In this document: piece by piece, positions 1 through 64,000 of the stretch
Layout of the letters: each line of letters starts with the position of its first letter
Numbering within the stretch: the stretch's first letter is position 1
The notes under the pieces: model-generated
The model's database searches: none
Told to the model about the DNA's origin: nothing
The model's input: only the letters and a program-made list of their open reading frames with translations
Position numbers and translations under genes: made by a program
Source: a virus
Taxonomy: Duplodnaviria; Heunggongvirae; Uroviricota; Caudoviricetes
Virus record (IMG/VR): IMGVR_UViG_3300008107_010192
Span: 11,507 to 75,506 of that record
Length of the DNA: 64,000 nucleotides
Reading direction: 5' to 3' (one strand)

Positions 1-676
1 ATTTCACACGTTTTTACATATTTGTGAACTTTTTTCATAGAGTTCCACATTTTTTCATTCCATTTTGTTGCATTTGTATGTAAATGGATTCGTTCTAAAT
101 TTGACCATTTTGACTTATCAAAGTTTCTTAAAAAATCTCTAAATCCAACAGAAACAAATGGATCACCACTACCAGTTATATACAGCGTTTTTGTTGTTTT
201 ACCGTATTCATTTTCAATATCCTCAATCGTTTTTTTAATCCTTTGTATTCCATCGGCACTTTCCACAATTAAATCAACCCTACAAGATGGACATTTAAGA
301 TTGCACGTTCTATCAAATGAAAATTGAATTATTGTTGGGGGTTCAGTGATCCCGTTATTAAATAAATCAATTCTTTCTTTTAATTTACTCGGCATCTCAT
401 TCTTATGATAAAGAGTATCAGTATTACCAATTTTTCCAAATGTTACTAATTGATGTAAAAACGGACACTGACCTTTATCACAATATTTATAAGAGCCATC
501 TAAAACGGATTTTCTGATTTCTATAGCCTCTTCGGATTCCCAGGAATTTTTTAATGTGGTGTTTTCTGGTAGATACTTTTTCAACCACGATGCACAACAA
601 AGAAACCTATTTTTATGTTGTATTTCAAGTGACACAAATGGAACAGCACACACATAATTTTTTAAATCGATACTCA
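1..676 (-). CDS. radical SAM protein, N-terminal part (gene continues beyond window start); paralog of the 19540-26531 radical SAM family
   Basis: Manual translation of the minus strand from ATG at 676. N-terminus has Cys pattern CAVPF...CCASW...CDKGQC as in the paralogs, then CNLKCPSC (CxxxCxxC). Not in the ORF track because it is truncated by the window edge. Confidence 0.5.
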
Positions 677-1351
677 TTAAATTATATTTTTAATTTGTCT
701 CTTGTTATTTAATATATCTATTAAAAATTCTGAAAATTCATAGTGGGAGTCCTCGCACCAATGACCATCGTCTACCTCTCCATTGGTTTCTTGTTTTATG
801 TTTCTATATTTTTTAGATAAAATAATCCCACATTTTGACAGGTCTGAACACCATGACCAATGAATTATTTTATTTTTAAGAGAAAAATTAATCAATTTCA
901 TCCAGTTACATATTTCTAGTACGTAAGGGAAATTCGATCTATTAATTAGTAATTCTTGTATTGTTTTTTCCGAGATAAACTCAAATGTCTCAATTTTTTT
1001 ATGTGCAAAAAATCCGTTTTCGTTACCTGGTTCAGGATTGAAATGTCCCCACTGATCTGACTTATTTACTAATCTAAACCTACTTTGATTAGTCCAACCA
1101 AAAATTAAAATATCCCCTTCCTTAATTTTATCAACAACTTTACAAAACTCCTCTAAAATATGCGAGTTATCAACACCTCCCAGTCCTAAATTTATTAAAT
1201 TTAAACCAAGTTTCTCAGCAATAATCTCACCATAAACTTTCGGGACATATCCCTTATATTCAATGTATTTTTGTCTCCAGTGTATTGTTGATCTTTCCGG
1301 GGGGTAAAAATAATCGGTAAACGAATCCCCAAAGGTCCACAGATTATTCAT
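677..1351 (-). CDS. SGNH/GDSL-like hydrolase (paralog family member 1)
   Basis: N-terminal WTFGDSFTD (GDS block I), GLGGVDNS (block II-like), C-terminal DDGHW (DxxH block V-like). Paralogous to 3417, 4558, 13734, 17125, 22025. Confidence 0.5.
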   Translation of the reverse strand: MNNLWTFGDSFTDYFYPPERSTIHWRQKYIEYKGYVPKVYGEIIAEKLGLNLINLGLGGVDNSHILEEFCKVVDKIKEGDILIFGWTNQSRFRLVNKSDQWGHFNPEPGNENGFFAHKKIETFEFISEKTIQELLINRSNFPYVLEICNWMKLINFSLKNKIIHWSWCSDLSKCGIILSKKYRNIKQETNGEVDDGHWCEDSHYEFSEFLIDILNNKRQIKNII

Positions 1352-1893
1352 CAGATCATTGTTTTATTTTTTTCTTGTCTTGTTGTTAATTTAATTGTTA
1401 CATCGGATATCTCGATAGTATGATCTAGCTCTATAATAAAGTTTAAAATTTTAAACAAATCCTCGAATTTGAGTTTATTAAAATTCGCACCAAACATTTT
1501 ATTATTCTCCATTGTACTTGGGTTAAAATTAATAACTCTAACTTTTTTATACGGATTGGCAATATTTAATGTCTGTGATAAATTTATTAGGTGTTTTTTA
1601 TTTGAGACATATAGAGGACTAAAACATCCGTCCTCGTGTACTGCGGACGTTCCAAAATTTATTATTGTTTTTTCTAAATCCTTCCATTTTTCGAATAGTT
1701 CAAAAAAAACCAAGGATTGCTTCACATCTTTACTATATGCATGATTTAAAAATACATCGCATGAAGCTACCTGCGATAATATAGTGTCAATTTCTTCTCT
1801 TAGATCTATTTTAATTATATCGTGGGTCTTTCCCCACATAAGCGAAGCGTAATTGCCAAAACCGTCTGAAGTACCTGATATTGCTATTTTCAT
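1351..1893 (-). CDS. short NAD(P)-binding Rossmann / SDR-like protein (tentative)
   Basis: N-terminal MKIAISGTSDGFGNY resembles the SDR glycine-rich TGxxxGxG motif. Only 180 aa and the catalytic YxxxK is unclear. Confidence 0.3.
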   Translation of the reverse strand: MKIAISGTSDGFGNYASLMWGKTHDIIKIDLREEIDTILSQVASCDVFLNHAYSKDVKQSLVFFELFEKWKDLEKTIINFGTSAVHEDGCFSPLYVSNKKHLINLSQTLNIANPYKKVRVINFNPSTMENNKMFGANFNKLKFEDLFKILNFIIELDHTIEISDVTIKLTTRQEKNKTMI

Positions 1894-2393
1894 ATTAATT
1901 TCGAATTTCCTATTTGTAAATCATTCTTATTTAAAAATAATATAAGGGACCATCTCTCACCTCCTAATATTTTTTTCACTTCATGGTCCCTATCACTTTT
2001 CATTGTATAAATTGTCCCAGTAACTTTAGGAAGTATTTCTAAAGGATTATATGCAATGAATTCTCCACCATCATAACTTTCATTTAAACAAACACCTATA
2101 TTTAAAATTTGATCAGGATGCGTTGTCGAATCATTATGTTTAGCAAATTCATTACCAGCCAAATAACGATGCAAATATATTTCTTGCATTTCATTTATTT
2201 TATTTTTTGAATATTCATCTAAAAGAAATTCTTTCAGTCGATCAAATATCCACTGGGTGTTACTATTTCTAAGTACAACATGATAATAGTAATTAAAATC
2301 ATTTCTTTTAAATAATGATGATGAGTGTTTAGGTTTAAAAGTATTTGATAGATTAATTATCTTATTACATTCTTCTATTGAAAATGAAATCAT
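1890..2393 (-). CDS. 2OG-Fe(II) oxygenase (prolyl-4-hydroxylase-like)
   Basis: HPD (HxD) ... RDHEV (distal His) ... RWS (RxS 2OG-binding) arrangement; DGGEF double-strand beta-helix signature. Confidence 0.6.
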   Translation of the reverse strand: MISFSIEECNKIINLSNTFKPKHSSSLFKRNDFNYYYHVVLRNSNTQWIFDRLKEFLLDEYSKNKINEMQEIYLHRYLAGNEFAKHNDSTTHPDQILNIGVCLNESYDGGEFIAYNPLEILPKVTGTIYTMKSDRDHEVKKILGGERWSLILFLNKNDLQIGNSKLI

Positions 2394-2881
2394 ATTAATT
2401 TTTTTTTATTCATTATGTCGGTTCTTAATCGTTCAGAACTATTCTCGTCAAATAGATCTTCATAATATTGAATTGGTATTTTTAATTTATCAGACAATTC
2501 CTGTAAATCTTGACCCATTTTTATTAAAAGTTCTCTTGATTTATCAATCGTTTCTACTGGTGGTGCGACATATTCATATGGGGTTCCGGAATGATACCCA
2601 TTTCGAATATTGTGATAAAGGTAAGAGTATGATTCGAGATGATTTTTAAAATTTTTTCGATTTAATAATATCACATCATCAAATTTTTTTGATAATTCAA
2701 AATTATTCTCGTGCTGATGTATTATTGTTTTAACAACAACGTTATTCATATCATCGTCATATAAAAAACGATCACTACCGTCAAACGGCTCAAAGATTGC
2801 TCTAAATTCTCTTTCTTTCGAAATTTTATGTAATAAAGATGTAGATCCCGTTCTGGGTAATGATATTATTAAAATTCTCAT
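2390..2881 (-). CDS. sulfotransferase-like protein (Stf0/Sulfotransfer_3-like, tentative)
   Basis: N-terminal ISLPRTGSTSL matches the 5'-phosphosulfate-binding loop PRSGTT. Downstream LNRKNFKNHLES fits the RxxxxxxxS 3'-phosphate-binding motif. Shorter than typical at 163 aa. Confidence 0.45.
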   Translation of the reverse strand: MRILIISLPRTGSTSLLHKISKEREFRAIFEPFDGSDRFLYDDDMNNVVVKTIIHQHENNFELSKKFDDVILLNRKNFKNHLESYSYLYHNIRNGYHSGTPYEYVAPPVETIDKSRELLIKMGQDLQELSDKLKIPIQYYEDLFDENSSERLRTDIMNKKKLI

Positions 2882-3420
2882 ATTAATCTTTTATTGTCAT
2901 ATAATTTAAGATATTTAAAATCTGTATTAGTCATCCAAACATTTAAAGCGCATCTAACCCCAGTCGTGACAGGCATAACCCCATGGTATATTTTACTTCC
3001 ATCAAAAGATATGGACTGTCCTATTTTTAACAAATGTTTTTGTGAATCGTTTATGTTTTTTGATTTTGATAATATAAATCTCCCATCTTCAAAATTTTCG
3101 CTTAAAACTATTACTGTAGTTAGCTGTGAGGTTGAATCCAAGTGTAAATCTAATCTTCTACTATCGTAATATTTGGTAATACTTATATTAAAATCTTCAA
3201 TTTTAAAATCTTTAAAATTAAACCACAATTTAAATTTTTCTTCTTCAAAATTTTTTATGAACCTGTCAAATATCAATTTATTAAATCCTAAATCGGAAAT
3301 TCTTTTACAATCCCAAACCTCGGATGGATTATAATTAAATTTTTTACCCACCCTATCTGCATATTCAATAATTGAATTACATTCCTCACCTCCAAAGAAA
3401 TTGTTTATCGAATAGTTCAT
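2878..3420 (-). CDS. 2OG-Fe(II) oxygenase
   Basis: HLD (HxD) ... IYHGV (distal His) ... VRCAL (Arg) in jelly-roll spacing; paralog of 1890 and 4052. Confidence 0.55.
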   Translation of the reverse strand: MNYSINNFFGGEECNSIIEYADRVGKKFNYNPSEVWDCKRISDLGFNKLIFDRFIKNFEEEKFKLWFNFKDFKIEDFNISITKYYDSRRLDLHLDSTSQLTTVIVLSENFEDGRFILSKSKNINDSQKHLLKIGQSISFDGSKIYHGVMPVTTGVRCALNVWMTNTDFKYLKLYDNKRLI

Positions 3421-4052
3421 AATATTTTTTTATCCTTTATATCCTCCACAAATTCTACAACGGGTTCTTCTATTTCTAATAATCCATGAATTATTTTATA
3501 CATTTCGTAACATCCTTTAGGTCCTGGATGAAAATCTATTTTTTCTCCAACTCCTTCTTCCCAATTGGAAGTTACCTTAATAAGTGTTACAAAGTCAGAG
3601 GTAGGAATGGCGAATTGTTCACTCCATGTAATAAACACTGGATTATATATTTTTAACCATTTTTGGAGATTTTTTAAAAATTTAATGTCATTTTCCCTAA
3701 CACCGTTTATCCAATTATTACCTTCAGTGAGTCTTAAATCATCTAATTTTTCGGCAAATTTACTATCCTTATAATATTGTGGCGATCTGTACTGGTTATT
3801 TAAATATAGTTCTTTTTTATCCCCATAATACCTTCCGGGTAACCTTCCAGGGTCAGTAAATACAATAACAATTCTATCTCCCTCCATATATTCATCTAAA
3901 TTACCTAATTGAAAAATTATTGAGGAGTTATCAGCCCCAAGTTTACCATGTTTATAAACTTCGTAGTGTTTTGATAAATAATATCTCCAATGGTATTTTG
4001 GTATGTGCCAATCAACAAAAGAATCCCCAAAGCAAAATAATCTCGGTTTCAT
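3417..4052 (-). CDS. SGNH/GDSL-like hydrolase (paralog 2)
   Basis: N-terminal LFCFGDSFVDW, GKLGADNSS block; same family as 677. Confidence 0.5.
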   Translation of the reverse strand: MKPRLFCFGDSFVDWHIPKYHWRYYLSKHYEVYKHGKLGADNSSIIFQLGNLDEYMEGDRIVIVFTDPGRLPGRYYGDKKELYLNNQYRSPQYYKDSKFAEKLDDLRLTEGNNWINGVRENDIKFLKNLQKWLKIYNPVFITWSEQFAIPTSDFVTLIKVTSNWEEGVGEKIDFHPGPKGCYEMYKIIHGLLEIEEPVVEFVEDIKDKKIL

Positions 4053-4555
4053 TAAATTAAAGACGTTCTTTTTTTATTAAACATTATAACTAAAACCCTC
4101 CTTTGTCCAGATTCTAACTGTGTAACTTGGTGAACCTGGTTGTTTCCCTCGAAATTAACATACTGTCCAATTTCTGTAAAATTTACATCCTCTCCATCAA
4201 TTATTAATCTTCCTCCCACAAATTCATTCGATAACAAAATTAACGTGGTCTGTAAAACAAAATACTTATCTCTGTGAGGTTTTGTTAAGTTTCCTTTATC
4301 ATATATTAATTCATAGAAAAAATCTATTTCATATTCAGGTTTGCCAAATTTTTCAACAATAAATGAATTAAACTTGCTATCGTGCATCCCATAATATTTC
4401 ATTGATGTCAGGATTAGTGCATCCTCGCCTTTGATAACTATATAGGGATGCTTATATTTTAAATTTTCATATTCTAAAGGATTCATTCCCCCATTTTCCG
4501 AAAGTGCTTGATTGATGTAATCGATCTCTTCGCTATTTAAACAACCAATATCCAT
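4052..4555 (-). CDS. 2OG-Fe(II) oxygenase
   Basis: HRD (HxD), GGRLII, VHQV (His), RRVLV (Arg). Confidence 0.55.
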   Translation of the reverse strand: MDIGCLNSEEIDYINQALSENGGMNPLEYENLKYKHPYIVIKGEDALILTSMKYYGMHDSKFNSFIVEKFGKPEYEIDFFYELIYDKGNLTKPHRDKYFVLQTTLILLSNEFVGGRLIIDGEDVNFTEIGQYVNFEGNNQVHQVTQLESGQRRVLVIMFNKKRTSLI

Positions 4556-4557
4556 AG

Positions 4558-5376
4558 TTATATCAAGATGTTAATTTTTCCTTTAGTCTTTTCCGATATG
4601 ATTTTATTTTCTCCAATAAAACGGTATATTTCATCGGAAATTAGTTCATATCCAAGCTTATTTGGATGTACACCAACAAGGTTAATTGGGTTTTTAAAAT
4701 TCTCCCAAATACTTTTTTTATCAAAACTGGTTAAAAAGTCCCTAAATGTTTCTTTGCGGAATCCCCAATAGTGCCTAGTGTCGATCAAATCGGTTTTATC
4801 AATTTCCCCTATAATATTTTTTGGCAACATCATATCGAATCCATCGCAAAACAAATATCTAATACCCAAATTTTTAAACATATATTGCAAATACAATAAA
4901 TAACCCTGGTTGACTATGTTATAATAATTTTCGTTGTATAAATTAACCGTGTACCATTCCTTATAGTCGATTTTTAATTTATTATAAATTTTATTTTCCC
5001 CATTTGAGCTCAGTATATGATCGTATATGTATTTTTTGTCTAGATGTCTTTTACTCCATGAATGCCATTCATTATCTGGCGGAAAAAATGGCAATTCTTC
5101 CCTTAAGGGGGAAGACCACATTATAATCACTAGATCATTCTCTTTAATCCTACCAGTATCTATACATTTACAAACGCAATTAAATATGAATCGATTATCT
5201 GATCCACCTACTCCGTAATTTTGGAGGTCTATTTTTAATTTTTCTGCTAATTGTTTTGGCCAAGAATATTTGCTCCGAATTTTTGTTTTTTCCTCTAAAC
5301 TACTTACCGCATTCTCTTCTGCTAAATCTCCACCAACACCCTCCGTCCAGCTATCCCCGAATGTATATAATTTCAT
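4558..5376 (-). CDS. SGNH/GDSL-like hydrolase (paralog 3)
   Basis: YTFGDSWTEGVGG (block I), YGVGGSDN (block II/III), GVHPNKLGYELI (block V HPN..G). Confidence 0.55.
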   Translation of the reverse strand: MKLYTFGDSWTEGVGGDLAEENAVSSLEEKTKIRSKYSWPKQLAEKLKIDLQNYGVGGSDNRFIFNCVCKCIDTGRIKENDLVIIMWSSPLREELPFFPPDNEWHSWSKRHLDKKYIYDHILSSNGENKIYNKLKIDYKEWYTVNLYNENYYNIVNQGYLLYLQYMFKNLGIRYLFCDGFDMMLPKNIIGEIDKTDLIDTRHYWGFRKETFRDFLTSFDKKSIWENFKNPINLVGVHPNKLGYELISDEIYRFIGENKIISEKTKGKINILI

Positions 5377-5975
5377 AACAGGTTTTTTTTAAACATCTTA
5401 TTGATTTCTCTTTCTCTTACCCAAATAACTAAAATATATTTTACACCATCCACAATTGGTAAACCAGCATGTAATGATTTTTTATTTAGTGTTCTATCCG
5501 GGTTTAAATTATTCCACACCAGCAAATCCCCCTGATTTCCTTTTATTTTAATTTTTTTCAAAGGAAATTCAGTTTCTCCCCCGATATAATCATCATTTAA
5601 ATAAAATATTCCGGTTATTAATCGATCACCGCTTTCCCCATTAGGTATATTCTTTGGGTCTCCGTAGCAGTCATAATGTGGCTTGTATTCTCCCCCAATT
5701 CCATATCTTATAAAGGATACCGGGGTTTCTTGCTGATTAATGGTTGTTTTTGTTTTTTCTGAGAATATTTTACGAACTTTTTTTAGTAATTCGGATTCAT
5801 TTCCATATACAGCAATTTCAGCTTTTCTATATTTTATATCTGATTCCACATCCCCATTAATTGTTCTCGCAGTTTTAAATTCGTTAAATTCTTTTATTAA
5901 TTTTTCACAATCCATTTTATCTAATACTTCTGCATGTAATTGATATAAAAGGTTATTATTTTCAAAGTATCTCAT
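5373..5975 (-). CDS. 2OG-Fe(II) oxygenase, prolyl 4-hydroxylase-like
   Basis: KPHYDCYGDP (HxD), GGETEF, LHAGLPIVDGVKYILVIW (distal His plus basic residue). Start moved to internal Met (MRYFENN), which gives an ATGA overlap with the stop of the upstream gene; the ORF-track start 6038 would overlap 67 nt. Confidence 0.55.
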   Translation of the reverse strand: MRYFENNNLLYQLHAEVLDKMDCEKLIKEFNEFKTARTINGDVESDIKYRKAEIAVYGNESELLKKVRKIFSEKTKTTINQQETPVSFIRYGIGGEYKPHYDCYGDPKNIPNGESGDRLITGIFYLNDDYIGGETEFPLKKIKIKGNQGDLLVWNNLNPDRTLNKKSLHAGLPIVDGVKYILVIWVREREINKMFKKNLL

Positions 5976-6463
5976 ATAATAGTTTTTAATTTTCCCCAGT
6001 TCTTTATGTCCCCGTATCTTATATAAAATAACGCACAATATCTAACCCCTCTTTTTACTTTTTTCACTTCGTGATATTCGCTTGATTTATAATGATATAT
6101 TTCACCCATCGGTTTCAAGTATGGTTTATCGTTTAAATAAAACTCCCCACCTTCATAATCATCATTTAATAATATATTAATATTATAAATAAAATCTCTA
6201 CTGAGTGAATTAGTGGCGGACCCCGAATCTATATGTTTTTGAATTAGGTCACCCTCAATGTATTTTAATATACCTACATTAATTGTACTAATGTCCAAAT
6301 TTAAATACTCACTACAATATTGAATAATTAAATTTTTAATTTCACCGTCTTCGACTTCAAATAAAGTGGAATAGTATGAACCACCAGTCTTCACCCTTTT
6401 CCATAAATTTTTTGATTCTGATAACTCAATCAAATACCTACAATGACTATTTGAGATTTTCAT
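5972..6463 (-). CDS. 2OG-Fe(II) oxygenase
   Basis: QKHIDSG (HxD), YEGGEFYL, YHEVKKVKRGVRY (His and Arg). Confidence 0.55.
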   Translation of the reverse strand: MKISNSHCRYLIELSESKNLWKRVKTGGSYYSTLFEVEDGEIKNLIIQYCSEYLNLDISTINVGILKYIEGDLIQKHIDSGSATNSLSRDFIYNINILLNDDYEGGEFYLNDKPYLKPMGEIYHYKSSEYHEVKKVKRGVRYCALFYIRYGDIKNWGKLKTII

Positions 6464-6466
6464 TAT

Positions 6467-6976
6467 TTAAATTAAATTTTTATAGATTTTAATCTGATCT
6501 ATTTCATTTGTCAATGATCCATAAATTCCAATTCTTTCTGGGGTTGAAAATTCGTCACATAAAAAATCCTCTGTTTTAAAAATTAATAGATCTCCGTCTT
6601 CCAATACTATTTCTTTTATTTCATTTTTTAATCTTAATGATATCTTACTTTTAAAGGATTTTATAAAAAGAATGAATGAATATTTTGATTTTGGATTTAT
6701 CCCTCTTTTTAACTGCTTATCGAATTTTATTTCTTGGTCCAATTCCTGTTCCTGTATATAAGCGAAGGTGTTTTTGACATATACTTGAAAATCCTCTAGA
6801 GTTTCTTTTTCTAGGTTTTGTAATATGATTTCAATTATTTTTAAAGTTGTGTCCGATTCTAACCACAGGATTCTCTTATTAAATTCGGATTTTACGTGAT
6901 GTGAATTCAGTATAATATCATATTTTAATAGTTCCAAATTAATTTTTGGCTTAACGATTTTATAAAACATGATCAA
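6467..6976 (-). CDS. hypothetical protein, degenerate paralog of the neighbouring oxygenase-like gene
   Basis: Shares the GDLLIFKTEDF segment with 6973..7686 (GDLIFKTEDE) but lacks the metal-binding His/Asp residues. Confidence 0.3.
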   Translation of the reverse strand: MIMFYKIVKPKINLELLKYDIILNSHHVKSEFNKRILWLESDTTLKIIEIILQNLEKETLEDFQVYVKNTFAYIQEQELDQEIKFDKQLKRGINPKSKYSFILFIKSFKSKISLRLKNEIKEIVLEDGDLLIFKTEDFLCDEFSTPERIGIYGSLTNEIDQIKIYKNLI

Positions 6977-7629
6977 GAATTTATATGATTTTTGAAGACG
7001 ATCCTTCTATTTGTTTCCCTAATAGAATTAAAATCATAATTAATATTCGTTGTGTATACTATTCTATCAGATTCTGAACCTAATGTAAGGGTTGGCATAT
7101 GTTGTAAATCACCAGGAAAAAATAGAATATCGCTTTCTTTTGGAGTGAATGAATGTAATTTTTCGTCTTCTGTTTTAAAAATAAGATCCCCTTCTCCATC
7201 TTTAAGATCCGAAGGAATTTGTATATAAAAAACATAGGTCCATTGCGTTTTCAAATTTGTTCTATTCGATGATTCTATCCAGTCATGGGTGTGCATCCAT
7301 TCCATTTTAAAACCCGGAACTTGTATGTATATCCAACTGGATTTTATAAATCTGTCTATTTTGCAAGACAATTTTTTCCTTAAAAAATCCAATGCCTGAT
7401 TATCTACAGATCTAAATTCATCGCATCCAATATGGACGTCCAATGAATTTTGTACCCTGTATGTCTCGTTTTGGTATAAGGATTCGTTTTGATATATTCT
7501 AGTTAAAAATTCTTTTTTCGAAAACTGATTATCGTACCTTGTCTTGTAGATTGTGTATTTTTCTGACAGCTTATATTGTTCTGAAAAGTTTATTTTTTTC
7601 ATATTTCCCATATTTAGTAAACAGTTCAT
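6973..7629 (-). CDS. cupin/2OG-oxygenase-like protein (divergent)
   Basis: HTHDW and LQHMP His-containing segments flank a beta-rich core. Start is uncertain: ORF-track start 7686 overlaps the upstream gene by 116 nt and internal Mets lie at 7629/7611/7602. Confidence 0.3.
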   Translation of the reverse strand: MNCLLNMGNMKKINFSEQYKLSEKYTIYKTRYDNQFSKKEFLTRIYQNESLYQNETYRVQNSLDVHIGCDEFRSVDNQALDFLRKKLSCKIDRFIKSSWIYIQVPGFKMEWMHTHDWIESSNRTNLKTQWTYVFYIQIPSDLKDGEGDLIFKTEDEKLHSFTPKESDILFFPGDLQHMPTLTLGSESDRIVYTTNINYDFNSIRETNRRIVFKNHINS

Positions 7630-8005
7630 TTCCACGATATATTTTTTTCGTGGCAATCGATAAATTTCTATCAATATTCGGTTCACTATCCCAAGAACAG
7701 CTGTTTACCCAGTGCATGGGTGTTTTAAATATCCAATGACAATTTTTTTCTAGATTGACATTAAACGTCCATTCGTCACCAATCTTAGAAAATTCGTACA
7801 TATCATAAACATGGATCTTAACGTTATAATCAAGGGAATTTAATTCTGATTCAGTTAATTGGTAAATCCCTGAATCCCCCTTCCAGTTAACGAATATTTC
7901 TTCCCCCTCATCGATATCTCTAAGAGCAAAAATACCTACTCCGTGTATATTGCTCGGCGACATTTTAACGTTCACATGATTTTTGATGTATTCATATGCA
8001 GTCAT
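7571..8005 (-). CDS. SET-domain protein (putative protein lysine methyltransferase)
   Basis: IHGVGIFALRDIDEGEEIF (GxG..FA..I..GE.I SET N-region), VNSCSWDSEPN (NHSC.PN-like), RGNELFTKYG (EEL..YG C-flank), ~140 aa like viral vSET. Confidence 0.5.
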   Translation of the reverse strand: MTAYEYIKNHVNVKMSPSNIHGVGIFALRDIDEGEEIFVNWKGDSGIYQLTESELNSLDYNVKIHVYDMYEFSKIGDEWTFNVNLEKNCHWIFKTPMHWVNSCSWDSEPNIDRNLSIATKKIYRGNELFTKYGKYEKNKLFRTI

Positions 8006-8478
8006 TATATGAAATTTTTTGGTGTGGTTCTGAATTGAGATCCATAGTTTCCTAATATCTCTTCACCTTCTTTTATCTTTCTAATTGCAACAGGTGCCAC
8101 ATTATTATTGCTATCCACGTTACAGTTTTTCAATCCACTGTTCATAAACATTTTTGGCCAAATGTATATCCAGTGATAACCTCGCTCTAAGGGGAAAAAT
8201 ATTTTTCCATATTCCTTAGGTATGATTTGTTCGACCCCATTTTTATCAACAAACCACATTTTATTGTCAAAGGTTTCGTATAAATTTTTTTGGAGCTTAT
8301 CAGGGAGTGTGAATAATTCTTCCTGTGTAATTGAATATATCCCACTCTCCCCATGCCAAAGATCAAAAACAGATTCACCTGCTTCAATATCTCTAATGGC
8401 AAAAAATCCAACGCCCTCTACAGAACTCGGCTTAAGTATTGCTGTGACCTTTTGCTGAAGATATTCTAAAGGAGTCAT
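8005..8478 (-). CDS. SET-domain protein (paralog of 7571..8005)
   Basis: VEGVGFFAIRDIEAGESVF, MNSGLKNCNV, IKEGEEILGNYG; directly tandem to the other SET gene. Confidence 0.55.
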   Translation of the reverse strand: MTPLEYLQQKVTAILKPSSVEGVGFFAIRDIEAGESVFDLWHGESGIYSITQEELFTLPDKLQKNLYETFDNKMWFVDKNGVEQIIPKEYGKIFFPLERGYHWIYIWPKMFMNSGLKNCNVDSNNNVAPVAIRKIKEGEEILGNYGSQFRTTPKNFI

Positions 8479-8642
8479 AAATATCCACAGAATTTAAGAA
8501 TGTTTTAACTTAATCAGTTCTACAAGTTTTGACAATATAGTGAAGGTTTTCTGTTTTTTATCCTCGCTGATCGATGAAGCTTGTCTTAATTTAAGATCAA
8601 CAGTATTAATTGACTTATATTTTGTTGGTTTTATCATGATCT

Positions 8643-10517
8643 TTATATTTTTGGTATTCCTCTGTTATGTGCTAAAATTCCATTAGCAAAAAAGTTATGA
8701 TTATTTTTAATATCCTGTAAATTATAAACTAGAGTGGTTTCTTCTATCATGTTTATGTTCACAATTTTTGAGCTCCCCTTTAATAACTTTAAACAGTCTC
8801 CAATCTCTATCTTACCGATTTTAGATTCTATAGTATACAGTTTATTAGATAGATTATTATCGAATGAAGACCATCCTTTATCTTCAACATATACTGGGTG
8901 ATCTATGGTACATTTTAAAAATTCACCATTCTCTAATTCATACTCAACAATTCGGTCCACTTTTTTACTATAAACAGCATTTACTGTATTGGCCTCAATA
9001 TTATTTGATAGCATGTTAAGTGTCAGTACAGAATCACCAGCAATAATATCCTCTATATTTTTTGTAACACCTTCCGAGATGGTTATTTTCGTGCCTGCAA
9101 CGAAACATGGTGCATTGTGTGTTACGAATGAATTGACAGGAGTTGATCCTGCTATTATGTAGGTGTCAGTATCCTCAACATCAATTTCAACTAAGCTGAA
9201 ATTGTTTTCATTAATTATTAATATTTCAGAATTTGTGACCTGCGCTAATGATCCATCATAATCTACTAAGTAATCTGTCGTTGTTTTTATGTTTACAGAT
9301 TGTTTCCATACGATCGAGTCCATTCCCTCGTCATAAACTAAGAAAGATTTATGAACCGACGTATAAATTGAATCCTCGTTATTATTTACTGTTATATTAG
9401 ATAATGTTTTATTCAACAATTCTTTACTATTTTTATATATAACAGTAGATGTCGTTAGATTAGATTCCGGTGGTAAGGTGTTTCCTGATATTTGCCAAGT
9501 TGGATATGTGAAGTCGTCTTCCGTTAAATCTGTTCCCCCTATATAATAAGATTTTATTTCTTCCCCGACAGAAATGTTCCCTATTTCTACCTCAGTATCA
9601 TCAGATTTAATTATTAAATGCGTGTTTAAAATGCCATCAATTATACCATCATATTTAATAAAATTTGTTGCAAACTCGTAATAATGTTTATTGTCTATCT
9701 TATTAATGTATTGGGCTTCATTATAAATTGATTCGACAGGTAATTCAAATGCCGCACTTTCCTGAAATTGTCCTACGTGAATTAGGGACAGATCACCTCC
9801 GTAAATAATCGAGAAAGTTCTCACTGTGGAAACTTTATTATCTGAAACGGTTTGTGAACTTATGTGATATTTTTGTATTACGTTATTTTCTGTTGCCTTT
9901 TCGCTGATGAATACTCCCCATCGGCTTTGGTCTGTATCTTCAGTGGATTCGCTGCCTATTTTATAAAAATCTATAAGGGAATGTTCCGCATCGCTTATGT
10001 TTTTTATTAAGCAATCTGGCAAATTTCCCGAATTAAAATCCCTAGAAATCGTATCGTATTGTCCGAGTGAGGATGAATGATAAAACTCCGCAACGCTATC
10101 CTGCTCATTATAATCACAGAATAGCCTAAGTGTGTTTAATGTTCCCTTAGCATACTCGCTATCAAAAATGGCTGATTCGTCATACGCCATTCTCAGAACG
10201 AATAAGTCTGAAGCATCCTCAACAGGAGTCGGGTATATTCTGTTTGATTGCTCTTTTATCTCCTTAAATTCTGTGATAAATGGAGCGTTCGATGTCAATG
10301 ATTCGGAAAGTTTATCGACTATATACTGATGTATGTTCGGCTTATGTACTACCGTTACTCTTGTGATGTTATTGCTCTCTAAAACCGAGATAAGGTCGTT
10401 AAAATCCAGATAGACTAAATTATTAGTCGAAATAGTTGTGTCTGTATTTACTTCCAATAGTCTTAAATTGCCAACGCTATCCTCAATAAAATCCGCGGAA
10501 AAAAAGGTTCCTTTCAT
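8643..10517 (-). CDS. large protein with C-terminal Hint (hedgehog/intein-like) autoprocessing domain
   Basis: C-terminal ~140 aa: CFVAGTKITISEG (Hint block A Cys) ... TIDHPVYV (block B TxxH) ... NHNFFANGILAHN (blocks F/G) then RGIPKI and stop. Hint-region coordinates about 8664..9091. Confidence 0.6.
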   Translation of the reverse strand: MKGTFFSADFIEDSVGNLRLLEVNTDTTISTNNLVYLDFNDLISVLESNNITRVTVVHKPNIHQYIVDKLSESLTSNAPFITEFKEIKEQSNRIYPTPVEDASDLFVLRMAYDESAIFDSEYAKGTLNTLRLFCDYNEQDSVAEFYHSSSLGQYDTISRDFNSGNLPDCLIKNISDAEHSLIDFYKIGSESTEDTDQSRWGVFISEKATENNVIQKYHISSQTVSDNKVSTVRTFSIIYGGDLSLIHVGQFQESAAFELPVESIYNEAQYINKIDNKHYYEFATNFIKYDGIIDGILNTHLIIKSDDTEVEIGNISVGEEIKSYYIGGTDLTEDDFTYPTWQISGNTLPPESNLTTSTVIYKNSKELLNKTLSNITVNNNEDSIYTSVHKSFLVYDEGMDSIVWKQSVNIKTTTDYLVDYDGSLAQVTNSEILIINENNFSLVEIDVEDTDTYIIAGSTPVNSFVTHNAPCFVAGTKITISEGVTKNIEDIIAGDSVLTLNMLSNNIEANTVNAVYSKKVDRIVEYELENGEFLKCTIDHPVYVEDKGWSSFDNNLSNKLYTIESKIGKIEIGDCLKLLKGSSKIVNINMIEETTLVYNLQDIKNNHNFFANGILAHNRGIPKI

Positions 10518-10557
10518 ACTTAATATTTTCTTTTATATCCCAATATAACAAAATGCA

Positions 10558-10767
10558 TCACTTTTTTAGACCATATTTTATATATCTATACCATACCCTC
10601 TCGTGTAAAAAATATAAGGCCATCTTGGTTATCACCTCAAAGCCGCCAATGGCGATTCCTATTTTTATATTACCTGTTATGGCCCAGCTTAAAATAATCG
10701 TATCTAATGTTCCGACTATTCTCCATGTTATAGTTTTAGCTATGTGTCTCTTTACCTGAGGCATCAA
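10558..10767 (-). CDS. DUF2061-like small membrane protein
   Basis: VKRHIAKTITWRIVGTLDT...KMALYFLHERVW resembles the DUF2061 consensus (ITWRI..T...LHER.W). Family recalled from memory as commonly found next to APS kinase genes. Confidence 0.45.
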   Translation of the reverse strand: MMPQVKRHIAKTITWRIVGTLDTIILSWAITGNIKIGIAIGGFEVITKMALYFLHERVWYRYIKYGLKK

Positions 10768-11107
10768 TTGTTCCCTCCCTTATTTTGGTACCGCTTATTA
10801 GCGCAATATTTTCTGGGGGCTCGTGGTAAATAACCTCATAACCTACCCCTCTCCCATAATTGATTGATTCAATGTCGGGAATTATCGAAAGAAGTATTCT
10901 GTCAGAATTTTTAACAAAAAACGATTCTTTGGAAAGATCTTCCAAAATTTGTTGTGCTTTTTTTGGATTATTGGCATCTTGATCTACGTCCCTGATAGCG
11001 ACCCAAATGTTTTTTCCCTTCTCTAACTGTTGATTAATAAGCCATTCGTGTCCTTTGTGCCAGTTCTGCCATCTACCTATATAGAGAGCATATTTTTTAC
11101 CTTCCAT
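10736..11107 (-). CDS. HxGH-motif nucleotidyltransferase (cytidylyltransferase-like)
   Basis: YALYIGRWQNWHKGHEWL matches the (T/H)xGH nucleotidyltransferase signature of the TagD/NMNAT/PPAT/ATP-sulfurylase fold; small (123 aa). Confidence 0.45.
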   Translation of the reverse strand: MEGKKYALYIGRWQNWHKGHEWLINQQLEKGKNIWVAIRDVDQDANNPKKAQQILEDLSKESFFVKNSDRILLSIIPDIESINYGRGVGYEVIYHEPPENIALISGTKIREGTIDASGKETHS

Positions 11108-11113
11108 TAATAT

Positions 11114-11542
11114 TTATACGCGCAGAAGGAGACAAAGTTCCACGAAAGATCTTTCTATGCTGGATCCGTTTCGAAAAATTAAAAAGTTTTCCTCAGGACC
11201 TTCAAAATTTTTAACGTGTAACTTTTCCTTCCCTCCGTAATCGTTCCTGGAAAATAAAACCTCTACAACATCGTTATTTTGCTTTAGATCTTCCCTTATA
11301 GCACGATAAGGACAAACCATACTTATCACCACGTTATGTCCTTTAACCGACATAAAACGAGCTATAGTGAAGGACCTTTCTATGTTCTTGATCCTGCCAG
11401 AATAAGAATAGTCAGTATTGGGGAATATTTCCCTCAGATCATCGCCATCTATCCATACAGTTCCCATTCCTAATCTTCTAACTAAGAGCTCTGCCATTGT
11501 AGTTTTACCCGATCCTGGCTGTCCTATTAATAGGTATATCAT
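11114..11542 (-). CDS. P-loop kinase, adenylylsulfate (APS) kinase-like
   Basis: LIGQPGSGKTT (Walker A), WIDGDDLREIF (compare CysC LDGDNVRHGL), RIKNIERSF...VVISMVCPYRAIRE (compare CysC RKENIRRV...VLTAFISPHRAER). Confidence 0.5.
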   Translation of the reverse strand: MIYLLIGQPGSGKTTMAELLVRRLGMGTVWIDGDDLREIFPNTDYSYSGRIKNIERSFTIARFMSVKGHNVVISMVCPYRAIREDLKQNNDVVEVLFSRNDYGGKEKLHVKNFEGPEENFLIFRNGSSIERSFVELCLLLRV

Positions 11543-11704
11543 AGTAAAGTAATATCTAGTGGTTATAAATAAATGGGTCTCTTTTTCTTAGTTCCTCCAG
11601 TTTTTTCTTAAATCTTTTTTTCCTTTTATAGTTGTCTATACTTTTCTTTATCCAACTGAAAAGAATCAATCCCCTTAAGAACACAAAGAATTTTCTAAAG
11701 TGCT

Positions 11705-12052
11705 TCATTTATAATTATTTTTAAATTCCTCTAATCCCATGGCTTTATCGTCGATTAGGTAGTCATAATGCAATTTTCCCATTATCAGTCCATGGTGATT
11801 TATTCCCCATTCTTTTAAACTATCCAGGGTAAGAACATAAAGACTGTTATAAACCTTAACCAGATCTCCATTGAACTGTCCCATTCCCCTAGCAGTGTAA
11901 ATGTAAATGGTGTGACCCTCATCATAAAGTTTATTCGATTTATCAATCATGTGCTTTATGGGTACACAATGTTTATATTTATCTGGGCCAAGGTGTTCCA
12001 GATTTTTATCCCGGGTACATAATGTATCGTCTAAATCAAATGCGTAAATCAT
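11705..12052 (-). CDS. HAD-superfamily phosphatase-like
   Basis: N-terminal MIYAFDLDDTLC (DxDxT motif I); small 115-aa HAD core. Confidence 0.5.
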   Translation of the reverse strand: MIYAFDLDDTLCTRDKNLEHLGPDKYKHCVPIKHMIDKSNKLYDEGHTIYIYTARGMGQFNGDLVKVYNSLYVLTLDSLKEWGINHHGLIMGKLHYDYLIDDKAMGLEEFKNNYK

Positions 12053-12153
12053 AGCGTTAGTTCTTTTAATATGTATTCTGATAATATAATATGGAATATC
12101 TCACCATAATGAAGATCTTCAACTTTTCCTTGGTGTCTCCAAAGACCCAAAGA

Positions 12154-13113
12154 TTATTGGACATAACTGAGCAGTCTTATTAATCTTTGCTTTATGTTAT
12201 TTTTAATCGTTTCATCCATAGAATAATCCATTTTAATAATATTATTTAATTTTTGATAGTTATAGTGACCGCAAACCATTATTAATTTTCTTTTATTCGA
12301 AAAATCAAAATTCAGATCTACCCACTTTTCCCATTTTTTAGAATCGTAGCATACCTCGTAAAACATGTCTATCTGATCCTTTTCCATAAAATCTATTATC
12401 GTTTCCGTTTCAATTTGTGCTATTTCTGGCCCAATATTCAAACTATTCAATCCTCTTTTAAATCTTACAACAATATCCGGCCAATCAAGATAATCGCCAT
12501 TATGTTCCTTTGATTTCTTTCCATATGATTTGCATATTCCGATCATAGATTCTAAATCTTCTATATTGAATTTTCCTATATTTTTTTTATTAGCTATATC
12601 TAAACCCACCCCCGATTGAATACACACATATTCTATTTTTTCAAATTCATCCCCGGTTAGACCAATTTGTAATTCTCTCAAAAAAAAATCCAGATCTTCA
12701 GTGGTAATTTTTTTGATTGCCTCTTCTGTCCCAACTTCAAATAAGATGTTTGAATTTAATTTGTGAATGAATTTAATGTTTTCGATTGTTTCTTTTGTCC
12801 CAGATTCGATATCTTGGTATTTTTTCCATGGATCTATGTGTACGATATCAAGATACTTGGAGTCATTAAAATAAGATTCATATTCGTCAGTGTCTCCTTG
12901 CCCTATTCCCCCATGATCCCTTTCTATTATTATTTCGGATCTTTCTTTGACATAATTCTTGAATGCTTCGGTTGTCCAATTATTAACATATCCTCCATTA
13001 AATTCTATCTGTCTTCTGCTTGGCAATAATCCTATCTTTTTAGAGCCCAATTCTATGACTGCATCCACTATGTTTTTAGACATTGGACATATGAAATAAT
13101 TTATTTCAGACAT
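12154..13113 (-). CDS. GatZ/KbaZ (tagatose-6-phosphate kinase/aldolase-subunit) family-like protein
   Basis: Aligns by eye to GatZ: ICPMSKNIVDAVIELG / ICSVCSAHPLVIEAAL; EFNGGYV / NQFGGYT; ERDHGGIG / GGDHLGPN; VHIDP / IHLDAS; EVGTEE / VIGTEV. Confidence 0.4.
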   Translation of the reverse strand: MSEINYFICPMSKNIVDAVIELGSKKIGLLPSRRQIEFNGGYVNNWTTEAFKNYVKERSEIIIERDHGGIGQGDTDEYESYFNDSKYLDIVHIDPWKKYQDIESGTKETIENIKFIHKLNSNILFEVGTEEAIKKITTEDLDFFLRELQIGLTGDEFEKIEYVCIQSGVGLDIANKKNIGKFNIEDLESMIGICKSYGKKSKEHNGDYLDWPDIVVRFKRGLNSLNIGPEIAQIETETIIDFMEKDQIDMFYEVCYDSKKWEKWVDLNFDFSNKRKLIMVCGHYNYQKLNNIIKMDYSMDETIKNNIKQRLIRLLSYVQ

Positions 13114-13762
13114 ATTCTATTCCCGTGTATATTTTAAACTGTTCGATAGCTTGATATCTTGACATTAATTTTCCGCTTTCGAATTCTGTTCTTGCTTCGA
13201 TAATCCGACCGTTTGTGCAAACGTCCACTGGAGTTGCATTAAAAATCCACCCATCCAAACTTTCAATTTTGCTCCAGTTTTTCCTTTCTATTATTTCATA
13301 CTCTATTCCCCGAATTCTACACACATATTGGACTGCTAGACTAAAACCTCCATTTCCCAGTATGGCTATTTTTTTAACTTCCCTTGGTAAATATTTATCT
13401 ATGCCAATCCAGTCTGTGTTGTAACCGAGTAATTTGTTATCAACTATTTTAACAGTATTACACGAACCAATATCTGCGACGGAAGAATCACACCAATCTA
13501 AATAATCTAATATTTGCACTTTATACGGCATGCTAATTGCAAATCCACCAAATTTTAAGTTCTTAGCGGATTCTACCGATAATTCTATATCGTCGCTATA
13601 AAATGATTTATAAATTGCATCAACTGAATACTTCTGAAAAGCACTATTGAAAAAATGACATCCATTATTTCCTGGGTTCTTTGAAAAAGATCCGAATATC
13701 TTAGTATCCTTGTTTATCAACACCTGCGACATTTTATAGTGATAATAATATATTTTCAGCAA
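13106..13762 (-). CDS. shikimate/quinate dehydrogenase-like (AroE family), C-terminally short
   Basis: KIFGSFSKNPGNNGCHFFNSAF (AroE substrate domain), GGFAISMPYK (catalytic Lys), SCNTV, LLGYNTDWIG (NTD motif), IAILGNGGFSLAV (Rossmann GxGG). Confidence 0.6.
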   Translation of the reverse strand: MLKIYYYHYKMSQVLINKDTKIFGSFSKNPGNNGCHFFNSAFQKYSVDAIYKSFYSDDIELSVESAKNLKFGGFAISMPYKVQILDYLDWCDSSVADIGSCNTVKIVDNKLLGYNTDWIGIDKYLPREVKKIAILGNGGFSLAVQYVCRIRGIEYEIIERKNWSKIESLDGWIFNATPVDVCTNGRIIEARTEFESGKLMSRYQAIEQFKIYTGIEYV

Positions 13763-14519
13763 TTATATACTGTCCAGTTTCGTTTGGGTGATGATCGTTA
13801 ACTAATTCTTCCCAAAATTTTGTATCATAATTTTTATATCTGTCAGAATATCTTAAGCATTCATTTGATGTAAACCTCTGAGCGTCGATATTAAATTCAT
13901 CATCATCTAGCGGAAAGTAAATAATTCTGCTTGGATGAGTAATTGTTTTAATGACATTTTCTTTCCTTTTTTGCGTGGAATTTACATCTTTAGGATGTAT
14001 AGGGTTTAAAAACCAATATTTAACTGTCGCACCTATTTTATTTTCCAAATAATCAAAAACAGGAAGTACGTTTTTAAATCCAAGAATTAATAATTCAATT
14101 CTAAAATCTAAAACGAAATCTACGTATTTTTTCATTTTTTCTTCATCATAAAATTTTTCACTCCTGAAATAATCAATCTGATGCCAATCAAAATCTATCA
14201 ATACGTCATTTATTTCAAATATGTCTTTACTAGACCACGATTCTCTTACGTGGTTTTCGTTAACAAAAGGTACAGGGAACCTATCTGGGTATGTAAACTC
14301 GAAAACCACTAAATCCCCCTTCTTTATTTTTTCCATCTGCCTGAACAGCTTTACCGTAGATTCAAAATTGGATTGACCACTAAACCCGTTATTTACAAAA
14401 TTGAATCCAATTTTTTCGGCTAATATTTCTGGCCAAAATTTCAAGCCGTATTCTTTTTCGTGATGTGGAGAATGAGTCCAACTACATCCGTAAGCCCATA
14501 GTGTGTTTTTTGTAATCAT
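13734..14519 (-). CDS. SGNH-like hydrolase paralog (GCS variant)
   Basis: LWAYGCSWTHSP in place of GDS block I, NGFSGQSN, NDHHPNETGQYIIA (block V). Confidence 0.45.
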   Translation of the reverse strand: MITKNTLWAYGCSWTHSPHHEKEYGLKFWPEILAEKIGFNFVNNGFSGQSNFESTVKLFRQMEKIKKGDLVVFEFTYPDRFPVPFVNENHVRESWSSKDIFEINDVLIDFDWHQIDYFRSEKFYDEEKMKKYVDFVLDFRIELLILGFKNVLPVFDYLENKIGATVKYWFLNPIHPKDVNSTQKRKENVIKTITHPSRIIYFPLDDDEFNIDAQRFTSNECLRYSDRYKNYDTKFWEELVNDHHPNETGQYIIAENILLSL

Positions 14520-16413
14520 CTAGAATTTCTATAGATTTGAACCATAACATTTTACCAAATTTTCCATCGTGTAATGGAGACATATTTAGAAATATCAGGC
14601 CTGTTATAAATTTAATCTTATCGAGATCGAATCCGTTTTTCCTGATCCATCCCTCATATTCAGATCTAAACTTAATTAGATTCTTTGAGATATGATATTC
14701 ATATTTAATAGAATAAGATCCTTCAAAGTATGTGATATTACTGTCATCTTTCATTAAATTGTATGGGATTATTAATCCGCCATAAAACTTAGAAAGATCG
14801 TAATAAATGTCTCCAGATTCTACATTTTCTCCAAAGCAGTCTCTCCAGTCTATGTAATAGTATTCGCCATCTTCCGATAATATCATATTATCAAAGTGGA
14901 GATCACCATGAAAATTAGAATAGAAAGGATTCTCGTAAAGACAGTCAAATATTTTTTCATCAGATAATATAAGATCCAAAGATGGTCTTTTAATTTCGTT
15001 TATTTCATGATCAGAAACAAAATAACTTTCTCCATATTTAGCAAGAAATGATTCTAGTCTTTTATGGGTTTTGTCGACATAAAACTTTTTAAGATCTTCT
15101 ATGTTTGCAGGGATTGTCTCCTTGGTGAGGAATTCCAGCTTTGTCAAAAACCTACTAAAATCCCCCAGTTCCCCGCGATCGTATAAAGTTTTACCTTCTA
15201 TCCAATCGTAATAAAGAAAATTCCCAGCAACATTGAAATTTGGGGGAACCAAGCCTCTTAAAATTTCTCCTCTAATTTTCCTTCTTTCTAGCAGATCTCT
15301 ATCTTGTGTAAACTTTAAAAATTTACCCCCGTCCTTATAGGTTATTTCTCCTATGTCTTTTTTCAAAGATAGCGGTTTATCATTAAAGTACTGTCTAGCT
15401 TTATCTAGATCGTCTAGATTTCCGGTATCTAGCCATTTTAACTTTTTTGCCTTTAGACTTGTATAGACTTGAGGTGATTCAAATGCAGAAACTAATTCAC
15501 CGCTTTTAATATTTTCTTTAAGCTCTTTCCAGAAAGTGGAGTAATCTGATATTCCTCCGAAACCAACAAATGCTAGATCGTATCCGTCAGTACTTTTGTT
15601 AACGAAAGATGTTATATTTTCTTTATCGTCCATCTTCACCGTGGAGTATTTTTCTGGATATGATGTTGAATGAACCCCTAACCAGTTACCGTTTATTCCA
15701 GGGATCGGAGAATCTATGATACAATCTCCCATTATAAAATAAAAAGGTCTTTGAAGATGCTCGGAGCACAACAGAGCGCTTGTACCTGGCCCAGTTTGCG
15801 AAGGATCATAATTCTCGACATTTACGAATGTAAATTTGTGATCTGGATAAACTAGATTACAATACTCTTTGACGGAATCTCCCTTGTATCCAATAGCTAT
15901 GATAAAGTCATATTCCTTAGGGAATTTTTCTATTATGTAGGATATGATAGCCCGATTGTTTACCGGCAATAAAGTTTTATTTATGTTGTCTGTTAATTTT
16001 TTTAGACGGCTACCTAAGCCTGCACATAATATTAAAACCGCGGGAGTTTTATGCTCGCTTTCGATCTTTCCATCAGGTCTATTTGTATCATCCTCCACTC
16101 GTATTACATCGTCGACCTCCGGGGTAGAAACTTCTTGCATTATCAGGTCGGTCAAAGCAATTACCCTGTGTTTTTTAGGAGGAATTACGTTATAGTATTG
16201 ACCTGGGCCGTACACCTCCTTAACAATTTCACCTTGATCATTCTCCAGCCAAATTTCTGCTTGTCCCGATATGATATAGTTAGTTTCTTTTTTAAAGTTG
16301 TGATACTGTAAAGATGTTTTATATCCCTCGTTTATATAGATTCTTTTATAACAATAAGAATCATTAAGTTCTATCCATTCTTCTTTACCCCACGGTTTAT
16401 AAATTGTTTTCAT
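14482..16413 (-). CDS. tri-domain fusion: cupin (mannose-6-P isomerase type-II-like) + sugar-1-phosphate nucleotidyltransferase + APH/choline-kinase-fold kinase
   Basis: N-term YKPWGKEEWIELND...SLQYHNFKKETNYIISGQA (cupin); middle VLILCAGLGSRLKKLT...KTLLPV (NTase G-x-G-x-R-L motif); C-term FHGDLHFDNMIL...YYIDWRD (Brenner HGDxxxxN and D of DFG). Confidence 0.6.
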   Translation of the reverse strand: MKTIYKPWGKEEWIELNDSYCYKRIYINEGYKTSLQYHNFKKETNYIISGQAEIWLENDQGEIVKEVYGPGQYYNVIPPKKHRVIALTDLIMQEVSTPEVDDVIRVEDDTNRPDGKIESEHKTPAVLILCAGLGSRLKKLTDNINKTLLPVNNRAIISYIIEKFPKEYDFIIAIGYKGDSVKEYCNLVYPDHKFTFVNVENYDPSQTGPGTSALLCSEHLQRPFYFIMGDCIIDSPIPGINGNWLGVHSTSYPEKYSTVKMDDKENITSFVNKSTDGYDLAFVGFGGISDYSTFWKELKENIKSGELVSAFESPQVYTSLKAKKLKWLDTGNLDDLDKARQYFNDKPLSLKKDIGEITYKDGGKFLKFTQDRDLLERRKIRGEILRGLVPPNFNVAGNFLYYDWIEGKTLYDRGELGDFSRFLTKLEFLTKETIPANIEDLKKFYVDKTHKRLESFLAKYGESYFVSDHEINEIKRPSLDLILSDEKIFDCLYENPFYSNFHGDLHFDNMILSEDGEYYYIDWRDCFGENVESGDIYYDLSKFYGGLIIPYNLMKDDSNITYFEGSYSIKYEYHISKNLIKFRSEYEGWIRKNGFDLDKIKFITGLIFLNMSPLHDGKFGKMLWFKSIEILDDYKKHTMGLRM

Positions 16414-17128
16414 GATATTGATCTTGATTATTTCCCCAATCCATCGTTTTTTGGAATATCGTATTTATAGATATCTCTTCTTTATTTAACTGTCTAGAGT
16501 TAGCCCTTACAGTAACGACAGATGTTCTTGGAATTTTTTTAATTTTTATTTCACTTAGTAAAATGTGTTTGGCTAAGTGATGATGCATGGAGCCGTTACA
16601 TTCGTTTCCGTCTAATCTTTCCGGTATATTATCAATTAATTTTTCGATTAGATCATATTTACCAAAGAAAAAAATATCCTGTATGAATAATTCTTCCCCG
16701 TTATTTCTAATCTCTTCTAACCCGTATACAGATCCCTCTCTTAAATCCTCATCCGAATTTATATTCTCAAAATCGAAATTAAAATCAAAATAATTATCAG
16801 GTCTTGTTAGCATGATATAATCATATTTTATACCGCTTTTTTTGATCATTTTAAGCCCGGATTTCCAGTGGAATATCATCTTTTCTGGATTGGTTAATTC
16901 AGAAAACACATCATCTAATATTAAAACATTTGCGTCTTTAATATGATCTAATATTCTTTTTTCTGTGACTTCCTCGTCGATTATGATGTCTAGTTTTTTA
17001 TTTTTTTGCTTGGATCTAGACCATGTTGAAAAATAAACCTCGCAATCAAACTTGCTTAAAAAATTCCAAGAAGTAACAGCAATATCAAATTCCCTATACA
17101 TCCCATAAACCAAAATTGCAATTTTCAT
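16397..17128 (-). CDS. GT-A-like putative glycosyltransferase (MKIAI family paralog)
   Basis: MKIAILVYGMYREFD...YFSTW and HWKSGLKMIKKSGIKYDYIMLTRPD resemble the W.K......YDYI.(D/R)xD core of GT34/nucleotide-diphospho-sugar transferases. Confidence 0.3.
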   Translation of the reverse strand: MKIAILVYGMYREFDIAVTSWNFLSKFDCEVYFSTWSRSKQKNKKLDIIIDEEVTEKRILDHIKDANVLILDDVFSELTNPEKMIFHWKSGLKMIKKSGIKYDYIMLTRPDNYFDFNFDFENINSDEDLREGSVYGLEEIRNNGEELFIQDIFFFGKYDLIEKLIDNIPERLDGNECNGSMHHHLAKHILLSEIKIKKIPRTSVVTVRANSRQLNKEEISINTIFQKTMDWGNNQDQYHENNL

Positions 17129-17784
17129 ATGATTTTTACCTTTGATTTTATTTCATTTTCTATGTATTGGCAAAAATCCCTATGACCCTTGAATGACCAG
17201 TGATGGTTTACTATTTCTCCCTTTGTTGCATTGACTATTAATTCAAATTTTTCCCAGAGACTTTCTACATCCCAGATATAGCAGAGATTTACTCCTCTAT
17301 CTTTTAGTAGTCTTTCTCTCAAAAAATTCAGTCTAAAATCGTGTCTGATAGAATAAGCTTTCTGTGTTGCAAATTCTATTGAAAACATTTTTATGGTCTC
17401 TATCTGCTCGTTGGTAAATAATCCAACGGTTGCATCTTCAAACCATTTTTGTACGTCTTTTTCCCCTCCCCTATAAACTATAGATTTGACTTCCGGTGAA
17501 TCATTTTCTTTCGGAAAGTCAAATCTGTGTGACCAGGTTTTACCTATTATTACTATATCGTCCTTAGAAATATCCTCCCAGTTTTTTATTATAGTATCAA
17601 TAATAGTATCGTTAGACACCCCAGGTAAACCTTTATTTTGTAGAGCATAGTTTATTTTTCTGGATAATAATTTATTCCAAGAAAGGTCATCATCTTTTAA
17701 CCTATATCTTTGATAATATAGATCATGATCTAATGTGCCGTCTCCGTATGTAAAAGAACATCCAAATGTCCAGATTTTATTCAT
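17125..17784 (-). CDS. SGNH-like hydrolase paralog (GCS variant)
   Basis: IWTFGCSFTYGDG, KGLPGVSNDTI, NHHWSFKGH. Confidence 0.45.
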   Translation of the reverse strand: MNKIWTFGCSFTYGDGTLDHDLYYQRYRLKDDDLSWNKLLSRKINYALQNKGLPGVSNDTIIDTIIKNWEDISKDDIVIIGKTWSHRFDFPKENDSPEVKSIVYRGGEKDVQKWFEDATVGLFTNEQIETIKMFSIEFATQKAYSIRHDFRLNFLRERLLKDRGVNLCYIWDVESLWEKFELIVNATKGEIVNHHWSFKGHRDFCQYIENEIKSKVKII

Positions 17785-19562
17785 ATTAATATTTTATCTA
17801 TGACCTCTGTTTCACCTCCGGGGAACACCGCTATATCTTCGAACAGAACCTCATTGTCCCCAAGTCCCCCTAATTTTAATTGTTTTTTGAGAGTTATAAA
17901 ATTCCTAAATTTGCATATCTGAAAATTAAGAGGGGTAGTTTGATTCTTTACTCCAATCTCTTTTAAATAGTGATAAAAAACTAACTCAGGTATCAGGTGG
18001 TTTCTGCTTTCTTCAAACGTTCTAATGTCTATACTTGGTAGGTGCCTATAAAAATCGCAAATTTTATCGAACGTTAAAGAATCTGAAAACCAAAACACAT
18101 CACCAATTGCAAAATGAGGGTAAACATCAATTTTTCTATTATGTATAGAAAATATAGTATTTGGTTTAACAGTTGATAAAATTTCGATTAAATCAAAAAC
18201 CTGTCCCCATGGAACATATTGATCGTACCGTAATCTGATACAAACATCATATTCGAAATTATTTTCTATCTCGTATTGTCTTTTCAATTCGCACGATCTC
18301 ATCACTGCATAAAACTGGTTTGCACACCAAGTAATGGGCGGACCTTCATTTTCTGGATATCTCTCCTCTGCAATGTCAATAACATCCTGGTTTACTCTTT
18401 GATTTTTTTCAAAATCCTCAATTAGATATTTTTTCGGTTTGTATATTTTAATTATTTCATTTAATTTATCATCGTCGTACGGAGTTACTCTATTATTGGC
18501 GGTTACATCCAATATTGGTCTGGATTCGCTTTCAAAATTCCAAGCATGGCAGAAAAAGTCGACAGTGCTATTAGGATCACTTTCAACTTTATTTTTTAGC
18601 TTTATTATGTTGTGGTAGCATTTTTCATAAGTTCTGAATTGACCACTTAAGCAGATAGCAATTTTCATAGTTCTTAATTTTTTTAACACATTGGGTGAAA
18701 ACCCGGTCTTTTCAAAAATTTCTTTTTTGAATTTCAAAAGTAGATTGTATCCGATGTGTTTGACGTTTGATAATTTTTGAAACTCGTGATTATATAATAT
18801 TCTATTGATTTCAACACACTCCCTAAAATTATCCACTGGATGATAACCCAGGGAGAATTCTCTAAAGATTGTCCACTTATACTCCATTTCATTTAGAAAC
18901 TCTATAGATTCTATATTATTTTCCTTGAGATAATCATCAAAAAACACGTGATAAAGATCTTTGCTTTTATCTGTTGTGATAATATAGTTATGAAACAATG
19001 AAGCCTTATCCATAACTGAGGAATTTGACATAAATACCACATCATGCAGCATTCTGCTTGAAGGATTCTCAAATTCTGTTATTGTGTCGACTAAAAAAAT
19101 ACCATTTTTGATAAAAGAAATGTTGTCGTGAATTATATTTTTTAATTTAATCGACGGATCATATATGCAATCCATTCTCATTTTTATTACAACGTCGTAT
19201 TGAAAATTGTTTTCCTCTTCGTATTTCTTTTTTAAATTAACACTTTCATACCAGCTGTACCACATCGGGGAATTTGATGTCCCCTTTTTTAGAGACAAAT
19301 CGTAATAGTCCTCGTAAATATCAACCTTAGTTTTTTTTGGTTTGTATATGTTATTAATTTTTATGTAATCATTTAGTTCTACCTTCTTGATATGGGTATA
19401 TTCATGTTCGGGTCTTTCGTCCCCAAAAAATCTTTTACCGTCATTAATATCCCACGTGTGTATAAAATAGTCGGCCTCACATCCCTCAATAAAATTGAGT
19501 ATGTTGATGGAAGAATCAACTGCCCTTCTTATTTGACCACTAAAGCAAATCGCAATTTTCAT
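17781..19562 (-). CDS. protein with two tandem copies of the MKIAI GT-A-like domain
   Basis: MKIAICFSGQIRR...YFIHTWDI and again at residue ~300 MKIAICLSGQFRT...FFCHAWNF; each half ends in YDVVIKMRMD / YDVCIRLRYD. Confidence 0.3.
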   Translation of the reverse strand: MKIAICFSGQIRRAVDSSINILNFIEGCEADYFIHTWDINDGKRFFGDERPEHEYTHIKKVELNDYIKINNIYKPKKTKVDIYEDYYDLSLKKGTSNSPMWYSWYESVNLKKKYEEENNFQYDVVIKMRMDCIYDPSIKLKNIIHDNISFIKNGIFLVDTITEFENPSSRMLHDVVFMSNSSVMDKASLFHNYIITTDKSKDLYHVFFDDYLKENNIESIEFLNEMEYKWTIFREFSLGYHPVDNFRECVEINRILYNHEFQKLSNVKHIGYNLLLKFKKEIFEKTGFSPNVLKKLRTMKIAICLSGQFRTYEKCYHNIIKLKNKVESDPNSTVDFFCHAWNFESESRPILDVTANNRVTPYDDDKLNEIIKIYKPKKYLIEDFEKNQRVNQDVIDIAEERYPENEGPPITWCANQFYAVMRSCELKRQYEIENNFEYDVCIRLRYDQYVPWGQVFDLIEILSTVKPNTIFSIHNRKIDVYPHFAIGDVFWFSDSLTFDKICDFYRHLPSIDIRTFEESRNHLIPELVFYHYLKEIGVKNQTTPLNFQICKFRNFITLKKQLKLGGLGDNEVLFEDIAVFPGGETEVIDKILI

Positions 19563-20709
19563 ACTCTAATAAATAATCTCCAATGTCTAGATTTCTTATA
19601 GAATCCATCATTTTTAAAAAATTGGAAGATTTTTTTTCTAAATTCCCATCTTTTTTATTTTCTATCTCGTACATAAATCTATTTCTGTCGCCATCTCCCA
19701 ATTTGTAGATTTGCTCCATTGCAAGATCCTTCAGCTTTGGGTGTAAACAAGATATGTGTAAGTAATTGGGGCTATAGACAAAATTATATTCAATTTGTTC
19801 ACCGGAAAAAAACTCTCTAAAATTCCACACATTACAAACATTCAAAACACTTATTGTCTGGGTTATAGTAATTTGTAATTTTTCTTTTTTCAGTTTTAAA
19901 AAATTATCATACACAACTTCCCATTTTGAAGGATATCTTATATAATCATTCCTATTTCCAACGTCGTCTATAGAAAGCTGTAGTTTTACCTCCCGAAATT
20001 CTCTTAACAGCTCTAAAAACCTGTCTGGTAAATTTGTACAGTTTATGTTATATACCAGCTTTATATTTTTTGATTTGTCTAGAGAAATCAACTTCTCCAA
20101 AAAGTAAAAATGCTCCTTTATCAACGTTGGTTCTCCCCCGTTGATGTAAATTTCCTCCAATTCGCTAGAATGCTTTAATAATTCATCATACCATTCTTTG
20201 TTTTTAAACCAATCGCTTTTATAATCTTCATAGTTGTAATGATCGTCTCCGAACGTGGACGGAAATCTTTTAACATCTTCTATCCACTTGCTACTTGACA
20301 TCGGGTTGCATGTTAAACACTTTATGTTACAAACATTACCGAGTCTTAATTCGATAAACTTAAGATGTATATTTGGGAGTTTTTCGCTTATACTTATTTT
20401 ATTGAGATATTTAGCATTTTCTTCATCTCTTTTACTCTTGAATCCGTTTTCTTCTATCCTGTAACAACCTATACATTCGATAGGTTTCTCATTATTCATC
20501 ATCTTTCTTCTAATTTCTGTGAAAGAATCAGAATTCATAATGTCTTCTATGCTATCCTTACCTAGGGTTAATACTCTATTTTTAGTTTTGGAGAAACAAA
20601 CCCCATTTTCAAAATTAGCAATACAACAAGGTGACACCAGCCCGTTAGGATGAGTTGCTAAATGCGTAAACGGTAACGAACATATAGTTTTTAAATTTGT
20701 GTCCACCAT
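19540..20709 (-). CDS. radical SAM enzyme with N-terminal 4-Cys module
   Basis: CSLPF...SPCCIANF...ECIGCY (C...CC...CxxC), GNVCNIKCLTC (CxxxCxxC), IYINGGEPTL (GGE SAM-binding motif). Confidence 0.6.
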   Translation of the reverse strand: MVDTNLKTICSLPFTHLATHPNGLVSPCCIANFENGVCFSKTKNRVLTLGKDSIEDIMNSDSFTEIRRKMMNNEKPIECIGCYRIEENGFKSKRDEENAKYLNKISISEKLPNIHLKFIELRLGNVCNIKCLTCNPMSSSKWIEDVKRFPSTFGDDHYNYEDYKSDWFKNKEWYDELLKHSSELEEIYINGGEPTLIKEHFYFLEKLISLDKSKNIKLVYNINCTNLPDRFLELLREFREVKLQLSIDDVGNRNDYIRYPSKWEVVYDNFLKLKKEKLQITITQTISVLNVCNVWNFREFFSGEQIEYNFVYSPNYLHISCLHPKLKDLAMEQIYKLGDGDRNRFMYEIENKKDGNLEKKSSNFLKMMDSIRNLDIGDYLLEYENCDLL

Positions 20710-22028
20710 TCTAATAATTTTTTGTTTTGTCCTAGAATATTCTCAAATGTTAATGATCCATTTAAACCGTCCTTTCTGAACTCTGCTATTCTTATCATGT
20801 TTTCTTTCCCTCTCTTTCTGCCCTCTTTATAATCTGGATACGATTCTTCGAAAGTTTTTTTGGTTTTTAAATCTTCTAAAGCCTCCACATAAATTTGGGT
20901 TTTCGATGTAACCCTTGGCTTAATGTAATCTAGGGTATCGTCTATAATTTCTTCGAGGATGGACCTAGGTATTGACAATGGAGACATAAGAACAGAGGAA
21001 TCGAAAGAAAAAGTTGTTTTTATATAGGTTACTACATTTAATTCCACTGCACGATCGAATAATTCTTTTATAGACAGTAGGCCTGGAAGAGTTATTGTAA
21101 GATCAAAAACCATTCCATGATCGCCGTATAAATCGTTTAGAAAAAGACCTCCCTTAAAATTATCTAGCCACTTTTCCCACACTATTCCAGTTCTGATAAA
21201 TTCAACAATTTTTCCAGTTCCATCTATACTTGCACACAGATTTACCCTTTTAAAATGAGGCAGAAAATCATATAGATTCATTCCTTTATATGATACCCTG
21301 CTTAAATTTGTGTTGTATCTTATTATAACATTCTTGGATTGATTATTATCAACCAAATACTTCATGATATCCCAATGAATGTCCCACATCAATGGTTCAC
21401 CACCTACCCAATATATTTCTTCTATTCTATTCTCTTTCACTGCTTCCCAAAGTTCGTTTTCAGTAACTTCTTTCTGGAATTTTTTAAATTTTTCTTGATT
21501 TTCTTTTTTATAAAATGGCTCGGTTTCTAAATTAATGTTGCCCATTATTTTTCTTTCCGCCTCCCACTGTGAACTTAACAAGTCGCCACACATTCTACAT
21601 TTAAAATTACACAGATTACTTATCCGATAGTCATATGATATTGGTTTCATGTGAGTGTAACCATCATCTTCCGTTTTTTCGAATATCTCGTCTATTTTGT
21701 GGGGAAAAAGTGTATTGGTGAAATAACCTTTGTATGTGTAAAGATTTAGAATTTGATCGTTACAAACCTGACATTGTGGAATTGACTCTCCGGACATTAT
21801 TCTTTTTCTAATGTTTTTCATATAATCACTATTCCAATGATCCTCCAGCGAAACTGGTTTAAAATGTGAGTTATCGTCAGGATTTTCAGAATCTATGTAC
21901 TGTTTAATATAGTTTGCCTTTTCCCTACTTGCACAACATAATCTTCTTTCCCCCTGTGGGGAAAGATATGTGTGTGTCCACGGTGCTGTACAAAAAAATT
22001 CATTTCCATCCGAAGGTTTTATTCTCAT
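20691..22028 (-). CDS. radical SAM enzyme with N-terminal 4-Cys module (paralog)
   Basis: FFCTAPWTH...RRLCCASR...PQCQVCND, SNLCNFKCRMC, YWVGGEPLMW. Confidence 0.6.
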   Translation of the reverse strand: MRIKPSDGNEFFCTAPWTHTYLSPQGERRLCCASREKANYIKQYIDSENPDDNSHFKPVSLEDHWNSDYMKNIRKRIMSGESIPQCQVCNDQILNLYTYKGYFTNTLFPHKIDEIFEKTEDDGYTHMKPISYDYRISNLCNFKCRMCGDLLSSQWEAERKIMGNINLETEPFYKKENQEKFKKFQKEVTENELWEAVKENRIEEIYWVGGEPLMWDIHWDIMKYLVDNNQSKNVIIRYNTNLSRVSYKGMNLYDFLPHFKRVNLCASIDGTGKIVEFIRTGIVWEKWLDNFKGGLFLNDLYGDHGMVFDLTITLPGLLSIKELFDRAVELNVVTYIKTTFSFDSSVLMSPLSIPRSILEEIIDDTLDYIKPRVTSKTQIYVEALEDLKTKKTFEESYPDYKEGRKRGKENMIRIAEFRKDGLNGSLTFENILGQNKKLLEWWTQI

Positions 22029-22945
22029 ATTAATCTGCTAGATTTTATTATATTCTGCGTATAGAGATCACCCCTTCCGTTTGAAATCCATTCATACAAC
22101 AATTCTGCCCATAATTTGTGCGATTTGGGTGTTGGATGTACACCATATAATCTTTCCTCCAACGGTATCTGTTTTATATAATTTAAAAATGAATTTGATG
22201 GCTTGTCTTTCATCAGAAAATTGGATTCTGGTACATGGTCCCATTTTAATTTACTCATACGGTATAGATCCTCCCCCCAAATACCTTCAACATATTTGAA
22301 AGAATCTATCCATTTCATAATATTTAAGTCTATAAATTTTCTTTCCATTTTATAGATATGATGTTCCTCAGGTAAAGCATTGAACAAATAACATGGAATT
22401 CCGTACTTATCGCAAAACGTACGTATTTCAAAATTGTAGTTTATGAAATCGTACGCTCCTTCATAGTCATTTTGAACAACCGATAAATACCACTTAAAGA
22501 ATTCCCTCATTCCATATTCCTCTTTATTGAAATCTCCGTTACTGTTTAGAGTTTTTCGGTATATTTTATTATGAGTATTGAAAAAAAATTCCTTTCTAAC
22601 TATAGAGGTCCATCCAATGACTACAATGATGTCATCTGGAGTTTTATTAGGGACAATGTAGTTTTCAAGTAGCCAGTTTAAAAGTGTTTCAAAAATCCAT
22701 TTGTTACCTACTGCAGGCTTGGCTAAATTTATAACCTCTTTTGCCCCTATTAATTCTTTTAAATATGTTGGCCAAATTCTTTCAATCCTATATTGATCGT
22801 TTTTTGCGTCAGTATCTTCTTCTATTATCCCGTTAAATTTATTTATTTGGTGAGGCTTTGATGGAGCTTCCAAAAACTGTGGGTCCACAATTTCACTACC
22901 ATATGTAAAGCTATCTCCGCACACAACTAATTTCATTTCACTCAT
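22025..22945 (-). CDS. SGNH/GDSL-like hydrolase paralog
   Basis: KLVVCGDSFTYGSEI (GDS block), C-terminal YGVHPTPKSHKLWAEL (block V-like). Confidence 0.4.
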   Translation of the reverse strand: MSEMKLVVCGDSFTYGSEIVDPQFLEAPSKPHQINKFNGIIEEDTDAKNDQYRIERIWPTYLKELIGAKEVINLAKPAVGNKWIFETLLNWLLENYIVPNKTPDDIIVVIGWTSIVRKEFFFNTHNKIYRKTLNSNGDFNKEEYGMREFFKWYLSVVQNDYEGAYDFINYNFEIRTFCDKYGIPCYLFNALPEEHHIYKMERKFIDLNIMKWIDSFKYVEGIWGEDLYRMSKLKWDHVPESNFLMKDKPSNSFLNYIKQIPLEERLYGVHPTPKSHKLWAELLYEWISNGRGDLYTQNIIKSSRLI

Positions 22946-24497
22946 CTTTAATATATTTTAGCATTTCATCCTGGATATCGGGTTCGATGTAATCCTGAGA
23001 TCCTGGATTGCTATTTTGAGGATCTAATACCCATCCCTCTTTTTTTGCGGTTTCTATCACATCGTCGACATATTTATTAGATTTAGCATCGTCACCATCA
23101 ACCATTCCTATTTCAAGGGGCTCTATTTTTGTTTCAGGTATCGAATCGAACCATTCTGATAACATCGGGAATGATTCTTTAAAATTCCTATTTCTTCTTA
23201 TGTCATATTGAATATAAAAAGATTTAAAATCTCTTTCTCTAGATTCAATAGATGATGTAAATCTATGCCCAGTTTCAACTTCTCTTATGTAAGCAATCAT
23301 TCTGATTATTCCATCTCTCTCAATATCTAGTAAATCAGAAATATTCTTACTTAGCCATCCCTCTATATGATTTGCTCGTTCAATTCTTATGTCTTGCGGT
23401 AGTGTAACTATAGACTGAAAGCTTGGAAACCTTAATATATTAAAAGAACAAATCGGGAAATGCTTGCCAAATTTTTTCTTCATTTTAATTACCTCATCCA
23501 TAAATTCAGTAAGACTAAACAGACACAAAGAATTTATAGTCATCATTACGTTTAGGGATGCCAATTTACCTTCTTCACAAACCCTGTACATATTTTTAAG
23601 CCATTTTTCCCAGATTAATCCATATCTGATATACTCAGCTTGCTTCCCTGTTGCTTCGCATGATGTGTAGAGATGAAACGTTTTAAAGCTGTGTGTCGAC
23701 TTAATAAGTTCTTCCAAGAGTTCGTCTTTCTGTCCTAGATTGGAGTTAACTGCAAATTCCACACTACAATCCTTATTGGTTTCCCACCATTTCATCAGTT
23801 TCCAGAAATCTTGAGACATTGTTGGTTCACCTCCTGTTACTCTCAATTCTCTTAAAGAATATTGAAGCTCTCCCTCCCACCATTTCCAAAATGCTTCGAT
23901 GTATGGATTTCCGATATTTTTTTTACCGTATGGGAGAGAGTGCGAACCATCATGCTGGAAAGCAGCTGCACCATCACTTACTAAATTCTGATATGGGCCG
24001 AACTTTTTTATATCATTTTGCCAGGTTGTAGAAAATGAAGAATTGCAGTAAGAGCATGCAAAGTTACAATTGGGATCGAATGCAATTTCTAATGTTTTTA
24101 GATCCACGTCTTGCTGCCATCCGAGTTTGTTCTTGGCATCTTTTAGTTCTTCATCGGTGTAAATAACAGATTTATAAACCCGATCAGAAACTTTGTCGCT
24201 TCCCATGTCCTCTATTTTCCAGCAATACTCGCATTCTTTAGGTCTTTCTCCCTCCAGCATTTGTTTTCTGACCAATTTTTTATAGCTAGTGTTGTGTATT
24301 GCTTTATAACTTTGCGCAACTTCTGCGAGGGGTATTTTATGAGCTGGGGGGTGATGGCAACTAGCTGTAGTTCCGTTTCCTAACCAGATTGTTGCGTTAT
24401 ACCATTTAGCACCACAGAAGGAAGGGGAAACAGAGTTTATCGCTCTGTCCCTATATTCTTGGTAGCTCTCCTCTCCTTTTTTTGCAAATATTCCCAT
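22938..24497 (-). CDS. radical SAM enzyme with N-terminal Cys/His module (paralog)
   Basis: SFCGAKW...ASCHHPPAHKIP...ECEYCWKIED, DPNCNFACSYC, LRVTGGEPTM. Confidence 0.6.
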   Translation of the reverse strand: MGIFAKKGEESYQEYRDRAINSVSPSFCGAKWYNATIWLGNGTTASCHHPPAHKIPLAEVAQSYKAIHNTSYKKLVRKQMLEGERPKECEYCWKIEDMGSDKVSDRVYKSVIYTDEELKDAKNKLGWQQDVDLKTLEIAFDPNCNFACSYCNSSFSTTWQNDIKKFGPYQNLVSDGAAAFQHDGSHSLPYGKKNIGNPYIEAFWKWWEGELQYSLRELRVTGGEPTMSQDFWKLMKWWETNKDCSVEFAVNSNLGQKDELLEELIKSTHSFKTFHLYTSCEATGKQAEYIRYGLIWEKWLKNMYRVCEEGKLASLNVMMTINSLCLFSLTEFMDEVIKMKKKFGKHFPICSFNILRFPSFQSIVTLPQDIRIERANHIEGWLSKNISDLLDIERDGIIRMIAYIREVETGHRFTSSIESRERDFKSFYIQYDIRRNRNFKESFPMLSEWFDSIPETKIEPLEIGMVDGDDAKSNKYVDDVIETAKKEGWVLDPQNSNPGSQDYIEPDIQDEMLKYIKDE

Positions 24498-24498
24498 G

Positions 24499-25152
24499 TT
24501 AAATTATTTTGGCGCTAGGCGCTATTTTATTGAATTCGTTGATCGAATGGCTAGAGTATTCTGGATCTTCAAATATAATTCCATGATTTCCGTTCCCACT
24601 TTTATCGAATGTTTTAAATTTTGAATTTCTTTCAAAATCAAAAAACGAGTACAGCTTTTTTGATTTCTCGTCAAAGGAATCGACGATTTCATCGAAAACT
24701 GCAATTTTATAAATATCCCCTTTGAACCAGCATTCATAAGATCCACTGTATGGATTTATAGATCCTATAAAAATATTCTTGTCCGAATAAGATTCAATTG
24801 GACCGGTTTCTTTTTCACCTTTTAAAATTCCATCGATGTATATTTTAACAGAATCTGAAACTGTCACCATGACCTCCATTCTTTTATGTATATCATCAAC
24901 AGGTATCCAAATATCGTTATATTGATAGGGTTTAGTGTACCAAGAGAATTTAACACCATTTGGTTTCTGTAAAAATATTCCCATATGGTATCCTATCCTT
25001 CCTACAATCAACGACTCATCCTCTGCAAACTCAGAGAGTTGAAAATCCCCATAAAGAGAAAAATTCCCCTCCAGATTTTCAAAATTCTTTGTGTTCGTAT
25101 TATTTTTAGAATTGTTTGGGATGTAATATGCTTTCTTTTCGAATCTCATCAA
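24499..25152 (-). CDS. LamG/concanavalin-like domain protein (tentative)
   Basis: MVTVSDSVKIYIDGILKGE...IFIGSINPYSGSYECWFKGDIYKIAVFDE resembles the LamG_3/pentraxin-type beta-sandwich. Confidence 0.35.
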   Translation of the reverse strand: MMRFEKKAYYIPNNSKNNTNTKNFENLEGNFSLYGDFQLSEFAEDESLIVGRIGYHMGIFLQKPNGVKFSWYTKPYQYNDIWIPVDDIHKRMEVMVTVSDSVKIYIDGILKGEKETGPIESYSDKNIFIGSINPYSGSYECWFKGDIYKIAVFDEIVDSFDEKSKKLYSFFDFERNSKFKTFDKSGNGNHGIIFEDPEYSSHSINEFNKIAPSAKII

Positions 25153-26531
25153 ATTATTTTTTTATAAAATTCCTCAAATTCTGGAAAAACCTTCAAAAAA
25201 TTGGTGCCTCTTCTTTTATCGTGATTGTCTACAAAAATTCGGAAATCCCTCCTGTTCTGTAATAAGGTCTCTTCAGGTTCTTCCGTTACCATCCAATCAT
25301 GAATTCTATTTAACTTATTGATTTCGATGTCGGTATATCCAAATCCATCAAGACCAACTCTTATTTGTTCGTAGAAGTCCATTAGCTGAGCTTGCTCTTT
25401 TACTACTGCAGACCATTCCTTATCTAATATTTTCACTGTCTGGTGTGGAGGCCACCTTAAATAGGACGAGTCTAACATAATAGAGGAGCCATAGTATCTG
25501 TGAGGGTTGTGATATTCTTCCTTAAGCTTTATCACATTTTCTATTAGCTTTTTATAATTAGGAACGGAAAGTGCGTTATATGTGGACATTATTATTACGG
25601 TCAGAGGCTCAATTTCCTTCAATAGAAAATTAACTCTATCCCACCATTGGTTGAAGACCAAACCATGTCTAATGTATTCAGCTTGTTCTCCCCAGGTATC
25701 TGCACTGGTAAATAGTATCACCTCGTTTACCCTGTTCTCGTCTATCATTCTTTTTAATTTTTCTACCATTAGATTAAAAAGCTTATCTGGTGCTCCTAAA
25801 TTCGTATTGAGAGAAAAATTTAAATTTCTGTTTGGGTTTTTTTCATCCAGGATATAATCAAAAACCTTAAAAGTGTCTTTAGACAGAAGAGGTTCCCCTC
25901 CTGTTATTCTAAAAGTATGAAGATCTCTGTATAAATCAGGCCACCATTTCCAGAAAGCCTCAACGTATGGGTTCTCCTGATTATGCGGTCTTGGGATCAT
26001 GTTCAGATCCTTCAAATATTCTAAATTGTTAAATCTAAAGCTGGTAGGATATGGTCCATGCTGCTCTATTTCTTGAACCCATTGGGAAGAGAACGACGGT
26101 CCACAATACGAGCATTTAAAATTACAGTGATTACTAAAAGCTACCTCAACATACTTAGGATTGTAATTTTCTTTCCACCCTAAATCTTTTATTTCATTAA
26201 AATATGGGGCAGACCAGGGTTCAGAAGATTTATAAATTCTATCGGAAAATGCATTTGATGTATCTTCTATATTCCAGCAATAATCGCATTCATCTGGTCT
26301 TTTACCATGAAGCATTTTTCTTCTCTGCTGCTTTTTATAAACTGTATTATGTAGAGCAGATGGGTTTTTTTCTAACTCTGATAGTGGGATATGATGCGTG
26401 CCTGGATGGTGACACGAATGTGTTTGTCCCATTTGTAAATGAAGTGTTACTTGAGTCCATTTTGCTAAACAAAAGCCACATCCAACATCGTTTAATTTAT
26501 TTCTAGTTTTGTCGAAAAATTCGTTTAGCAT
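25149..26531 (-). CDS. radical SAM enzyme with N-terminal Cys/His module (paralog)
   Basis: GCGFCLAKW...HSCHHPGTHHIP...ECDYCWNIED, SNHCNFKCSYC, FRITGGEPLL; closest paralog of 22938. Confidence 0.6.
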   Translation of the reverse strand: MLNEFFDKTRNKLNDVGCGFCLAKWTQVTLHLQMGQTHSCHHPGTHHIPLSELEKNPSALHNTVYKKQQRRKMLHGKRPDECDYCWNIEDTSNAFSDRIYKSSEPWSAPYFNEIKDLGWKENYNPKYVEVAFSNHCNFKCSYCGPSFSSQWVQEIEQHGPYPTSFRFNNLEYLKDLNMIPRPHNQENPYVEAFWKWWPDLYRDLHTFRITGGEPLLSKDTFKVFDYILDEKNPNRNLNFSLNTNLGAPDKLFNLMVEKLKRMIDENRVNEVILFTSADTWGEQAEYIRHGLVFNQWWDRVNFLLKEIEPLTVIIMSTYNALSVPNYKKLIENVIKLKEEYHNPHRYYGSSIMLDSSYLRWPPHQTVKILDKEWSAVVKEQAQLMDFYEQIRVGLDGFGYTDIEINKLNRIHDWMVTEEPEETLLQNRRDFRIFVDNHDKRRGTNFLKVFPEFEEFYKKII

Positions 26532-27838
26532 TATAGTAATCTTTTTTTAATTATCGGATTGAGACTCTCCAAACAAATTAGATCGTTTGGTAAATTTCTG
26601 TGTTTTGAATTATTTGCAATCATTAAATCGTGTCTTTCTTTATGATTTACCCATGGATTATCTCCAAATAATCTTATATGTTCATTTATACTCGATATAA
26701 ATATCTTCGATTCAAAGTCGTCGTTATCTAAAATAAACTCTGGAAGATGATACGAATTAACAAACGGAACAATGTAATCATAATTTCGCCTGAGAATTGA
26801 TTCAAAGCTATTTTTTATATTCGCTCCGTCAAGTAATATACATCCATTCTTGACGTAGAATATTATATTCTTTTTACTATCCTTTAAAATATTTAAAATT
26901 ATTTGGGATTCTAAATCTTCCGATGATGTGTCCAAGAAAACATATTCATATTCAAAATGATCAGTAATCATGCTTCTGAGCGTCTCCTTGCTGTTTTTTT
27001 CGATCACAAAATATCTAAGATTTTTAAATTTATTTTTATAAAAGTTTAGGGTAGTTTCCAAAACCCCTCCATAATTTTCTTCAGTTCCATCTACCGAAAC
27101 AAAAGCACAGACCTCAGTAGAGATGCACGGTATGTCTTCATATGGTGGATAATGATTGTCTCTAAAATTTACTAGCTGTTTATAAAGAGAATTTGATATG
27201 GTTGAAGGAAATTCGCAGTTTGATAACGCAAGGCCAAAAACAGCTCCCTCTCCTCTTAAATCATCATCAGCCTCCTTCGCTACCTTTTTTCTAAGCATCG
27301 AATAAAATTCATAGGTTTCAAACAATTTGTCTATCTTTTCTTCGTCAATACCCTCGAAATTAAAATACATTAAATCTTCCCATGGAGTAACTGTATTTCT
27401 AAATTCAACATTATTTTTTATCAGCTCATCTTTAAATTTTCCAAGTTTTGGATTCGTTTCTAATAAGGCTTTGAAATGTATGCTTGTAAATCTGTTGTAT
27501 GAAAATCCTGGATTAAAATTCTTAGAAATAATATCATTTATGAATTCTTCAGAATTTATCAATATCAGATCAGAATCCATATAAAGTATTTTATTATACC
27601 CTCTTTTTCTTACCTGGTTAATGAATATAAATTTGCTATGAAAATCAAAGGTTGTGGAAAAATCGTGCTTTATTGTTTCAACCCCTTCCATGTCTTTGAA
27701 TTCTGACACATTATCAGTGTAAACAAATATTTTAAAAGATCCACTATCAGTGAAATTCTTTATTAAAAATTTGCAGCAGGTATAATAATACTCAGTATTA
27801 GAAGCAATTGTCGCTATTGCTATTTTATTTTCCATCAT
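26531..27838 (-). CDS. hypothetical protein (possible glycosyltransferase-like)
   Basis: 435-aa ORF in the gene string; no confident motif. N-terminal KIAIATIASNTEYYYTCCKF. Confidence 0.3.
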   Translation of the reverse strand: MMENKIAIATIASNTEYYYTCCKFLIKNFTDSGSFKIFVYTDNVSEFKDMEGVETIKHDFSTTFDFHSKFIFINQVRKRGYNKILYMDSDLILINSEEFINDIISKNFNPGFSYNRFTSIHFKALLETNPKLGKFKDELIKNNVEFRNTVTPWEDLMYFNFEGIDEEKIDKLFETYEFYSMLRKKVAKEADDDLRGEGAVFGLALSNCEFPSTISNSLYKQLVNFRDNHYPPYEDIPCISTEVCAFVSVDGTEENYGGVLETTLNFYKNKFKNLRYFVIEKNSKETLRSMITDHFEYEYVFLDTSSEDLESQIILNILKDSKKNIIFYVKNGCILLDGANIKNSFESILRRNYDYIVPFVNSYHLPEFILDNDDFESKIFISSINEHIRLFGDNPWVNHKERHDLMIANNSKHRNLPNDLICLESLNPIIKKRLL

Positions 27839-29281
27839 TTATGCTTTGCAATTAATCAGAAGGGTATTGTTGAATACCTCTTTAGTAGAGACTAACTCGT
27901 ACTTCATACTGTTGAATCCCTCACTTTTATAGTTTATACATTTCCTTTGCATTTCGGTTACGAACCTTTTTTCATTTCTTGCTGTTGTTTCCCCCTTTGC
28001 CCACTTATTATTTACTAGCCCTTCGTCAATGTGTGGTAAACACTCGAAAGATCCTTCTCTCCTATAAGGAATTGGCATGTCGCTAACCTCGATGGAATCT
28101 TCAACGATTTCTAAATTATAAGCCTTAGCTTTAATTCCACTCATTACGTCTTCGATTTCTCCATTTTCTATCAAATCAAATTTAAAATGCAGAACTGGCT
28201 TATGTTTTAAATCGTGAAATTTAGTAACATCTCCTGGAATTTTTACTGCCTTATCAAAAATCATTAATTCTGCAATTTCACCTCTAAAAAATAATGGATT
28301 TTCCTCGTCGCCGTTATATCCCACGATAGATTTTTCTTTATCCCTATACTGAAATAAATCATTATTTATTATTGTAGATTTATTTTCTTTGATTCCTTTT
28401 TCGTTAGATCTTGCTAGTTCGTCATTTAGAAAAAAATTAAAGTGACCACTTGAAGAATCATAAGATGTTGTTACCCAGGACCAAACACCATCATCCCTCT
28501 TGATCCAATTATAGATCTGGGATGATGAAAAATCTGAAATCATGCTAGTAACAGCTCTGGAGTTGTTAAAAGATATGCAGTACGGACTATATGATTGCTT
28601 TCGGAAAACCGGAAATTCTATGAATTTTTTGTCATCCGTTCCTATTAGCCAATCTTTATATTTTTCAGGTTGTTGTTCTGCTTTAAATAGAGCACATACC
28701 GTATGATCTGATCCCAGTATTTTGTTTATGGATTTTATCCATGGGATTTCAACATATGAGTTGTTTCCATTAAATCTTGAAAATTTTCTTTTTTTATATT
28801 TTTTATAAATCCTTTTTTCAACATATCCTTCGAAATAACATCGATAAAAAAGGTCGTCATCTTCCATACCCCAATCCCAATAATCATTAGAATATCCGTT
28901 AGTTTTTATAACTTGATCCTTAGTAAATAGAATTACCCCACCGAAGTATTGTTCATAATTTAGTTTGAAATCGTACTTCGAAAGTTTTGTTGCTATATGA
29001 ATTGGATATTTTTCCGGATATGAATAGTCACAATCATCGGAGAATGGCACCATATCAACGTCATGCCATGCAATATAATCACATCCATCATCGAAGGCAA
29101 ACTTGGCTGCTATGTTTTTCATTAGTCCCCTATTAAACAGCTTATTATCCACCTGATGGGCCACATAAAATTTATGATCTATTCCACGATTTTTTAGATA
29201 CTCCCCCAGGTCTTCAGTTAGCTTCTGTAAGTGATCGAATCTATTTCTGTAAGGTATGCAAATTCCCAGTTTATGACTCAT
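27839..29281 (-). CDS. GT7-family (beta-1,4-galactosyltransferase-like) glycosyltransferase with C-terminal LamG-like extension
   Basis: LGICIPYRNRFDHL (PFRxRxxHL), FNRGLMKNIAAKFAF (FNRxxLxNxGF), YIAWHDVDMVPF (HDVDxxP); C-terminal FFRGEIAELMIFDKAV resembles a LamG end. Confidence 0.55.
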   Translation of the reverse strand: MSHKLGICIPYRNRFDHLQKLTEDLGEYLKNRGIDHKFYVAHQVDNKLFNRGLMKNIAAKFAFDDGCDYIAWHDVDMVPFSDDCDYSYPEKYPIHIATKLSKYDFKLNYEQYFGGVILFTKDQVIKTNGYSNDYWDWGMEDDDLFYRCYFEGYVEKRIYKKYKKRKFSRFNGNNSYVEIPWIKSINKILGSDHTVCALFKAEQQPEKYKDWLIGTDDKKFIEFPVFRKQSYSPYCISFNNSRAVTSMISDFSSSQIYNWIKRDDGVWSWVTTSYDSSSGHFNFFLNDELARSNEKGIKENKSTIINNDLFQYRDKEKSIVGYNGDEENPLFFRGEIAELMIFDKAVKIPGDVTKFHDLKHKPVLHFKFDLIENGEIEDVMSGIKAKAYNLEIVEDSIEVSDMPIPYRREGSFECLPHIDEGLVNNKWAKGETTARNEKRFVTEMQRKCINYKSEGFNSMKYELVSTKEVFNNTLLINCKA

Positions 29282-30684
29282 ATTCCTACGTTAATTTCTG
29301 TTATATTTCCCTCTCTTTTTCTTCCGTGATCTGTGTACTTTAGATCCGATAATCCGTCTCCAAATAAAAGATTGCTGTTATTTCTTACCTCGTTATAGAA
29401 TCTTAATTGATTCCATCTAGTTGCTTTATCCTTCCATCTATTTTCGAAGAAACCATTTTGCTCATGTTTCATGGATTTAAAGATAGAATCCCTTCTGATC
29501 GGAAGGTCTATTTTTTTAAACCAAGGACCTTCCATATCAACAATTTCACATTTGAAAATACTAGCATCGTTTCCGTTTCCTGAAAGATCTACTAACTTAT
29601 AATTTTCTATGTGCTCTGCATCATAGTGACAAAGAATGGATCCGGATTTTTTATATTCCGAAAAGTCGTTTGTTGCTGAAACAGATTTAACTTCATTTTC
29701 ACTTAAAATTCCTTCTAAGACTACCAAAGAATCTATGTACCCCTTGAAAAAATTAGGATCTCCATTTCTTTTAGGATTTCCTGCACCGATAAAGAAATAC
29801 TTTTCGTCTGAATAATCCTTTAATTCTCCCTCCCAATTTGTTTTTCCTATATGTTCTCCGTCTTGATAGAAATTTATTTCTCTCAACGATTGATTTAATG
29901 TGATACAAATATTTGTTTGATAATTAGTAGTTATTTCTGTGTTTATGTATGATGCTTTTTCTTCGGAGTTGAATGTAACAAAATTGTATCTCTTGAATGA
30001 ATTATAGGAAATTGCAGTGTCATACCCCGGAATGCTAAAAACCGTATAAACGTCAAGATCCTTCGTTGAATCATAAACCAATTCATCGGGGAAAAAAGAT
30101 GCAAATAATGTTAGATCCTTGTCTATGCAAAAATTATTTTTTGCTCTCACAAAAGAATCCTGTCCGTTAAATTTTAGTGATTTATGGAAATTTCTTGTTT
30201 TTTTGATGTAATAAGGCTCTGTGCCTATGCTCTTGTTTTTGCATCTTAGGAAAAGGTCATCATCTTCAAATCCCCATCCCCAATACTTATTTGAATATCC
30301 GTTTATCTTTTTGAAATCTTTAATCGGAAACATAGTGACCCCGCCGAAGTATTCGTCGAATGGCTTTGATCTTTCCCCCGAGTCCTCGTCCTCTATTAGA
30401 GTTGCAAGATGAACTGGATGATCACAGTAAGAATAATCAACATCCAATGGCAGCAAATCAACATCATGAAAAACCACATAATCACATCTTAAGTTTCTGG
30501 CACACTTAAATCCTATATTTAATAGCATCCCTCGATTAAATTGCTTACCGTCGTCTTGATTTACGATGATAATTTCATGTGGTATTTTTTCCTCGTTTAG
30601 ATATTTTACTATCTCCTTGAGAAAAAAATAAAGATGTTCCCCTCTGTGGCGGAAAGGAACTATGACTCCTAGTTTTTTATCCAT
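29278..30684 (-). CDS. GT7-family (beta-1,4-galactosyltransferase-like) glycosyltransferase with C-terminal extension (paralog)
   Basis: LGVIVPFRHRGEHL, QFNRGMLLNIGFKCA, YVVFHDVDLLPL: textbook beta4GalT motifs. Confidence 0.6.
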   Translation of the reverse strand: MDKKLGVIVPFRHRGEHLYFFLKEIVKYLNEEKIPHEIIIVNQDDGKQFNRGMLLNIGFKCARNLRCDYVVFHDVDLLPLDVDYSYCDHPVHLATLIEDEDSGERSKPFDEYFGGVTMFPIKDFKKINGYSNKYWGWGFEDDDLFLRCKNKSIGTEPYYIKKTRNFHKSLKFNGQDSFVRAKNNFCIDKDLTLFASFFPDELVYDSTKDLDVYTVFSIPGYDTAISYNSFKRYNFVTFNSEEKASYINTEITTNYQTNICITLNQSLREINFYQDGEHIGKTNWEGELKDYSDEKYFFIGAGNPKRNGDPNFFKGYIDSLVVLEGILSENEVKSVSATNDFSEYKKSGSILCHYDAEHIENYKLVDLSGNGNDASIFKCEIVDMEGPWFKKIDLPIRRDSIFKSMKHEQNGFFENRWKDKATRWNQLRFYNEVRNNSNLLFGDGLSDLKYTDHGRKREGNITEINVGI

Positions 30685-30886
30685 CTATTGTAGGGTCCTT
30701 TGGTTTTATCGATTTATGAAATTCCGTCAGATAGTACTGAATCCTGTTGCTCCAATCATCCTTATCAATATCTTCTATCCAAGCTGAAATGTCATCGAGG
30801 GAATCTGAGATTCTTTCGAGTGCTTTTACTTTTCTAAGTTCCAATTCTAAAAATTGATCCTCGTTTGATTTTTTAGCTGTTGCCAT
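30677..30886 (-). CDS. small acidic hypothetical protein
   Basis: 69-aa ORF filling the gap between flanking genes; predicted helical and acidic. Confidence 0.25.
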   Translation of the reverse strand: MATAKKSNEDQFLELELRKVKALERISDSLDDISAWIEDIDKDDWSNRIQYYLTEFHKSIKPKDPTIDG

Positions 30887-30887
30887 A

Positions 30888-31736
30888 TTAGATTGATATT
30901 ATTTTTTTAATTAAAGAGCTCCATTCTTTATAATCTTCAAAATAGACGCATCCATATTCAAACATAAAATCAGAATTACTGAGGTCTATCCTAGATTTAT
31001 TTCTCTTTATAGCATCATACATCACTTTATATTCGTCAGAATATGAATAATCCTGATTAATATCTGCGACATTTTTGATCCTTTCTAAGCATGTTGAATC
31101 CCATTTAAAATGGTGGACCTGGACGGAATATTTTTCTACTGGTGCAATTAGTGGATGGCTCCATCCTTGCCACCTCCAGGTAGTCTGCCCATTTATTTTT
31201 GCATAATGCTGCCCAGAAGTTATTTCAATTCCTCCTTTAACCAAGCAGATTTTGTTAGGGCATGCGTTACTCATGGGGTATCTGAAAAATCCGGCTATGG
31301 GAAACTGGTCAAAGATTGGTACATCTTCAAGTATCTTACAGAACTCCCCGTTGTTTCCTATCCTGTCTAGAAATCCTCCCCTAATTAATTCCCACCCCTG
31401 ACTTTCACAATCACTAACCATATAATTAGGTGACTCAGGATAAACGTGAAATTCGTCTATATCAGCAATCATGTACCAGTTGCTTCTTGATTTTTTTATT
31501 TGTTCATTATATAGATCAGTAACCCTGTTCCAATCAAAGATCCTATCATAAACAGTTTTAACTATTTTTACTTTTTCCTTACCTCGGATAGATCTTCTTA
31601 CCTCTCTCTTTAAATCTGGATGCAGATCAGATTCATAGACCACAAAATTTATTTCATCTACCATGTTATAATAATGATTGATGAAGTGTGGTATTAGAGG
31701 AACCCCATGACCTATTATAGATATTAATTTTATCAA
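30888..31736 (-). CDS. hypothetical protein
   Basis: 282-aa ORF, no confident motif. Confidence 0.3.
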   Translation of the reverse strand: MIKLISIIGHGVPLIPHFINHYYNMVDEINFVVYESDLHPDLKREVRRSIRGKEKVKIVKTVYDRIFDWNRVTDLYNEQIKKSRSNWYMIADIDEFHVYPESPNYMVSDCESQGWELIRGGFLDRIGNNGEFCKILEDVPIFDQFPIAGFFRYPMSNACPNKICLVKGGIEITSGQHYAKINGQTTWRWQGWSHPLIAPVEKYSVQVHHFKWDSTCLERIKNVADINQDYSYSDEYKVMYDAIKRNKSRIDLSNSDFMFEYGCVYFEDYKEWSSLIKKIISI

Positions 31737-32461
31737 ATCTCTTTTCTTTTAAATAGGGTTATTCCTGATGACGAAGGTTTATCTTTTAATGATCCGTAAT
31801 TAAATAGACTGAATTTTTCCCATTCAGAGTCGTCAAAATCTTTTACAAATTGGGATGGACCAGAGAAATCGTGGAAATCTTTTTTCTGATCTTCAGATAC
31901 TATGAAGCTGGAAGAAAATTTAGGATCTGTGTCATGGATTGCTATGATGCCCTGATCGTTCAAAATGTTTTTGTATAACTTAAAATCCTTGTCTACTCCT
32001 TCATATGAATGATCTCCATCTATAAAAAGAAAGTCTATTTTAATATCTTGTAAAACGAAAAAATCATAATATGCTCTTTCTGAAGTTTCTTTAACAAATC
32101 TTGGATGGAATGTTTTTCTGTAAAAACTTTCTTCATCACACATATTAGATTGTCCCCCTACACCATTACACGGATCTACCACATAAGTTGCTCCGATATT
32201 CCCCCAATTATAATCGGGATTTCCCGAGAAAGTTCCTATTGAATGCAGATCTATTCGGGCTTGTGTTAGAATTCGCGGAATATATCCTCCTCCGCTTCCT
32301 ATGCAAACACAATTTTTAAATCTGAAAAATTGCACTAGAGAATAGATCAGAAGTCCATCCCCCATATCCAGATCAGTCGCTCCGTGGGAGTATCTGAACG
32401 GGACAGGATTGTCCAAATCGTTGGTTATTCTTTGTTTTATGTAATCAGTATTCAGAATCAT
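31733..32461 (-). CDS. class I SAM-dependent methyltransferase-like (TylF/MycF-type fold)
   Basis: CVCIGSGGGYIP (glycine-rich motif I-like), FLFIDGDHSYEGVDKD and GIIAIHDTD typical of TylF/cephalosporin-hydroxylase-like methyltransferases. Paralogous motif in 37237 (YIDANHTYEHVKND). Confidence 0.45.
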   Translation of the reverse strand: MILNTDYIKQRITNDLDNPVPFRYSHGATDLDMGDGLLIYSLVQFFRFKNCVCIGSGGGYIPRILTQARIDLHSIGTFSGNPDYNWGNIGATYVVDPCNGVGGQSNMCDEESFYRKTFHPRFVKETSERAYYDFFVLQDIKIDFLFIDGDHSYEGVDKDFKLYKNILNDQGIIAIHDTDPKFSSSFIVSEDQKKDFHDFSGPSQFVKDFDDSEWEKFSLFNYGSLKDKPSSSGITLFKRKEI

Positions 32462-32569
32462 CCTTACATTTTACCCTATTTTCTATGAAAATTTCATGCA
32501 AAGATTGTCTATGAAATAGACAAGGTTGCATTTTATTTAACCGGGGATTATTTTTACATTTACGACATC

Positions 32570-33358
32570 ATGGAAAAGAAGCAAAAAATATTGACTATAG
32601 GGGACATTCACGGGAGGGATTACTGGAAATTCATTACCCATGGTAGTAGTTACGAATTTGAGCAGTGGGTAACCATGGTGAATGCTGGGGCTAATCCCAT
32701 GGACGATTTGTTTAAAGAGGATTATCCTTATTTTTCCGCAGACAAGATAGTTTTTGTTGGTGATTACGTTGACAGTTTCACAATTAGTAATGTTGAGATC
32801 AAGAAAAATCTTGAGGATATCATTTTCTTTAAAAAGACACTACCAAATAAGGTAGTGCTTCTCTGGGGAAATCACGATGTTCAGTATTTTATTCCCAATC
32901 AAATCTGTAGCGGATATCGTCCAGAGGCAAGATGGGATCTACAGATTCTTTTTGAGAGCAATAAAGATCTTTTCCAGATGGCATATCACGAGGGTGATTA
33001 TCTTTGGACTCATGCTGGTTTATTAAAGCCAGTATTAAGTGATCTTTTAAAACATCATCCGGATCTAAAGGAACTTGGTAATGAGGCAGCTATTTTAAAC
33101 GAGGCATTTAAAATGGAACTCCCCCAAATTTTTCAGGTGGACGGTGCCAGTGGGGGATGGAGCATGTACGGGGGACCGCTCTGGGTTAGGCCAAATCAGC
33201 TTCAAGAATATGGAGTAGACCTGCATCAGATAGTAGGACACACCCCGGTTTCAGAATTGAAGAATTTAAAAAATAAAAGAGACTATAACATCTGGCTCAC
33301 AGATTATTTAGAATATAGCTTGGGCGAAGGACTTGATCCCTTAACTTTAGAAATATGA
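32570..33358 (+). CDS. calcineurin-like metallophosphoesterase (Ser/Thr phosphatase / ApaH-like)
   Basis: ILTIGDIHGR (GDxHG), VFVGDYVDS (GDxxDRG-like), LLWGNHD (GNH[DE]), later WTHAG. Confidence 0.7.
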   Translation: MEKKQKILTIGDIHGRDYWKFITHGSSYEFEQWVTMVNAGANPMDDLFKEDYPYFSADKIVFVGDYVDSFTISNVEIKKNLEDIIFFKKTLPNKVVLLWGNHDVQYFIPNQICSGYRPEARWDLQILFESNKDLFQMAYHEGDYLWTHAGLLKPVLSDLLKHHPDLKELGNEAAILNEAFKMELPQIFQVDGASGGWSMYGGPLWVRPNQLQEYGVDLHQIVGHTPVSELKNLKNKRDYNIWLTDYLEYSLGEGLDPLTLEI

Positions 33359-33639
33359 TATCGAAAAAAACGAAAGAAAGGGCAAAACAAATTATGAATG
33401 GAACATATGTACCTCCAGAGCCAGAAAAGATAGCGGTTACTTTTGAGGTCACTGAAAAACAATATAAAAAATACAAAAGGTGGAGAAATGCTAAGAAGAA
33501 AAAAGAAGGGGAGCTTTACGTCGGAGCAATCGGAGGAGCATACACTTTTTGTTTTACTGCAACAGGAATAGGTGAAATAGTAACTGTGAAAGCAGCAGAC
33601 GGAGATGAGTTAGATTTAACAGATTATAATACTTGGTAA
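33355..33639 (+). CDS. small hypothetical protein
   Basis: 94-aa ORF, overlaps the upstream stop (ATGA), lysine-rich. Confidence 0.35.
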   Translation: MISKKTKERAKQIMNGTYVPPEPEKIAVTFEVTEKQYKKYKRWRNAKKKKEGELYVGAIGGAYTFCFTATGIGEIVTVKAADGDELDLTDYNTW

Positions 33640-33640
33640 T

Positions 33641-34246
33641 ATGAAAGTGATATTTTTAGACAATGACGGAGTAATTTGCCTTTCCAATAATTGGGGATCA
33701 CGACACAAGAAGCAAAAAAAATGGGGTGGTAGGAAACTATCTATGACTACTCGTGAAATGCCCCTTGAATATAGATTTGATAATTTTGATAAAAAAGCAA
33801 TTAAAATCTTAAATGAAATTCTAGAACAAACTGGAGCTGAAATTGTAGTGAGCTCCGATTGGAGATTGTATGCGGATTTAGAGGAGTTGGGGAAATACTA
33901 CACATCCCAGGGTATTATCAAAAATCCTATAGGAGTAACTGAAATATTTCACCATAAAAATTGGGTAGAAGAAGGTAGAATACCCCCAGATTTTGATTGG
34001 TACAGAATCGAAGATAGGGAGCAAGAAAGGCACTTCGAAATTCTGGAATGGCTAAAGAAGAATCCGGAGGTTACTCAATGGGTAGCTGTGGATGATTTAC
34101 ACATGGGGATTCACGTCGAAGCAAGTTCTTATGGAGCATTCGATAGAGATTGGGGATTGAAAAATTTTGTATGGACTCCCAGAGCCTGGGAAGGAATTAA
34201 ACAGTCAGGAATCAAAAAAAAGATTTTAAAATTTTTAAACAACTAA
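33641..34246 (+). CDS. HAD-like hydrolase (tentative)
   Basis: MKVIFLDNDGVIC resembles HAD motif I (DxDG[TV]); rest is unassigned. Confidence 0.35.
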   Translation: MKVIFLDNDGVICLSNNWGSRHKKQKKWGGRKLSMTTREMPLEYRFDNFDKKAIKILNEILEQTGAEIVVSSDWRLYADLEELGKYYTSQGIIKNPIGVTEIFHHKNWVEEGRIPPDFDWYRIEDREQERHFEILEWLKKNPEVTQWVAVDDLHMGIHVEASSYGAFDRDWGLKNFVWTPRAWEGIKQSGIKKKILKFLNN

Positions 34247-34249
34247 AAA

Positions 34250-34459
34250 ATGGAATACGTAATCGCAATTGGAATAAGCTTCGGACTTGCTGCTATCATA
34301 GCATTTTTCTGGGTAAGAGGAATTGATAATATGCAGAAGAATTATCCAGACTATAAAGGGGAAGACTTCCTAAATTGGAACGAGAAGGAAATAGACGATG
34401 AATTTAGCAGACAATCCAAACAAAATAACAAAAAACAAAATCATGAAGGAGATCTTTAG
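34250..34459 (+). CDS. small membrane protein
   Basis: One predicted TM helix (IAIGISFGLAAIIAFFWV). Confidence 0.3.
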   Translation: MEYVIAIGISFGLAAIIAFFWVRGIDNMQKNYPDYKGEDFLNWNEKEIDDEFSRQSKQNNKKQNHEGDL

Positions 34460-34790
34460 AAAAGCATTTAGTGTTAAATCATTAGAACCTTTTGTTGTGG
34501 GTATTAGTGTAATTCTATTATTAGAATTTGCAATTTTTCCCGCTCTTACAATTGCCAACACTTTTTTGAATCTATTAGGAGGAGGATTAGGTGTGGGACT
34601 TGTGATATTTCTTTACGAATATGTAAAGAAAAAAATTCATAATGTTATACCTGATGAACTGCCAGAAGGGGAAACTGAATTGGATTATGTCAACCCAGAG
34701 GAACTAAAGCCTAAGAGAAAAAGAAATCCTAAGCAGTTTCCCGAGGTAAAAAGCGAAGGACCTTTTATAAAAACTAGAAAAAATAAATAA
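34443..34790 (+). CDS. small membrane protein
   Basis: Internal Met (MKEIF) of ORF 34398..34790 chosen to limit overlap; two hydrophobic helices and a basic C-terminus. Confidence 0.3.
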   Translation: MKEIFRKAFSVKSLEPFVVGISVILLLEFAIFPALTIANTFLNLLGGGLGVGLVIFLYEYVKKKIHNVIPDELPEGETELDYVNPEELKPKRKRNPKQFPEVKSEGPFIKTRKNK

Positions 34791-34791
34791 T

Positions 34792-35703
34792 ATGGGACTT
34801 TATGATAACGATTATCAGGCTCTAAGACAAAAAGAGCGTGAAGAAGAAAAATTAAAACAACAATTAAAAATTAAAAAAATGATTAAAACAATCGGAGTTG
34901 CAGTTGCAGGATTTTTTCTGCTAGTATTTTTATTCATGTCTTGCGAAAGAATTGATGCTGGACATGTTGGGGTGAAAGTTAATCTTTACGGAGACAATAA
35001 AGGGGTAGATGATGTTGTGGAAGTTACTGGGATGGTTTTTTATAATCCATTAACCCACAACATTTACGAATTTCCTACATACGTCCAGCACAAAGAATAC
35101 GTTGGGGATAATTCATTTATAGTTAACTCTAAAGATGGTTCAGAATTTCACGTGAGCCCGATTATTAACTATTCAGTTAAAAGAGAGATGGTACCAAAGA
35201 TTTTTTCTAAGTATAGAAGAAATCTAGAAAGTATCGAAGAAGGATTTTTGAAGACCGCAGTATTTGATGCCTTTAGATTAGCAACAAACGTATACACTGC
35301 AGATGAGTTAATAGGCAACAGACAGAAATTTGAAGTAGAGGTCAGAAGAATTCTCGAAGATCAACTAAATAAAGAGGGATTCTACATTCAGCAATTTACG
35401 TCAAACCTAGTTTATCCTGAAACATTCAAGAAAGCTATCGAGGCAAAGAACAATGCTGTTCAATCAGCTTTAATGGCAGAAAATAAAGTTAAACAAGCTG
35501 AAGCAGAGGCTAAAATCAAAGTAGCTACTGCGGACGGTAACGCTCAAGCGATGTTAACATCAGCTAAAGCTGAAGCTGAAGCCAATAGACTGAAGCAGCA
35601 AACAATCACCCCGATGTTATTACAATTGGAATGGATTAATAAGTGGGACGGAAAGCTACCAGTATATGGACAAGCACCTATGCTTTATAAACCAGTACAA
35701 TAA
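34792..35703 (+). CDS. SPFH/band-7 (prohibitin-like) domain protein
   Basis: N-terminal TM helix, then central beta/alpha domain and Ala/Glu/Lys-rich coiled region (KQAEAEAKIKVATADGNAQAMLTSAKAEAEANRLKQQ) typical of SPFH proteins. Confidence 0.45.
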   Translation: MGLYDNDYQALRQKEREEEKLKQQLKIKKMIKTIGVAVAGFFLLVFLFMSCERIDAGHVGVKVNLYGDNKGVDDVVEVTGMVFYNPLTHNIYEFPTYVQHKEYVGDNSFIVNSKDGSEFHVSPIINYSVKREMVPKIFSKYRRNLESIEEGFLKTAVFDAFRLATNVYTADELIGNRQKFEVEVRRILEDQLNKEGFYIQQFTSNLVYPETFKKAIEAKNNAVQSALMAENKVKQAEAEAKIKVATADGNAQAMLTSAKAEAEANRLKQQTITPMLLQLEWINKWDGKLPVYGQAPMLYKPVQ

Positions 35704-35717
35704 ACTAAAATAAAAAA

Positions 35718-36788
35718 ATGAGTATCGCCTTAACTTATGATGACATCCAATTAGTTCCTGCTTACTCTGAAGTTGTTTCCAGGAGTACAATCAATCTTAA
35801 CACTTTGGTGACACGAAGATACGGATTAATTAGACCCCTGGTGGCTTCTCCGATGGATACGGTGTGTGAACTTGACATGGCCTATAGAATTTTTCTATTC
35901 GGAGGAGTTGGATGTATCCATCGTTTCATGCCTATTGAAAATCAATCCCGGATGATTGAGATGCTAAGATATAAAATATATGGAGACGGATTTGGTGGTC
36001 CTTTCGAGGATTGGGGAATCATGTATGACGATTGGCATTCTGAGATCAAGCAGATACCTATTATGGCAGCTGTTGGAGCTAATGGCGATTATTTGGATAG
36101 AGCAAAAAGTCTAATAAAGAATGGAGCAAATATCATCCTCATAGACGTAGCTCATGGACATCATAAAAATGTCAAAGATGCAATCGAATCTATAAAATCT
36201 ATTAGTCCCGAAATTGATGTGATAGCAGGAAATATTGCAACACCAGAAGCTGCTCAAGATTTAGAATCGTGGGGAGCGGACGGATTAAGAGTTGGTATTG
36301 GAGGTGGATCCCTTTGTACAACTAGAGTTAAAACTGGATTTGGTATTCCTAACGTAACTTGTATAGAAGAGATATCAAAAATTGCCACAGTTCCTGTTAT
36401 GGCAGATGGAGGTATTCGAACTAGTGGAGATATTGCTAAGGCTTTAGCACTTGGGGCAAGCAGTGTGATGCTAGGATCATTGCTTGCAGGGACAGAAGAA
36501 TCCCCTGGACAGATAGTTGAAAAATCAACGGGTCTATATAAAAGATACAGGGGTGCAGCATCATTAGAAACCAAAACGGTTCACGGACAAGCACAGAGAA
36601 ATGTAGAGGGGGAATCTACAATTATTCCATATAAAGGAGGAGCTAAATTTGTTTTAGAGGGATTACTTGACGGGGTTAAATCTGCTCTTTCATATGCAGG
36701 TGCGGTTTGTTTGAAAACATATCACCCAAAATATGTTCAAATTACCAACGCTGGTATGAACGAAGCAAAGCCGCATCTGATAAATTAA
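35718..36788 (+). CDS. guaC: GMP reductase / IMP dehydrogenase family (CBS-less, GuaC-like)
   Basis: LTYDDIQLVP (TFDDVLLVP-like), GIGGGSLCTTRVKTGFGIP (catalytic Cys loop GIGPGSICTTR), ADGGIRTSGDIAKALALGA (DGGI..GD..KA.A.GA); 356 aa without CBS insert. Confidence 0.7.
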   Translation: MSIALTYDDIQLVPAYSEVVSRSTINLNTLVTRRYGLIRPLVASPMDTVCELDMAYRIFLFGGVGCIHRFMPIENQSRMIEMLRYKIYGDGFGGPFEDWGIMYDDWHSEIKQIPIMAAVGANGDYLDRAKSLIKNGANIILIDVAHGHHKNVKDAIESIKSISPEIDVIAGNIATPEAAQDLESWGADGLRVGIGGGSLCTTRVKTGFGIPNVTCIEEISKIATVPVMADGGIRTSGDIAKALALGASSVMLGSLLAGTEESPGQIVEKSTGLYKRYRGAASLETKTVHGQAQRNVEGESTIIPYKGGAKFVLEGLLDGVKSALSYAGAVCLKTYHPKYVQITNAGMNEAKPHLIN

Positions 36789-36838
36789 TTCGGTTCGCAC
36801 GAAACAAACTTCTTAAAAGATATATAAATTTCATCATT

Positions 36839-37220
36839 GGGGGTGTATTTGGCACTTGACAGACATTGGTAGTTCTTTGAGATGATGCAGGCCGAGTTAG
36901 TATTGGAAACTCGTTAATCACCTATGCAAACAATAAACGACGTAGAATTATCTACAATGACCTTCGAAGACGCTATGTCTTTCGTTGGTGCTGATTACGC
37001 AATAGCTGCCTAATCCCTCCCGCACACATCGTGGGGCTTAAAATAGAATGTGAACCCAGGTGGAATATGACTGAACCCGAAATCGAGTCATCTGAATTTG
37101 GTAGTTTAATCAGCCAACTATAAACTACATATTTTGTTTGTAAAGAAAAACAAGCTAAGCCTGTGAATGAGTTTCTTTTAACAGATGGACTGGACACCGG
37201 TTCGATTCCGGTCACCTCCA
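36839..37220 (+). ncRNA. ssrA: tmRNA (SsrA-like transfer-messenger RNA)
   Basis: 5' GGGGGTG pairs with 3' CACCTCC, giving a 7-bp acceptor with a G3:U70 wobble (Ala identity). T-arm ACCGG-TTCGATT-CCGGT precedes it; discriminator A then CA. Internal reading frame ends ...GADYAIAA-TAA (a YALAA-type degradation tag). About 380 nt. Confidence 0.65.
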
Positions 37221-37236
37221 CAAAAATTAATTTAAT

Positions 37237-37869
37237 ATGCAAGACAGAAAAGAATTCCCGTCGTTATTGAAATCGATGGGATTGACCAACAAGGGAGTTG
37301 AGGTTGGATCTTTTAAGGGTGACTTTGCTAAAGAAATTCTTGAGCAGTGGCCAGGAATATTATATTTAGTGGATCCTTGGCGAGAAATGAAGGAAGAGGA
37401 GTATGACGATATTTCAAACATGAAACACCAGGGAAAAGTTTATGAAAAAACTTTTGAAAACCTAACAGGATTTGAAGAGCGAGCATTAATGATGAGAATG
37501 ACATCAGATCAGGCTGCTGAATTATTTCCCGACAGGTCTTTGGATTTTGTTTATATTGACGCAAACCACACTTATGAGCATGTGAAAAATGATATCATGC
37601 TTTGGTATCCCAAAGTTAAAATAGGAGGAATTCTTGCAGGACATGATTTTTTAAAACTAGAATGCTTCAACAAAGAATCTTACGCTAATGGACAAAAGAA
37701 CCACCCGATTTGGATGTGGTTAGATGGGGATTACAATAATAGATTCTATGCTGGAATGTTTGGAGTGAATCCAGCAGTGGAAGAATTTTTGGAATATAAT
37801 GGTTACGATCTTCATGTCACTAATGAGTTCACAGGAACTTGGTGGATAGTCAAAAAAAGCAATCTATGA
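37237..37869 (+). CDS. class I SAM-dependent methyltransferase-like (TylF/MycF-type)
   Basis: VEVGSFKGDFAKEI (motif I region), LYLVDPW, FVYIDANHTYEHVKNDI; paralogous to 31733..32461. Confidence 0.45.
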   Translation: MQDRKEFPSLLKSMGLTNKGVEVGSFKGDFAKEILEQWPGILYLVDPWREMKEEEYDDISNMKHQGKVYEKTFENLTGFEERALMMRMTSDQAAELFPDRSLDFVYIDANHTYEHVKNDIMLWYPKVKIGGILAGHDFLKLECFNKESYANGQKNHPIWMWLDGDYNNRFYAGMFGVNPAVEEFLEYNGYDLHVTNEFTGTWWIVKKSNL

Positions 37870-38807
37870 AAACCGCCTTTCTAAATCTCAGAAATCACAG
37901 GAAGGCTTATCTTATTTGTTCAGTTGGTCAAAGGTATATTGATATGGTTGAAGAACTGGTCCGCCAGTTAGACAAATATTCATCATTTCCTGTTTTTTTA
38001 TACTATTCGGATGGCCAGGTTAATTTTGATTTTCCCAATCTAATAAAACAGAAGTTTGAAATTGATTCCTCGATAAAGTATGAAATCGAAGGAATAAATC
38101 CAGAGAGTGTTAAAACACTAATGCTTACCACAGTTAAACCCAGGGCTTGCAAGCTTTTATTGGAAAACTATGAGGTAGATGAATTTGTCTTTCTTGATTC
38201 CGATGTTTTGGTTACACCTGCTATAGATTCTGTTTTTCTAAACTATGGCGATTCTATTTCTAACTTTCCTATTTTTCTAAGATATTCATGGGACTGGGTA
38301 ACCACCAACGGAAAGCAGCATGTTGCAGATATTATCTTAGAGAGAATTGGAATTTCTAGGGCTCCAACAGTAACCTCACTTTGTACCTGTCTTTTTATTG
38401 CAAACAGAAATTGTAAATCTTTCTTATCTGATTGGGAAAAATATTGTTCAGATCCTGAAATAATTAAGTTTGCTTTAAGTCCGGAGGGATACGGAGGATT
38501 TACCGATGAATCTGTTGCTAACGCAGTCGCTTGGCTTTATAGATGTAATATTTCCATTCCAACTAATCTTTGTTGGGCTTGGAAATATGAACCAGTGAAA
38601 TATGTCTTTGATTTTTATGACGGGATAATTTCAGATCTAGAAAGACACACTTCACAGCCGACCCATTATAAATTGAGTGGAGAAAATGAAGTACCTTTTG
38701 GTCTTTCTGTTATTCCCGAAAGAAAAAATAATTTTTTAGGATTTCATTTCATCAAAGATCTAGAGACAATTAAAAAAGTTGCAGAAGAAATAGAAAAAAG
38801 GTTCTAA
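37866..38807 (+). CDS. GT-A fold glycosyltransferase-like (DxD)
   Basis: CKLLLENYEVDEFVFLDSDVLV fits the nucleotide-diphospho-sugar transferase W/K....YD.v.f.DsD core. Start set to Met10, giving an ATGA overlap with the upstream stop. Confidence 0.4.
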   Translation: MKTAFLNLRNHRKAYLICSVGQRYIDMVEELVRQLDKYSSFPVFLYYSDGQVNFDFPNLIKQKFEIDSSIKYEIEGINPESVKTLMLTTVKPRACKLLLENYEVDEFVFLDSDVLVTPAIDSVFLNYGDSISNFPIFLRYSWDWVTTNGKQHVADIILERIGISRAPTVTSLCTCLFIANRNCKSFLSDWEKYCSDPEIIKFALSPEGYGGFTDESVANAVAWLYRCNISIPTNLCWAWKYEPVKYVFDFYDGIISDLERHTSQPTHYKLSGENEVPFGLSVIPERKNNFLGFHFIKDLETIKKVAEEIEKRF

Positions 38808-38884
38808 TTTCTGAAAATTTTTCTTTTTATCTTCTATAATCTAAAACAAAAGGAATATATAAAAATTCCTAGATCTTTAAACAT

Positions 38885-38959
38885 TGCGGGGTAGAGCAGT
38901 GGTAGCTCGCTGGGCTCATAACCCAGAAGTCGTGGGTTCGAATCCCACCCCCGCTACCA
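38885..38959 (+). tRNA. tRNA-Met, initiator type (anticodon CAT)
   Basis: Cloverleaf TGCGGGG-TA-GAGC..GCTC-G-CTGGG-CTCATAA-CCCAG-AAGTC-GTGGG-TTCGAAT-CCCAC-CCCCGCT-A-CCA: 1x72 mismatch and three G:C pairs in the anticodon stem as in bacterial tRNA-fMet; CCA encoded. Confidence 0.8.
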
Positions 38960-38969
38960 AAAAGAAGTT

Positions 38970-39075
38970 GGTAGCAAACTTGTGTATGATACGTTCCGGC
39001 TTCGATTGATAATCGAAGGTATCAAAAAGGAAGACGTCTCCGAGGTCTAATTCCCGCAAGTCCCTGCTACCTTTT
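38970..39075 (+). other. structured tRNA-like element bounded by a perfect 7-bp inverted repeat (GGTAGCA...TGCTACC), followed by a T-run
   Basis: The 106-nt span begins GGTAGCA and ends TGCTACC-TTTTTT. It contains an internal 8-bp hairpin, CTTCGATT-GATA-AATCGAAG, but no canonical D/T arms. Could be an intron-containing or degenerate tRNA, a small RNA, or an extended terminator. Confidence 0.2.
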
Positions 39076-39113
39076 TTATTGTAACCATTTCGTTATTCAA
39101 TCGTATAATATGC

Positions 39114-39887
39114 ATGAGCAAAAATTTGGTAATTTATTTAAATGTCTTTGATGACATATCAAAGACAGCACAAAGTGTAGAATCGATTAGAAGAGCATGT
39201 CATCGATGGGGTGCTAATTTTTACGAGGTGACAAACGTTCAGTATCCAAATGCACCTTATCCCTTTCTCTGGGAAACCCTTGCAGCTTTTGAAGAGTTCA
39301 ATCACTATGATAAAATTTTAAATTTGGATCATGATATCATCATAAATTCTAATGCTCCAAACATATTTGAGGAATTAACAGATGAATATGATTTTTGTGC
39401 TGTTAGAGACGGGAATCCGGGAGGAAGATTTCCTCATAATGATGGATTTCTAAGAGATTCTATTATAAAAACAATTAGTCACGATCAAAATTGCTTTGAT
39501 CTTTTTCATAGTGTTTTAAAGAATTTTAATTATGAAAAATACTGGCAAAATTATTTTAATTTAGGTGTCTATCTATTTAACCCCAAAAAATACAATCGAT
39601 TGATTAAAGAAATCAAGCAATTGGCTTTTGATGACAAAAGAGTTTATCAAATGCTTATGGGACAGGGATTTCCTTGGCACGCATTACAGAATTTTTTTAA
39701 TGCTTACATATCTTCCTCCGATCTTAAAATTAAATTAATTGACAATACTTGGAATTGGATTATGCCAGATATATCCGAGGAATATCACGATGATTTTTAT
39801 CTGGGAAAAATGAAACCAAACATCTATCATTTCTGTGGAACCCCAACATCAAAGGAGGACCTTCCTTTTTATGACAGATGGAAATAA
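39114..39887 (+). CDS. GT-A fold glycosyltransferase-like (GT8-like DxD)
   Basis: WETLAAFEEFNHYDKILNLDHDIII (W..l......YDkil.lD.D), C-terminal HFCG. Confidence 0.4.
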   Translation: MSKNLVIYLNVFDDISKTAQSVESIRRACHRWGANFYEVTNVQYPNAPYPFLWETLAAFEEFNHYDKILNLDHDIIINSNAPNIFEELTDEYDFCAVRDGNPGGRFPHNDGFLRDSIIKTISHDQNCFDLFHSVLKNFNYEKYWQNYFNLGVYLFNPKKYNRLIKEIKQLAFDDKRVYQMLMGQGFPWHALQNFFNAYISSSDLKIKLIDNTWNWIMPDISEEYHDDFYLGKMKPNIYHFCGTPTSKEDLPFYDRWK

Positions 39888-39902
39888 TTAAAATGAATCG
39901 AT

Positions 39903-40550
39903 ATGGCAAATGGAGTATACAAAATTACAGAAGAATTTGAAAAATCACTCGAAAGCTATACAGGAGCTCCACATGTTGTAACTTTAGACAATCAGAGTAA
40001 CGGACTTTTTCTTTCCCTATATTATGAAAATTACGTTAAAAAGAGCATAGAAAAAGGAAGTATAAAAATTCCAAGTCGAACTTATCCTTCAGTTCCTTGC
40101 GAGATTATTCATGCTGGCCTTAAAGTAGAGTTTGAGCATGTGAAAGGTAAGACGATTAAAGGTGCATACCAACTAAAAGGGAGCAAGGTTTGGGATTCTG
40201 CATTGTGTTTTACCTATAATATGTATAAGAAAAATACCCATATGTGCGTTTCTTTTACTGGACCATTTAAGCATTTTAAGTTGTCTAAAGGTGGAGCAAT
40301 ATTAACAGATGATCATGAAGCATATCTTTGGTTTAAAAGAGCTAGATATAGTGGCAGAAGAGAATGTTCTTATCATGACGATCACTTTGATATGCTGGGA
40401 TGGAATTTTTATATGATGCCAGAATTAGCAGCAAGGGGTTTACTCATGATGGGACAATTTTATGATCCTACAACGGGAAAACCTAAAAACAATCCAGATC
40501 TGGAACTACCATATCCAGATTTATCAAAATTTGATATTTATAAAAAATGA
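39903..40550 (+). CDS. hypothetical protein (weak similarity to DegT/DnrJ N-terminal region)
   Basis: EEFEKSLESYTGAPHVVTLDNQSNGLFLSL resembles the fE..f..y.G..h.v...SGT.AL.lal opening of sugar aminotransferases but is only 215 aa. Confidence 0.2.
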   Translation: MANGVYKITEEFEKSLESYTGAPHVVTLDNQSNGLFLSLYYENYVKKSIEKGSIKIPSRTYPSVPCEIIHAGLKVEFEHVKGKTIKGAYQLKGSKVWDSALCFTYNMYKKNTHMCVSFTGPFKHFKLSKGGAILTDDHEAYLWFKRARYSGRRECSYHDDHFDMLGWNFYMMPELAARGLLMMGQFYDPTTGKPKNNPDLELPYPDLSKFDIYKK

Positions 40551-42730
40551 GTAAAAAATTATCTATAATAATTCCCTCACTAAACAGGGAAAAATTACTT
40601 ATAAGTTCTATCAATAGCATAGTAGAAATTTTTAATTCATTCAACTTTCAAGATTATGATGTACATGCTATAGTAAATGGGTCAAACAAAAATACAACAG
40701 AAAAAATTAGAGAGAATATTTTTTTACATCATCATGAAAAAAAATTGAATCCTGGAATAGCGAGAAATATAGGAATTGAAAAAAGCGACTCTGAGTGGAT
40801 TTGGTTTATTGACGACGACGATGAAATAGTAGGTGAAAACATATCAAAAGTAATAGATTTTTTATACGACAAAAATGGTAATCATGGATTCGATTTAATA
40901 GCTCATTCTTTAAAAAATAAATACATTCCGGAAGATAATAAGAGATCTCTATTGGAAAATGTTTGTTTTTTTAAAGAAAAACAGGAGGCATTCAATTACA
41001 TTTTCAAAAGAGATTTAATAAAAAAGCATAATATATTATTTTCCGACGGATTACACGAGGATATCAGATACGTAACAGAACTGATAATAAATTCCTCCAT
41101 CATTAAAATATTTGATTTTTTCCTGTATAAAAAAATTAACCGGGATGATTCGATAACTAAAAATCTCAATCCATCTAGAATAGATGGATATTTACTAGCA
41201 ATCAGCGAGATTCAATCACTAGATAGCGATGAAATTTCTTCGATGTCTAATGGAATAGTGACACAGTGTCTAGGAACTATCCTATATCTAATAAACAAAT
41301 CCCAAAATAAGTTGGAGCTACTAGAATATCTGGACAGCAAATTCACATTTTATCTAAGATCAAAAATAACCGAAACGTATAGTGAAAAAGATACTAATTT
41401 CAAATACGCTGTTTCTCTTTACATTAATAAGAAAGACAATCTAGTATTTCTTGAAAGATTAAACGAATGCTTTTCTAGCTATCTCTCTTGTAGAGATCTA
41501 AAAAACTCAATATTTCTTGGTCCGAAAGAAATAATAGGATGCTGTAAAAGATTCTTTTATAATGGTAAGATGAAGGGTGACATCGTTTTAATGTCGGAAT
41601 CAATAGATGTTAATTTAGATTCTATACTTAAAAGAAAGGCTGAGGTTGAAGATGGGATAAATTCACAGACATATGAACCTTGTGAGGGGTGCCCTTATAT
41701 AGAAAGATATAGTAGATTAGAAAATAAAAAAATAAACTACATAAGCTTAGAAAATTTCACTTATTGCAACATGCGTTGTACTTATTGTTCTCCTAAATAT
41801 TATGGGGGTAAAGAAGCAGTATACAACACTCATGATATAATTAGTCAATTAATAGATGGTGAATATCTTGACGATAAAGTACACGTTGTTTGGGGAGGGG
41901 GAGAGCCAACATTACAAAGGGAATTTGGGGAAATAACAGAGAAACTAATAAACATAGAAAATGTCTATAAGATAAGAGTTCTTACAAACAGTCTAAGATT
42001 TTCAAACGATCTTTATAACCTAGCATCGAATGATAAAATAAGGATAGTTACTAGTATAGATGCAGGAACTCAAGATGTATTTAAAAATATCAGGGGAAAA
42101 GGAGAAATTTTAACAGTTTTAGAGAACCTAAAAAAATATACAGAGCAAACCAAGGATCCAGAGAATCTAACTTTAAAATACATTCTAACTGAACAAAACT
42201 ATCATTCCAATCAGTTAGAACAATTTGTAAAAACTATAAAAGAATTTGGATTTGAAAACAATTTTGTCCAAATAAGTTGTAATTTTTTATATGATCATCT
42301 GGGTGATGAGATAATATTTTCAATATACGAATTAGCAGCTAGACTATTAAATAATGGATTTAAGTTTGTTTATTTTGATGATTTAATCCGTGACAGATTA
42401 GCTATAAGTGAGGATATTGCGGATAAAGTAATCAATTATTTGTCGGAAAAATACCTCTATCACGATGATATAATTTCTTATAAGAGTAATAAACGGGTAG
42501 TTCTTTGGGGAGATGGATACCAATCTAGATGGATAAAAAACAGCACAACCTTTGGAAAATCTAATAAAATAAGGGGAATCGTTTCCGATATAAATGGATT
42601 TAACAATTTGAATTTAAATGTGGGTTTTACAGTATCCCCTGCCGCAATCCAACAATTACCAGACATATTTAAGGAAATTAAGAAGGAAAAAGATGTCTAT
42701 AATAAATTGAAATTCCACATATTTCTATAA
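40547..42730 (+). CDS. fusion protein: N-terminal GT2 (GT-A) glycosyltransferase + C-terminal radical SAM domain
   Basis: N-term LSIIIPSLNREKLL...GIARNIGIEKS...WIWFIDDDDE (GT2 motifs incl. DxD). C-terminal half has FTYCNMRCTYC (CxxxCxxC) and VVWGGGEPTL (GGE motif). Confidence 0.65.
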   Translation: MSKKLSIIIPSLNREKLLISSINSIVEIFNSFNFQDYDVHAIVNGSNKNTTEKIRENIFLHHHEKKLNPGIARNIGIEKSDSEWIWFIDDDDEIVGENISKVIDFLYDKNGNHGFDLIAHSLKNKYIPEDNKRSLLENVCFFKEKQEAFNYIFKRDLIKKHNILFSDGLHEDIRYVTELIINSSIIKIFDFFLYKKINRDDSITKNLNPSRIDGYLLAISEIQSLDSDEISSMSNGIVTQCLGTILYLINKSQNKLELLEYLDSKFTFYLRSKITETYSEKDTNFKYAVSLYINKKDNLVFLERLNECFSSYLSCRDLKNSIFLGPKEIIGCCKRFFYNGKMKGDIVLMSESIDVNLDSILKRKAEVEDGINSQTYEPCEGCPYIERYSRLENKKINYISLENFTYCNMRCTYCSPKYYGGKEAVYNTHDIISQLIDGEYLDDKVHVVWGGGEPTLQREFGEITEKLINIENVYKIRVLTNSLRFSNDLYNLASNDKIRIVTSIDAGTQDVFKNIRGKGEILTVLENLKKYTEQTKDPENLTLKYILTEQNYHSNQLEQFVKTIKEFGFENNFVQISCNFLYDHLGDEIIFSIYELAARLLNNGFKFVYFDDLIRDRLAISEDIADKVINYLSEKYLYHDDIISYKSNKRVVLWGDGYQSRWIKNSTTFGKSNKIRGIVSDINGFNNLNLNVGFTVSPAAIQQLPDIFKEIKKEKDVYNKLKFHIFL

Positions 42731-42756
42731 TAGAATATTTTTAAAGAGAATTATAA

Positions 42757-43857
42757 ATGAAAAATAAAAAATTAAAAGTTTCTGTCATAGGAGGGGGTAT
42801 AAATTCTGCAGTGGGATACGCACACTATTCTGCTATTAAGCTTTCAAACAAGTTCGAGATAACCTGCGGAAATTTTAGCAGAAATTCAAAGACTAATAGG
42901 GAAAGCGCTGAAATATATGGAGTGAATAAAGTTTATAGCGACTATAGGACTATGCTGTTGGAAGAAAAAAATAATATAGATGCAGTTGTAATATTAACCC
43001 CTACGGATCAGCATTATGATCAGTTAGACCTTGCAATAAGCTTAGGAATCCCTATTGTTTGTGAGAAATGCTTGATCGCTAATAATTTGGAATTAGAAAA
43101 ACTGAAGGAGAAACAATCTAATAATTTCATAGCAGTTGTTTTCAATTATCTCTGTTATCCTATGTTGAAGGAATTAAAAAGCATAATTGATTCGGGTGGA
43201 ATTGGAAAAATTTTACAGATTCAAATCGAGATGCCGCAAGAAGGATTTCTTAGGCACATGAACGGATTACCACTTAAACCACAAAAATGGAGATTAGTGG
43301 ATGGAAGAGTTCCCACCCTTTCTCTTGATCTAGCAACGCACACATATTCTATAGTAAGATTTTTAACATCACAAAATCCTTTAGAGGTTATTGCAGTCGA
43401 AAGTAGTTTTGGAAATTTTCCTGGAATAGTTGATGATATAAATTGCATAATTAAATACACGAATGATATAATTTGTAATATGTGGTATAGTAAAACCGCA
43501 TTAGGGAATAGAAATGGATTAAGGGTTAGAATATTTGGGTCTGATGGAAGTGCAGAATGGTACCAATTAGAACCAGAAGTAATTCACATGTCAGATAAAA
43601 GTGGAAAGATATCTTTGCTAGATAGGGGATCTGAAGGATTATTAACAGCTAATGAATTCAAATATAATAGATTCAAAGTTGGGCATCCTGTAGGATTTAT
43701 TGAATCCCTCGCTAATTTTTATGAGGACGTCTATGATGATTTTAAAAAAAGTCATGATGATCGCGTTACATATGGTCTAGAGCAATCAGAGGAGTGTATT
43801 AAACTGCTAGAGGCAATATCTAAGTCATCCGAAGAAAAATCTTGGCAATCCTTATGA
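42757..43857 (+). CDS. Gfo/Idh/MocA-family NAD(P)-dependent oxidoreductase
   Basis: LKVSVIGGGINSAVGYAH (Rossmann GxGxxG), AVVILTPTDQHYDQLDLAISLGIPIVCEK (V...tP...H......al.aGk.v.cEKP consensus). Confidence 0.6.
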   Translation: MKNKKLKVSVIGGGINSAVGYAHYSAIKLSNKFEITCGNFSRNSKTNRESAEIYGVNKVYSDYRTMLLEEKNNIDAVVILTPTDQHYDQLDLAISLGIPIVCEKCLIANNLELEKLKEKQSNNFIAVVFNYLCYPMLKELKSIIDSGGIGKILQIQIEMPQEGFLRHMNGLPLKPQKWRLVDGRVPTLSLDLATHTYSIVRFLTSQNPLEVIAVESSFGNFPGIVDDINCIIKYTNDIICNMWYSKTALGNRNGLRVRIFGSDGSAEWYQLEPEVIHMSDKSGKISLLDRGSEGLLTANEFKYNRFKVGHPVGFIESLANFYEDVYDDFKKSHDDRVTYGLEQSEECIKLLEAISKSSEEKSWQSL

Positions 43858-45017
43858 AAAAAATTTTACTGCTCGATACTAACGTTTCATCGTTTCCTAT
43901 TTATAATTTTTTGGTTAACGAGGGATATGAAGTTTATGTTGCTGGATCAAAAGAAAATGATTGTCTGGCAAAATGCTCTACTAATTATATTTTTTTAGAC
44001 TATTCCAGAATAGAAGAATTAAACAAAATAATTGAAGATTATAAATTTGATTATATTGTTCCAGGGTGTAACGACATGTCTTATGCTTGTGTTACTAAAA
44101 TAAATAAATCTAGAAAATTTCCTGGATTAGATCCGACTGAAATTTGCGAAACTATTAATAATAAATCGATGTTTAGAGATTTTGCAATTTCGAATGGATT
44201 AAATGTTCCCAAGGTTTATTCTTTAAAAGATGCTTATTGTGTTAATGTTCCACTAATAATAAAACCAGTTGATGCTTATAGCGGGAGAGGGATTTCTATA
44301 GTAAACGAACCAAACAAGATGTTACTAGATTTGGCTGTTGAAAATGCTATAAAATTTTCAAAAGACAAAAAATATGTAATAGAAGAATACAAAACAGGTC
44401 AGCTATACAGTCATTCTGCATTTATAGAAAACAAAAAGATAGTAAAAGATTTTATAGTTGTAGAAAATTGTACTGCCAATCCTTTTACTGTGGATTCTAG
44501 TTATGTTGTACATGATGACTTTCCTGTTAATTTGCTAGAATCAATAAGGAAAGATATAGAGATAATAGCAAAAATTTTAAAATTAGAGGATGGTCTTATT
44601 CATACGCAATTTATAAGGTCTGGAGATTCTTTTTATATAATAGAGGTTACCAGAAGATGTCCGGGGGATTTGTATAGCTTGCTGATTGAAAAATCTACAA
44701 ATTTTAAATATTCACAAAATTATGTTAGACCTTTTATTGGGAAAAAAATAATACAATCCACATCAGAAGAAATTAAAAAATACATTTTTAGACACACTAT
44801 ATCTAGCGATGCAGACCTTTTTTCGATTGGAATTGAATTTAAAAACGAATTGGATATAGATTTATACATTTCTCTTTCTGTTACTGGGGATGAAATGAAA
44901 AAATCACCATTCAGTAGATTTGGTCTGGTCTTCATTAAATGTAACGATCAGAAGGATCTTGAGAATAAATACGGCCTAGCTTTGAGGAGAGAACTATATT
45001 ATTATAAGAGTATATAG
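43842..45017 (+). CDS. ATP-grasp domain enzyme (carboxylate-amine ligase-like)
   Basis: Pre-ATP-grasp N-domain, then LIIKPVDAYSGRGISIV (KP..g..GkG) and EEYKTGQLYSHSAFI; overall ATP-grasp architecture. Confidence 0.55.
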   Translation: MAILMKKILLLDTNVSSFPIYNFLVNEGYEVYVAGSKENDCLAKCSTNYIFLDYSRIEELNKIIEDYKFDYIVPGCNDMSYACVTKINKSRKFPGLDPTEICETINNKSMFRDFAISNGLNVPKVYSLKDAYCVNVPLIIKPVDAYSGRGISIVNEPNKMLLDLAVENAIKFSKDKKYVIEEYKTGQLYSHSAFIENKKIVKDFIVVENCTANPFTVDSSYVVHDDFPVNLLESIRKDIEIIAKILKLEDGLIHTQFIRSGDSFYIIEVTRRCPGDLYSLLIEKSTNFKYSQNYVRPFIGKKIIQSTSEEIKKYIFRHTISSDADLFSIGIEFKNELDIDLYISLSVTGDEMKKSPFSRFGLVFIKCNDQKDLENKYGLALRRELYYYKSI

Positions 45018-45033
45018 AGATATTTTTATAGAA

Positions 45034-45357
45034 ATGATTACAGTAACTGAAAAAGCAGCACAAAGAATTAAATACCTAATAGAAGAAGCAGAAGATTCTA
45101 AGTTTTATCTAAGAGTATCTGTTAAAGGGGGAGGATGTAGCGGACTTTCATATGATTTATCATTTGATGACGAGATGAACGAAAAAGACACTCTTTATGA
45201 AGATAAAGCAGTTAAAATATTAGTGGATAATAAATCCATTCTTTATCTGTTTGGAACTGAACTAGACTTCTCTGACGGACTTAACGGTAAGGGATTTCAG
45301 TTCGTAAATCCTAATGCCTCCCGCACATGTGGATGTGGAGAAAGCTTTGCTGTGTAG
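45034..45357 (+). CDS. A-type Fe-S cluster carrier (IscA/SufA/ErpA, HesB family)
   Basis: ITVTEKAAQRIKYL...YLRVSVKGGGCSGLSYDLSFDD...VDNKSILYLFGTELDFSDGLNGKGFQFVNPNASRTCGCGESF: the HesB signature (GGCSG ... C-G-C-G-E-S-F) is complete. Confidence 0.8.
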   Translation: MITVTEKAAQRIKYLIEEAEDSKFYLRVSVKGGGCSGLSYDLSFDDEMNEKDTLYEDKAVKILVDNKSILYLFGTELDFSDGLNGKGFQFVNPNASRTCGCGESFAV

Positions 45358-45373
45358 CTTGATATATAGCTAC

Positions 45374-46066
45374 ATGATAAAGGGGTTTTCTGAATACATT
45401 AACGAAGCTTATAGCAATCCTAAAAATTATACGGATTTAAAATACGGAAATCCACAAAAGTGGCAAAAAGAAGCCATGGACAGAGGATCTAACCTTTTAA
45501 AATCTGTCAAAGAATCAAATCTTTGGGAAAAATGGACTTCTAGTTTACCTCCCAATCAAGATTCAGAGGAGGTAAAATCCGATTTACAAAATTTAATTCT
45601 CATGGGAAATTCTTTAACCGAGGAGGAAAAAGAGTTTGTAAAGGATTCAGAAAATGATATGCTAGGAATCTTTGAGAAATTTTTAAAGTTAAATGGGGTT
45701 GATTCTATTAAGAAAGAAGATTTGGAATCGGTAACAGATGAATTGGATCCGATCACTTTTATTTTAAAATATCAGTTTAACTATCCTAGACCACTTCAAC
45801 TGGCTCTTGTCCACGACATACCCCTTTATCCAGAGCAGCCAACTAACGCTTGCAGTCCCGCTTATCCTTCCGGACACTCAATAGATGCTTTTGTGATTGC
45901 TGGATTGATTGCTAAAAAATACCCTCAACTTGCCGATGATGTTTCTAAGCTTTCTGAAAGAGTTTCTATGACTAGAAACCTGGGAGGAATACATTTCACG
46001 TTTGATTCATCCTTTGGTAAAGAAATAGCAGAAGATATACTTTCTTTGGATCTTTTATCCCTTTAG
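45374..46066 (+). CDS. PAP2-superfamily phosphatase-like protein
   Basis: KYQFNYPRP (KxxxxxxRP), AYPSGHS (PSGH), SMTRNLGGIHFTFD (SRxxxxxHxxxD): all three PAP2 motifs present. Start set to internal Met to avoid overlapping iscA. Confidence 0.55.
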   Translation: MIKGFSEYINEAYSNPKNYTDLKYGNPQKWQKEAMDRGSNLLKSVKESNLWEKWTSSLPPNQDSEEVKSDLQNLILMGNSLTEEEKEFVKDSENDMLGIFEKFLKLNGVDSIKKEDLESVTDELDPITFILKYQFNYPRPLQLALVHDIPLYPEQPTNACSPAYPSGHSIDAFVIAGLIAKKYPQLADDVSKLSERVSMTRNLGGIHFTFDSSFGKEIAEDILSLDLLSL

Positions 46067-46183
46067 AAAAATAGTTTAACCGATTAAACTTTCCCGTTTG
46101 TTTTATTGAATATATAAATTGGGCTTGATAAAAGGATATCTCATTGATACACTAATCATGCTGGAGAAATTGTATGAATTATT

Positions 46184-49100
46184 ATGGCAAATTATAGAAT
46201 TTTAGGACAAGAAACTGTTAACAATTCGGTAAGTCCGGGACCTACCCTTGTAACACTTTATACGGTTCCTCAAAATGCTTCCATTCTAATCAATGCAATA
46301 ACCGGATATAATGAGGGATTTAATAGTGGATATCTTACCGTTGCAGTAAAAAGGAACGGGGACGAGGACTATTCTCCAGATCAAATTGTTATAAATACTC
46401 CCTTAGCACCCGGTGCTTCAATACAAATTTCTCCTCAATTTTCTCCTGTTGGTTTAACTGCCGGCGACGTAATACTTTTAGTTGGTAATTATTCTCCTGC
46501 CCCTACAACAGTAGCGGTAACCTTATTCGGTGAAGACGGGGCTTCTAGCGGTGGATCCGGCAATGCAGGAACATCCGGAACTTCAGGAAACAGTGGGGGC
46601 TCAAGTACTTCAGGAAGTAATGGTACTAGCGGGACTTCGGGAACTAATGGATCTACAGGAACTGGTGGTACTAGTGGTACCTCTGGAATGAACGGATCTA
46701 TCGGAACTAATGGTACGAGTGGAACCTCAGGTGAAACCTTCGGAACTAGTGGAACGTCAGGGGCAGCTGGTGCTCCTGGAGCAGCGGGATCTTCTGGAAC
46801 ATCTGGGGTTTCCGGAGCATCTGGTTCTTCTGGAACCTCTGGGGTTTCCGGAGCATCCGGTTCTTCCGGAACATCGGGAAATTCAGGTTCTTCTGGAACA
46901 TCTGGGATTTCCGGGGCATCTGGTTCTTCCGGAACATCAGGAAATTCGGGATCCTCTGGTACATCAGGAAATTCGGGAACCTCTGGTACTTCGGGAGAAT
47001 CTGGTTCTGCTGGTACATCCGGATCATCTGGAACATCAGGAAACTCCGGGTCATCCGGTACATCAGGAAACTCCGGGTCCTCCGGTACATCAGGAAATTC
47101 GGGAACCTCTGGTACTTCTGGGGAATCTGGCTCTTCTGGAACATCAGGATTCTCTGGGTCCTCCGGAACATCAGGAAACTCCGGGTCATCCGGTACATCA
47201 GGATCCTCTGGAGAACCCGGTTCTGCCGGAACATCGGGATCCTCAGGTACATCTGGTACATCAGGAAACTCCGGGTCATCCGGTACATCAGGGTCATCCG
47301 GTACATCAGGGTCCTCTGGTACATCTGGTGCTGATGGTACATCCGGTTCTTCCGGAACCTCGGGAAACCCTGGATCATCAGGGACCTCTGGAACATCAGG
47401 AAACTCTGGATCATCGGGGACATCCGGATCCGCTGGAACTTCTGGTTTAAGCGGAATATCTGCAGGACAGATTTATTATTTTAACCAATCTCAGTCTTCT
47501 GACATTTCTCCATATAAAGTCCTTAGTGTTTACCCATCAGGAGCTGCTGAACAAACAGTTCCTATGGTATTAACGGGCGGGCAATTGAATGTTCTGGTAA
47601 GTCAATTCCTGACCCCCGAATTGGGATTTGCTGTAATTCCACCAGGCACTCAGAGATTTCATCTGCATTTTTTAAAACAACAGTTTAATGATGACATAGA
47701 TGGCTATGTTACCATAGAACTTGCAAATTCGTCAGGTGTAGGATATGGCACTATTATTCAATCAAACAAAGCTTTAATTGGATGGGTGAGTGTTTCTCAA
47801 TCTTATGAGCTGTTGGTTGATATTGTTTTACCTTCAGTATACATAAACACCACAGACAGAATGATTGTCAAGGTTTACGTTGACAATAATGAAGCAACCG
47901 TCAGAAATTTAACTTGGTACACAGAGGGGGCTCAAAACTATTCATATGTAATCACATCGGTTGGAGCAATTGTAGCAAGCTCTGGAACGTCAGGGAGTTC
48001 TGGAACTAGTGGATCAAGCGGAACTTCGGGATCCGGGGGTTCATCAGGAACTAGCGGATCTAGTGGATCGGAGGGAACTTCAGGTAGCTCTGGTACTTCC
48101 GGCAGTTCTGGAACCTCTGGAGAAGATGGAACTTCAGGTAGCTCTGGTACTTCCGGCAGTTCTGGAACCTCTGGAGAAGATGGAACTTCGGGATCTGGGG
48201 GTTCATCAGGAACTAGCGGATCTAGTGGATCGGAGGGAACTTCAGGTAGCTCTGGTACTTCGGGAACCTCTGGAGAAGATGGAACTTCAGGTAGCTCTGG
48301 TACTTCGGGAACCTCTGGAGAAGATGGAACTAGTGGATCTTCAGGTACATCAGGAACCTCGGGGGTGTGCGAGTGTCCACACAGCTACACTATCACGGCT
48401 CCAACGGATATCACGTGTTACTCTTTAACAAATGACGGAGATCCCGACAACGTAAATAGTACAAACTATCTCGATTGTAACGGGAATCCTGCGGTCATTT
48501 ACAATAAAATTTTTCTCACACCAGCTACTTATTTCTGTGCTCAGACCGGATCTGTTACAACTGATTCGGGGCTCACTGTAATATCAGTACCTGATGATCC
48601 TGGATCTTGCGACGGATGTTGCGATGGATATGCTTATTCTTATACCGACGAAACAGATACTATCATAAGTGGAATCATATATGACGGAGAATCTCTAACT
48701 TTCTGTGCGATCCCAGGATCTGTAGTTTGGTCCCATACAATAGTAGACAATGGGCATTGTGTAGGAAGTTCAGGTACTTCCGGCAGTTCTGGTTCGAATG
48801 GTACGTCAGGTAGCTCTGGTACTTCCGGCAGTTCTGGTTCGAATGGTACGTCAGGTAGCTCTGGTACTTCCGGCAGTTCTGGATCTTCTGGGACATCAGG
48901 AACTGATGGTTCCTCCGGTAGTACAGGTACTTCTGGTTCTTCCGGCAGTTCTGGATCTTCTGGGACATCAGGAACTGATGGTTCCTCCGGTAGTACAGGT
49001 ACTTCTGGATCCTCAGGGTCATCTGGAACTTCCGGAACTGATGGATCTTCAGGTACATCAGGTAACTCTGGTTCTTCTGGAACCTCAGGATCAGCAGGTA

Positions 49101-49315
49101 CATCAGGAAATGAGGGTCCCCCTGGATCTTCGGGAACGTCAGGAATTGATGGAACCAACGGATCGACAGGTTCTTCTGGAACCTCAGGAAACTCTGGTTC
49201 TTCAGGTACTTCAGGTACTTCAGGTAGTTCTGGTTCAACTGGTACTTCAGGTAGTTCTGGTTCTTCTGGAACCTCTGGTTCTTCTGGTTCAACTGGTACT
49301 TCAGGTACTTCGTAG
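46184..49315 (+). CDS. collagen-like repeat fibre protein (tail-fibre/tailspike candidate), N-terminal reading frame ending at a frameshift
   Basis: Hundreds of Gly-X-Y triplets (GTSGSSGTSGNSG...) interrupted by two globular inserts, one Cys-rich (VCECPH...CDGCCDGY). Frame ends at TAG 49313-49315 inside the repeat, where ggtacttcAGgtagttctgg appears as ggtacttc--gtagttctgg. Confidence 0.55.
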   Translation: MANYRILGQETVNNSVSPGPTLVTLYTVPQNASILINAITGYNEGFNSGYLTVAVKRNGDEDYSPDQIVINTPLAPGASIQISPQFSPVGLTAGDVILLVGNYSPAPTTVAVTLFGEDGASSGGSGNAGTSGTSGNSGGSSTSGSNGTSGTSGTNGSTGTGGTSGTSGMNGSIGTNGTSGTSGETFGTSGTSGAAGAPGAAGSSGTSGVSGASGSSGTSGVSGASGSSGTSGNSGSSGTSGISGASGSSGTSGNSGSSGTSGNSGTSGTSGESGSAGTSGSSGTSGNSGSSGTSGNSGSSGTSGNSGTSGTSGESGSSGTSGFSGSSGTSGNSGSSGTSGSSGEPGSAGTSGSSGTSGTSGNSGSSGTSGSSGTSGSSGTSGADGTSGSSGTSGNPGSSGTSGTSGNSGSSGTSGSAGTSGLSGISAGQIYYFNQSQSSDISPYKVLSVYPSGAAEQTVPMVLTGGQLNVLVSQFLTPELGFAVIPPGTQRFHLHFLKQQFNDDIDGYVTIELANSSGVGYGTIIQSNKALIGWVSVSQSYELLVDIVLPSVYINTTDRMIVKVYVDNNEATVRNLTWYTEGAQNYSYVITSVGAIVASSGTSGSSGTSGSSGTSGSGGSSGTSGSSGSEGTSGSSGTSGSSGTSGEDGTSGSSGTSGSSGTSGEDGTSGSGGSSGTSGSSGSEGTSGSSGTSGTSGEDGTSGSSGTSGTSGEDGTSGSSGTSGTSGVCECPHSYTITAPTDITCYSLTNDGDPDNVNSTNYLDCNGNPAVIYNKIFLTPATYFCAQTGSVTTDSGLTVISVPDDPGSCDGCCDGYAYSYTDETDTIISGIIYDGESLTFCAIPGSVVWSHTIVDNGHCVGSSGTSGSSGSNGTSGSSGTSGSSGSNGTSGSSGTSGSSGSSGTSGTDGSSGSTGTSGSSGSSGSSGTSGTDGSSGSTGTSGSSGSSGTSGTDGSSGTSGNSGSSGTSGSAGTSGNEGPPGSSGTSGIDGTNGSTGSSGTSGNSGSSGTSGTSGSSGSTGTSGSSGSSGTSGSSGSTGTSGTS

Positions 49316-50822
49316 TTCTGGTTCTTCTGGAACCTCAGGAAACTCTGGATCTTCTGGAACCTCTGGAGCATCAGGATCTTCTGGAACCTCAGGAAACTCT
49401 GGTTCTTCTGGAACCTCTGGAGCATCAGGTAGTTCTGGTTCTTCTGGAACCTCTGGAGCATCAGGATCTTCTGGAACCTCAGGAAACTCTGGATCTTCTG
49501 GAACCTCAGGAAACTCTGGATCTTCTGGAACCTCTGGAGCATCAGGATCTTCTGGAACCTCAGGAAACTCTGGATCTTCTGGAACCTCTGGAGCATCAGG
49601 ATCTTCTGGAACCTCTGGAGCATCGGGAGCTAATGGATCTTCTGGAACCTCTGGAGCATCAGGATCTTCTGGAACCTCTGGAGCATCAGGAGCTAATGGA
49701 TCTTCTGGAACCTCTGGAGCATCAGGAGCTAATGGATCTTCTGGAACCTCAGGAAACTCTGGTTCTTCTGGAACCTCTGGAGCATCAGGAGCTAATGGAT
49801 CTTCTGGAACCTCAGGATCTTCTGGAACCCGAGGTTCCTCAGGAACTTCAGGAGCTTCCGGTGGAAACGGAACATCCGGAACTTCAGGAGCTTCCGGGGG
49901 AAGCGGAACATCCGGAACTTCGGGAGCTTCTAGTTCAGCAATATCTAGTAATAACATCGACAACTATGTTGTTACCATGACTGGAAACAATTCCACGCCT
50001 TTCCAAGGGGAGCCTAACTTAACATTCGATAATACGAGACTTTTTGTAACTGGGAAAGTAAGGGTTTATCAAAATCCATTAAGCATAAGTTCAGGAAGTC
50101 TTTCTTGGCCTTTAAGATCTGGAGCAAATGCAACAGTTACTTTAAATCAAAATGTAACTACGTTTACACTTAGCGAATTTGAAGCTGGAGATACTGGGGT
50201 ATTAATAGTAAAACAAGATGCTACTGGAGGTAGAACAATGGTACTTCCCTCTAGTTCACAAGTAGTTGGAGGAGGATCTTATACCCCAACATCCGCTGCA
50301 AACTCACAAGACGTTCTTGGAGTTTACTACGACGGAACAACATATTTCTGGACCATTGGGCTCGCTAGTGTTACAGGTAACTTACTTACAATAAACAATA
50401 ATGCAGATCACAGAATATTGACTGCAACTGGTAGTGCTACTTCGATAGACGGAGAAACAGGATTGACTTATAACAGCAGTACATTAGCAGTAACTGGAGC
50501 AATCACAGCAACAGGAGATATCACTGCTTATTCATCTTCGGATGAAAGATTAAAGGATAATATTTCGGTTATTCAGGATGCTTTGGAAAAGGTCTCTAGC
50601 ATAAGAGGAGTGGAATTTGATTGGAACGACAAGGCTCATGAAGTTAATAGAGGTCACGATCTTGGAGTAATTGCTCAAGAGCTGATTAAAGTTCTTCCTG
50701 ATGCAGTTAAAGAAAGAGAAGATGGATATTATGGGGTAAGATATGACAGAATTATACCTCTTCTCATAGAGGCTATAAAAGACTTAAGAAAAGAAATAGA
50801 AGAACTTAAAAGAGAAAAATAA
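49314..50822 (+). CDS. collagen-like fibre protein, C-terminal part in the shifted frame, ending in an intramolecular-chaperone (peptidase S74-like) domain
   Basis: Continues the GSSGTSG repeats, then a beta-rich domain and C-terminal SSDERLKDNISVIQDALEKV...DLGVIAQELIKVLPDAV...YDRIIPLLIEAIKDLRKEIEELK (S74/CIMCD consensus with the Ser-Lys dyad). ORF-track 48798..50822 covers this frame. Confidence 0.55.
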   Translation, partial: SSGSSGTSGNSGSSGTSGASGSSGTSGNSGSSGTSGASGSSGSSGTSGASGSSGTSGNSGSSGTSGNSGSSGTSGASGSSGTSGNSGSSGTSGASGSSGTSGASGANGSSGTSGASGSSGTSGASGANGSSGTSGASGANGSSGTSGNSGSSGTSGASGANGSSGTSGSSGTRGSSGTSGASGGNGTSGTSGASGGSGTSGTSGASSSAISSNNIDNYVVTMTGNNSTPFQGEPNLTFDNTRLFVTGKVRVYQNPLSISSGSLSWPLRSGANATVTLNQNVTTFTLSEFEAGDTGVLIVKQDATGGRTMVLPSSSQVVGGGSYTPTSAANSQDVLGVYYDGTTYFWTIGLASVTGNLLTINNNADHRILTATGSATSIDGETGLTYNSSTLAVTGAITATGDITAYSSSDERLKDNISVIQDALEKVSSIRGVEFDWNDKAHEVNRGHDLGVIAQELIKVLPDAVKEREDGYYGVRYDRIIPLLIEAIKDLRKEIEELKREK

Positions 50823-51175
50823 TGACACATTTAGAGCCAGTAATAGTTCAAAATGAAATACCTCCATACTTTGATATTTACTTTGAAAACACCCTTCCAG
50901 AAGGTGAGGATGAATTTTCTTTTTCTTTTGGACCCCAACCGGGATACGATACTTGGGAGATAGAATTCGCTGAAGGATCAACTGATTGGGAGGTTAAACC
51001 TGATGGCTGGGTACAGATTGAAATAGGATGGGGTCAAGAAACATATTTAACCCCTTTCCATCATTTGAACCAAATAATACATTTAGAATTTAATAGAATC
51101 CATGTGATGAAACCCGGAACTCTAAAAACATTAAAATTAAGAGGTAGAAGAATAGCATTGAAAGATAAATCATGA
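50822..51175 (+). CDS. hypothetical protein (fibre-associated?)
   Basis: 117-aa ORF starting at the fibre-gene stop (ATGA-type overlap). Confidence 0.35.
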   Translation: MTHLEPVIVQNEIPPYFDIYFENTLPEGEDEFSFSFGPQPGYDTWEIEFAEGSTDWEVKPDGWVQIEIGWGQETYLTPFHHLNQIIHLEFNRIHVMKPGTLKTLKLRGRRIALKDKS

Positions 51176-51876
51176 GCCAGAGATATTACATGACCAGCTT
51201 AGGAAGAAGGCCTACTGGACCATCTACTGCTATCATCGGTAGTGATGCCGATGTTCTGATGTTCAGATATGTTTGGCCAGGAACTTTGAATGGAGGTGAT
51301 GCTGATACATTCACTGGCATTGAACCAGGAACTGGTACATCCTATGATGGTATAAAAAATGCTAGCGGGGCACCAACCCGTTATGTTGGATATGCTCCAG
51401 GGGGAGGAATGACATCTACTGTGGGCTCGACGACAGGCATAAATACCTCAACAACACTCATTTATTGGGCTGGTGATAATACCTCAACTGCTGGACAGGA
51501 AGTTGTTTTAGTTAGACCCAAATCAATAGCTGCATTAGACACCTCTATAACAAGATGGAAAATCGGAATATATCTCAATTGGTATGATACAGTAGGGGTT
51601 GGGTGTATGGACTTTATAATCAGGTGCTACAGTGGTTCAACTTTCTCGGATACCGGTACAGACATCAGTGCATCAGGGGGAACGCTTTTAAGAACTTACC
51701 TGTTTAATGCTAATACAAACAACCAAAATAATCCCTCTGGGACTGGATACCCATCGAATGGTATCAATGGATATGCTCAAATCGGTATTTTTGAATTTTT
51801 TTCCAGTGGAGATGGGTTTTTTAGATATAATCTAACCTCTATCGGGAGCTGCAGTACTGAGAATGATATGGCTTAA
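51172..51876 (+). CDS. hypothetical Gly/Thr/Ser-rich beta protein (possible fibre or receptor-binding accessory)
   Basis: 234-aa ORF, Gly/Thr/Ser-rich, follows the fibre genes. Confidence 0.35.
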   Translation: MSQRYYMTSLGRRPTGPSTAIIGSDADVLMFRYVWPGTLNGGDADTFTGIEPGTGTSYDGIKNASGAPTRYVGYAPGGGMTSTVGSTTGINTSTTLIYWAGDNTSTAGQEVVLVRPKSIAALDTSITRWKIGIYLNWYDTVGVGCMDFIIRCYSGSTFSDTGTDISASGGTLLRTYLFNANTNNQNNPSGTGYPSNGINGYAQIGIFEFFSSGDGFFRYNLTSIGSCSTENDMA

Positions 51877-52060
51877 TTTTTTTGTAACTTTTTTGTATAT
51901 TTGTATAAAATAGATATTCAAACGATATATAGATCAATTAACATGAAAAAAGGTTTCAACATATTGCCCCTTCATAGTTCGTTATCATCTTCAACAAGAA
52001 GACCGATAACCCCTGTGGAGAATCTGGGCAATTAAGAAACTTAAATTCATTTTAGTTCTA

Positions 52061-52098
52061 AAAAACCCAGATCTCCTTCAAAAGAGGTCTGGGTTTTT
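52061..52098. terminator. bidirectional rho-independent terminator hairpin
   Basis: AAAAACCCAGATCTC-CTTCAAAA-GAGGTCTGGGTTTTT: 15-bp stem (one G.U) flanked by A5 and T5. The same core recurs at 58825. Confidence 0.5.
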
Positions 52099-52130
52099 AT
52101 TTAGGGTTCTTTGACATTGTGGAAAATAAC

Positions 52131-52217
52131 GGAGGCTTGGCAGAGCGGTCGAATGCGGCAGTCTTGAAAACTGCTTTACGGGTAACTGTAACCGGGGTTC
52201 GAATCCCTGAGCCTCCG
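52131..52217 (+). tRNA. tRNA-Ser (anticodon TGA)
   Basis: GGAGGCT/AGCCTCC acceptor, anticodon arm GCAGT-CTTGAAA-ACTGC, long variable arm, T-loop TTCGAAT. Confidence 0.8.
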
Positions 52218-52222
52218 CAATT

Positions 52223-52295
52223 GCCTCCTTAGCTCAGCTGGTAGAGCGACGCACTTGTAATGCGTAGGTCATTGGTTCGATCCCGATAGGAGGCT
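52223..52295 (+). tRNA. tRNA-Thr (anticodon TGT)
   Basis: GCCTCCT/AGGAGGC acceptor, D-arm TAGCTCAGCTGGTAGAGC, anticodon arm ACGCA-CTTGTAA-TGCGT, T-loop TTCGATC. Confidence 0.8.
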
Positions 52296-52366
52296 CGATA
52301 CTAACGTAAAACTTGTACACTAACATAATCCTTGTTAGCGTACAAAAAGTTCGTTAGCAGTCAAAT

Positions 52367-52453
52367 AGAGAGGTGTCCGAGAGGCTGATGGAGCACGCTT
52401 GGAAAGCGTGTTTACGAGCGATCGTAACAAGGGTTCGAATCCCTTTCTCTCTG
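52367..52453 (+). tRNA. tRNA-Ser (anticodon GGA)
   Basis: AGAGAGG/TCTCTCT acceptor, TG-TCCGAGAGGCTGA D-arm, anticodon arm CACGC-TTGGAAA-GCGTG, long variable arm, T-arm AAGGG-TTCGAAT-CCCTT. Confidence 0.7.
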
Positions 52454-52458
52454 CACAT

Positions 52459-52562
52459 GCCGGTGTGGCGGAATGATGACTTGGCCAGTCATAGACGTCC
52501 CTGATCTAGAGTGGGGGTGTAACCGAAAAGGACACCGTGAAGGTAAACAACCCTTCCACCGG
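52459..52562 (+). other. aberrant tRNA-like element (pseudo-tRNA or tRNA with inserted hairpin)
   Basis: Perfect acceptor pairing GCCGGTG...CACCGGC-A-CC; the Leu/Tyr-type D-arm start TG-GCGGAAT is interrupted by a 17-nt hairpin ATGACT-TGGCC-AGTCAT. No clean 7-nt anticodon loop, and T-loop TAAACAAC is non-canonical. Total ~104 nt. Confidence 0.3.
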
Positions 52563-52570
52563 CACCTTTT

Positions 52571-52656
52571 GCCTGGGTGTTGGAATAGGTAGACAAGACA
52601 GACTTAAAATCTGTTGGACTGCAAAGTCCGTGCGGGTTCGATTCCCGCCCCAGGTA
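52571..52656 (+). tRNA. tRNA-Leu (anticodon TAA)
   Basis: GCCTGGG/CCCAGGT acceptor (G1.U72), anticodon arm ACAGA-CTTAAAA-TCTGT, long variable arm, T-arm GCGGG-TTCGATT-CCCGC. Confidence 0.8.
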
Positions 52657-52753
52657 CAAACCAAAAACAGCGTCGAGCCACATTTTGCGTCGTTCTTGGT
52701 CTAGATCTTCTCAACGGGAGAGGTGGCCGCGACCCCGAGGAGATCACCAAATT

Positions 52754-52827
<74 letters not shown>

Positions 52828-52836
52828 CATTAAAAT

Positions 52837-52910
52837 GTTGGATGTAGCTCAGTTGGCAGAGCACTAGCTTGTGGCGCTAGATGTCGCCGGTTCGATCCCG
52901 GTCGTTCAAC
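52837..52910 (+). tRNA. tRNA-His (anticodon GTG) with encoded G-1
   Basis: G(-1)-TTGGATG ... anticodon arm CTAGC-TTGTGGC-GCTAG, T-arm GCCGG-TTCGATC-CCGGT, acceptor 3' CGTTCAA, discriminator C73 opposite G-1. Confidence 0.75.
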
Positions 52911-52916
52911 CATTAT

Positions 52917-52993
52917 CGAGTAGTTCGGGAGTCAGGTTACCCGGCTTGGTTTGGGACCAAGACAACTCGCAAGTTCGAATCTTGCCTACTCGA
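52917..52993 (+). tRNA. tRNA-Pro (anticodon TGG)
   Basis: Acceptor CGAGTAG/CTACTCG, D-stem CGGG/CCCG, anticodon arm CTTGG-TTTGGGA-CCAAG, T-arm GCAAG-TTCGAAT-CTTGC; variable loop appears 7 nt. Confidence 0.65.
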
Positions 52994-52999
52994 CAAAAA

Positions 53000-53090
53000 G
53001 GAGAGGTGCCTGAGTGGCCGAAAGGGCCGGTTTGCTAAACCGTTGTACGGACTTAAATCTGTACCGAGGGTTCGAATCCCTCCCTCTCCG
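53000..53090 (+). tRNA. tRNA-Ser (anticodon GCT)
   Basis: GGAGAGG/CCTCTCC acceptor, anticodon arm CCGGT-TTGCTAA-ACCG, long variable arm, T-arm GAGGG-TTCGAAT-CCCTC. Confidence 0.8.
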
Positions 53091-53150
53091 CGTAGATTCT
53101 AAGCTAATTTTCTTTCCAGTAGGATATATAAATGGACATAAAAATAGGAA

Positions 53151-53846
53151 ATGGAAATTATCACTAGATTTTTAGACTTCGTTAACGAGTCCATGATTTT
53201 AGAGTATCGCCCCAAGTCAGAACAAACCGGGGCTTACTCTATTTTTAAAATCACATTCTCCAATGGAGAAACACATTATGGACAACTAAGGGGTATTATC
53301 GACCCCGATGTTTATCTTAATACACTAAGATCCGGAGCTAAAAACGCAGCATCAAAAACGAGGTTGCAAGAAAGAATTCTTTTCGAAGAGCCAAATCCAG
53401 ACACAGAACTAGTCTTTTTTTCAAAAGACGAGGGTGAGGTTGTTGAAAAAATGAAAGATCTAGTTAAGAATGATCCTGACAGCATAAATACCCTGAATAT
53501 GATAGGGTTAAAAAGAAGACTCGGTGTCAAGAATAAAACCATTTCAGTTCCGATTGATAAAACATATCTTTCTTCCGATGATCAAATTTTCATAGAAATG
53601 GATTATGCTATGAACGATCCGGAATTAAAATTAAGAGTTGATCTAGGAAAGACAGCATATAATCCAATAAACAGGAAAAAGTATGTTAAATCGAAAAACA
53701 AGAATTATATTAAACTAATTTCATTGGAAAAACCCACAGAATTTTCTGGCGAAACTGACTATCCCTATAAAGAATTAATACCCACAGAGGAAATGACAGC
53801 GGATTATATCAAGCAGTACTTTGGATTGGGTAAATACTCGAGATAA
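53151..53846 (+). CDS. hypothetical protein
   Basis: 231-aa ORF between tRNA arrays; no motif recognised. Confidence 0.35.
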   Translation: MEIITRFLDFVNESMILEYRPKSEQTGAYSIFKITFSNGETHYGQLRGIIDPDVYLNTLRSGAKNAASKTRLQERILFEEPNPDTELVFFSKDEGEVVEKMKDLVKNDPDSINTLNMIGLKRRLGVKNKTISVPIDKTYLSSDDQIFIEMDYAMNDPELKLRVDLGKTAYNPINRKKYVKSKNKNYIKLISLEKPTEFSGETDYPYKELIPTEEMTADYIKQYFGLGKYSR

Positions 53847-53886
53847 GTCCCTTAAATCACGCAACTTCTTAAAATTTAATAATATT

Positions 53887-53960
53887 GGACCTGTAGCTCA
53901 GTTGGTTAGAGCACCTGACTCATAATCAGTAGGTCCCTGGTTCGAGCCCAGGCTGGTCCA
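53887..53960 (+). tRNA. tRNA-Met/Ile2 (anticodon CAT, elongator type)
   Basis: GGACCTG acceptor, TAGCTCAGTTGGTTAGAGC D-arm, anticodon loop CTCATAA, T-arm CCTGG-TTCGAGC-CCAGG. Lacks initiator features, so elongator Met or lysidine-Ile. Confidence 0.7.
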
Positions 53961-53968
53961 CGATATTT

Positions 53969-54907
53969 TTGTTATGTATGAAAACTATTTGGGTTTTAGA
54001 GGACATAAAAAAAGATGGAGAATTTTTCCTTCATGAGGTTGAGCTCGTTTGTCTGATTGCATCAGTTTCGAATTGGAAGGTGTTATATCCGGAATGTGAA
54101 ACTGTAATTTATGTGTGTCCCTCAGTTTACAATTATCTAGAAAAAATTGGAATTTTAAATTTATGGGACAGTGTAGAAACTAATCCTTTATCAAAAAGTG
54201 ATAATATTAATAGAAGAGCTTTCTGGACTGCTTCCAAGCTGAAGTGTATGAAAAACATAGAAGCTCCTTTCATAATGATGGATTGTGATTTATATTTCAA
54301 AAGAAAAACATTTGAAATCAAGGACTTATCCAAATACGATATAATAGTTAATCAGATCGAAGAAGGAGTAAAGGTTTATCCCAGCATCAAAGACAAAATA
54401 CTAAATCAGATAGTAAATGAATATCCGATTAAATTCGGATGGAAAAACACACATTCAACCAACGTTTCATTCCTTTATATAAATAATGAAGATTTTAGAA
54501 TGGAATATGCTAACATCTCATTGGAATGGATGGAAATCCTTTCGCAAAGATTTTGGGACGATCCTGATTTGAACGGAAAATATATGGTTTTTTGTGAACA
54601 GAAGATTTTAAAAGAGCTTGGGGATTTAAGAGTTCAAAAGATAGCAGCTCTTTCTCCACAATTCTTTTTCGGAGAAGAAAATACAATTCTGAATATCCCT
54701 GATGAATATGGAACTTTTTCAATGAATGACAGTCTAGATTATTCTCATCTCCATGCGAATAAAAGATTTGTTCTCAAGGACAGGAGTCTTTTTTTAGATA
54801 TAAGAAGCGATATTATAGAATCCATGGTAAATCTAAATAGTTTTACTATGAAACTTTTGCATCAGATATTACTTAAAAATAAAGAAATAATTGGCCCAGT
54901 GGCGTAA
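53969..54907 (+). CDS. GT-A-like putative glycosyltransferase
   Basis: AFWTASKLKCMKNIEAPFIMMDCDLYF fits the W..K........y..i.lD.D core of GT-A enzymes. Last 15 nt overlap the 5' end of the following tRNA-Leu. Confidence 0.35.
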   Translation: MLCMKTIWVLEDIKKDGEFFLHEVELVCLIASVSNWKVLYPECETVIYVCPSVYNYLEKIGILNLWDSVETNPLSKSDNINRRAFWTASKLKCMKNIEAPFIMMDCDLYFKRKTFEIKDLSKYDIIVNQIEEGVKVYPSIKDKILNQIVNEYPIKFGWKNTHSTNVSFLYINNEDFRMEYANISLEWMEILSQRFWDDPDLNGKYMVFCEQKILKELGDLRVQKIAALSPQFFFGEENTILNIPDEYGTFSMNDSLDYSHLHANKRFVLKDRSLFLDIRSDIIESMVNLNSFTMKLLHQILLKNKEIIGPVA

Positions 54908-54974
54908 TTGGTAGCCGCACTAGACTTAGGATCTAGTGTCGAAAGACGTGGGGGTTCGAGTCCCTCCTGGGTCA
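54893..54974 (+). tRNA. tRNA-Leu (anticodon TAG)
   Basis: GGCCCAG/CTGGGTC acceptor, TG-GCG-TAATTGGTAG-CCGC D-arm, anticodon arm CTAGA-CTTAGGA-TCTAG, long variable arm, T-arm GGGGG-TTCGAGT-CCCTC. Confidence 0.75.
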
Positions 54975-54982
54975 CACAGAAA

Positions 54983-55600
54983 ATGATAGTTCACTTTATT
55001 TGGGTTGGGGATCGAAAAATTCCTCAGCATTTTTTGTCTAATCTGGAAAAGTTTAAATCCTTAAATCCCTCTGAAGAAATTCTGGAGTGGGACGATGAGC
55101 ATTTAATCCCATTAATTAAATCTTACGGCAGGGAAGAACTTTATTTTTCTTCTGGTATTTTCCACAAGTTACAAATTGCTAGATACACTGTTTTAGATTA
55201 CTATGGAGGAATTTACATAGACTATGATCTGAATTGGAAAGTCTCAGTCAAAGAAGGACTAGGATTAAGAACAGAAAGGGATCTGTGTTTAATTAAAAGA
55301 AGATCCCTATATTTCTACAAGAAAGAAGAATCAATCTTAAAGATTGATCTATTAGACGATTATGTAATTTTTGCTAAGCCTGGAATTACAAACGGGTTTA
55401 TAGATTATAGCCTGAACAGGTTCCTAGATAAATCTAGAATCAAAGAATGCCAAACTGAACCTTTCAGCGTGTATTCTTTGACTGAATGGGTTCACGATTC
55501 ACAATTCGATTTTGATTGTTTCGATCATACTGAGATATATGACAGCGGGGAATGTAAGCTAGCATATCATGATAACAAAAAAACCTGGGAGGGAAAATAA
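54983..55600 (+). CDS. GT32-like glycosyltransferase (sugar-binding region with DXD motif family)
   Basis: Start at Met26 of ORF 54908 (the upstream part is the tRNA). MIVHFIWVGDRKIPQ matches the IP.iIHqiWiG opening of the GT32/OCH1-type domain; GGIYIDYDLNW carries the D.D motif. Confidence 0.5.
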   Translation: MIVHFIWVGDRKIPQHFLSNLEKFKSLNPSEEILEWDDEHLIPLIKSYGREELYFSSGIFHKLQIARYTVLDYYGGIYIDYDLNWKVSVKEGLGLRTERDLCLIKRRSLYFYKKEESILKIDLLDDYVIFAKPGITNGFIDYSLNRFLDKSRIKECQTEPFSVYSLTEWVHDSQFDFDCFDHTEIYDSGECKLAYHDNKKTWEGK

Positions 55601-55602
55601 GA

Positions 55603-55914
55603 ATGCCGACTAAAAAAATAAAAGAGATAGTTAAAGAGTATAAGGATGCAACCGCCTTTGAGATTTTTGAGGGAGTTAGAGATAATTTTCTCTTTGGATT
55701 TATTGGAGCAACTTTGGTAGTTTTCATTTCGACCCGGTTAGATATAGGAGTTTTATTGGGTTATATTACATATTACTATTTTATGGGAAGAATTGTAAAT
55801 CGTCCTAAATACGTGACCTCCTTAGGAAAATTAATAGTTTTCCCCATTCCCTCTGCACTTGGGGCTTTTGCAGGATACAAGTTAGCTTATTATCTACATC
55901 TGATAATTCAATAA
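55603..55914 (+). CDS. small membrane protein
   Basis: 103 aa with three hydrophobic helices; ends 2 nt before the next tRNA. Confidence 0.35.
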   Translation: MPTKKIKEIVKEYKDATAFEIFEGVRDNFLFGFIGATLVVFISTRLDIGVLLGYITYYYFMGRIVNRPKYVTSLGKLIVFPIPSALGAFAGYKLAYYLHLIIQ

Positions 55915-55916
55915 CT

Positions 55917-55989
55917 ACACCCGTAGTTCAATGGATTAGAACACTTGACTACGGATCAAGAAATGTGGGTTCGACCCCTACCGGGTGTA
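55917..55989 (+). tRNA. tRNA-Arg (anticodon ACG)
   Basis: ACACCCG/CGGGTGT acceptor, TA-GTTC-AATGGATTA-GAAC D-arm, anticodon arm CTTGA-CTACGGA-TCAAG, T-arm GTGGG-TTCGACC-CCTAC. Confidence 0.7.
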
Positions 55990-56041
55990 CATTTTTTATT
56001 TTTAAAAAATCCTCGTAAATTTGATCCTAAATTAAAAAGCA

Positions 56042-56302
56042 ATGAAAAAGATTCTTCTATTCTTATTAGTTCTAGGATTTAGCTATTCCGTATTTGCTCA
56101 GGAACCTAAAACTGTTGAAGTTACAATTCAAAAATTTAGGGAAATTAAAAAAGATTTGGAAAAGAGGAAAATTGCCTACTATATAGATGCTGGCATTATC
56201 CACACAGAAAACTTCGGTAAAGAACCTAAAGAGATCTTGATTTATGTTTCCAAGGATGAAAACGGACTGAAACAGGTTTTAACTACTGGAAGTAGACCTT
56301 AA
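56042..56302 (+). CDS. small secreted protein
   Basis: Signal peptide MKKILLFLLVLGFSYSVFAQ, then an 86-aa product. Confidence 0.4.
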   Translation: MKKILLFLLVLGFSYSVFAQEPKTVEVTIQKFREIKKDLEKRKIAYYIDAGIIHTENFGKEPKEILIYVSKDENGLKQVLTTGSRP

Positions 56303-57504
56303 TTATCAACCTTACCAGATCCATGGGTGATTCCCCCCGTTCCTATTCCTCCTGTGGACTGTACAGCGGAACCTACCTCAACATTTGCAATCGCACTATT
56401 GTATGTTTTTGGCATTTCTCTTAAGATTCTATTTACTATTGCGTTAGAAAGCACGTTCCAGTATTTGGGTAAAAATTCATCAAATTCTGGGTAGTCCTTA
56501 AGTGTTTTTGGCTGGTAGATCTTTAGCATCTCCATGATTTGGGTTTTTATAGAGGTGGGATCGAAACTTTTGATGTCATTTGGCTGTGCACTTACAATTT
56601 TTTCAGCATATGGTTGGAGATCCACCTTATAAATTTTACTTAAATCCATCGGATAAAAATCCGATAAACCAGCAAGACAATATTGAAAAACAACAGCTAA
56701 ATAGTACGCCGGCGGTTCTTTTGCGAAAACCTTCTTCATCTCGCTAAATCCGAAAAACGAGCTAAATTTAGAATTCCATTTAGCATTATTTCTTAAGAAA
56801 TGAGCTGCTTTAATTCCATCAGCGATACTATCTCCTGAAACTACTATTTGATCATTAGAGCTAGTTTGAATTTCGTCTGGTTTTTGATCTTGTGATAAAG
56901 CTTCTTTGAGTTGATTCTCGAATCTTTTCACAAGATCGGCATATCCAGTTGAGATCCTAACTCCATTTGCTTGATCATATTTTCCATTAACACTTAGACC
57001 CATTCCTTTTCTAGTGACCTCTCCAATTTTGATCATCATGATTCCCTCAAATGGAAACTTATAATCAAACGAATTTTTAGTAACTGCAACATTCAAATAA
57101 TGCAAAGCTCTTAATAAAGCTAATAATCCATTTCCCGAACCCTCGACTTCCAAAACTGTGGAATTATTGAACGGAATCTTGACGGAACCGGTTTCTGTCA
57201 TTGTGTATTTTTTGCCATCAGCAGTTATTGTTAAATAATCCATTCCTGCTTTGACTTTTTTCCCGCTCGTTACACTCTCGAATTTTTTTGCAGCCCCTAT
57301 CTTTATCATCTCTTCTACTCCGCTTATTTTAAGCGAGGTTGTGGTATCCTGTTGAATACCTATAGGATTTGCAGCTCCCGCAAAAAGATTGTCAGTGTCT
57401 GTGGATCCTATAACGGCTATAAAACCTTTATCTGTTCCTTCCTGCTCTAAGATTGCATAGCTGTTTCTTTTTAAGAATTGATCGAACGTTTCTAGTATTT
57501 TCAT
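56299..57504 (-). CDS. hypothetical protein (possible virion/structural protein)
   Basis: 401-aa minus-strand ORF with Gly-rich C-terminus (GGIGTGGITHGSG); convergent with upstream genes. Confidence 0.35.
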   Translation of the reverse strand: MKILETFDQFLKRNSYAILEQEGTDKGFIAVIGSTDTDNLFAGAANPIGIQQDTTTSLKISGVEEMIKIGAAKKFESVTSGKKVKAGMDYLTITADGKKYTMTETGSVKIPFNNSTVLEVEGSGNGLLALLRALHYLNVAVTKNSFDYKFPFEGIMMIKIGEVTRKGMGLSVNGKYDQANGVRISTGYADLVKRFENQLKEALSQDQKPDEIQTSSNDQIVVSGDSIADGIKAAHFLRNNAKWNSKFSSFFGFSEMKKVFAKEPPAYYLAVVFQYCLAGLSDFYPMDLSKIYKVDLQPYAEKIVSAQPNDIKSFDPTSIKTQIMEMLKIYQPKTLKDYPEFDEFLPKYWNVLSNAIVNRILREMPKTYNSAIANVEVGSAVQSTGGIGTGGITHGSGKVDN

Positions 57505-57535
57505 AAAGATATATATCTTGTAAATATTCGTTTAT

Positions 57536-58330
57536 ATGAGAAAAATACAGTCATTTTCACAATTTGTCAGCGAAGCTCAATTTGCTATAAGTGATCCCTC
57601 AACAGCAGGAGAGAAATTAGCAGGTGTCCTAGTAGCTAATAAAGACGCAAAAGAAGAACCAAAGGGAAGTAATAAAGGACCGGAAGTAGACAAATATCTA
57701 CAATCAGTAGGATTAGGCCCAGGTTTACCCTGGTGTGCAGCCTTTGTTTATTATATTTTTGACCAGCTTTCCAAGCAACTTGGAACTTCAAACCCACTTC
57801 CTAAGACTGGAGGGGTAATGAATCACTGGAATAAATCAGACCAGGATGCAAAGATTACCATAGATCAAGCTAGGATCAATCCAAATTTAGTTAGGCCAGG
57901 ACAAGTATTTATAATGACCAGACCAGGTAAAGGATTGGGACATACTGGTATAATAGTATCAGTAGATCCACAAAAGAAAACCATGACAACTATGGAGGGT
58001 AACACCAACGATCAGCTTTCTGGTGAAGGTAACAGAGTCGGAACTAATGTGAGAAAATTGGATCAAGGAACCCTAGTAGGATTCTTGGATTATTTTAAAA
58101 CAAGTAGAACACCAGAATTTGAAGCAGATCTTTCTAAAGCAATAACAGGTCAAGCCACAGCATTACCTCCTCTTTCAGCTGACGATGTTCCAGGAGACGA
58201 TGTAGTAGGTCCGGTTAAAACCGATGCTGGAGGACAATTAATGGCTCAAGCTCTTGGTAATGTTGCAGCGGCAACTGCAAATATGGAAGCTCCTAGAACA
58301 CCAGAAGAAGTTCCGGTGGAACTTAGATAA
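57536..58330 (+). CDS. CHAP-domain peptidase (peptidoglycan hydrolase / endolysin-like)
   Basis: GPGLPWCAAFVYYIF (catalytic Cys in W.CaaFv context) and GKGLGHTGIIVSVD (catalytic His) in CHAP spacing. Confidence 0.55.
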   Translation: MRKIQSFSQFVSEAQFAISDPSTAGEKLAGVLVANKDAKEEPKGSNKGPEVDKYLQSVGLGPGLPWCAAFVYYIFDQLSKQLGTSNPLPKTGGVMNHWNKSDQDAKITIDQARINPNLVRPGQVFIMTRPGKGLGHTGIIVSVDPQKKTMTTMEGNTNDQLSGEGNRVGTNVRKLDQGTLVGFLDYFKTSRTPEFEADLSKAITGQATALPPLSADDVPGDDVVGPVKTDAGGQLMAQALGNVAAATANMEAPRTPEEVPVELR

Positions 58331-58365
58331 ATAGATTATTAAATACAAAAATATAATAAGTAGAT

Positions 58366-58662
58366 ATGAAACATCTTAAAGGATATAACGAAATAAGCGA
58401 AAGTTTTTTCGATTTTAATTTTGGAAGGCCTACCGCTACAAAGGCAGCTAAAGACAGTCTAAGAGGAACTGGGGTTTCTGGATATTCAAGGGGAGATCAA
58501 AATTACGGAGAAGCTCCAGATCCTAAGAAAGAGGTAGTAATTTTTCAAGGAAGGGAATTCACGCAGGATCAAATAGAATATGCTGGTTATAACGATCTTG
58601 GAGAAATTCCAAGAATTGAAGGAGATAAATTAATTATTGCAAATCCTGTTTGGGAAATGTAA
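58366..58662 (+). CDS. hypothetical protein
   Basis: 98-aa ORF. Confidence 0.3.
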   Translation: MKHLKGYNEISESFFDFNFGRPTATKAAKDSLRGTGVSGYSRGDQNYGEAPDPKKEVVIFQGREFTQDQIEYAGYNDLGEIPRIEGDKLIIANPVWEM

Positions 58663-58824
58663 TTTTTTTCTTAAATTTACACGAAACAAAAAATAACGTT
58701 TGATATATAACAAACATCTCATGAAGACTCAGTTCACATATAATTGCAACCAAATGCCTGAACAAGGTAATAAGGGGGATTATATGGATACGGATCTGGG
58801 TTAACATGTCTAAAATATAAATTG

Positions 58825-58855
58825 AAAAACCCAGATCCAAAAGGTCTGGGTTTTT
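58825..58855. terminator. rho-independent terminator hairpin (copy 2 of the AAAAACCCAGATC...GGTCTGGGTTTTT motif)
   Basis: AAAAACCCAGATC-CAAAAG-GTCTGGGTTTTT immediately upstream of the second tRNA array; same arms as 52061. Confidence 0.5.
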
Positions 58856-58863
58856 CTTTTGAT

Positions 58864-58935
58864 GGCGATTTGGCCGAGTGGTTCAGGCAGGGGTCTGCAA
58901 AACCTCTTACTCCAGTTCGACTCTGGAAATCGCCT
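58864..58935 (+). tRNA. tRNA-Cys (anticodon GCA)
   Basis: GGCGATT/AATCGCC acceptor, anticodon arm GGGGT-CTGCAAA-ACCTC, T-arm TCCAG-TTCGACT-CTGGA. Confidence 0.75.
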
Positions 58936-58943
58936 CAGAAATT

Positions 58944-59015
58944 GGGGATATAGCTCAGCGGTAGAGCAAGCGACTGTTAATCGCTAGGTCATAGGTTCGA
59001 ATCCTTTTATCCCCG
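58944..59015 (+). tRNA. tRNA-Asn (anticodon GTT)
   Basis: GGGGATA/TATCCCC acceptor, TAGCTCAGCGGTAGAGC D-arm, anticodon arm AGCGA-CTGTTAA-TCGCT, T-loop TTCGAAT. Confidence 0.8.
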
Positions 59016-59045
59016 CAGATGGTTCTTTGACATATTGGAAAACTT

Positions 59046-59117
59046 GGCCCCGTCGTCTAATGGTTAGGACGCCTCCCTTTCACGGAGGAAATTTCGGTTC
59101 GACTCCGTGCGGGGCTA
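59046..59117 (+). tRNA. tRNA-Glu (anticodon TTC)
   Basis: GGCCCCG/CGGGGCT acceptor, TC-GTCT-AATGGTTA-GGAC D-arm as in bacterial tRNA-Glu, anticodon arm CCTCC-CTTTCAC-GGAGG, T-loop TTCGACT. Confidence 0.75.
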
Positions 59118-59125
59118 CATTCGAG

Positions 59126-59198
59126 GATCTCTTAGCTCAATCGGTAGAGCACTACACTTTTAATGTAGGGGTTTTGGGTTCGAGTCCCAAAGGGATCA
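59126..59198 (+). tRNA. tRNA-Lys (anticodon TTT)
   Basis: GATCTCT/AGGGATC acceptor, TAGCTCAATCGGTAGAGC D-arm, anticodon arm CTACA-CTTTTAA-TGTAG, T-arm TTGGG-TTCGAGT-CCCAA. Confidence 0.75.
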
Positions 59199-59287
59199 CA
59201 TAATACCTTATTATAAGCTCATAGCTGAACTCTAATTTTTAATCAGATTTAGATACTATAAGCTAAAATAATCTCTTTAAACAAAGC

Positions 59288-59369
59288 GGGAGCATCGCAT
59301 AGCGGCAATTGCAAGGGACTGTAAATCCCTCCTCTTACGAGTTCGGTGGTTCGAGTCCACCTGCTCCCA
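59288..59369 (+). tRNA. tRNA-Tyr (anticodon GTA), bacterial type with long variable arm
   Basis: GGGAGCA/TGCTCCC acceptor, anticodon arm AGGGA-CTGTAAA-TCCCT, long variable arm, T-arm GGTGG-TTCGAGT-CCACC. Confidence 0.8.
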
Positions 59370-59453
59370 CAAATCAGAAGCGGTAAGAAGCGTTACTTCA
59401 TCAAAATTGGATTTGACAACAACACACGCTGATTAAATATTCTCTGATTTTAT

Positions 59454-59524
59454 TGCCCGATGGTGTAATGGCAGCACAAGTGGTTTTGGTCCACTTAGTC
59501 TAGGTTCGAATCCTAGTCGGGCAT
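59454..59524 (+). tRNA. tRNA-Gln (anticodon TTG)
   Basis: TGCCCGA/TCGGGCA acceptor (U1-A72 as in bacterial tRNA-Gln), anticodon arm AGTGG-TTTTGGT-CCACT, T-arm CTAGG-TTCGAAT-CCTAG. Confidence 0.7.
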
Positions 59525-59529
59525 CATTA

Positions 59530-60186
59530 TTACCAATAATAGGATTCCCATTTAAATTTTTCAATCGGAGTAAATACTGGTTCTTTTGTTCCGTATGATG
59601 CACGCTTCTCCACATCATCTTTAGGATTTTGAAGAATTTGGAGTGCATAATCTACAATTCTGGGTCCATGAGGTAAAACGTGAGTAACTTTATATCGGGA
59701 TGCAAATTCTTTCACCCTGTTTATTATTTCAGGTAATATCTCATAGTATTTTTCACTGTATCTTGATCCCCATGTTCTTTCAATTTTAAGATAATTTTCT
59801 GAATCCCATGATGCTCCGGGGGCGTAAACCTTTATAGGGGAGAATTGATAAACAGTATCTATATACATAGGATGATAATAGGAGATAAGACACTCAAGTT
59901 CTTCCAGCTTATTTCCTATGAACCCCTTTATATTTTTTTCCGCATGTTCTGCTCTTTTGATCTCGTCATTATTTAAGGTGAATCCCCCCCTCCACCCAAG
60001 ATAACATGCATCAATTAATTTGGACTGATTTCTCTCGCTGAAAAGTTCCTCTATCTTTTCCTCGTTATAAATTGGCCCAGTTATTACTGTTCTATTATGG
60101 AGGATTTTTTTAAATTCCATCCCGAATAGATCTCTTCCTTTCTGAGAGATACCATAAAAACTCTCGTAAATTGTTAGATGTCTCAC
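59530..60186 (-). CDS. hypothetical protein
   Basis: 218-aa minus-strand ORF; no motif recognised. Confidence 0.35.
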   Translation of the reverse strand: MRHLTIYESFYGISQKGRDLFGMEFKKILHNRTVITGPIYNEEKIEELFSERNQSKLIDACYLGWRGGFTLNNDEIKRAEHAEKNIKGFIGNKLEELECLISYYHPMYIDTVYQFSPIKVYAPGASWDSENYLKIERTWGSRYSEKYYEILPEIINRVKEFASRYKVTHVLPHGPRIVDYALQILQNPKDDVEKRASYGTKEPVFTPIEKFKWESYYW

Positions 60187-60259
60187 AAATCTATATATTC
60201 CGCATTTTTTATTAATAATCCTCTTTATTAAATTTGGGATAGATAGGAAACACTTTTAT

Positions 60260-60754
60260 ATGAAAACGAAAAAAATATTAGTGCTAATTTTTCTTTTTTT
60301 AATTCCAGCTTGGGAATTTCAAAAAGAACCAGATTTTAAATTCTTCAAAATAATTCCGGAGGAGGTAGAAAAAATTTCTCATCAAAATCTTTATAATGAA
60401 ATTATTGAAAGCGGAATAAAATTCCCCGAAATAGCTTTCGTACAGGCAATTATAGAATCCGGGAATTTTACATCCGGGCTTTTTAAAAAGCATAACAATC
60501 TTTTTGGAATGAGATTTCCAGGAAGGAGAGAAACAACTTCTATAGGTAGAAACAAAAGGGGATATGCAAGATACGAAGATTGGGACGATAGCGTAAAGGA
60601 TTATTTTCATTGGCAATCCTTTTTTATGAGAAGGAGAGACATCAACACCAAAGAAGAGTATCTAGATCTTTTAGATGATGTGTATGCTGAAGATAAATCT
60701 TATGTTACTGTTATTAGAAAGAATATAAAGCAATACAAACACATTTTTGATTAA
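60260..60754 (+). CDS. GH73-family N-acetylglucosaminidase (FlgJ-type glucosaminidase domain) with signal peptide
   Basis: Signal peptide MKTKKILVLIFLFLIPAWE; EIAFVQAIIESGNFTSGLFKKHNNLFGMRF matches the glucosaminidase (PF01832) A..ESg.g.S.l....NN.FGik core. Confidence 0.65.
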   Translation: MKTKKILVLIFLFLIPAWEFQKEPDFKFFKIIPEEVEKISHQNLYNEIIESGIKFPEIAFVQAIIESGNFTSGLFKKHNNLFGMRFPGRRETTSIGRNKRGYARYEDWDDSVKDYFHWQSFFMRRRDINTKEEYLDLLDDVYAEDKSYVTVIRKNIKQYKHIFD

Positions 60755-60755
60755 T

Positions 60756-60829
60756 GGACCGGTAGTTCAGCTGGTTAGAATGCCGCCCTGTCACGGCGGA
60801 GGTCGCGGGTTCGAGTCCCGTCCGGTCCG
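60756..60829 (+). tRNA. tRNA-Asp (anticodon GTC)
   Basis: GGACCGG/CCGGTCC acceptor, TAGTTCAGCTGGTTAGAAT D-arm, anticodon arm GCCGC-CTGTCAC-GCGGA, T-arm GCGGG-TTCGAGT-CCCGT. Confidence 0.8.
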
Positions 60830-60830
60830 C

Positions 60831-60874
60831 AAATGGTCAAAATTTGAGTAGTAAAACGGTCAAAATTTGAGTAG
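60831..60874. repeat. tandem direct repeat 2 x AAA(T/C)GGTCAAAATTTGAGTAG (period 23 nt)
   Basis: aaatGGTCAAAATTTGAGTAGtaaaacGGTCAAAATTTGAGTAG between tRNA-Asp and tRNA-Gly; candidate protein-binding or promoter element. Confidence 0.5.
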
Positions 60875-60927
60875 CAAATAATTACTAGGAACTTTTAAAA
60901 TTTTTTAGCATATAATTTCGGATACTA

Positions 60928-61000
60928 GCAGCGGTGGTGTTCAATGGTAGCACGCCAGCCTTCCAAGCTGGACGAGAGGGTTCGAATCCCTTTCGCTGCT
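60928..61000 (+). tRNA. tRNA-Gly (anticodon TCC)
   Basis: GCAGCGG/TCGCTGC acceptor, anticodon arm CCAGC-CTTCCAA-GCTGG, T-arm GAGGG-TTCGAAT-CCCTT. Confidence 0.75.
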
Positions 61001-61009
61001 CAATATAAT

Positions 61010-61043
61010 AAACCAGATTCTGTCTAATAATCACATCTGGTTT
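61010..61043 (+). terminator. rho-independent terminator-like hairpin
   Basis: AAACCAGAT-(16 nt loop)-ATCTGGTTT followed by ATTTAGT; sits between the two tRNA-Gly genes. Confidence 0.35.
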
Positions 61044-61067
61044 ATTTAGTAAAAACAGGTTTAGTAA

Positions 61068-61140
<73 letters not shown>

Positions 61141-61175
61141 CAAAATATAAAAACAAGTATTTTTATAAATAGAAC

Positions 61176-62264
61176 ATGACTGATTATCTAATAGTTGGAG
61201 CTGGACTTTACGGATCTATTGTTGCAAACGAATTAAAAAAATCAGGTAAGTCAGTTATTGTAATAGATCAGAGAGATCATATTGGAGGAAACTGTTTCAC
61301 ACAAAGCATAGATGGTATTAATGTTCATAAATATGGGCCCCATATATTTCACACAGATAATCTAAGTGTTTGGAATTACATTCAAAAATTCTGCGATTTT
61401 AATCATTTTAGCTACAGACCAAGGGTTAACTATAAAGGAAAAATATATTCCTTTCCGATCAACTTACTAACTTTTCAACAAGTATATGGTATCAGTTCTC
61501 CTGCTGAAGTCCAGAAATTACTGGAAGAGATAAGGATTTTTCACGAGGATCCAAAAAACATGGAAGAATGGATGCTAGATCAAATTGGACCAGATCTTTA
61601 TAAAATTTTTATAGAAGGGTATACTACAAAACAGTGGGGAAGATCTCCGAAGGAACTTCCTGCTTCCATAGTAAAAAGAATTCCAATACGTCTAACTTTT
61701 GATGATAATTACTATAATCATCCATACCAAGGAATCCCAGTTGGCGGGTACACACAGATTTTTGAAAAACTTCTTAATGGTATAGACGTCAGATTAAATC
61801 ACAATTATTTTGATAATAAAGAATTTTTTGACTCTCTAGCAAAGAATGTAATTTACACCGGTCCGATAGACAGATTCTATAATTATGAATTTGGAAAATT
61901 AGAATATAGATCCTTAGATTTTAAAACAGAACTTTTAGATATTCCGGATTTTCAGGGGGTAGCTGGGGTTAATTATACAGATTTAGATGTACCATATACA
62001 AGAATAGTAGAACACAAACATTTTGAATTTGGAAAACAAAACCACACGATCATCACAAAAGAATATTCAAAATCGTTAGGTGATCCCTACTATCCAATAA
62101 ATGACGGAAGAAATCAAAAGATTTATGAAGTGTATAGATCCAAGTCCGTGGAAAATCCGAAGTTTAATTTTGGCGGAAGATTAGCAGAGTATAAGTATTA
62201 TGACATGCATCAAATAATCTCGCAAGCCCTTGATTTCTCTTCGAAAATTAGAATCAAAAATTAA
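61176..62264 (+). CDS. glf: UDP-galactopyranose mutase
   Basis: DYLIVGAGLYGSIVANEL (FAD Rossmann GxGxxG), VIDQRDHIGGNCFT, VHKYGPHIFHT: hallmark Glf motifs; 362 aa. Confidence 0.85.
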   Translation: MTDYLIVGAGLYGSIVANELKKSGKSVIVIDQRDHIGGNCFTQSIDGINVHKYGPHIFHTDNLSVWNYIQKFCDFNHFSYRPRVNYKGKIYSFPINLLTFQQVYGISSPAEVQKLLEEIRIFHEDPKNMEEWMLDQIGPDLYKIFIEGYTTKQWGRSPKELPASIVKRIPIRLTFDDNYYNHPYQGIPVGGYTQIFEKLLNGIDVRLNHNYFDNKEFFDSLAKNVIYTGPIDRFYNYEFGKLEYRSLDFKTELLDIPDFQGVAGVNYTDLDVPYTRIVEHKHFEFGKQNHTIITKEYSKSLGDPYYPINDGRNQKIYEVYRSKSVENPKFNFGGRLAEYKYYDMHQIISQALDFSSKIRIKN

Positions 62265-62866
62265 TTTTTGTGATCCTTGTCTTCGCAAAGCATTTCTAAT
62301 TGTTCCCAGCTAAATTTTGGCTTTTCATTTAAAAAAACAAAGCATCTCCACTTTTTTTGAGACTCAAAGTAGATATGCTTTTGTAGGTGGGAGGGAATGG
62401 CAGCATTTGTCTCAACTCTTTTAACGGGATTGTCAAAAAATATTTTAATTAATACAGTGATATTTTCTTTATCGTCCCATTTTCTGATCTGCTCCTCCAA
62501 TAATCTCCATTCACCCCTATTCAGATACTGATTTTGCATAATGCAATTAAGGTAAGAAAATGTTTGCTTTAGGTTTTCCATGTTGTCAGAAAATGTAGCA
62601 GCAGGTGCTCCATGTCCTTTATCATACACATTTTTTACATAATCATCAGCATCCGAAGTTTTGACTGATTTTTCTGTGTAAAAATCCATTGATCCCCTAT
62701 TAACATTAGTAGGTCTGTTGGTTGATCTATATTTGATCCATAAAGGCTGCTCTAATTTCTGCGAATATAAAACTTCAAACACTTGATTTTTAATTCTTAC
62801 TGTGTCTTGGGCTTTTAATACTACTGATAGTGATAAAAATAGAAGTACTGATAAAATTCTTTTCAT
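62261..62866 (-). CDS. secreted DNA/RNA non-specific endonuclease (Endonuclease_NS / NucA-like)
   Basis: Signal peptide MKRILSVLLFLSLSVVLKAQ; YDKGHGAPAATF matches the D-R-G-H...PAA active-site motif of Serratia-type nucleases. Confidence 0.6.
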   Translation of the reverse strand: MKRILSVLLFLSLSVVLKAQDTVRIKNQVFEVLYSQKLEQPLWIKYRSTNRPTNVNRGSMDFYTEKSVKTSDADDYVKNVYDKGHGAPAATFSDNMENLKQTFSYLNCIMQNQYLNRGEWRLLEEQIRKWDDKENITVLIKIFFDNPVKRVETNAAIPSHLQKHIYFESQKKWRCFVFLNEKPKFSWEQLEMLCEDKDHKN

Positions 62867-62868
62867 GT

Positions 62869-63687
62869 TTATTTTTTTCTTTTTAACTCTTTCATCGGAA
62901 CATTTACATGTTTACCGAACGGCATTTGTTTACTGCTTATCATTGCCCAAATAATTTTTTTGTGCCATTTTGGTTTTTCAGGGTCGTGAGCACCACCGTC
63001 AGTAAAGTATATGAGGCAGGCAAGATCTTTTCCTTTTTTTAGAATGTTATCTTCTGCCCATTTTATAGGCGGGTCAAATCCAAGTTCGTTACCACCCGTA
63101 GATCCCTGTTTAGAAGGATCTAATTTTTGAGTTGGGTATTTTAAATAATCTATACCATCTATGTCATCACTGCAATAGATTATCCAAATTTCTTCAGGAG
63201 AAAAAGCTTTAAGTATACTTCTAGCTTCTGTCAAGAAAGTATTATATTCTTCGGATCCTATACTTCCGGAGGTATCAACTGCAATTACAACTGATCCAAA
63301 TCCCTCTTCCTTTCCTCTTAGACCAGGAAGGTAAATGCCTTGACTAGCATATCTTCTGTTTGGTATTTTATACATTGTAGGTTCCTCGTTGGCAGTCGAA
63401 ACGTATCTTTGTAATATTTTTCTCCAATTAATCTGTGGATTAGCTAATCTTTCAACGAATTTTCTAAGAGCCCCTGATCCTCCTCCACTGCCCATTCCTC
63501 TGTTTGCAGCATTGTTTACTATTTCTTTTACCTTGTCTTTTACAGATTTTCTTTCCTTCTGTATTGGTTTTTCTTTCTGTGGATTCCAATCCCCCTTCTC
63601 TTGATCTGGCTTATCTGGATCCCCATCTTTCCATTCGCTTTCTTTTTCGTCAGAAATGATTTTGTATTTTCCTTTTTGTACGTACAT
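62869..63687 (-). CDS. von Willebrand factor A (vWA) domain protein with lysine-rich N-terminus
   Basis: VVIAVDTSGSIGSEEY (MIDAS DxSxS), later ACLIYFTDGGAHDP (TDG metal-site motif). Confidence 0.55.
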   Translation of the reverse strand: MYVQKGKYKIISDEKESEWKDGDPDKPDQEKGDWNPQKEKPIQKERKSVKDKVKEIVNNAANRGMGSGGGSGALRKFVERLANPQINWRKILQRYVSTANEEPTMYKIPNRRYASQGIYLPGLRGKEEGFGSVVIAVDTSGSIGSEEYNTFLTEARSILKAFSPEEIWIIYCSDDIDGIDYLKYPTQKLDPSKQGSTGGNELGFDPPIKWAEDNILKKGKDLACLIYFTDGGAHDPEKPKWHKKIIWAMISSKQMPFGKHVNVPMKELKRKK

Positions 63688-63753
63688 ATTAAACTTCTAT
63701 ATCTCCGTTTTTATAAACCTTCTTTATAGTTTTAATAGCTCCGCTATCTAATC

Positions 63754-63993
63754 TTACTTTTTGTCCGGTTTTAGGTAACTCCAATTCTCCGGATCCTCCC
63801 TCGGCATTTCCTGATCCTCCTTCACCTTCACCTTCTCCTTCACCTTCACCTTCTCCCTCGCCTTCTCCTTCACCTTCACCTTCTCCTTCACCTTCACCTT
63901 CTCCCTCGCCTTCTCCTTCACCTTCTCCCTCGCCTTCTCCTTCACCTTCACCTTCACCCTCGCCTTCACCTTCTCCTTCACCTTCTCCTTCAC
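63754..63993 (-). CDS. lysine/glutamate-rich KEKV-repeat protein (may extend beyond window end)
   Basis: Translation is almost entirely (V/A)KEK(V/A)(K/R)EK repeats, encoded by tandem ccttcaccttctcc units that run to position 64000. Confidence 0.3.
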   Translation of the reverse strand: MKEKVKEKVKARVKVKVKEKAREKVKEKAREKVKVKEKVKVKEKAREKVKVKEKVKVKEDQEMPREDPENWSYLKPDKK

Positions 63994-64000
63994 CTTCTCC
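63795..64000. repeat. tandem short-period DNA repeat (6/12/18-nt units CCTTCA/CCTTCT/CCCTCG)
   Basis: Plus strand reads ccttcaccttcaccttctcc... continuously to the window edge. Confidence 0.6.

Follow-up and report, generated by a model that had tools for sequence, protein, structure and literature searches.

Radical SAM paralogs with an N-terminal twitch domain in a probable large phage: family assignment and a possible role in glycan tailoring

The window analysed here, a stretch of 64,000 nucleotides of the IMG/VR virus record IMGVR_UViG_3300008107_010192, encodes a tmRNA, 21 tRNAs, a collagen-like tail fibre and an endolysin, and seems to come from the genome of a large phage. One end of it carries several divergent radical SAM open reading frames, each with additional cysteines in front of the catalytic core, which raises the question of what family they form, what the cysteine module is and on which substrate a phage would use them. 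The preliminary description had counted five such ORFs, and all of them are present, on the minus strand:

25149..26531, minus strand: N-twitch radical SAM protein of the ~460-aa type, first of the cassette; 331 bits with the family model NF033640 (cutoff 170)
26103..26126, minus strand: CNFKCSYC radical SAM cluster motif of the 460-aa copy (residue 136)
22938..24497, minus strand: N-twitch radical SAM protein of the ~519-aa type; 313 bits
24045..24068, minus strand: CNFACSYC motif of the 519-aa copy (residue 144)
20691..22028, minus strand: N-twitch radical SAM protein of the ~445-aa type; 307 bits
21588..21611, minus strand: CNFKCRMC motif of the 445-aa copy (residue 140)
19540..20709, minus strand: N-twitch radical SAM protein of the ~389-aa type; 315 bits
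20308..20331, minus strand: CNIKCLTC motif of the 389-aa copy (residue 127)
2..677, minus strand: fifth, divergent copy, of which the window holds the first 225 of 356 aa; CNLKCPSC (residue 125) at 282..305 and GSGDP

The sequence and fold features that mark the radical SAM superfamily were found, namely the CxxxCxxC triad, a partial TIM-barrel core and a SAM-binding motif of the GGE type; by these the five ORFs count as radical SAM enzymes, for which binding of a [4Fe-4S] cluster and reductive cleavage of SAM are predicted. The triad occurs in all five copies, at about the distance of 130 residues from the N-terminus that had been noted, whereas the GGEP motif ascribed to every copy occurs in four, being replaced by GSGDP in the partial one. 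The latter ORF is real, but it spans 2..677 with its ATG at 677 and not 1..676 as first described. It does continue past the window, as had been asked, and reaches 356 aa on identical contigs (L008:10675-11745).

The four complete copies exceed the curated cutoff of 170 bits, a whole-protein HMM score, of the NCBIfam model NF033640 'N_Twi_rSAM', so the family has already been named, and the E-values of 1e-91 to 1e-99 place the match far beyond chance. Their identity as twitch-type radical SAM enzymes of NF033640 is almost certain. Searches of the PDB and the literature yielded no characterised representative of NF033640, and neither a solved structure nor a paper on it. The preliminary description had held that assignment to a well-characterised subfamily would speak against its reading; the type of auxiliary domain is indeed a known one and four of the five copies belong to NF033640, but this subfamily is not well characterised. 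Other subfamilies were rejected: the MoaA model TIGR02666 gave 16-29 bits against a cutoff of 284, and the four conserved cysteines differ from the three of MoaA; the prokaryotic viperin model NF038283 gave 17-23 bits against 180, and the QueE model TIGR03963 gave 16-21 bits against 260. Pfam detected Radical_SAM and SPASM domains and one spurious weak match in the five proteins but no B12-binding domain. Of the chemistries suggested at first, which may be C-methylation, epimerisation, dehydration or C-C bond formation on a sugar or peptide, C-methylation of the cobalamin-dependent class B type is therefore unlikely.

The paralogs share 22-33% identity in BLASTP comparisons (33% between the 460-aa and 519-aa copies), and the 460-aa copy has orthologs that are 62-81% identical to it; the four types are probably old, functionally distinct paralogs. 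An AF2 model of the 389-aa copy reached a pLDDT of 90. The fifth copy stands apart as a more divergent subtype, with scores of 55 bits for the partial ORF and 73 bits for the full-length protein, both below the NF033640 cutoff; in 8 IMG/VR loci, N-twitch arrays have orthologs of it (36-41% identity) as neighbours. Elsewhere the window encodes what may be a sixth relative, more distant still, and in HMM and hhalign comparisons only its core aligns with the family:

40547..42730, plus strand: GT2-radical SAM fusion, with C-x16-CC-x46-CxxC before the core

The extra cysteines are located at residues ~10-92, ahead of the core at ~125-144:

26277..26480, minus strand: twitch four-Cys module of the 460-aa copy, C21, C40 (SCHHP), C82 and C85, with a non-conserved C18
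24222..24416, minus strand: twitch module of the 519-aa copy, C28, C47 (SCHHP), C89 and C92
21762..21992, minus strand: twitch module of the 445-aa copy, C13, C31/C32, C86 and C89
20464..20682, minus strand: twitch module of the 389-aa copy, C10, C28/C29, C79 and C82

The spacing C-x18-C-x41..53-C-x2-C is common to the four full copies. The module had been described for every copy, and this is true of the four, the partial one (C10, C27/C28, C66 and C71) having C-x4-C in place of C-x2-C. The second cysteine lies within 'CC' in three copies and within 'SCHHP' in two. Among 59 diverse family members the four upstream and three core cysteines are invariant and no conserved cysteine follows the core, in agreement with the reported lack of C-terminal SPASM or twitch cysteines; the 460-aa copy has no cysteine at all beyond the core.

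Pfam SPASM (PF13186) matches residues 10-82 of the 389-aa copy (E=8e-8) and 13-90 of the 445-aa copy (E=1.3e-5). A profile of the module alone (A4) found a single match in the PDB, residues 167-241 of BtrN (E=0.0076), in which all four module cysteines align with the ligands of the twitch cluster. The seven-cysteine SPASM motif, including CxxCxxxxxCxxxC, is absent, and since only four conserved non-core cysteines occur the domain is a twitch and not a full SPASM. The module is thus, on these alignments, a twitch (truncated or half SPASM) domain for a predicted auxiliary [4Fe-4S] cluster, placed N-terminally. This bears out the auxiliary metal site suggested at first, and it overturns the statement that the pattern fitted none of the classical families.

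The neighbouring genes are the following:

31733..32461, minus strand: Methyltransf_24 protein, with which the conserved cassette opens
30888..31736, minus strand: 282-aa GT2_4-like protein at the cassette start (weak Pfam match)
29278..30684, minus strand: GT7 + LamG glycosyltransferase, paralog of the next
27839..29281, minus strand: GT7 (Glyco_transf_7N/7C) + LamG (Laminin_G_3) glycosyltransferase
26531..27838, minus strand: 435-aa protein between the GT7 genes and the first radical SAM gene, matching neither Pfam nor NCBIfam
24499..25152, minus strand: LamG-like ~217-aa protein between the 460-aa and 519-aa copies (Laminin_G_3, E=1e-4, weak)
22025..22945, minus strand: DUF6071/SGNH-like protein with an N-terminal GDS block (E=1.7e-12)
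14482..16413, minus strand: fusion of a cupin, a sugar-1-phosphate nucleotidyltransferase and an APH-type kinase, which probably supplies an NDP-sugar

The interleaving with SGNH hydrolases, a LamG-like protein and GT7 enzymes noted earlier was recovered, the LamG-like match and most of those to SGNH/DUF6071-like proteins of the window being weak. The radical SAM series of ~460, 519, 445 and 389 aa comes after the two GT7-LamG glycosyltransferases, and the order Methyltransf_24, ~285 aa, two GT7-LamG, radical SAM ~460, ~190 aa, radical SAM ~522, ~445 and ~397 was found again in the metagenomic contigs L107, L109, L110 and L111 and partly in L001, L002 and L021. The ~190-aa gene of L107 and L110 occupies the position of the LamG-like protein, which in L001 has a 49% identical homolog at the matching place; homologs of the 282-aa protein in L001, L002 and L021 are 44-56% identical. 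The cassettes are flanked by genes for a UDP-sugar dehydrogenase, an NDP-sugar epimerase/dehydratase, a dTDP-sugar isomerase and a carbamoyltransferase.

At the level of the whole family, 6,490 clusters (50% identity) reach E<=1e-30, and members are concentrated in aquatic viral contigs with 4-12 copies per locus, the 80 IMG/VR loci having mostly 4-8 copies per ~18 kb. A carbamoyltransferase (PDB match, E=2e-52) is present in 25 of these 80 loci and a putative UDPG dehydrogenase in 19, and GT7-LamG genes lie within 10 kb in only 14-15. Neither of the two commonest partner families, the ~225-aa 'VDADA' family and one of 434 aa, is matched in Pfam or the PDB, so that their description as glycosyltransferase-like is by eye only. 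In the gene fusion P0357 the N-terminus is 42% identical to RsoM2USA_348, a radical SAM-adjoining gene of a cultured jumbo phage.

The explanation that best accommodates these data, with a probability of roughly 0.55, is that the N-twitch paralogs act one after another as radical tailoring enzymes on a glycan made by the phage; taken by itself, participation in a glycan or glycoconjugate pathway has about an even chance. In Bdellovibrionia/Oligoflexia MAGs, on the other side, tandem arrays occur in neighbourhoods lacking recognisable glycan genes. This would suit protein or peptide maturases of the anSME, SkfB or EpeE kind that modify virion proteins by Ser/Thr oxidation or epimerisation or by cross-links, for instance in the collagen-like fibre. 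SkfB is indeed the best PDB sequence match, some tandem double fusions joined by TPR repeats suggest protein-protein contacts, and the window encodes 2OG-FeII_Oxy_3 (prolyl-hydroxylase-like) paralogs and SET domains, protein modifiers alongside which such maturases could work, as well as a (G-S/T-S/T)n fibre. The nearest solved folds are likewise mostly peptide-modifying (anSME, SkfB, CteB, ChlB, EpeE), but they score no higher than viperin or PFL-AE, and the fold therefore picks no substrate class. Moreover, Pfam and NCBIfam gave no RRE/PqqD-like domain, a non-systematic look at the tightly packed genes gave no obvious precursor, and none of 85 other loci has a collagen-like repeat within 10 kb of the arrays; the partner genes that are conserved encode glycosyltransferases and sugar-nucleotide enzymes. 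Peptide maturation is considered unlikely.

The presence of viperin and MoaA among the structural and weak HMM matches could point instead to enzymes that, like viperin, MoaA or QueE themselves, act on free nucleotides, or else on DNA, and make modified nucleotides for genome hypermodification or interference with the host. The invariant or near-invariant arginines R67, R94, R258 and R372 would suit an anionic substrate, and some phage homologs are annotated 'QueE' in databases. This is very improbable given the 15-29 bits obtained with the viperin, MoaA and QueE models against cutoffs of 180-284, and given neighbours such as GT7-LamG, carbamoyltransferase and NDP-sugar enzymes rather than DNA-modification genes; in addition, the auxiliary cluster of MoaA is bound by three cysteines and has an open Fe site (PMC9012708), as opposed to the four-cysteine site here.

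The four paralogs form a conserved ordered cassette in a group of large aquatic phages, downstream of the methyltransferase, the GT2-like and the two GT7-LamG genes, and the four invariant cysteines would fully ligate one auxiliary [4Fe-4S] cluster in each N-terminal twitch domain. For the glycan-tailoring enzymes the substrate class and reaction that we infer are the following. Each enzyme would cleave SAM reductively, and the 5'-deoxyadenosyl radical would take hydrogen off a sugar carbon in an NDP-sugar or glycan made by the phage. The radical left on the substrate could then be resolved with the fully ligated cluster as electron acceptor, in a BtrN-like two-electron oxidation to a keto-sugar from which epimerisation, amination or branching could follow, the paralogs working in succession at different positions or residues. 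Dehydrogenation as the specific reaction, in BtrN-type enzymes the two-electron oxidation of a secondary alcohol on a sugar or cyclitol, is doubtful.

The same chemistry could be directed to the host surface (LPS, capsule or S-layer glycan) and block superinfection, as glycosyltransferase and radical-SAM cassettes in hypervariable regions of pelagimyophages were interpreted (PMC7029224), and in most loci the cassette is not beside structural genes. No Wzx/Wzy/undecaprenyl-type genes occur among the annotated genes of the window, though, and the GT7-LamG fusions and the Ser/Thr-rich fibre suit protein O-glycosylation equally. A host-surface target in particular seems quite unlikely, although the evidence does not discriminate between it and the virion.

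It is tempting to speculate that the tandem cassettes encode an undescribed multi-step radical sugar-tailoring pathway, in which at least four successive C-H activations yield an unusual glycan of the virion or infected cell, and that the N-terminal twitch marks a new functional class; this is put forward tentatively, and if true the class has thousands of members. The finding bears on jumbo-phage glycosylation, be it of virions or of host surfaces, and the GT7-LamG, carbamoyltransferase and NDP-sugar cassette is a concrete, clonable gene set for finding radical carbohydrate chemistry.

The comparison with known systems showed an end-to-end match of the four complete copies to NF033640, from the N-terminal twitch through the radical SAM core to a C-terminal part that is helical; this family is a bioinformatic definition, and the fifth copy remains below its cutoff. 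The full-length family profile matches SkfB, BtrN and viperin in the PDB. BtrN (2-deoxy-scyllo-inosamine dehydrogenase, PDB 4M7S/4M7T) shares the twitch with its four ligands by sequence, and its cluster, fully ligated by four cysteines, was proposed to accept electrons in the two-electron oxidation of a carbohydrate-like substrate (PMC9012708), but its twitch domain is C-terminal whereas the phage module precedes the core. SPASM and twitch domains have been described as C-terminal extensions of the core (PMC9012708); the phage enzymes share the homologous auxiliary-cluster domain of this subgroup but not its placement, and this contrast raises the question of how an N-terminal auxiliary cluster comes close to the active site. 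The core is matched best, in fold and in sequence, by SkfB, anSME and CteB, which belong to the same broad SPASM/twitch clade. Only ~180-250 residues align (TM about 0.4), however, and their auxiliary domains are C-terminal, with two auxiliary clusters (seven-cysteine SPASM) in anSME and CteB; their substrates are peptides, and the N-terminal peptide-binding domains of CteB and SkfB are absent from the phage copies. Relatives in cultured jumbo phages are RsoM2USA_349 of a Ralstonia phage, whose alignment covers 97% of the 460-aa copy at 38% identity, and proteins like the 'MoaA/NifB/PqqE family' protein of Vibrio phage KVP40, 21-25% identical over the full length (TM 0.57). These phages have one or two copies in place of a series of four or five, all with hypothetical or generic annotations, and in RsoM2USA the commonest partner gene is kept adjoining the radical SAM gene. 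Since relatives occur in the cultured phages RsoM2USA and KVP40-like, the question of whether jumbo phages glycosylate virions or host surfaces is testable.

The window is coded entirely on the minus strand from 1 to 32,461, where the ORFs are densely packed with frequent overlaps and the G+C content is about 30%. Five of these ORFs are radical SAM paralogs, designated here by their length in residues or, for the one cut by the left end, as the fifth copy.

2..677, minus strand: fifth copy, ATG start at 677, open at the left end of the window
19540..20709, minus strand: rSAM-389, 389 aa
20691..22028, minus strand: rSAM-445, 445 aa
22938..24497, minus strand: rSAM-519, 519 aa
25149..26531, minus strand: rSAM-460, 460 aa

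All five had been named in the preliminary description and were found to be present, with small corrections to the partial copy. The CxxxCxxC motif occurs in every copy, at residues 125-144, and GGEP in four of the five, the fifth copy having GSGDP. In each of the four complete copies the core is preceded by C-x18-C-x41..53-C-x2-C, with the second cysteine inside 'CC' or 'SCHHP'; in the fifth copy C-x4-C replaces the CxxC of this module. No conserved cysteine was found C-terminal of the core, and rSAM-460 contains none there at all. Identity among the paralogs is 22-33% (BLASTP). The fifth copy, whose extension past the window had been raised earlier, does continue, and on identical contigs from public metagenomes it measures 356 aa at full length (L008:10675-11745). 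Downstream of it these contigs carry a thioredoxin gene and, just past the left end of the window, a gene for a 546-aa protein with a weak TROVE (Ro60-like) match (L008 15494-17134).

The preliminary description had placed the four-cysteine module in none of the classical families it considered. By homology the module is of a known type, a twitch domain, that is, a truncated SPASM domain with one auxiliary Fe-S cluster, in a subfamily that already had a name. The Pfam SPASM model (PF13186) was covered in full and above its gathering score in two copies, at residues 10-82 and 13-90. A profile of the N-terminal modules only, built on 17 sequences, the five window copies among them, had a sole meaningful match in the whole PDB, the C-terminal twitch of BtrN (residues 167-241, E=0.0076), and all four cluster-ligating cysteines were matched in that alignment. 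The four module cysteines and the three core cysteines were all invariant when 59 diverse relatives were aligned. A structural zinc site in place of the Fe-S cluster is unlikely, given the homology of the module to the BtrN cluster ligands. The auxiliary metal site and the glycan context put forward in the preliminary description were sound suggestions.

The NCBIfam model NF033640 ('N_Twi_rSAM, twitch domain-containing radical SAM protein') matched the four complete copies from one end to the other, at 307-331 bits where 170 is the cutoff, and all other radical SAM models (MoaA, viperin, QueE, NrdG and several SPASM maturases) gave 15-37 bits against cutoffs of 130-650. NF033640 was still the best match of the full-length fifth copy, at 73 bits, and its sequence places this copy as a divergent relative of the family; in at least eight viral loci its orthologs (36-41% identity) adjoin N-twitch arrays. 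The five genes add members to a curated, previously named subfamily, and the probability that the domain and family of the copies are correctly assigned is estimated at about 0.95. Single-protein sequence searches of the PDB returned SkfB alone at E=0.0017 or no match, and no characterised family member was found in the PDB, where the hits were weak and lay in the core or twitch of SkfB, BtrN and viperin. Nucleotide or DNA modification, which the weak similarity to viperin and MoaA and conserved arginines could suggest, is opposed by scores below every family cutoff and by a gene context that does not suit it.

The AlphaFold2 model of rSAM-389, obtained from the 59-sequence alignment, was confident (mean pLDDT 90.2, pTM 0.87) and runs from an N-terminal beta-hairpin with helices through an alternating strand-helix core to a helical C-terminal region. 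Many 'uncultured Caudovirales phage' proteins of the BFVD viral library match it over the full length at TM 0.7-0.82, and the KVP40 radical SAM protein of the same library at TM 0.57. Protein-level relatives in cultured phages were limited to the Ralstonia jumbo phage RsoM2USA (38%) and KVP40-like Vibrio phages (21-25%); at the DNA level no cultured phage was close, the region giving tRNA matches only against 50,697 phage records. The literature searched on N-terminal twitch or SPASM domains, NF033640, and phage radical SAM plus glycan yielded no paper on the N-twitch family, and a study of pelagimyophages reported unnamed radical-SAM cassettes beside glycosyltransferases (PMC7029224).

The window appears to belong to a large phage, judging from its tmRNA, 21 tRNAs, collagen-like tail fibre and PHROG matches to endolysin, HNH and nuclease. 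Contigs of 290-320 kb carry close relatives of rSAM-460, and family-bearing IMG/VR contigs reach 352 kb. Further features of the window are as follows.

1351-8478: array of small paralogous ORFs, several of them 2OG-Fe(II) oxygenases of the prolyl-4-hydroxylase type (PF13640)
8643-10517, minus strand: 624-aa protein, last ~150 residues matching Hint/intein-splicing/AXH models, N-terminal part without annotation
14482-16413, minus strand: cupin (mannose-6-P isomerase C-terminal type), sugar-1-phosphate nucleotidyltransferase and APH-type kinase domains joined in one 643-aa protein
17781-19562, minus strand: 593-aa protein with an internal duplication and a weak DUF7796 match
36839-37221 and 38885-61141, plus strand: tmRNA (tag peptide ending ...YAIAA) and 21 tRNA genes
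40547-42730, plus strand: GT2 glycosyltransferase-radical SAM fusion, followed by GFO/IDH/MocA oxidoreductase and ATP-grasp genes
46184-50822: collagen-like (G-S/T-S/T)n fibre, 45-49% G+C within a genome of 30% G+C

Two adjoining SET-domain proteins (7571-8005 and 8005-8478) share 34% identity. Both halves of the 593-aa protein begin with MKIAIC(F/L)SGQ, and a downstream 243-aa ORF (16397-17128, minus strand) opens with a similar motif. In the GT2-radical SAM fusion, C-x16-CC-x46-CxxC stands directly before CxxxCxxC and is twitch-like by eye; a homologous twitch module there was unsupported, HMM and hhalign comparisons aligning the core only. The fibre, which has numerous PHROG tail-fibre matches, is spread over two ORFs: that at 46184-49315 ends within the repeat, and the collagen frame resumes at about 49311 in the overlapping ORF 48798-50822, the C-terminal end of which is a Peptidase_S74 chaperone domain. 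The two ORFs represent either a single frameshifted gene (an assembly error or programmed) or two genes. Among the tRNAs, three are for Ser, one is for Thr and two are for Gly, the dominant residues of this nearby fibre.

The paralogs belong to a conserved cassette. In the window it runs from Methyltransf_24 (31733..32461) through a 282-aa GT2_4-like protein, a pair of GT7+LamG glycosyltransferases, a 435-aa protein with no Pfam or NCBIfam match, rSAM-460, a LamG-like protein of 217 aa, rSAM-519 and a DUF6071/SGNH-like protein to rSAM-445 and rSAM-389. On independent contigs the succession Methyltransf_24, ~285 aa, two (to three) GT7-LamG, rSAM of ~460, ~190 aa, then rSAMs of ~522, ~445 and ~397 is repeated (L107/L108, L109, L110, L111) or partly retained (L001, L002, L021). 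Orthologs are 44-77% identical versus the 22-33% between paralogs, which indicates that the paralogs are old and presumably differ in function. Downstream of related cassettes there are UDP-sugar dehydrogenase, carbamoyltransferase, NDP-sugar epimerase/dehydratase, dTDP-sugar isomerase, and PhyH or 2OG oxygenases. The 643-aa triple fusion resembles a salvage-style way of making an NDP-sugar and, with the shikimate-DH-like, APS-kinase-like P-loop and HAD-like proteins also encoded in the window, an activated-sugar supply route. The small LamG-like proteins among the radical SAM genes (window 24499-25152; L001 11370-12011; L002 11392-12060 and 13438-14175) have in common a C-terminal 'FK.(F/W)D.SGNGNHG', and the GT7-LamG enzymes a similar 'DLSGNGN'. 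L021 (VHCC01000006.1), a 23-kb contig binned in a MAG labelled Candidatus Pelagibacterales, carries Methyltransf_24, 282 aa, GT7, GT7 and rSAM at 42-56% identity to the window; the binning of a phage contig by its composition is the probable explanation, and a hint about the host is otherwise possible.

A profile search over 1.84 billion representative proteins gave 6,490 clusters of the N-twitch family at E<=1e-30 and 11,320 at E<=1e-10. The names of cluster members carried no useful information. Among the IMG/VR pattern matches listed, 560 of 596 were confirmed relatives. The best 80 IMG/VR loci (mean 18 kb) mostly hold 4-8 family copies each, with a maximum of 12, and their other ORFs were clustered into partner families.

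Partner families in the best 80 IMG/VR loci (number of loci)
~225-aa family with 'VDADA ... EYGYGGVKL' signature: 40
434-aa family of no assigned type: 35
~383-aa radical SAM with C-terminal cysteines: 34
~270-aa GT-A-like family: 29
Carbamoyltransferase, matching TobZ, GdmN and NovN-type structures (E=2e-52): 25
Methyltransferase: 22
UDP-sugar dehydrogenase: 19
GT7-LamG: 14

In the family member P0357 the ~225-aa family forms the N-terminal part of a fusion with an N-twitch enzyme, and in RsoM2USA it is encoded next to the radical SAM gene (42% identity, E=5e-62), which constitutes a gene-fusion link between the two. This and the 434-aa family, the commonest partners, had no match in Pfam or the PDB, nor had the N-terminal extensions of the fused members P0304, P0340 and P0357; by eye only, a putative sulfotransferase-like loop and LamG-like and DxD GT-like features were seen among them. 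The ~383-aa radical SAM partner has extra C-terminal cysteines, with 'GYMLPCCFLGG' (set L027-L106, e.g. L067 17206-18372), and by this motif alone looks like a C-terminal twitch protein; if so, both domain orders would stand side by side in the same loci.

Many members (P0271-P0291 and others) are single polypeptides of 790-1413 aa with two or three complete N-twitch units, connected in some by TPR repeats (P0287 and P0288 are among the multi-unit entries). Tandem arrays also occur in Bdellovibrionia/Oligoflexia MAGs of predatory bacteria (L014, L012, L019), with at least seven copies in 10 kb in L014; one such array adjoins a phage-type integrase. No glycan genes were recognised near these arrays, and the bacterial contexts, Rhizobium included, gave no functional hint. 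That the enzymes are peptide or protein maturases would agree with these arrays, the TPR fusions, the identity of the nearest solved structures and the 2OG and SET protein modifiers close by, and is countered by the lack of an RRE match in Pfam or NCBIfam and of any obvious precursor gene, and by conserved partners that are sugar enzymes.

In viral genomes the N-twitch paralogs stand repeatedly beside glycosyltransferases and sugar-nucleotide or sugar-tailoring enzymes, and the odds that they act in a glycan pathway are judged roughly even. In such a pathway each enzyme would form a 5'-deoxyadenosyl radical, which would take a hydrogen off a sugar carbon in a nascent glycan or an NDP-sugar; the second electron would pass to the fully ligated auxiliary cluster, as proposed for BtrN, and the resulting keto-sugar or related compound would be elaborated by downstream enzymes, the paralogs working at successive positions. 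Dehydrogenation as the specific reaction is a doubtful choice. Twitch-type sugar epimerases such as HygY use a cysteine as the H-atom donor; no extra conserved cysteine suited to this was found in the N-twitch copies, which mildly favours oxidation over epimerisation. The glycan may be destined for the virion or for the surface of the host. The Ser/Thr-rich collagen-like fibre (46184..50822) is an attractive candidate for the glycan acceptor. As a dedicated substrate it lost support, the idea being weakened by the lack of collagen repeats near the arrays of 85 other loci.

The interest of these enzymes lies in a large, virus-enriched N-twitch family set in conserved multi-paralog cassettes open to direct test. 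In BtrN the twitch cluster is ligated by four cysteines and has been proposed as the electron acceptor in a two-electron oxidation, and the cluster of MoaA has three cysteines, with substrate binding at its open Fe site (PMC9012708). The four-cysteine pattern of the window copies resembles the fully ligated type of BtrN and differs from the three-cysteine pattern of MoaA. SPASM and twitch domains are presented in the same review as C-terminal extensions, whereas the predicted twitch of the window copies precedes the radical SAM core.

Follow-up and report, generated by a model that had tools for sequence, protein, structure and literature searches.

A conserved oxygenase, SGNH-fold and P-loop gene cassette is enlarged in a freshwater jumbo phage and may hydroxylate and then decorate a phage-made substrate

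The 12 genes on the minus strand at 677–7686 of the window (the whole 64,000-nt stretch of DNA analyzed here) belong to a long operon of co-directional genes from a freshwater jumbo phage that has not been cultured, and the window carries an enlarged version of a cassette common to many related viral contigs. Back-to-back, without gaps and with overlapping stop and start codons, they encode five canonical 2OG-Fe(II) oxygenases, Oxy5, its paralog x169, three divergent SGNH-fold proteins, one P-loop protein and, tentatively, one short-chain dehydrogenase (SDR). Modular and variable in content, the array behaves as a tailoring region. We tentatively favor, with somewhat less than even confidence, a cytoplasmic pathway that would first hydroxylate and then decorate a phage-made protein, peptide or glycoprotein as its putative substrate. 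The source sequence reaches 219 kb, and 21 tRNAs and 1 tmRNA are encoded within the window. The array genes are:

677–1351, minus strand: SGNH-a, divergent SGNH-fold protein, 224 aa (AlphaFold, AF2, model and Foldseek)
1351–1893, minus strand: SDR-like protein, 180 aa (adh_short E 0.11, YxxxK region; NCBIfam ketoacyl reductase E 0.01)
1890–2393, minus strand: 2OG-Fe(II) oxygenase, short type, 167 aa, HxD...H...R (PF13640 33.1 bits, cutoff 27; phrog_2297; paralog BLAST; motif columns)
2390–2881, minus strand: P-loop-fold protein, sulfotransferase-like, 163 aa (AF2 pLDDT 89.7 and Foldseek)
2878–3420, minus strand: 2OG-Fe(II) oxygenase, 180 aa (phrog_61 6.8e-12)
3417–4052, minus strand: SGNH-b, SGNH-like, 211 aa, FGDSFV, His in IDFHPG (joined to the family via profile alignment)
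4052–4555, minus strand: 2OG-Fe(II) oxygenase, short type, 167 aa, H-R-D...H...R (phrog_2297 4e-6; BLAST to 2878)
4558–5376, minus strand: SGNH-c, SGNH/DUF6071-like, 272 aa, FGDSWT ... GVHPNKLGY (Lipase_GDSL_2 7e-6 and DUF6071 8e-4, both sub-threshold)
5373–5975, minus strand: homolog of collagen-type prolyl 4-hydroxylase (P4H), 200 aa (PF13640 48 bits; PDB phmmer)
5972–6463, minus strand: 2OG-Fe(II) oxygenase, short type, 163 aa (PF13640 29.2 bits)
6467–6976, minus strand: x169, Oxy5 paralog (full-length alignment with Oxy5)
6973–7629, minus strand: Oxy5, divergent 2OG-oxygenase-like protein, about 209–218 aa (PF13640/PF13759 weak; TIGR02466 0.0035)

Synteny was compared among about 90 related viral contigs, de-replicated at 90% identity (n = 42 lineages). 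The conserved core order is a Hint protein, a 45–50-aa ORF, SGNH, 2OG and P-loop, with a radical SAM enzyme often next. Among 40 de-replicated lineages, 34 place a 2OG gene immediately upstream of the P-loop gene, and in 24 of those 34 an SGNH gene precedes that oxygenase. Orthologs of 2878–3420 (39–81% identity) adjoin the P-loop gene from directly upstream in 30 of 40 lineages, and orthologs of SGNH-c (41–59% identity), the SGNH component of this conserved trio, lie upstream of the 2878-type oxygenase in 20 lineages. To this cassette the window's clade has added, as one- or two-gene modules, two SET genes, four oxygenases (one the P4H homolog), two SGNH genes, the HxH-type oxygenase with its inactive paralog and the tentative SDR. 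Part of the gene order kept among related phages can reflect shared ancestry rather than function.

The modules turn over as units. SGNH-b directly follows 2OG(4052) in the window, L011, L012 and L013, without exception; 2OG(1890) and the SDR-like gene (orthologs 80–84% identical in L011/L012) are lost jointly in L013 and relocated jointly in L011; and, depending on the relative, the position following P4H is occupied by SGNH-c, taken by a GSCFA-family protein (3.8e-34) or left empty. Gene pairs that come, go or move among close relatives fit the tailoring region envisaged in a preliminary description of this DNA, whose SGNH/2OG pair theme, said to repeat four to five times, was overstated: an oxygenase leads directly into an SGNH gene only twice (5373→4558 and 4052→3417), and the downstream partners of the remaining oxygenases are the P-loop gene and the tentative SDR. 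Pairing is not obligatory, since SGNH-b stands apart from any oxygenase in the more distant relative L015 and L010 has tandem SGNH genes with no oxygenases. Judged from the window alone, the alternation of oxygenases and partners is statistically not compelling (calculated chance probability of four non-adjacent oxygenases among nine genes, ~0.12).

The five canonical oxygenases match one another in BLASTP (25–34% identity, E 1e-4 to 3e-11); each is hit by PHROG 2OG families, three exceed the Pfam PF13640 threshold, and the motif alignment shows an unvarying H, D and distal H, followed by R or K. Against PDB, the short-oxygenase profile matched PKHD hydroxylase 3dkq (3.7e-7) and mimivirus lysyl hydroxylase 6ax6 (3e-5), as well as P3H1 and P4H; TET-like enzymes reached E 0.2–0.3 only, and no AlkB-type chain was among the PDB matches. 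The 5373–5975 product, counted from Met22 of the longest ORF (5373–6038), reads as a clear collagen-type P4H homolog: phmmer matched it to Bacillus anthracis P4H (3itq/5hv0, 3e-17), Chlamydomonas 2jig, PBCV-1 5c5t and human C-P4H alpha-2 (7zsc), and an identical 200-aa database protein bears the JGI name prolyl 4-hydroxylase. By sequence, then, the five belong to the prolyl/lysyl-hydroxylase (protein-hydroxylase) clade, which disfavors the nucleic-acid base once suggested as a substrate. The 4052–4555 gene has 34 full-length orthologs (51–100% identity).

Oxy5, whose longest ORF extends to 7686, has orthologs at 37–78% identity in which HxH...H...R is invariant (H113, H115, H177, R189), and its dN/dS is about 0.05. 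Its paralog x169 (called as 167 aa, start ATG at 6970) has, in the full-length alignment with Oxy5, lost the HxH and the distal His and kept the Arg, and is probably a pseudo-enzyme lacking the metal-binding histidines. Yet x169 too is maintained, with 34 representative homologs (28–58% identity) and dN/dS of 0.18–0.24; purifying selection on both genes and their conserved orthologs contradict the view that 6467–7686 holds decaying paralogs.

Multiple divergent 2OG oxygenases are a feature shared with large aquatic phages: cyanomyovirus genomes carry many, most with 1–5 each and S-SCSM1 with 24 (PMC3037559, PMC9602691), so that the architecture is not without the precedent it was thought to lack, while the coupling of SGNH and P-loop proteins to such oxygenases is previously undescribed. 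For the multi-copy cyanophage enzymes an auxiliary role has been hypothesized (PMC3037559; restated in PMC9602691), and the region studied here is a clear hotspot for gaining and losing genes. We nevertheless find it very improbable that 2-oxoglutarate use shifts host nitrogen or energy status here, or that the enzymes repair alkylated DNA, with their neighbors as unrelated passengers of a hypervariable region. Such a role would leave unexplained the SGNH-2OG-P-loop order across 42 lineages, the unit-wise movement of modules and the purifying selection on the inactive x169, and the enzymes are P4H/PKHD-like rather than AlkB- or TET-like.

Three further SGNH-like paralogs lie in the window:

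13734–14519, minus strand: SGNH-like paralog, G-C-S variant (BLASTP to 17125, 4558 and 677; alignment)
17125–17784, minus strand: SGNH-like paralog, G-C-S variant (BLASTP to 13734, 677 and 4558; alignment)
22025–22945, minus strand: SGNH-like paralog between radical SAM genes (DUF6071 1.7e-12, 48 bits, cutoff 27; invariant S and H)

Both families named at the outset, prolyl-hydroxylase-type 2OG oxygenases and SGNH-like proteins, were recovered by HMM, BLASTP and structure model. Of the signature claimed for the latter, GDSxT followed by DxxH, the GDS recurs: 677–1351, 3417–4052 and 4558–5376 begin FGDS (GDS starting at residue 8–10 in each SGNH protein), and their invariant Ser and His also occur in the further SGNH copies listed earlier at 13734, 17125 and 22025. 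DxxH is found in 677–1351 only; elsewhere a family-conserved Asp sits at −2 from the His or is absent, and neither canonical block III GxND nor block V DxxH is conserved across the family alignments. None of the three array ORFs reaches the Pfam GDSL threshold, and SGNH-a has no Pfam match. For SGNH-a (FGDSFT at residues 7–12, DDGH at 194–197) the AF2 model (pLDDT 94, pTM 0.90) drew almost exclusively SGNH hydrolases from PDB in Foldseek, led by CE2 2w9x (1.3e-4), 3mil and 1deo, at modest TM scores of 0.45–0.49; S10 and H197 do not vary among 76 homologs. SGNH-a has 52 orthologs (38–81% identity) and SGNH-b 59 (52–98%).

The solved structures nearest this model are carbohydrate acetylesterases (CE2, CE12, CE16 and acetylxylan esterases), which would point to glycan rather than protein chemistry and thus counts against our preferred reading. 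The ~45 kb around the array contain glycosyltransferases, radical SAM enzymes, methyltransferases, APS kinase and Ser/Thr-rich collagen-like fibers, a setting consistent with the earlier notion that tailoring enzymes modify a single polymer; GT2, GT7+LamG, GT8, ATP-grasp and sugar-nucleotide enzymes occur in this island, and the same-strand run also carries a mannose-phosphate isomerase/nucleotidyltransferase fusion, UDP-galactopyranose mutase and a GFO/IDH oxidoreductase. Together with the GT1 and GT9 genes right behind the trio in relatives, this context makes glycan tailoring credible, if unlikely: the oxygenases, SGNH, sulfotransferase-like and SDR proteins would modify nucleotide sugars, or a lipid- or fiber-linked polysaccharide from the island's glycosyltransferases, by sugar hydroxylation, O-acetyl editing, sulfation and keto-sugar formation, leading to virion decoration or host-envelope remodeling. 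Among 2OG oxygenases, KdoO hydroxylates an LPS sugar, and cyanophage P-SSM2 has LPS gene clusters. However, protein hydroxylases are the best match of every oxygenase, SET domains are protein lysine methyltransferases, and the array lacks flippase, polymerase and other export genes.

The P-loop protein has an invariant P-R-T-G-S-T without the Walker-A (kinase) Lys, and R75...S84. Its model matched nucleotide-kinase and sulfotransferase folds in Foldseek (best TM 0.55–0.57, to Stf0 sulfotransferase 1tex at E 0.013); it has 164 homologs and no significant sequence match in PDB or Pfam. A distant paralog encoded beyond the window matches Stf0 weakly in Pfam. The model-based sulfotransferase assignment is accordingly weak. 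An APS kinase, a possible PAPS supply for sulfation, recurs near the cassette in 21 related loci. The SDR call, drawn from motifs (an N-terminal GxxxGxG by eye) and sub-threshold matches, is tentative, and the protein has no match among PDB sequences.

Upstream of the array the operon continues with:

7571–8005 and 8005–8478 (7571–8478 together), minus strand: two tandem SET-domain paralogs (Pfam SET 2e-7 and 8e-8)
8494–8637, minus strand: conserved 47-aa ORF (read from sequence)
8643–10517, minus strand: Hint-domain anchor gene (Pfam Hint-type families, residues 463–621)
11114–11542, minus strand: APS kinase-like P-loop protein (PF01583 3.9e-11)

The SET paralogs (34% mutual identity; orthologs in L005 and L011–L013) head the array in the window's clade. 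The Hint protein joins a 460-aa N-terminal domain, which has no PDB match, to a C-terminal Hint (autoprocessing) domain, and in most related loci its gene immediately precedes the small ORF and the array. In all relatives examined the small ORF lies between the two; its 37 distinct orthologs share the consensus ...ERP..IK...P(L/I)S...K.K..AFQ.VV..IK.KH(L/S). This constant position and conserved pattern could suit the substrate of a RiPP-like pathway, tailored by the Hint, SET, 2OG, SGNH, sulfotransferase-like and radical SAM proteins and, in some relatives, a halogenase: the mix of radical SAM, 2OG, methyltransferase, FAD halogenase (L007/L009) and sulfotransferase-like enzymes resembles peptide natural-product clusters, and some distant P4H homologs (P0316, P0318) are fused to a C39 bacteriocin-processing peptidase. 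We regard this as distinctly unlikely: the ORF is conserved end to end, like an ordinary small helical protein, with no leader/core split or hypervariable core, its Pro and Tyr differ between clades, and domain searches found no protease, exporter or recognition-element domain in the array.

Hydroxylases and SET methyltransferases might instead modify host translation factors or ribosomal proteins for takeover. Enzymes of the PKHD/Tpa1 and P4H types are hydroxylases of ribosomal proteins and EF-Tu in cells, a chlorovirus SET protein methylates host histone, and the homolog P0356 carries the JGI label Tpa1-like; as this leaves the SGNH and sulfotransferase-like partners and the glycan-rich context unaccounted for, we judge it improbable.

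Under the hydroxylate-then-decorate reading, the array proteins, all without signal peptides, would for that reason act in the infected cell's cytoplasm, a location also supported by the GDS so near the N terminus of each SGNH protein. Given their protein-hydroxylase clade, the oxygenases would most likely hydroxylate a protein, peptide or glycoprotein made by the phage. The P-loop enzyme could then O-sulfate the new hydroxyls with PAPS from the nearby APS kinase, the Ser-His SGNH enzymes could transfer or remove O-acyl groups there, the SDR could oxidize hydroxyl groups, and the SET proteins would contribute lysine methylation; module gain, loss and swapping among relatives would vary the pattern. 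The most plausible target class may be a virion surface component, such as the window's Ser/Thr-rich collagen-like fibers, which carry a tail-fiber chaperone domain, and their glycans. Against this, the fibers follow a (G-S/T-S/T/N)n pattern and contain no more than about five Pro residues, which makes them poor prolyl-hydroxylase substrates.

No DNA-level repeats were found in the array, so the duplications are old; each paralog has an orthologous group of its own, and dN/dS of 0.05–0.25 indicates that all genes are maintained. The proposal of old, retained duplications thus agrees with the data, whereas in place of selection on substrate diversity we see purifying selection per copy with gain and loss of modules. 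The 5972–6463 gene is 99% identical to its L013 ortholog (dS 0.06, against 1–2 in adjoining genes), a near-identity best read as a recombination patch.

The SGNH/2OG-Fe(II) oxygenase array at 677-7686 is a real feature of this phage, although the preliminary description misread parts of it. It is built of twelve ORFs, each adjoining the next or sharing a few bases with it, with two SET-domain paralogs, a 47-aa ORF and a Hint-domain protein upstream, and a radical SAM gene downstream, just past the window edge.

Array genes in transcription order, with three entries for neighboring genes
8643-10517, minus: Hint protein, a 460-aa N-terminal domain plus a C-terminal Hint autoprocessing domain (compared with 4189-6969 of related viral contig L005 and 6967-8460 of L007)
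8494-8637, minus: small ORF, 47 aa, Lys-rich (MIKPTKYKSINTVDLKLRQASSISEDKKQKTFTILSKLVELIKLKHS), always between the Hint protein and the enzyme array
6973-7629, minus: Oxy5, HxH-type oxygenase-like
6467-6976, minus: x169, Oxy5 paralog
5972-6463, minus: 2OG oxygenase, 2OG(5972)
5373-5975, minus: P4H
4558-5376, minus: SGNH-c
4052-4555, minus: 2OG oxygenase, 2OG(4052)
3417-4052, minus: SGNH-b
2878-3420, minus: 2OG oxygenase, 2OG(2878)
2390-2881, minus: P-loop
1890-2393, minus: 2OG oxygenase, 2OG(1890)
1351-1893, minus: SDR-like
677-1351, minus: SGNH-a
11742-12781 of contig L001, just past window position 1: 150-aa weakly GNAT acetyltransferase-like gene and 191-aa distant P-loop paralog, after the radical SAM gene beyond the array

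Five canonical 2OG-Fe(II) oxygenases are present, of the family first described: all five have PF13640 or PHROG matches and carry an HxD...H triad followed by a basic residue. At 25–34% mutual identity (BLASTP), 3/5 exceed the PF13640 gathering score (ORF starts 1890, 33.1; 5373, 48.2; 5972, 29.2), and those at 2878 and 4052 match PHROG 2OG families (7e-12 and 4e-6) and, by BLASTP, their paralogs. H121, D123, and H190 (5373 numbering) are invariant in 5/5 copies, and the distal His is followed by R in the four short copies and by K in the P4H copy. A PDB profile search with the four short copies matched a PKHD-type hydroxylase, mimivirus lysyl hydroxylase, prolyl 3-hydroxylase and P4H, and the same profile had no significant match to TET-like DNA oxygenases (E 0.2–0.3). 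Because of these matches, sequence places all five in the protein-hydroxylase branch of the 2OG-Fe(II) superfamily, and hydroxylation of a nucleic-acid base in the manner of TET/JBP—one of the substrates first proposed—is disfavored. The P4H gene is a clear homolog of the solved collagen-type prolyl 4-hydroxylases (B. anthracis P4H, E 3e-17; further matches to the Chlamydomonas, PBCV-1 and human alpha-2 enzymes). Collagen-like fibers as its substrates are a weakened candidate given their near absence of Pro (i.e., only ~5 G-x-P triplets in the collagen-like proteins of the window, 64 kb of a ~219 kb genome).

The two further oxygenase-related genes had been taken for decaying paralogs (6467-7686), a reading contradicted by their conserved orthologs and low dN/dS (0.05–0.24 for Oxy5 and x169 against three relatives; these ratios are approximate because dS is near saturation). 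Both are maintained genes. Oxy5 falls below family cut-offs (PF13759, E 0.038; PF13640, E 0.01; TIGR02466, 17.2 bits where the cutoff is 62.5); its HxH...H...R motif is invariant in 7 orthologs, and orthologs in relatives share 37–78% identity. We file it as 2OG-oxygenase-like and outside TIGR02466/2OG-FeII_Oxy_5, with a motif compatible with an active DSBH enzyme. The x169 protein, with 34 representative homologs at 28–58% identity, aligns over its full length to the Oxy5 family and has lost the three histidines but kept the Arg and framework residues; it is a conserved and probably catalytically dead paralog.

For the partner hydrolases, the proposed SGNH identity stands as regards the fold, the block I Ser and the C-terminal His, but the DxxH motif is found in 677-1351 only and GxND is not conserved. 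BLASTP connects the copies at 677, 4558, 13734, and 17125, and profiles add 3417 and 22025, which bears out the membership of the further copies reported at 13734, 17125, and 22025. Across 76 members of the family, G8, S10, D80, R91, and H197 are invariant, and G59, N62, and D195 nearly so. In block I, D9 is at least 90% conserved, with Cys instead in 13734 and 17125 (G-C-S); in the oxyanion region, G59 and N62 both lie in block II, and block III, which holds R91, reads G-W-T...R; in block V, His197 is preceded by Asp at -3 in 677-1351 only, the family Asp being at -2 and missing in 4558 and 22025. No copy in 677-7686 reaches the Pfam GDSL threshold (best, 4558-5376, with Lipase_GDSL_2 at 27.1 against 32.9), and 677 and 3417 have no Pfam GDSL match at all; 22025 passes DUF6071, and some orthologs have precomputed Lipase_GDSL (PF00657) matches. 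For SGNH-a, the one copy modeled (AlphaFold, AF2; pLDDT 94, pTM 0.90), SGNH/GDSL-type enzymes make up 46 of the 50 best PDB matches, led by carbohydrate acetylesterases, at modest TM-scores (0.3–0.5, with 0.45–0.49 for the leading ones); in the viral structure library the model matches dozens of small, mostly uncharacterised uncultured-Caudovirales proteins (43 BFVD matches at E<1e-3).

We file these ORFs as divergent SGNH-fold relatives because their block V pattern is compatible with Ser-His dyad enzymes such as CE2; they are probably such dyad enzymes, and not canonical GDSL lipases. Known SGNH/GDSL hydrolases (CE2, CE12, CE16; small SGNH proteins of uncultured Caudovirales) share their fold, N-terminal G-D-S and C-terminal catalytic His, and CE2 is likewise a Ser-His dyad (by the title of entry 2w9x). 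The window proteins differ in their low TM-scores (0.45–0.6) and identity (~10–17%) to these, in the invariant Asn of block II, in the invariant Arg that stands with G-W-T in place of GxND, and in being standalone and cytoplasmic rather than tail-fiber or secreted domains. Too few residues precede the GDS motif for a signal peptide, and the absence of signal peptides implies a cytoplasmic location.

The P-loop protein has 164 matches at ~50% identity, in a family without annotation, and no significant match in an HMM search or a PDB-sequence profile search. Its PRTGST loop is invariant and has no kinase (Walker-A) Lys; R75 and S84 are also invariant, and a P-R-x-G-S-T loop with a downstream R...S pair is typical of PAPS binding. 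The model (pLDDT 89.7) has a nucleotide-kinase/sulfotransferase fold, with the best Foldseek TM-scores to Stf0 (0.55–0.57, at weak E-values) and slightly better E-values for nucleotide kinases. The 191-aa distant paralog has a weak Stf0 Pfam match (E 0.011), and an APS kinase at 11114-11542, in the same operon, recurs close to the cassette in 21 related loci. From the Stf0 TM-scores, the paralog's weak match and the nearby APS kinase, we infer that 2390-2881 is sulfotransferase-like. A nucleotide or DNA kinase, which the fold permits, is less likely because the invariant loop lacks the Walker-A Lys. The likeness to Stf0-type sulfotransferases with APS kinase covers the P-loop fold, PRxGST loop, R...S pair and operon context, but at 163 aa the protein falls well short of known sulfotransferases in length. 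An SDR assignment for 1351-1893 is tentative, drawn from readable GxxxGxG and YxxxK motifs and sub-threshold matches (adh_short, E 0.11; NCBIfam, E 0.01), with no PDB match.

The repeated two-gene theme first described has weak evidence from the window alone, where only two oxygenases directly precede an SGNH gene and the degree of alternation is statistically unremarkable; comparison with relatives gives stronger evidence. Among close relatives, anchored by Hint, the 47-aa ORF, SET, SET ... radical SAM, 2OG(4052) and SGNH-b are adjacent in 4/4; 2OG(1890) and the SDR-like gene are jointly absent from contig L013 and jointly relocated in L011; and in the position following P4H the window has SGNH-c, L013 a GSCFA-family protein (Pfam 3.8e-34), and L011 and L012 nothing. 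A viral-contig scan with SGNH-c as a single protein found no relatives, but the P-loop profile succeeded and gathered 80 further IMG/VR loci, which were annotated by HMMs from the alignments of this analysis and de-replicated at 90% P-loop identity to 42 lineages. A 2OG gene lies directly upstream of P-loop in 34/40 lineages (the 2878 type in 30 of those), and an SGNH gene directly upstream of that 2OG in 24/34 (SGNH-c type in 20). The commonest layout runs APS kinase ... 2OG ... Oxy5 ... Hint-N protein, small ORF, SGNH, 2OG, P-loop, and then either radical SAM or two unknown genes and another SGNH. These comparisons demonstrate the SGNH–2OG–P-loop order and the gain and loss of modules: the window array is a conserved core with 2OG(4052) and SGNH-b inserted within the trio and with extra genes to either side. 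The two families need not be paired, e.g., SGNH-b adjoins a methyltransferase in L015, and L010 has at least 8 SGNH-like genes, several in tandem without oxygenases.

That the copies are old and retained, as first argued, is upheld by the lack of DNA-level repeats, by a separate ortholog group for each paralog (52 for SGNH-a, 59 for SGNH-b, 34 for the 2OG(4052) type, 32 for the P4H type) and by purifying selection. Both the enzyme families and their maintenance under selection are established. Recent tandem duplication or repeat-mediated shuffling was rejected, as the junctions have no DNA repeats and the sole residual similarity is the coding sequence of an LNxxYxGGE motif. The gene 2OG(5972), at 5972-6463, is 99% identical to L013 6328-6819 (dS 0.06, against 1–2 for flanking genes), which indicates a recent recombination patch inside the array. 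In L011, a 54-aa fragment like the P-loop N-terminus (VKILLVGIGRCGTISL...AEPF) sits at 9498-9662 between 2OG(4052) and SGNH-b; it looks like the scar of a module rearrangement, the full P-loop gene having moved in that contig. Between the upstream 2OG and Hint, L007 (3257-4507) and L009 (4319-5533 and 6171-6896) carry FAD-dependent Trp-halogenase-like and Sulfotransfer_2-like genes, i.e., halogenation and a second sulfotransferase type in the cassette repertoire.

Conserved order, with modules gained and lost around it, argues for multi-step tailoring of a macromolecule rather than a metabolic 2OG drain or DNA repair, because one 2OG subtype is tied to SGNH and P-loop in at least 42 phage lineages and modules come and go. 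The metabolic or DNA-repair roles published for 2OG oxygenases fit this gene coupling most poorly of all the rivals, and we consider them the least probable. In the proposed tailoring pathway, the oxygenases would hydroxylate a protein, peptide or glycoprotein produced during infection, the partner enzymes would next act on the hydroxyls (sulfation, O-acyl transfer or removal, oxidation), and the SET proteins would contribute lysine methylation. Modification of host proteins by these enzymes seems to us very improbable.

The genes upstream bear on what the product might be. The small ORF has 37 distinct orthologs in related loci (consensus ...ERP..IK...P(L/I)S...K.K..AFQ.VV..IK.KH(L/S)) and could be a structural or assembly protein, or a substrate of the array. 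The Hint protein's N-terminal domain yielded no known family and no solved relative, and its Hint domains number one, two or three in tandem, or none, among relatives. The protein may cleave itself, or have something ligated to its N-terminal domain. Conservation along the small ORF is uniform, with no variable core, and searches of the array turned up no RRE, protease or transporter domain; the set that marks a RiPP cluster (a leader/core precursor with a recognition element, protease or exporter) is thus absent. Maturation of a small conserved peptide is, with the ORF's constancy on one side and these absences on the other, improbable. We give similarly low credence to the broader proposal that the cassette shared by dozens of freshwater jumbo-phage lineages (APS kinase ... 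Hint, 45-50-aa ORF, SGNH, 2OG, sulfotransferase-like, radical SAM) is an unrecognised phage peptide/protein maturation pathway, in which the small ORF or the autoprocessed Hint protein would be hydroxylated and then sulfated or acylated, and the expanded array would be a combinatorial toolbox diversifying the product; if true, that product might be, e.g., a modified adhesin, signal or toxin.

The wider island holds many glycosyltransferases, 4–5 radical SAM/SPASM paralogs, methyltransferases, sugar-nucleotide enzymes, and two collagen-repeat fiber proteins, one with a tail-fiber chaperone domain. This content supports a surface-decoration role, and if the product is a decorated virion fiber, the array would be a new route to vary phage surface chemistry. 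The fiber repeats, (G-S/T-S/T/N)n with Pro almost absent and Lys absent, look more like O-glycosylation substrates than P4H substrates. Tailoring of a glycan by the array enzymes, set beside these glycosyltransferases and the oxygenases' protein-hydroxylase affinity, we regard as rather unlikely.

Multi-copy, divergent phage 2OG oxygenases are established. Cyanomyoviruses carry them in 14/16 genomes, with up to five per genome (PMC3037559); Synechococcus phage S-SCSM1 has 24 (pfam13640, 13661, 13759, 05721), at ≤44% mutual identity and with functions “not specifically investigated” (PMC9602691); and Baltic viromes are rich in viral P4H genes, whose use “remains cryptic” (PMC9301287). The earlier impression that nothing like this array is known was therefore too strong. 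As in T4-like cyanophages, many small (~160–250 aa), divergent PF13640/PF13759-type genes occupy one large aquatic phage genome, with PF13640-type copies and one PF13759/TIGR02466-like copy in the window; those of cyanophages cluster in variable regions and are exchanged within the phage gene pool (PMC3037559; PMC9602691). In contrast, this phage is not a known cyanophage, and its oxygenase genes alternate with SGNH, P-loop and SDR genes in a fixed order; neither this coupling nor the SGNH–2OG–P-loop trio is described in PMC3037559 or PMC9602691.

Other known systems offer partial parallels. The P4H aligns with collagen-type P4Hs over ~175 residues (E 1e-11 to 3e-17), with HxD...H...K present and collagen-repeat proteins encoded by the same phage; this homology, from sequence, extends neither to a peptide-substrate-binding domain nor to a PDI partner, and X-Pro-Gly substrate is scarce because the phage's collagen-like repeats are nearly proline-free. 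Mimivirus L230, a viral 2OG hydroxylase of the same clade (6ax6, 3e-5), occurs with glycosyltransferases and collagen-like proteins in a similar hydroxylate-then-decorate logic. L230, however, is a single bifunctional lysyl hydroxylase and glycosyltransferase acting on viral collagen-like proteins in a eukaryotic giant virus, whereas the window has separate small proteins in a bacteriophage operon, SGNH and sulfotransferase-like partners, no fused glycosyltransferase, and fiber repeats without Lys. In the literature we found no relevant description of DUF6071 or of SGNH with 2-oxoglutarate oxygenases in a jumbo phage; nor did we find described an oxygenase in fixed coupling to SGNH-fold and sulfotransferase-like proteins, an SGNH-like family expanded to 6–8 or more copies per genome, a retained inactive oxygenase paralog, or module-level polymorphism. 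The chemistry and biology seen so far stay within known categories. The locus is a tractable entry to the long-standing question of what phage 2OG oxygenases do, and the trio, 47-aa ORF and APS kinase form a minimal set of small soluble proteins for joint expression and assay.

We conclude that the source is an uncultured freshwater jumbo phage, which may infect a Bacteroidota host. Window positions 1-9000 had no nucleotide match among GenBank phages, and tblastn of SGNH-a and P-loop against GenBank phages found no homolog. At least 21 metagenome contigs, the longest of 219 kb, encode an identical SGNH-a protein, and in four of these (L001-L004) the entire array is present, its genes unchanged in order and length. 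For SGNH-c (4558-5376), an exact-protein look-up found no entry. Genes neighboring the array have their best protein matches in a 484 kb uncultured phage and Microcystis phage Mel-JY01; the latter, the nearest cultured match, was rejected as a carrier of a similar locus, as it has a lone P4H and no array. PhoH of the close relative L011 is closest to PhoH of Flavobacterium myophages, at 61% identity. GC content of the window is ~30–35%; every gene in 677-32461 lies on the minus strand, whereas most between 32570 and ~55900 lie on the plus strand.

Further features of the window
36839-37221 and 38885-61141, plus: tmRNA gene, whose tag peptide ends in ...ADYAIAA, plus several clusters of tRNA genes (21 in all)
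46184-49315 and 48798-50822, plus: two large collagen-repeat ORFs, overlapping by ~500 nt in different frames
19540-26531, minus: four radical SAM paralogs (24–33% identity), interleaved with an SGNH/DUF6071 gene (22025-22945) and a LamG-like gene
27839-30684, minus: two tandem paralogs (30% identity), each a fusion of eukaryote-type GT7 (beta-1,4-galactosyltransferase-like) with LamG/concanavalin-like

A tmRNA with 21 clustered tRNA genes is typical of very large phages. The overlapping collagen-repeat ORFs sit in a GC-rich (45–49%) repeat of GGT-TCT type and, if joined, form a ~1540-aa fiber with a terminal Peptidase_S74 chaperone domain; the overlap could reflect a frameshift, misassembly of the repeats or programmed slippage. 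In at least two of the four radical SAM paralogs, SPASM is N-terminal to the radical SAM core, an unusual order, and in one viral-library match (A0A6J5LTW5) SGNH-like and radical SAM domains are fused. A promoter/terminator scan gave no enrichment over shuffles. Many unrelated proteins of the minus-strand island (677-32461) share a K-x-[LI]-[IL] C-terminus, and at the gene junctions an A-rich stretch leads into an overlap of stop and following start codon (ATGA or TAATG), without a Shine-Dalgarno. A targeting signal was set aside in view of these junctions and their start context; the tails probably reflect a translational-coupling or start-context constraint on upstream C-termini, which a Bacteroidota-type host would fit.

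Follow-up and report, generated by a model that had tools for sequence, protein, structure and literature searches.

The window analysed here, a stretch of 64,000 nucleotides, comes from a large uncultivated aquatic tailed phage and carries on its minus strand two adjoining genes, SET-B and SET-A, that encode predicted minimal SET-domain proteins (Table 1). It encodes 21 tRNAs and one tmRNA, its PHROG matches include tail-fibre and baseplate-type genes, collagen-like fibres among them, and relatives of the SET genes were found on IMG/VR viral contigs, all of which agrees with the phage-like context proposed in a sequence-only reading that preceded this analysis. A 32-kb block of the minus strand is rich in genes for 2OG-Fe(II) oxygenases and radical-SAM, APS-kinase-like and nucleotidyltransferase-like proteins. 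No minus-strand terminator-like site was found in the interior of this block, in a promoter and terminator scan that otherwise performed at chance level (25 sites found versus 25.4 expected).

Table 1. Genes at the SET locus, with positions numbered along the window.
Feature	Coordinates	Strand	Description
Hint protein	8643..10517	minus	624 aa; N-domain of ~460 aa followed by one C-terminal Hint domain
47-aa ORF	8494..8637	minus	Between the Hint gene and SET-B; sequence MIKPTKYKSINTVDLKLRQASSISEDKKQKTFTILSKLVELIKLKHS; candidate partner or substrate
SET-B	8005..8478	minus	Predicted 157-aa minimal SET-domain protein; SET-N ~11-45, SET-I insert ~46-100, SET-C ~101-146, conserved C-terminal tail ...TPKNFI
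SET-A	7571..8005	minus	Paralogue of SET-B, 144 aa, in which SET-I is shorter
2OG-Fe(II) oxygenase-like gene	6973..7686	minus	Directly downstream of SET-A
Three further small genes	5373..6976	minus	Two 2OG-FeII_Oxy_3 (P4H-type) genes and one paralogue of the 6973..7686 gene

Both SET ORFs were found at exactly the coordinates at which the tandem pair had been reported, and all of the motifs quoted for them could be located in the translations: GVGFFA, IEAGESV, MNSGLKNCN and EEILGNYG in SET-B, and GVGIFA, IDEGEEI, VNSCSWDSEPN and NELFTKYG in SET-A. The genes meet at a TAATG junction, where one base belongs both to the SET-B stop codon and to the SET-A start codon, which is the usual mark of translational coupling. 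The proteins are 34% identical to each other (E 2e-26) and are thus paralogous, in keeping with the duplicated and diverged pair that had been described. Relative to their orthologues in three related loci (L003, L004 and L006), dN/dS was 0.06-0.30 for SET-A and SET-B, and both ORFs are subject to purifying selection. Homologues of equal length were recovered from metagenomes in 42 clusters for SET-B (59-80% identity) and in 114 clusters for SET-A (51-78% identity), and a 219-kb contig carries identical copies of both. SET-A and SET-B are real genes.

Assignment to the SET superfamily was examined at the level of profiles and of predicted structures. Against the Pfam SET model (PF00856), SET-B scored 33.1 bits (E 7.7e-8), with an alignment spanning the whole 105-position model, and SET-A scored 31.8 bits (E 2e-7); both lie above the curated gathering cutoff of 22.4 bits, so that the domain call made by eye was upheld by the HMM. 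A joint SET-A/SET-B family profile searched against the PDB matched SET lysine methyltransferases only, in the order MLL3 (E 3e-4), EZH2, Plasmodium PFL0690c, MLL4, MLL1, vSET (E 0.044) and SETD8. Comparison of the family with canonical phage SET proteins by hhalign gave a probability of 99.8% (E 1.8e-29), and bridge sequences matched both the family profile and Pfam SET strongly, at 90-114 bits. AlphaFold2 models were confident (pLDDT 91.3 and 87.1, from alignments of 51 and 58 rows), and their top Foldseek matches in the PDB were all SET domains, led by vSET (3kma, E 6e-5); TM-scores were modest (0.36-0.52), with ~80-90 residues out of 144/157 superposable on known SET domains. Numerous PR-domain proteins, which have the same fold, were also among the structural matches. 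These independent tests agree in assigning SET-A and SET-B to the SET fold. A cupin or another small beta-fold bearing chance motifs might be entertained from the modest TM-scores and from the single-sequence matches to SET domains in the PDB, which were weak (E no better than 0.15), but it can effectively be discarded, as both the HMM and Foldseek searches returned SET and no cupin. PHROGs, NCBIfam and PADLOC gave nothing useful on the SET ORFs, the sole match being a weak one to phrog_28741, of unknown function, and a role in defence or anti-defence found no backing either.

The residues that are invariant across both paralogue families include, in SET-B numbering, G22, G24, N113, E140 and Y145, and these occur in 25 of 25 unique members of the lineage. 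No variation in the SAM-binding GxG of motif I (G22-V-G24) was seen in either family or among the 60 unique viral members collected; the motif III asparagine (N113 in SET-B, N101 in SET-A) is invariant and aligned to the canonical Asn; and motif IV has an invariant glutamate and tyrosine (E140 and Y145 in SET-B, E127 and Y132 in SET-A). In the profile-profile alignment N113-S114 corresponded to the N-H of NH(S/C)xxPN, and GEEILGNY aligned position by position with GEEITYDY and GEEItEnY. The bridge sequences and this alignment together fix the residue mapping, and identify Y145 as the putative catalytic tyrosine.

The histidine of motif III is replaced in each of the 25 unique members of the lineage (Asn-Ser in 20, Asn-Thr in 5 and Asn-His in 0), all 25 of which have the GxG and the tyrosine. 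More distant viral relatives retain (F/Y)(M/I/L)NHS(D/E)xPN together with GEE(I/L)xE(N/D)Y, and the SET-A/SET-B lineage thus reads as a derived branch, without the histidine, within a viral SET family whose motifs are otherwise canonical. Mutation of this histidine serves to abolish the activity of several eukaryotic SET enzymes, and activity of SET-A and SET-B is therefore likely but not assured. In SET7/9-type structures, however, the motif III histidine touches SAM chiefly via its backbone, so that serine or threonine could be tolerated at this position.

The family to which SET-A and SET-B belong appears, as judged by homology searches, to be restricted to viruses and to consist of stand-alone proteins of 130-175 aa. 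In IMG/VR, a degenerate-pattern scan located stand-alone SET ORFs of 117-174 aa in 62 viral loci. Among 1.84 billion cluster representatives, searched exhaustively with HMMER, 738 family proteins were recovered at E≤1e-3, of which 69 reached ≤1e-10; almost all of the 738 are 130-160 aa long. Cellular genomes yielded only relatives at ≤33% identity, scattered over unrelated MAGs, and an attempt to assign a host by this route failed for that reason. Among 50,697 GenBank phage records, no match was found to SET-A or SET-B by tblastn, to 7 kb of the window by megablast, or to the N-domain of the Hint protein by tblastn. A distant family member weakly matched ORFs of two cultured phages. One is ORF62 of Stenotrophomonas phage vB_SmaM_Ps15, which is annotated as 'SET domain protein' and is listed among the proteins of unknown function (PMC9025141); the other lies in the Synechococcus myovirus SynMITS9220M01, where a 123-aa ORF (positions 51718..52089 of that record) has canonical SET motifs and the annotation covers its last 64 codons only. 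In the searchable literature we found no paper on phage SET function or on SET in phage biology. A class I methyltransferase is fused to one family member (P0177). The other fusions were mostly uninformative, with one FRG-domain fusion among them. A conserved 362-aa gene considered as a lineage marker turned out to encode UDP-galactopyranose mutase and was hence uninformative.

The tandem B-then-A order recurs in loci L001-L004 and L006 and in the Tara Oceans contigs L147-149. The latter are 63% (SET-B) and 55% (SET-A) identical to the window proteins and keep the 1-nt overlap, the Hint protein and the 47-aa ORF, with upstream flanks that differ from those of the window. In L007 and L017 an A-type and a B-type gene lie ~1.1 kb apart. 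Every complete B-type locus had an A-type gene within ~1.7 kb, whereas A-types were also found alone, which makes SET-B the accessory, derived paralogue. SET-B has been retained together with SET-A over a long divergence.

Genomic context was compared by clustering all ORFs of 65 loci, which resolved three recurrent contexts. In group 1, the type found in the window, a Hint protein and a 47-aa ORF are followed by SET and then by small 2OG-oxygenase-like genes; variants have a tryptophan halogenase directly upstream of SET or a class I methyltransferase directly downstream of it, the latter in L008-L014. The phages of group 2 are much smaller and have one canonical SET gene each, placed between the terminase subunits and a 600-aa portal-sized gene, amid small non-enzymatic ORFs; the terminase was Pfam-confirmed, whereas the portal-sized gene was not. 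Group 3 consists of few loci, with neighbours that by eye are membrane-transporter-like and DNA-methylase-like. The cassette of Hint-domain protein, 47-aa protein, SET-B, SET-A and 2OG-Fe(II) oxygenases is kept in both freshwater-type and marine contigs.

The Hint protein is the most persistent neighbour of SET: its family adjoins SET in 25 of the 65 loci, down to ~30% SET identity, and is present in the Tara contigs as well. Residues 463-621 match the Pfam families AXH, Intein_splicing, PT-HINT, Vint and Hint, and the protein also has NCBIfam intein N- and C-terminal matches. The domain ends in HN-R, without a +1 Cys, Ser or Thr nucleophile, which makes autoprocessing likelier than splicing and suggests a protein that processes itself and does not splice. 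A profile search of the PDB with the N-domain gave no assignable fold. An ATP-grasp fold, considered for this domain on account of an LLEVNTDT motif, was set aside, as no PDB profile matched and RimK appeared for only 1 of 6 members (E 0.027).

Gene calls include the 47-aa ORF in L001, L002 and L147-149, and tblastn recovered it from L001-L014 and L017, where its position is unchanged and its identity ranges from 89% down to 28%. Its residues P4, Y7, K8, K37 and H46 are invariant and K28, L41, K45 nearly so; lysine thus occupies 4 of the 8 conserved non-initiator positions, a bias that is suggestive although weak in statistical terms. Matches below threshold (E 0.4-1.6) directly downstream of the Hint gene in L018-L026, where SET is two or more genes further on, suggest that the small ORF stays beside the Hint gene when SET is apart, and it may primarily be a companion of the Hint protein.

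Downstream of SET-A, the adjoining oxygenase-like gene matched the 2OG-Fe(II) oxygenase family phrog_81 (E 6.5e-11), with a weak match to TIGR02466, and members of its family accompany SET in 18 loci. Its true start is likely near position 7611, giving an overlap of ~40 nt with the 3' end of SET-A; in the identical locus L002 a 212-aa oxygenase-like gene was called with a 41-nt overlap. The three small genes beyond it gave matches to PF13640 (E 2.1e-12 and 1.8e-6) and phrog_61, and the corresponding ORF clusters 2, 4 and 19 co-occur with SET.

Compared to characterised systems, the phage pair shows partial likenesses to several. The vSET protein of chlorovirus PBCV-1 (A612L; PDB 1n3j, 3kma) is a dimeric minimal viral SET that methylates H3K27. 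It resembles SET-A and SET-B in being virus-encoded and stand-alone, in having GxG and the catalytic Tyr, and in the absence of pre- and post-SET Zn modules, the phage sequences having no Cys-rich flanks. The resemblance to vSET, which had been drawn from the size of the ORFs, is generic only, in the small size and the missing Zn modules; in the profile search MLL3 (E 3e-4) and EZH2 outscored vSET (E 0.044), and a specific kinship was not borne out. SET-A and SET-B also differ from vSET in carrying a ~55-residue SET-I insert, which vSET largely lacks, and in the loss of the canonical NH-motif histidine from the phage lineage. Relative to eukaryotic SET proteins (MLL1/MLL3, EZH2, G9a, SET7/9 and SETD8), the pair is bacteriophage-encoded, without flanking domains or a Zn-binding post-SET, and has Asn-Ser or Asn-Thr in place of Asn-His; the likeness is confined to the ~80-90 residues that superpose. 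Chlamydia cpnSET methylates Hc1 and Methanosarcina Go1-SET methylates MC1-alpha, both of them non-histone DNA-binding proteins (PMC10117894). These small SET proteins, which have DNA-associated targets in organisms that lack nucleosomal histones, make it plausible as a functional model that a phage SET could act on proteins of the nucleoid or of DNA packaging, although their genomic context differs from that of the phage pair and cellular relatives of SET-A and SET-B are at ≤33% identity. The SET ORFs of Ps15 and SynMITS9220M01 are, like SET-A and SET-B, small ORFs of tailed phages, and they have weak similarity to distant members of the family, but each occurs as a single copy in a different context, and the motifs of the cyanophage ORF are canonical.

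Overall, it is probable that SET-A and SET-B are diverged paralogues of a stand-alone class V SAM-dependent SET methyltransferase of a tailed aquatic phage. With their motifs preserved as described, we regard both as quite probably active methyltransferases, and on balance we favour a protein as their substrate. Methylation of lysine in a virion or host protein, as the sequence-only reading had proposed, is plausible. The collagen-like fibre named there as one possible target fared less well, its genes lying 38 kb away on the opposite strand and not co-occurring with SET in related loci. Mechanistically, both proteins would bind SAM and pass its methyl group to a nitrogen nucleophile in a channel lined by Y145, and this nucleophile would most probably be the epsilon-amine of a protein lysine. 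The differing SET-I inserts may direct SET-A and SET-B to different sites or substrates. The two possibly work as a heterodimer, by analogy with vSET, which is a dimer (Manzur et al. 2003, as cited in PMC10117894); their translational coupling and the presence of an A-type gene at every complete B-type locus lend this indirect support. The target would be a phage protein of the cassette or the virion, or else a protein of the host, for instance one associated with the nucleoid, and the adjacent oxygenases, with the class I methyltransferase in relatives, may modify the same target. Our first preference among candidate targets would be a cassette protein (the 47-aa protein or an N-domain released by the Hint domain), followed by virion proteins and then by host nucleoid-associated or translation proteins, on the analogy of cpnSET with Hc1 and Go1-SET with MC1-alpha (PMC10117894). 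The most specific form of this reading, which we put forward as a tentative and rather unlikely one, is a phage cassette for tailoring a protein or peptide, in which an autoprocessing Hint protein and the 47-aa protein with its conserved lysines would serve as substrate or scaffold, a His-less SET heterodimer would add methyl-lysine, and the 2OG oxygenases, joined in relatives by a class I methyltransferase or by a tryptophan halogenase, would carry out further modifications.

A free amino acid or metabolite is an improbable alternative to a protein substrate. BurB of Burkholderia thailandensis (PDB 9l4t) is a SET-domain methionine S-methyltransferase (PMC12542666), so that a SET protein of equal size is known to methylate a free amino acid, and SET-A and SET-B could on this model convert, for example, Met to S-methylmethionine, or methylate a precursor in a tailoring pathway formed with the oxygenase, kinase-like and radical-SAM genes nearby. 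The island is indeed enzyme-rich. However, BurB has no detectable sequence similarity to SET-A or SET-B, as neither the single sequences nor the family profiles matched it up to an E of 10, and the BurB structure ranked behind ~28 lysine or PR-type SET structures. The BurB gene also belongs to a polyketide/DMSP cluster and not to a phage cassette. In the group 2 phages, moreover, single-copy relatives sit in packaging modules without metabolic neighbours, which argues for a protein over a pathway substrate.

It is also quite improbable that one or both paralogues are inactive SET/PR-like modules serving as a binding or regulatory subunit, such as a pseudo-enzyme partner or a lysine-ligand binder. 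Such a role would fit the loss of the motif III histidine throughout the lineage, when distant viral relatives keep NHS(D/E)xPN, and the many PR-domain proteins of the same fold among the structural matches, several PR-domain proteins being without methyltransferase activity. Duplicated enzyme pairs, when retained, also often contain a pseudo-enzyme. Against this, neither family, both being under purifying selection, shows any variation in the GxG, the motif III Asn, the Glu or the catalytic Tyr, which would be unexpected were the SAM site dispensable, and the tolerance of Ser or Thr that a chiefly backbone contact of the histidine would allow removes some force from the loss of that residue. 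Active protein methyltransferases thus remain our preferred reading of the pair.

The SET domain is the type of enzyme that methylates histone lysines in eukaryotes, and to our knowledge SET enzymes have been studied almost wholly as eukaryotic chromatin writers, together with a few bacterial effectors and chlorovirus vSET. Since the hosts of phages have no histones, any activity of SET-A and SET-B would point to methylation of bacterial or virion proteins, on lysine or otherwise, or to new SET chemistry. Many family members have already been tagged PF00856 by public pipelines, and the domain call itself is therefore not new; what we found no description of in the literature is how widely the viral family extends, the sub-lineage without the histidine, the retained and coupled paralogue pair and the conserved cassette of Hint protein, 47-aa protein, SET and oxygenase genes. 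The minimal SET proteins of tailed phages form a broad family, virtually unstudied so far, that occurs in no fewer than three unrelated genomic contexts, and the coupled paralogues, with their lost histidine and their tight linkage to a Hint protein and a lysine-conserved small protein, offer a tractable entry point to it. Were these proteins to prove methyltransferases of the ordinary kind that act on some mundane protein, the result would amount to a useful annotation rather than a discovery. If the tailoring-cassette reading is true, they would constitute the first bacteriophage system for protein-lysine methylation, distributed from freshwater to marine phages.

The Hint-domain protein encoded two genes upstream of SET-B (8005..8478, minus strand) was compared with its copies at six other loci (L005, L007, L010, L017, L018 and L026), of which the L017 copy is 912 aa long; tandem Hint domains were counted in the window copy and in those of L005, L007 and L010. 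The N-terminus of this family was constant (MKGT[LF]FSADF...LRLLE[VIL]NTDT), and no fold could be assigned to its ~460-aa N-domain. The window copy carries a single Hint domain and ends in HN-R, while tandem domains were found in L005 (two), L010 (two) and L007 (three), with each unit ending in ...HN[RK] and followed immediately by the C-F-[VI]-x-G-T of the next. The L018 and L026 versions are 499 aa long, in which ...MHN is followed by a Cys-rich tail (e.g. GCWCSWSYCGNYCYSYYCPTCAWGGGG).

Adjacent to the Hint gene is a conserved 47-aa ORF that falls below the default ORF length cut, in which P4, Y7, K8, K37 and H46 were invariant and K28, L41 and K45 nearly so. At L018–L026, where SET lies at least two genes away, matches to this ORF were weak and sub-threshold; they suggest that the ORF remains beside the Hint gene even when SET is displaced. 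At the other end of the SET pair, SET-A runs at its 3' end into the beginning of the downstream 2OG-oxygenase-like gene; the overlap amounts to ~40 nt if that gene has its start at 7611, the position assigned to it in the identical locus L002. The SET-A tail within this overlap is the C-terminus, which is poorly conserved and has low pLDDT.

Coordinates of features in the window and of the cyanophage SET ORF
Feature	Coordinates	Strand
ORF containing CxxxCxxC, cut by window start	1-677	-
Possible sulfotransferase, SLPRTGSTSL motif	2390-2881	-
SET-A 3' end overlapping start of 2OG-oxygenase-like gene	7571-7686	-
Conserved 47-aa ORF between Hint gene and SET-B	8494-8637	-
Hint-domain protein gene	8643-10517	-
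Cytidylyltransferase-like protein	10736-11107	-
APS-kinase-like P-loop protein	11114-11542	-
Series of large ORFs, several matching radical-SAM PHROGs	20691-30684	-
tmRNA and 21 tRNA genes	36839-37221 and 38885-61141	+
727-aa ORF, radical-SAM PHROG match	40547-42730	+
Two collagen-like or long-tail-fibre ORFs	46184-49315 and 48798-50822	+
UDP-galactopyranose mutase, ~50% identical to Streptococcus phage glf	61176-62264	+
Minimal SET ORF (123 aa), Synechococcus phage SynMITS9220M01	L065 4971-5342 = MT408532.1 51718..52089	

Elsewhere in the window, radical-SAM PHROG matches were obtained for at least 4 of the 8 ORFs in an unusually long minus-strand run of large ORFs. The mutase, APS-kinase-like, cytidylyltransferase-like and possible sulfotransferase genes are of auxiliary type; Pfam gave no confirmation of the possible sulfotransferase. 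The two fibre ORFs overlap by ~518 nt where the GC content is locally raised (0.45–0.49 vs ~0.32 elsewhere). A frameshift or misassembly of the repeats could account for this, or the two genes may truly overlap. The tRNA genes lie mostly in three clusters, and the predicted tag of the phage-encoded tmRNA is DVELSTMTFEDAMSFVGADYAIAA.

SET relatives were also found in other phages. The cultured T4-like cyanophage SynMITS9220M01 encodes a TTG-initiated SET ORF, just upstream of purM, with fully canonical motifs (GGVGVF, YVNHSDNPN and KKGEELLYRYS), of which the existing annotation covers only the final 64 codons, as a hypothetical protein. A group of much smaller phages (IMG/VR contigs L028–L060) carries one canonical SET gene in the packaging module, between the small and large terminase subunits and a ~600-aa portal-sized gene, among conserved ORFs of 70–150 aa, one of them zinc-ribbon-like.

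Other enzymes adjoin SET at further loci: a tryptophan halogenase (Pfam E 1e-101) immediately upstream in L027, L030 and L031, and a class I methyltransferase immediately downstream in seven (L008–L014). In protein P0177, a class I methyltransferase and a member of the window's SET family are joined in one fusion protein.
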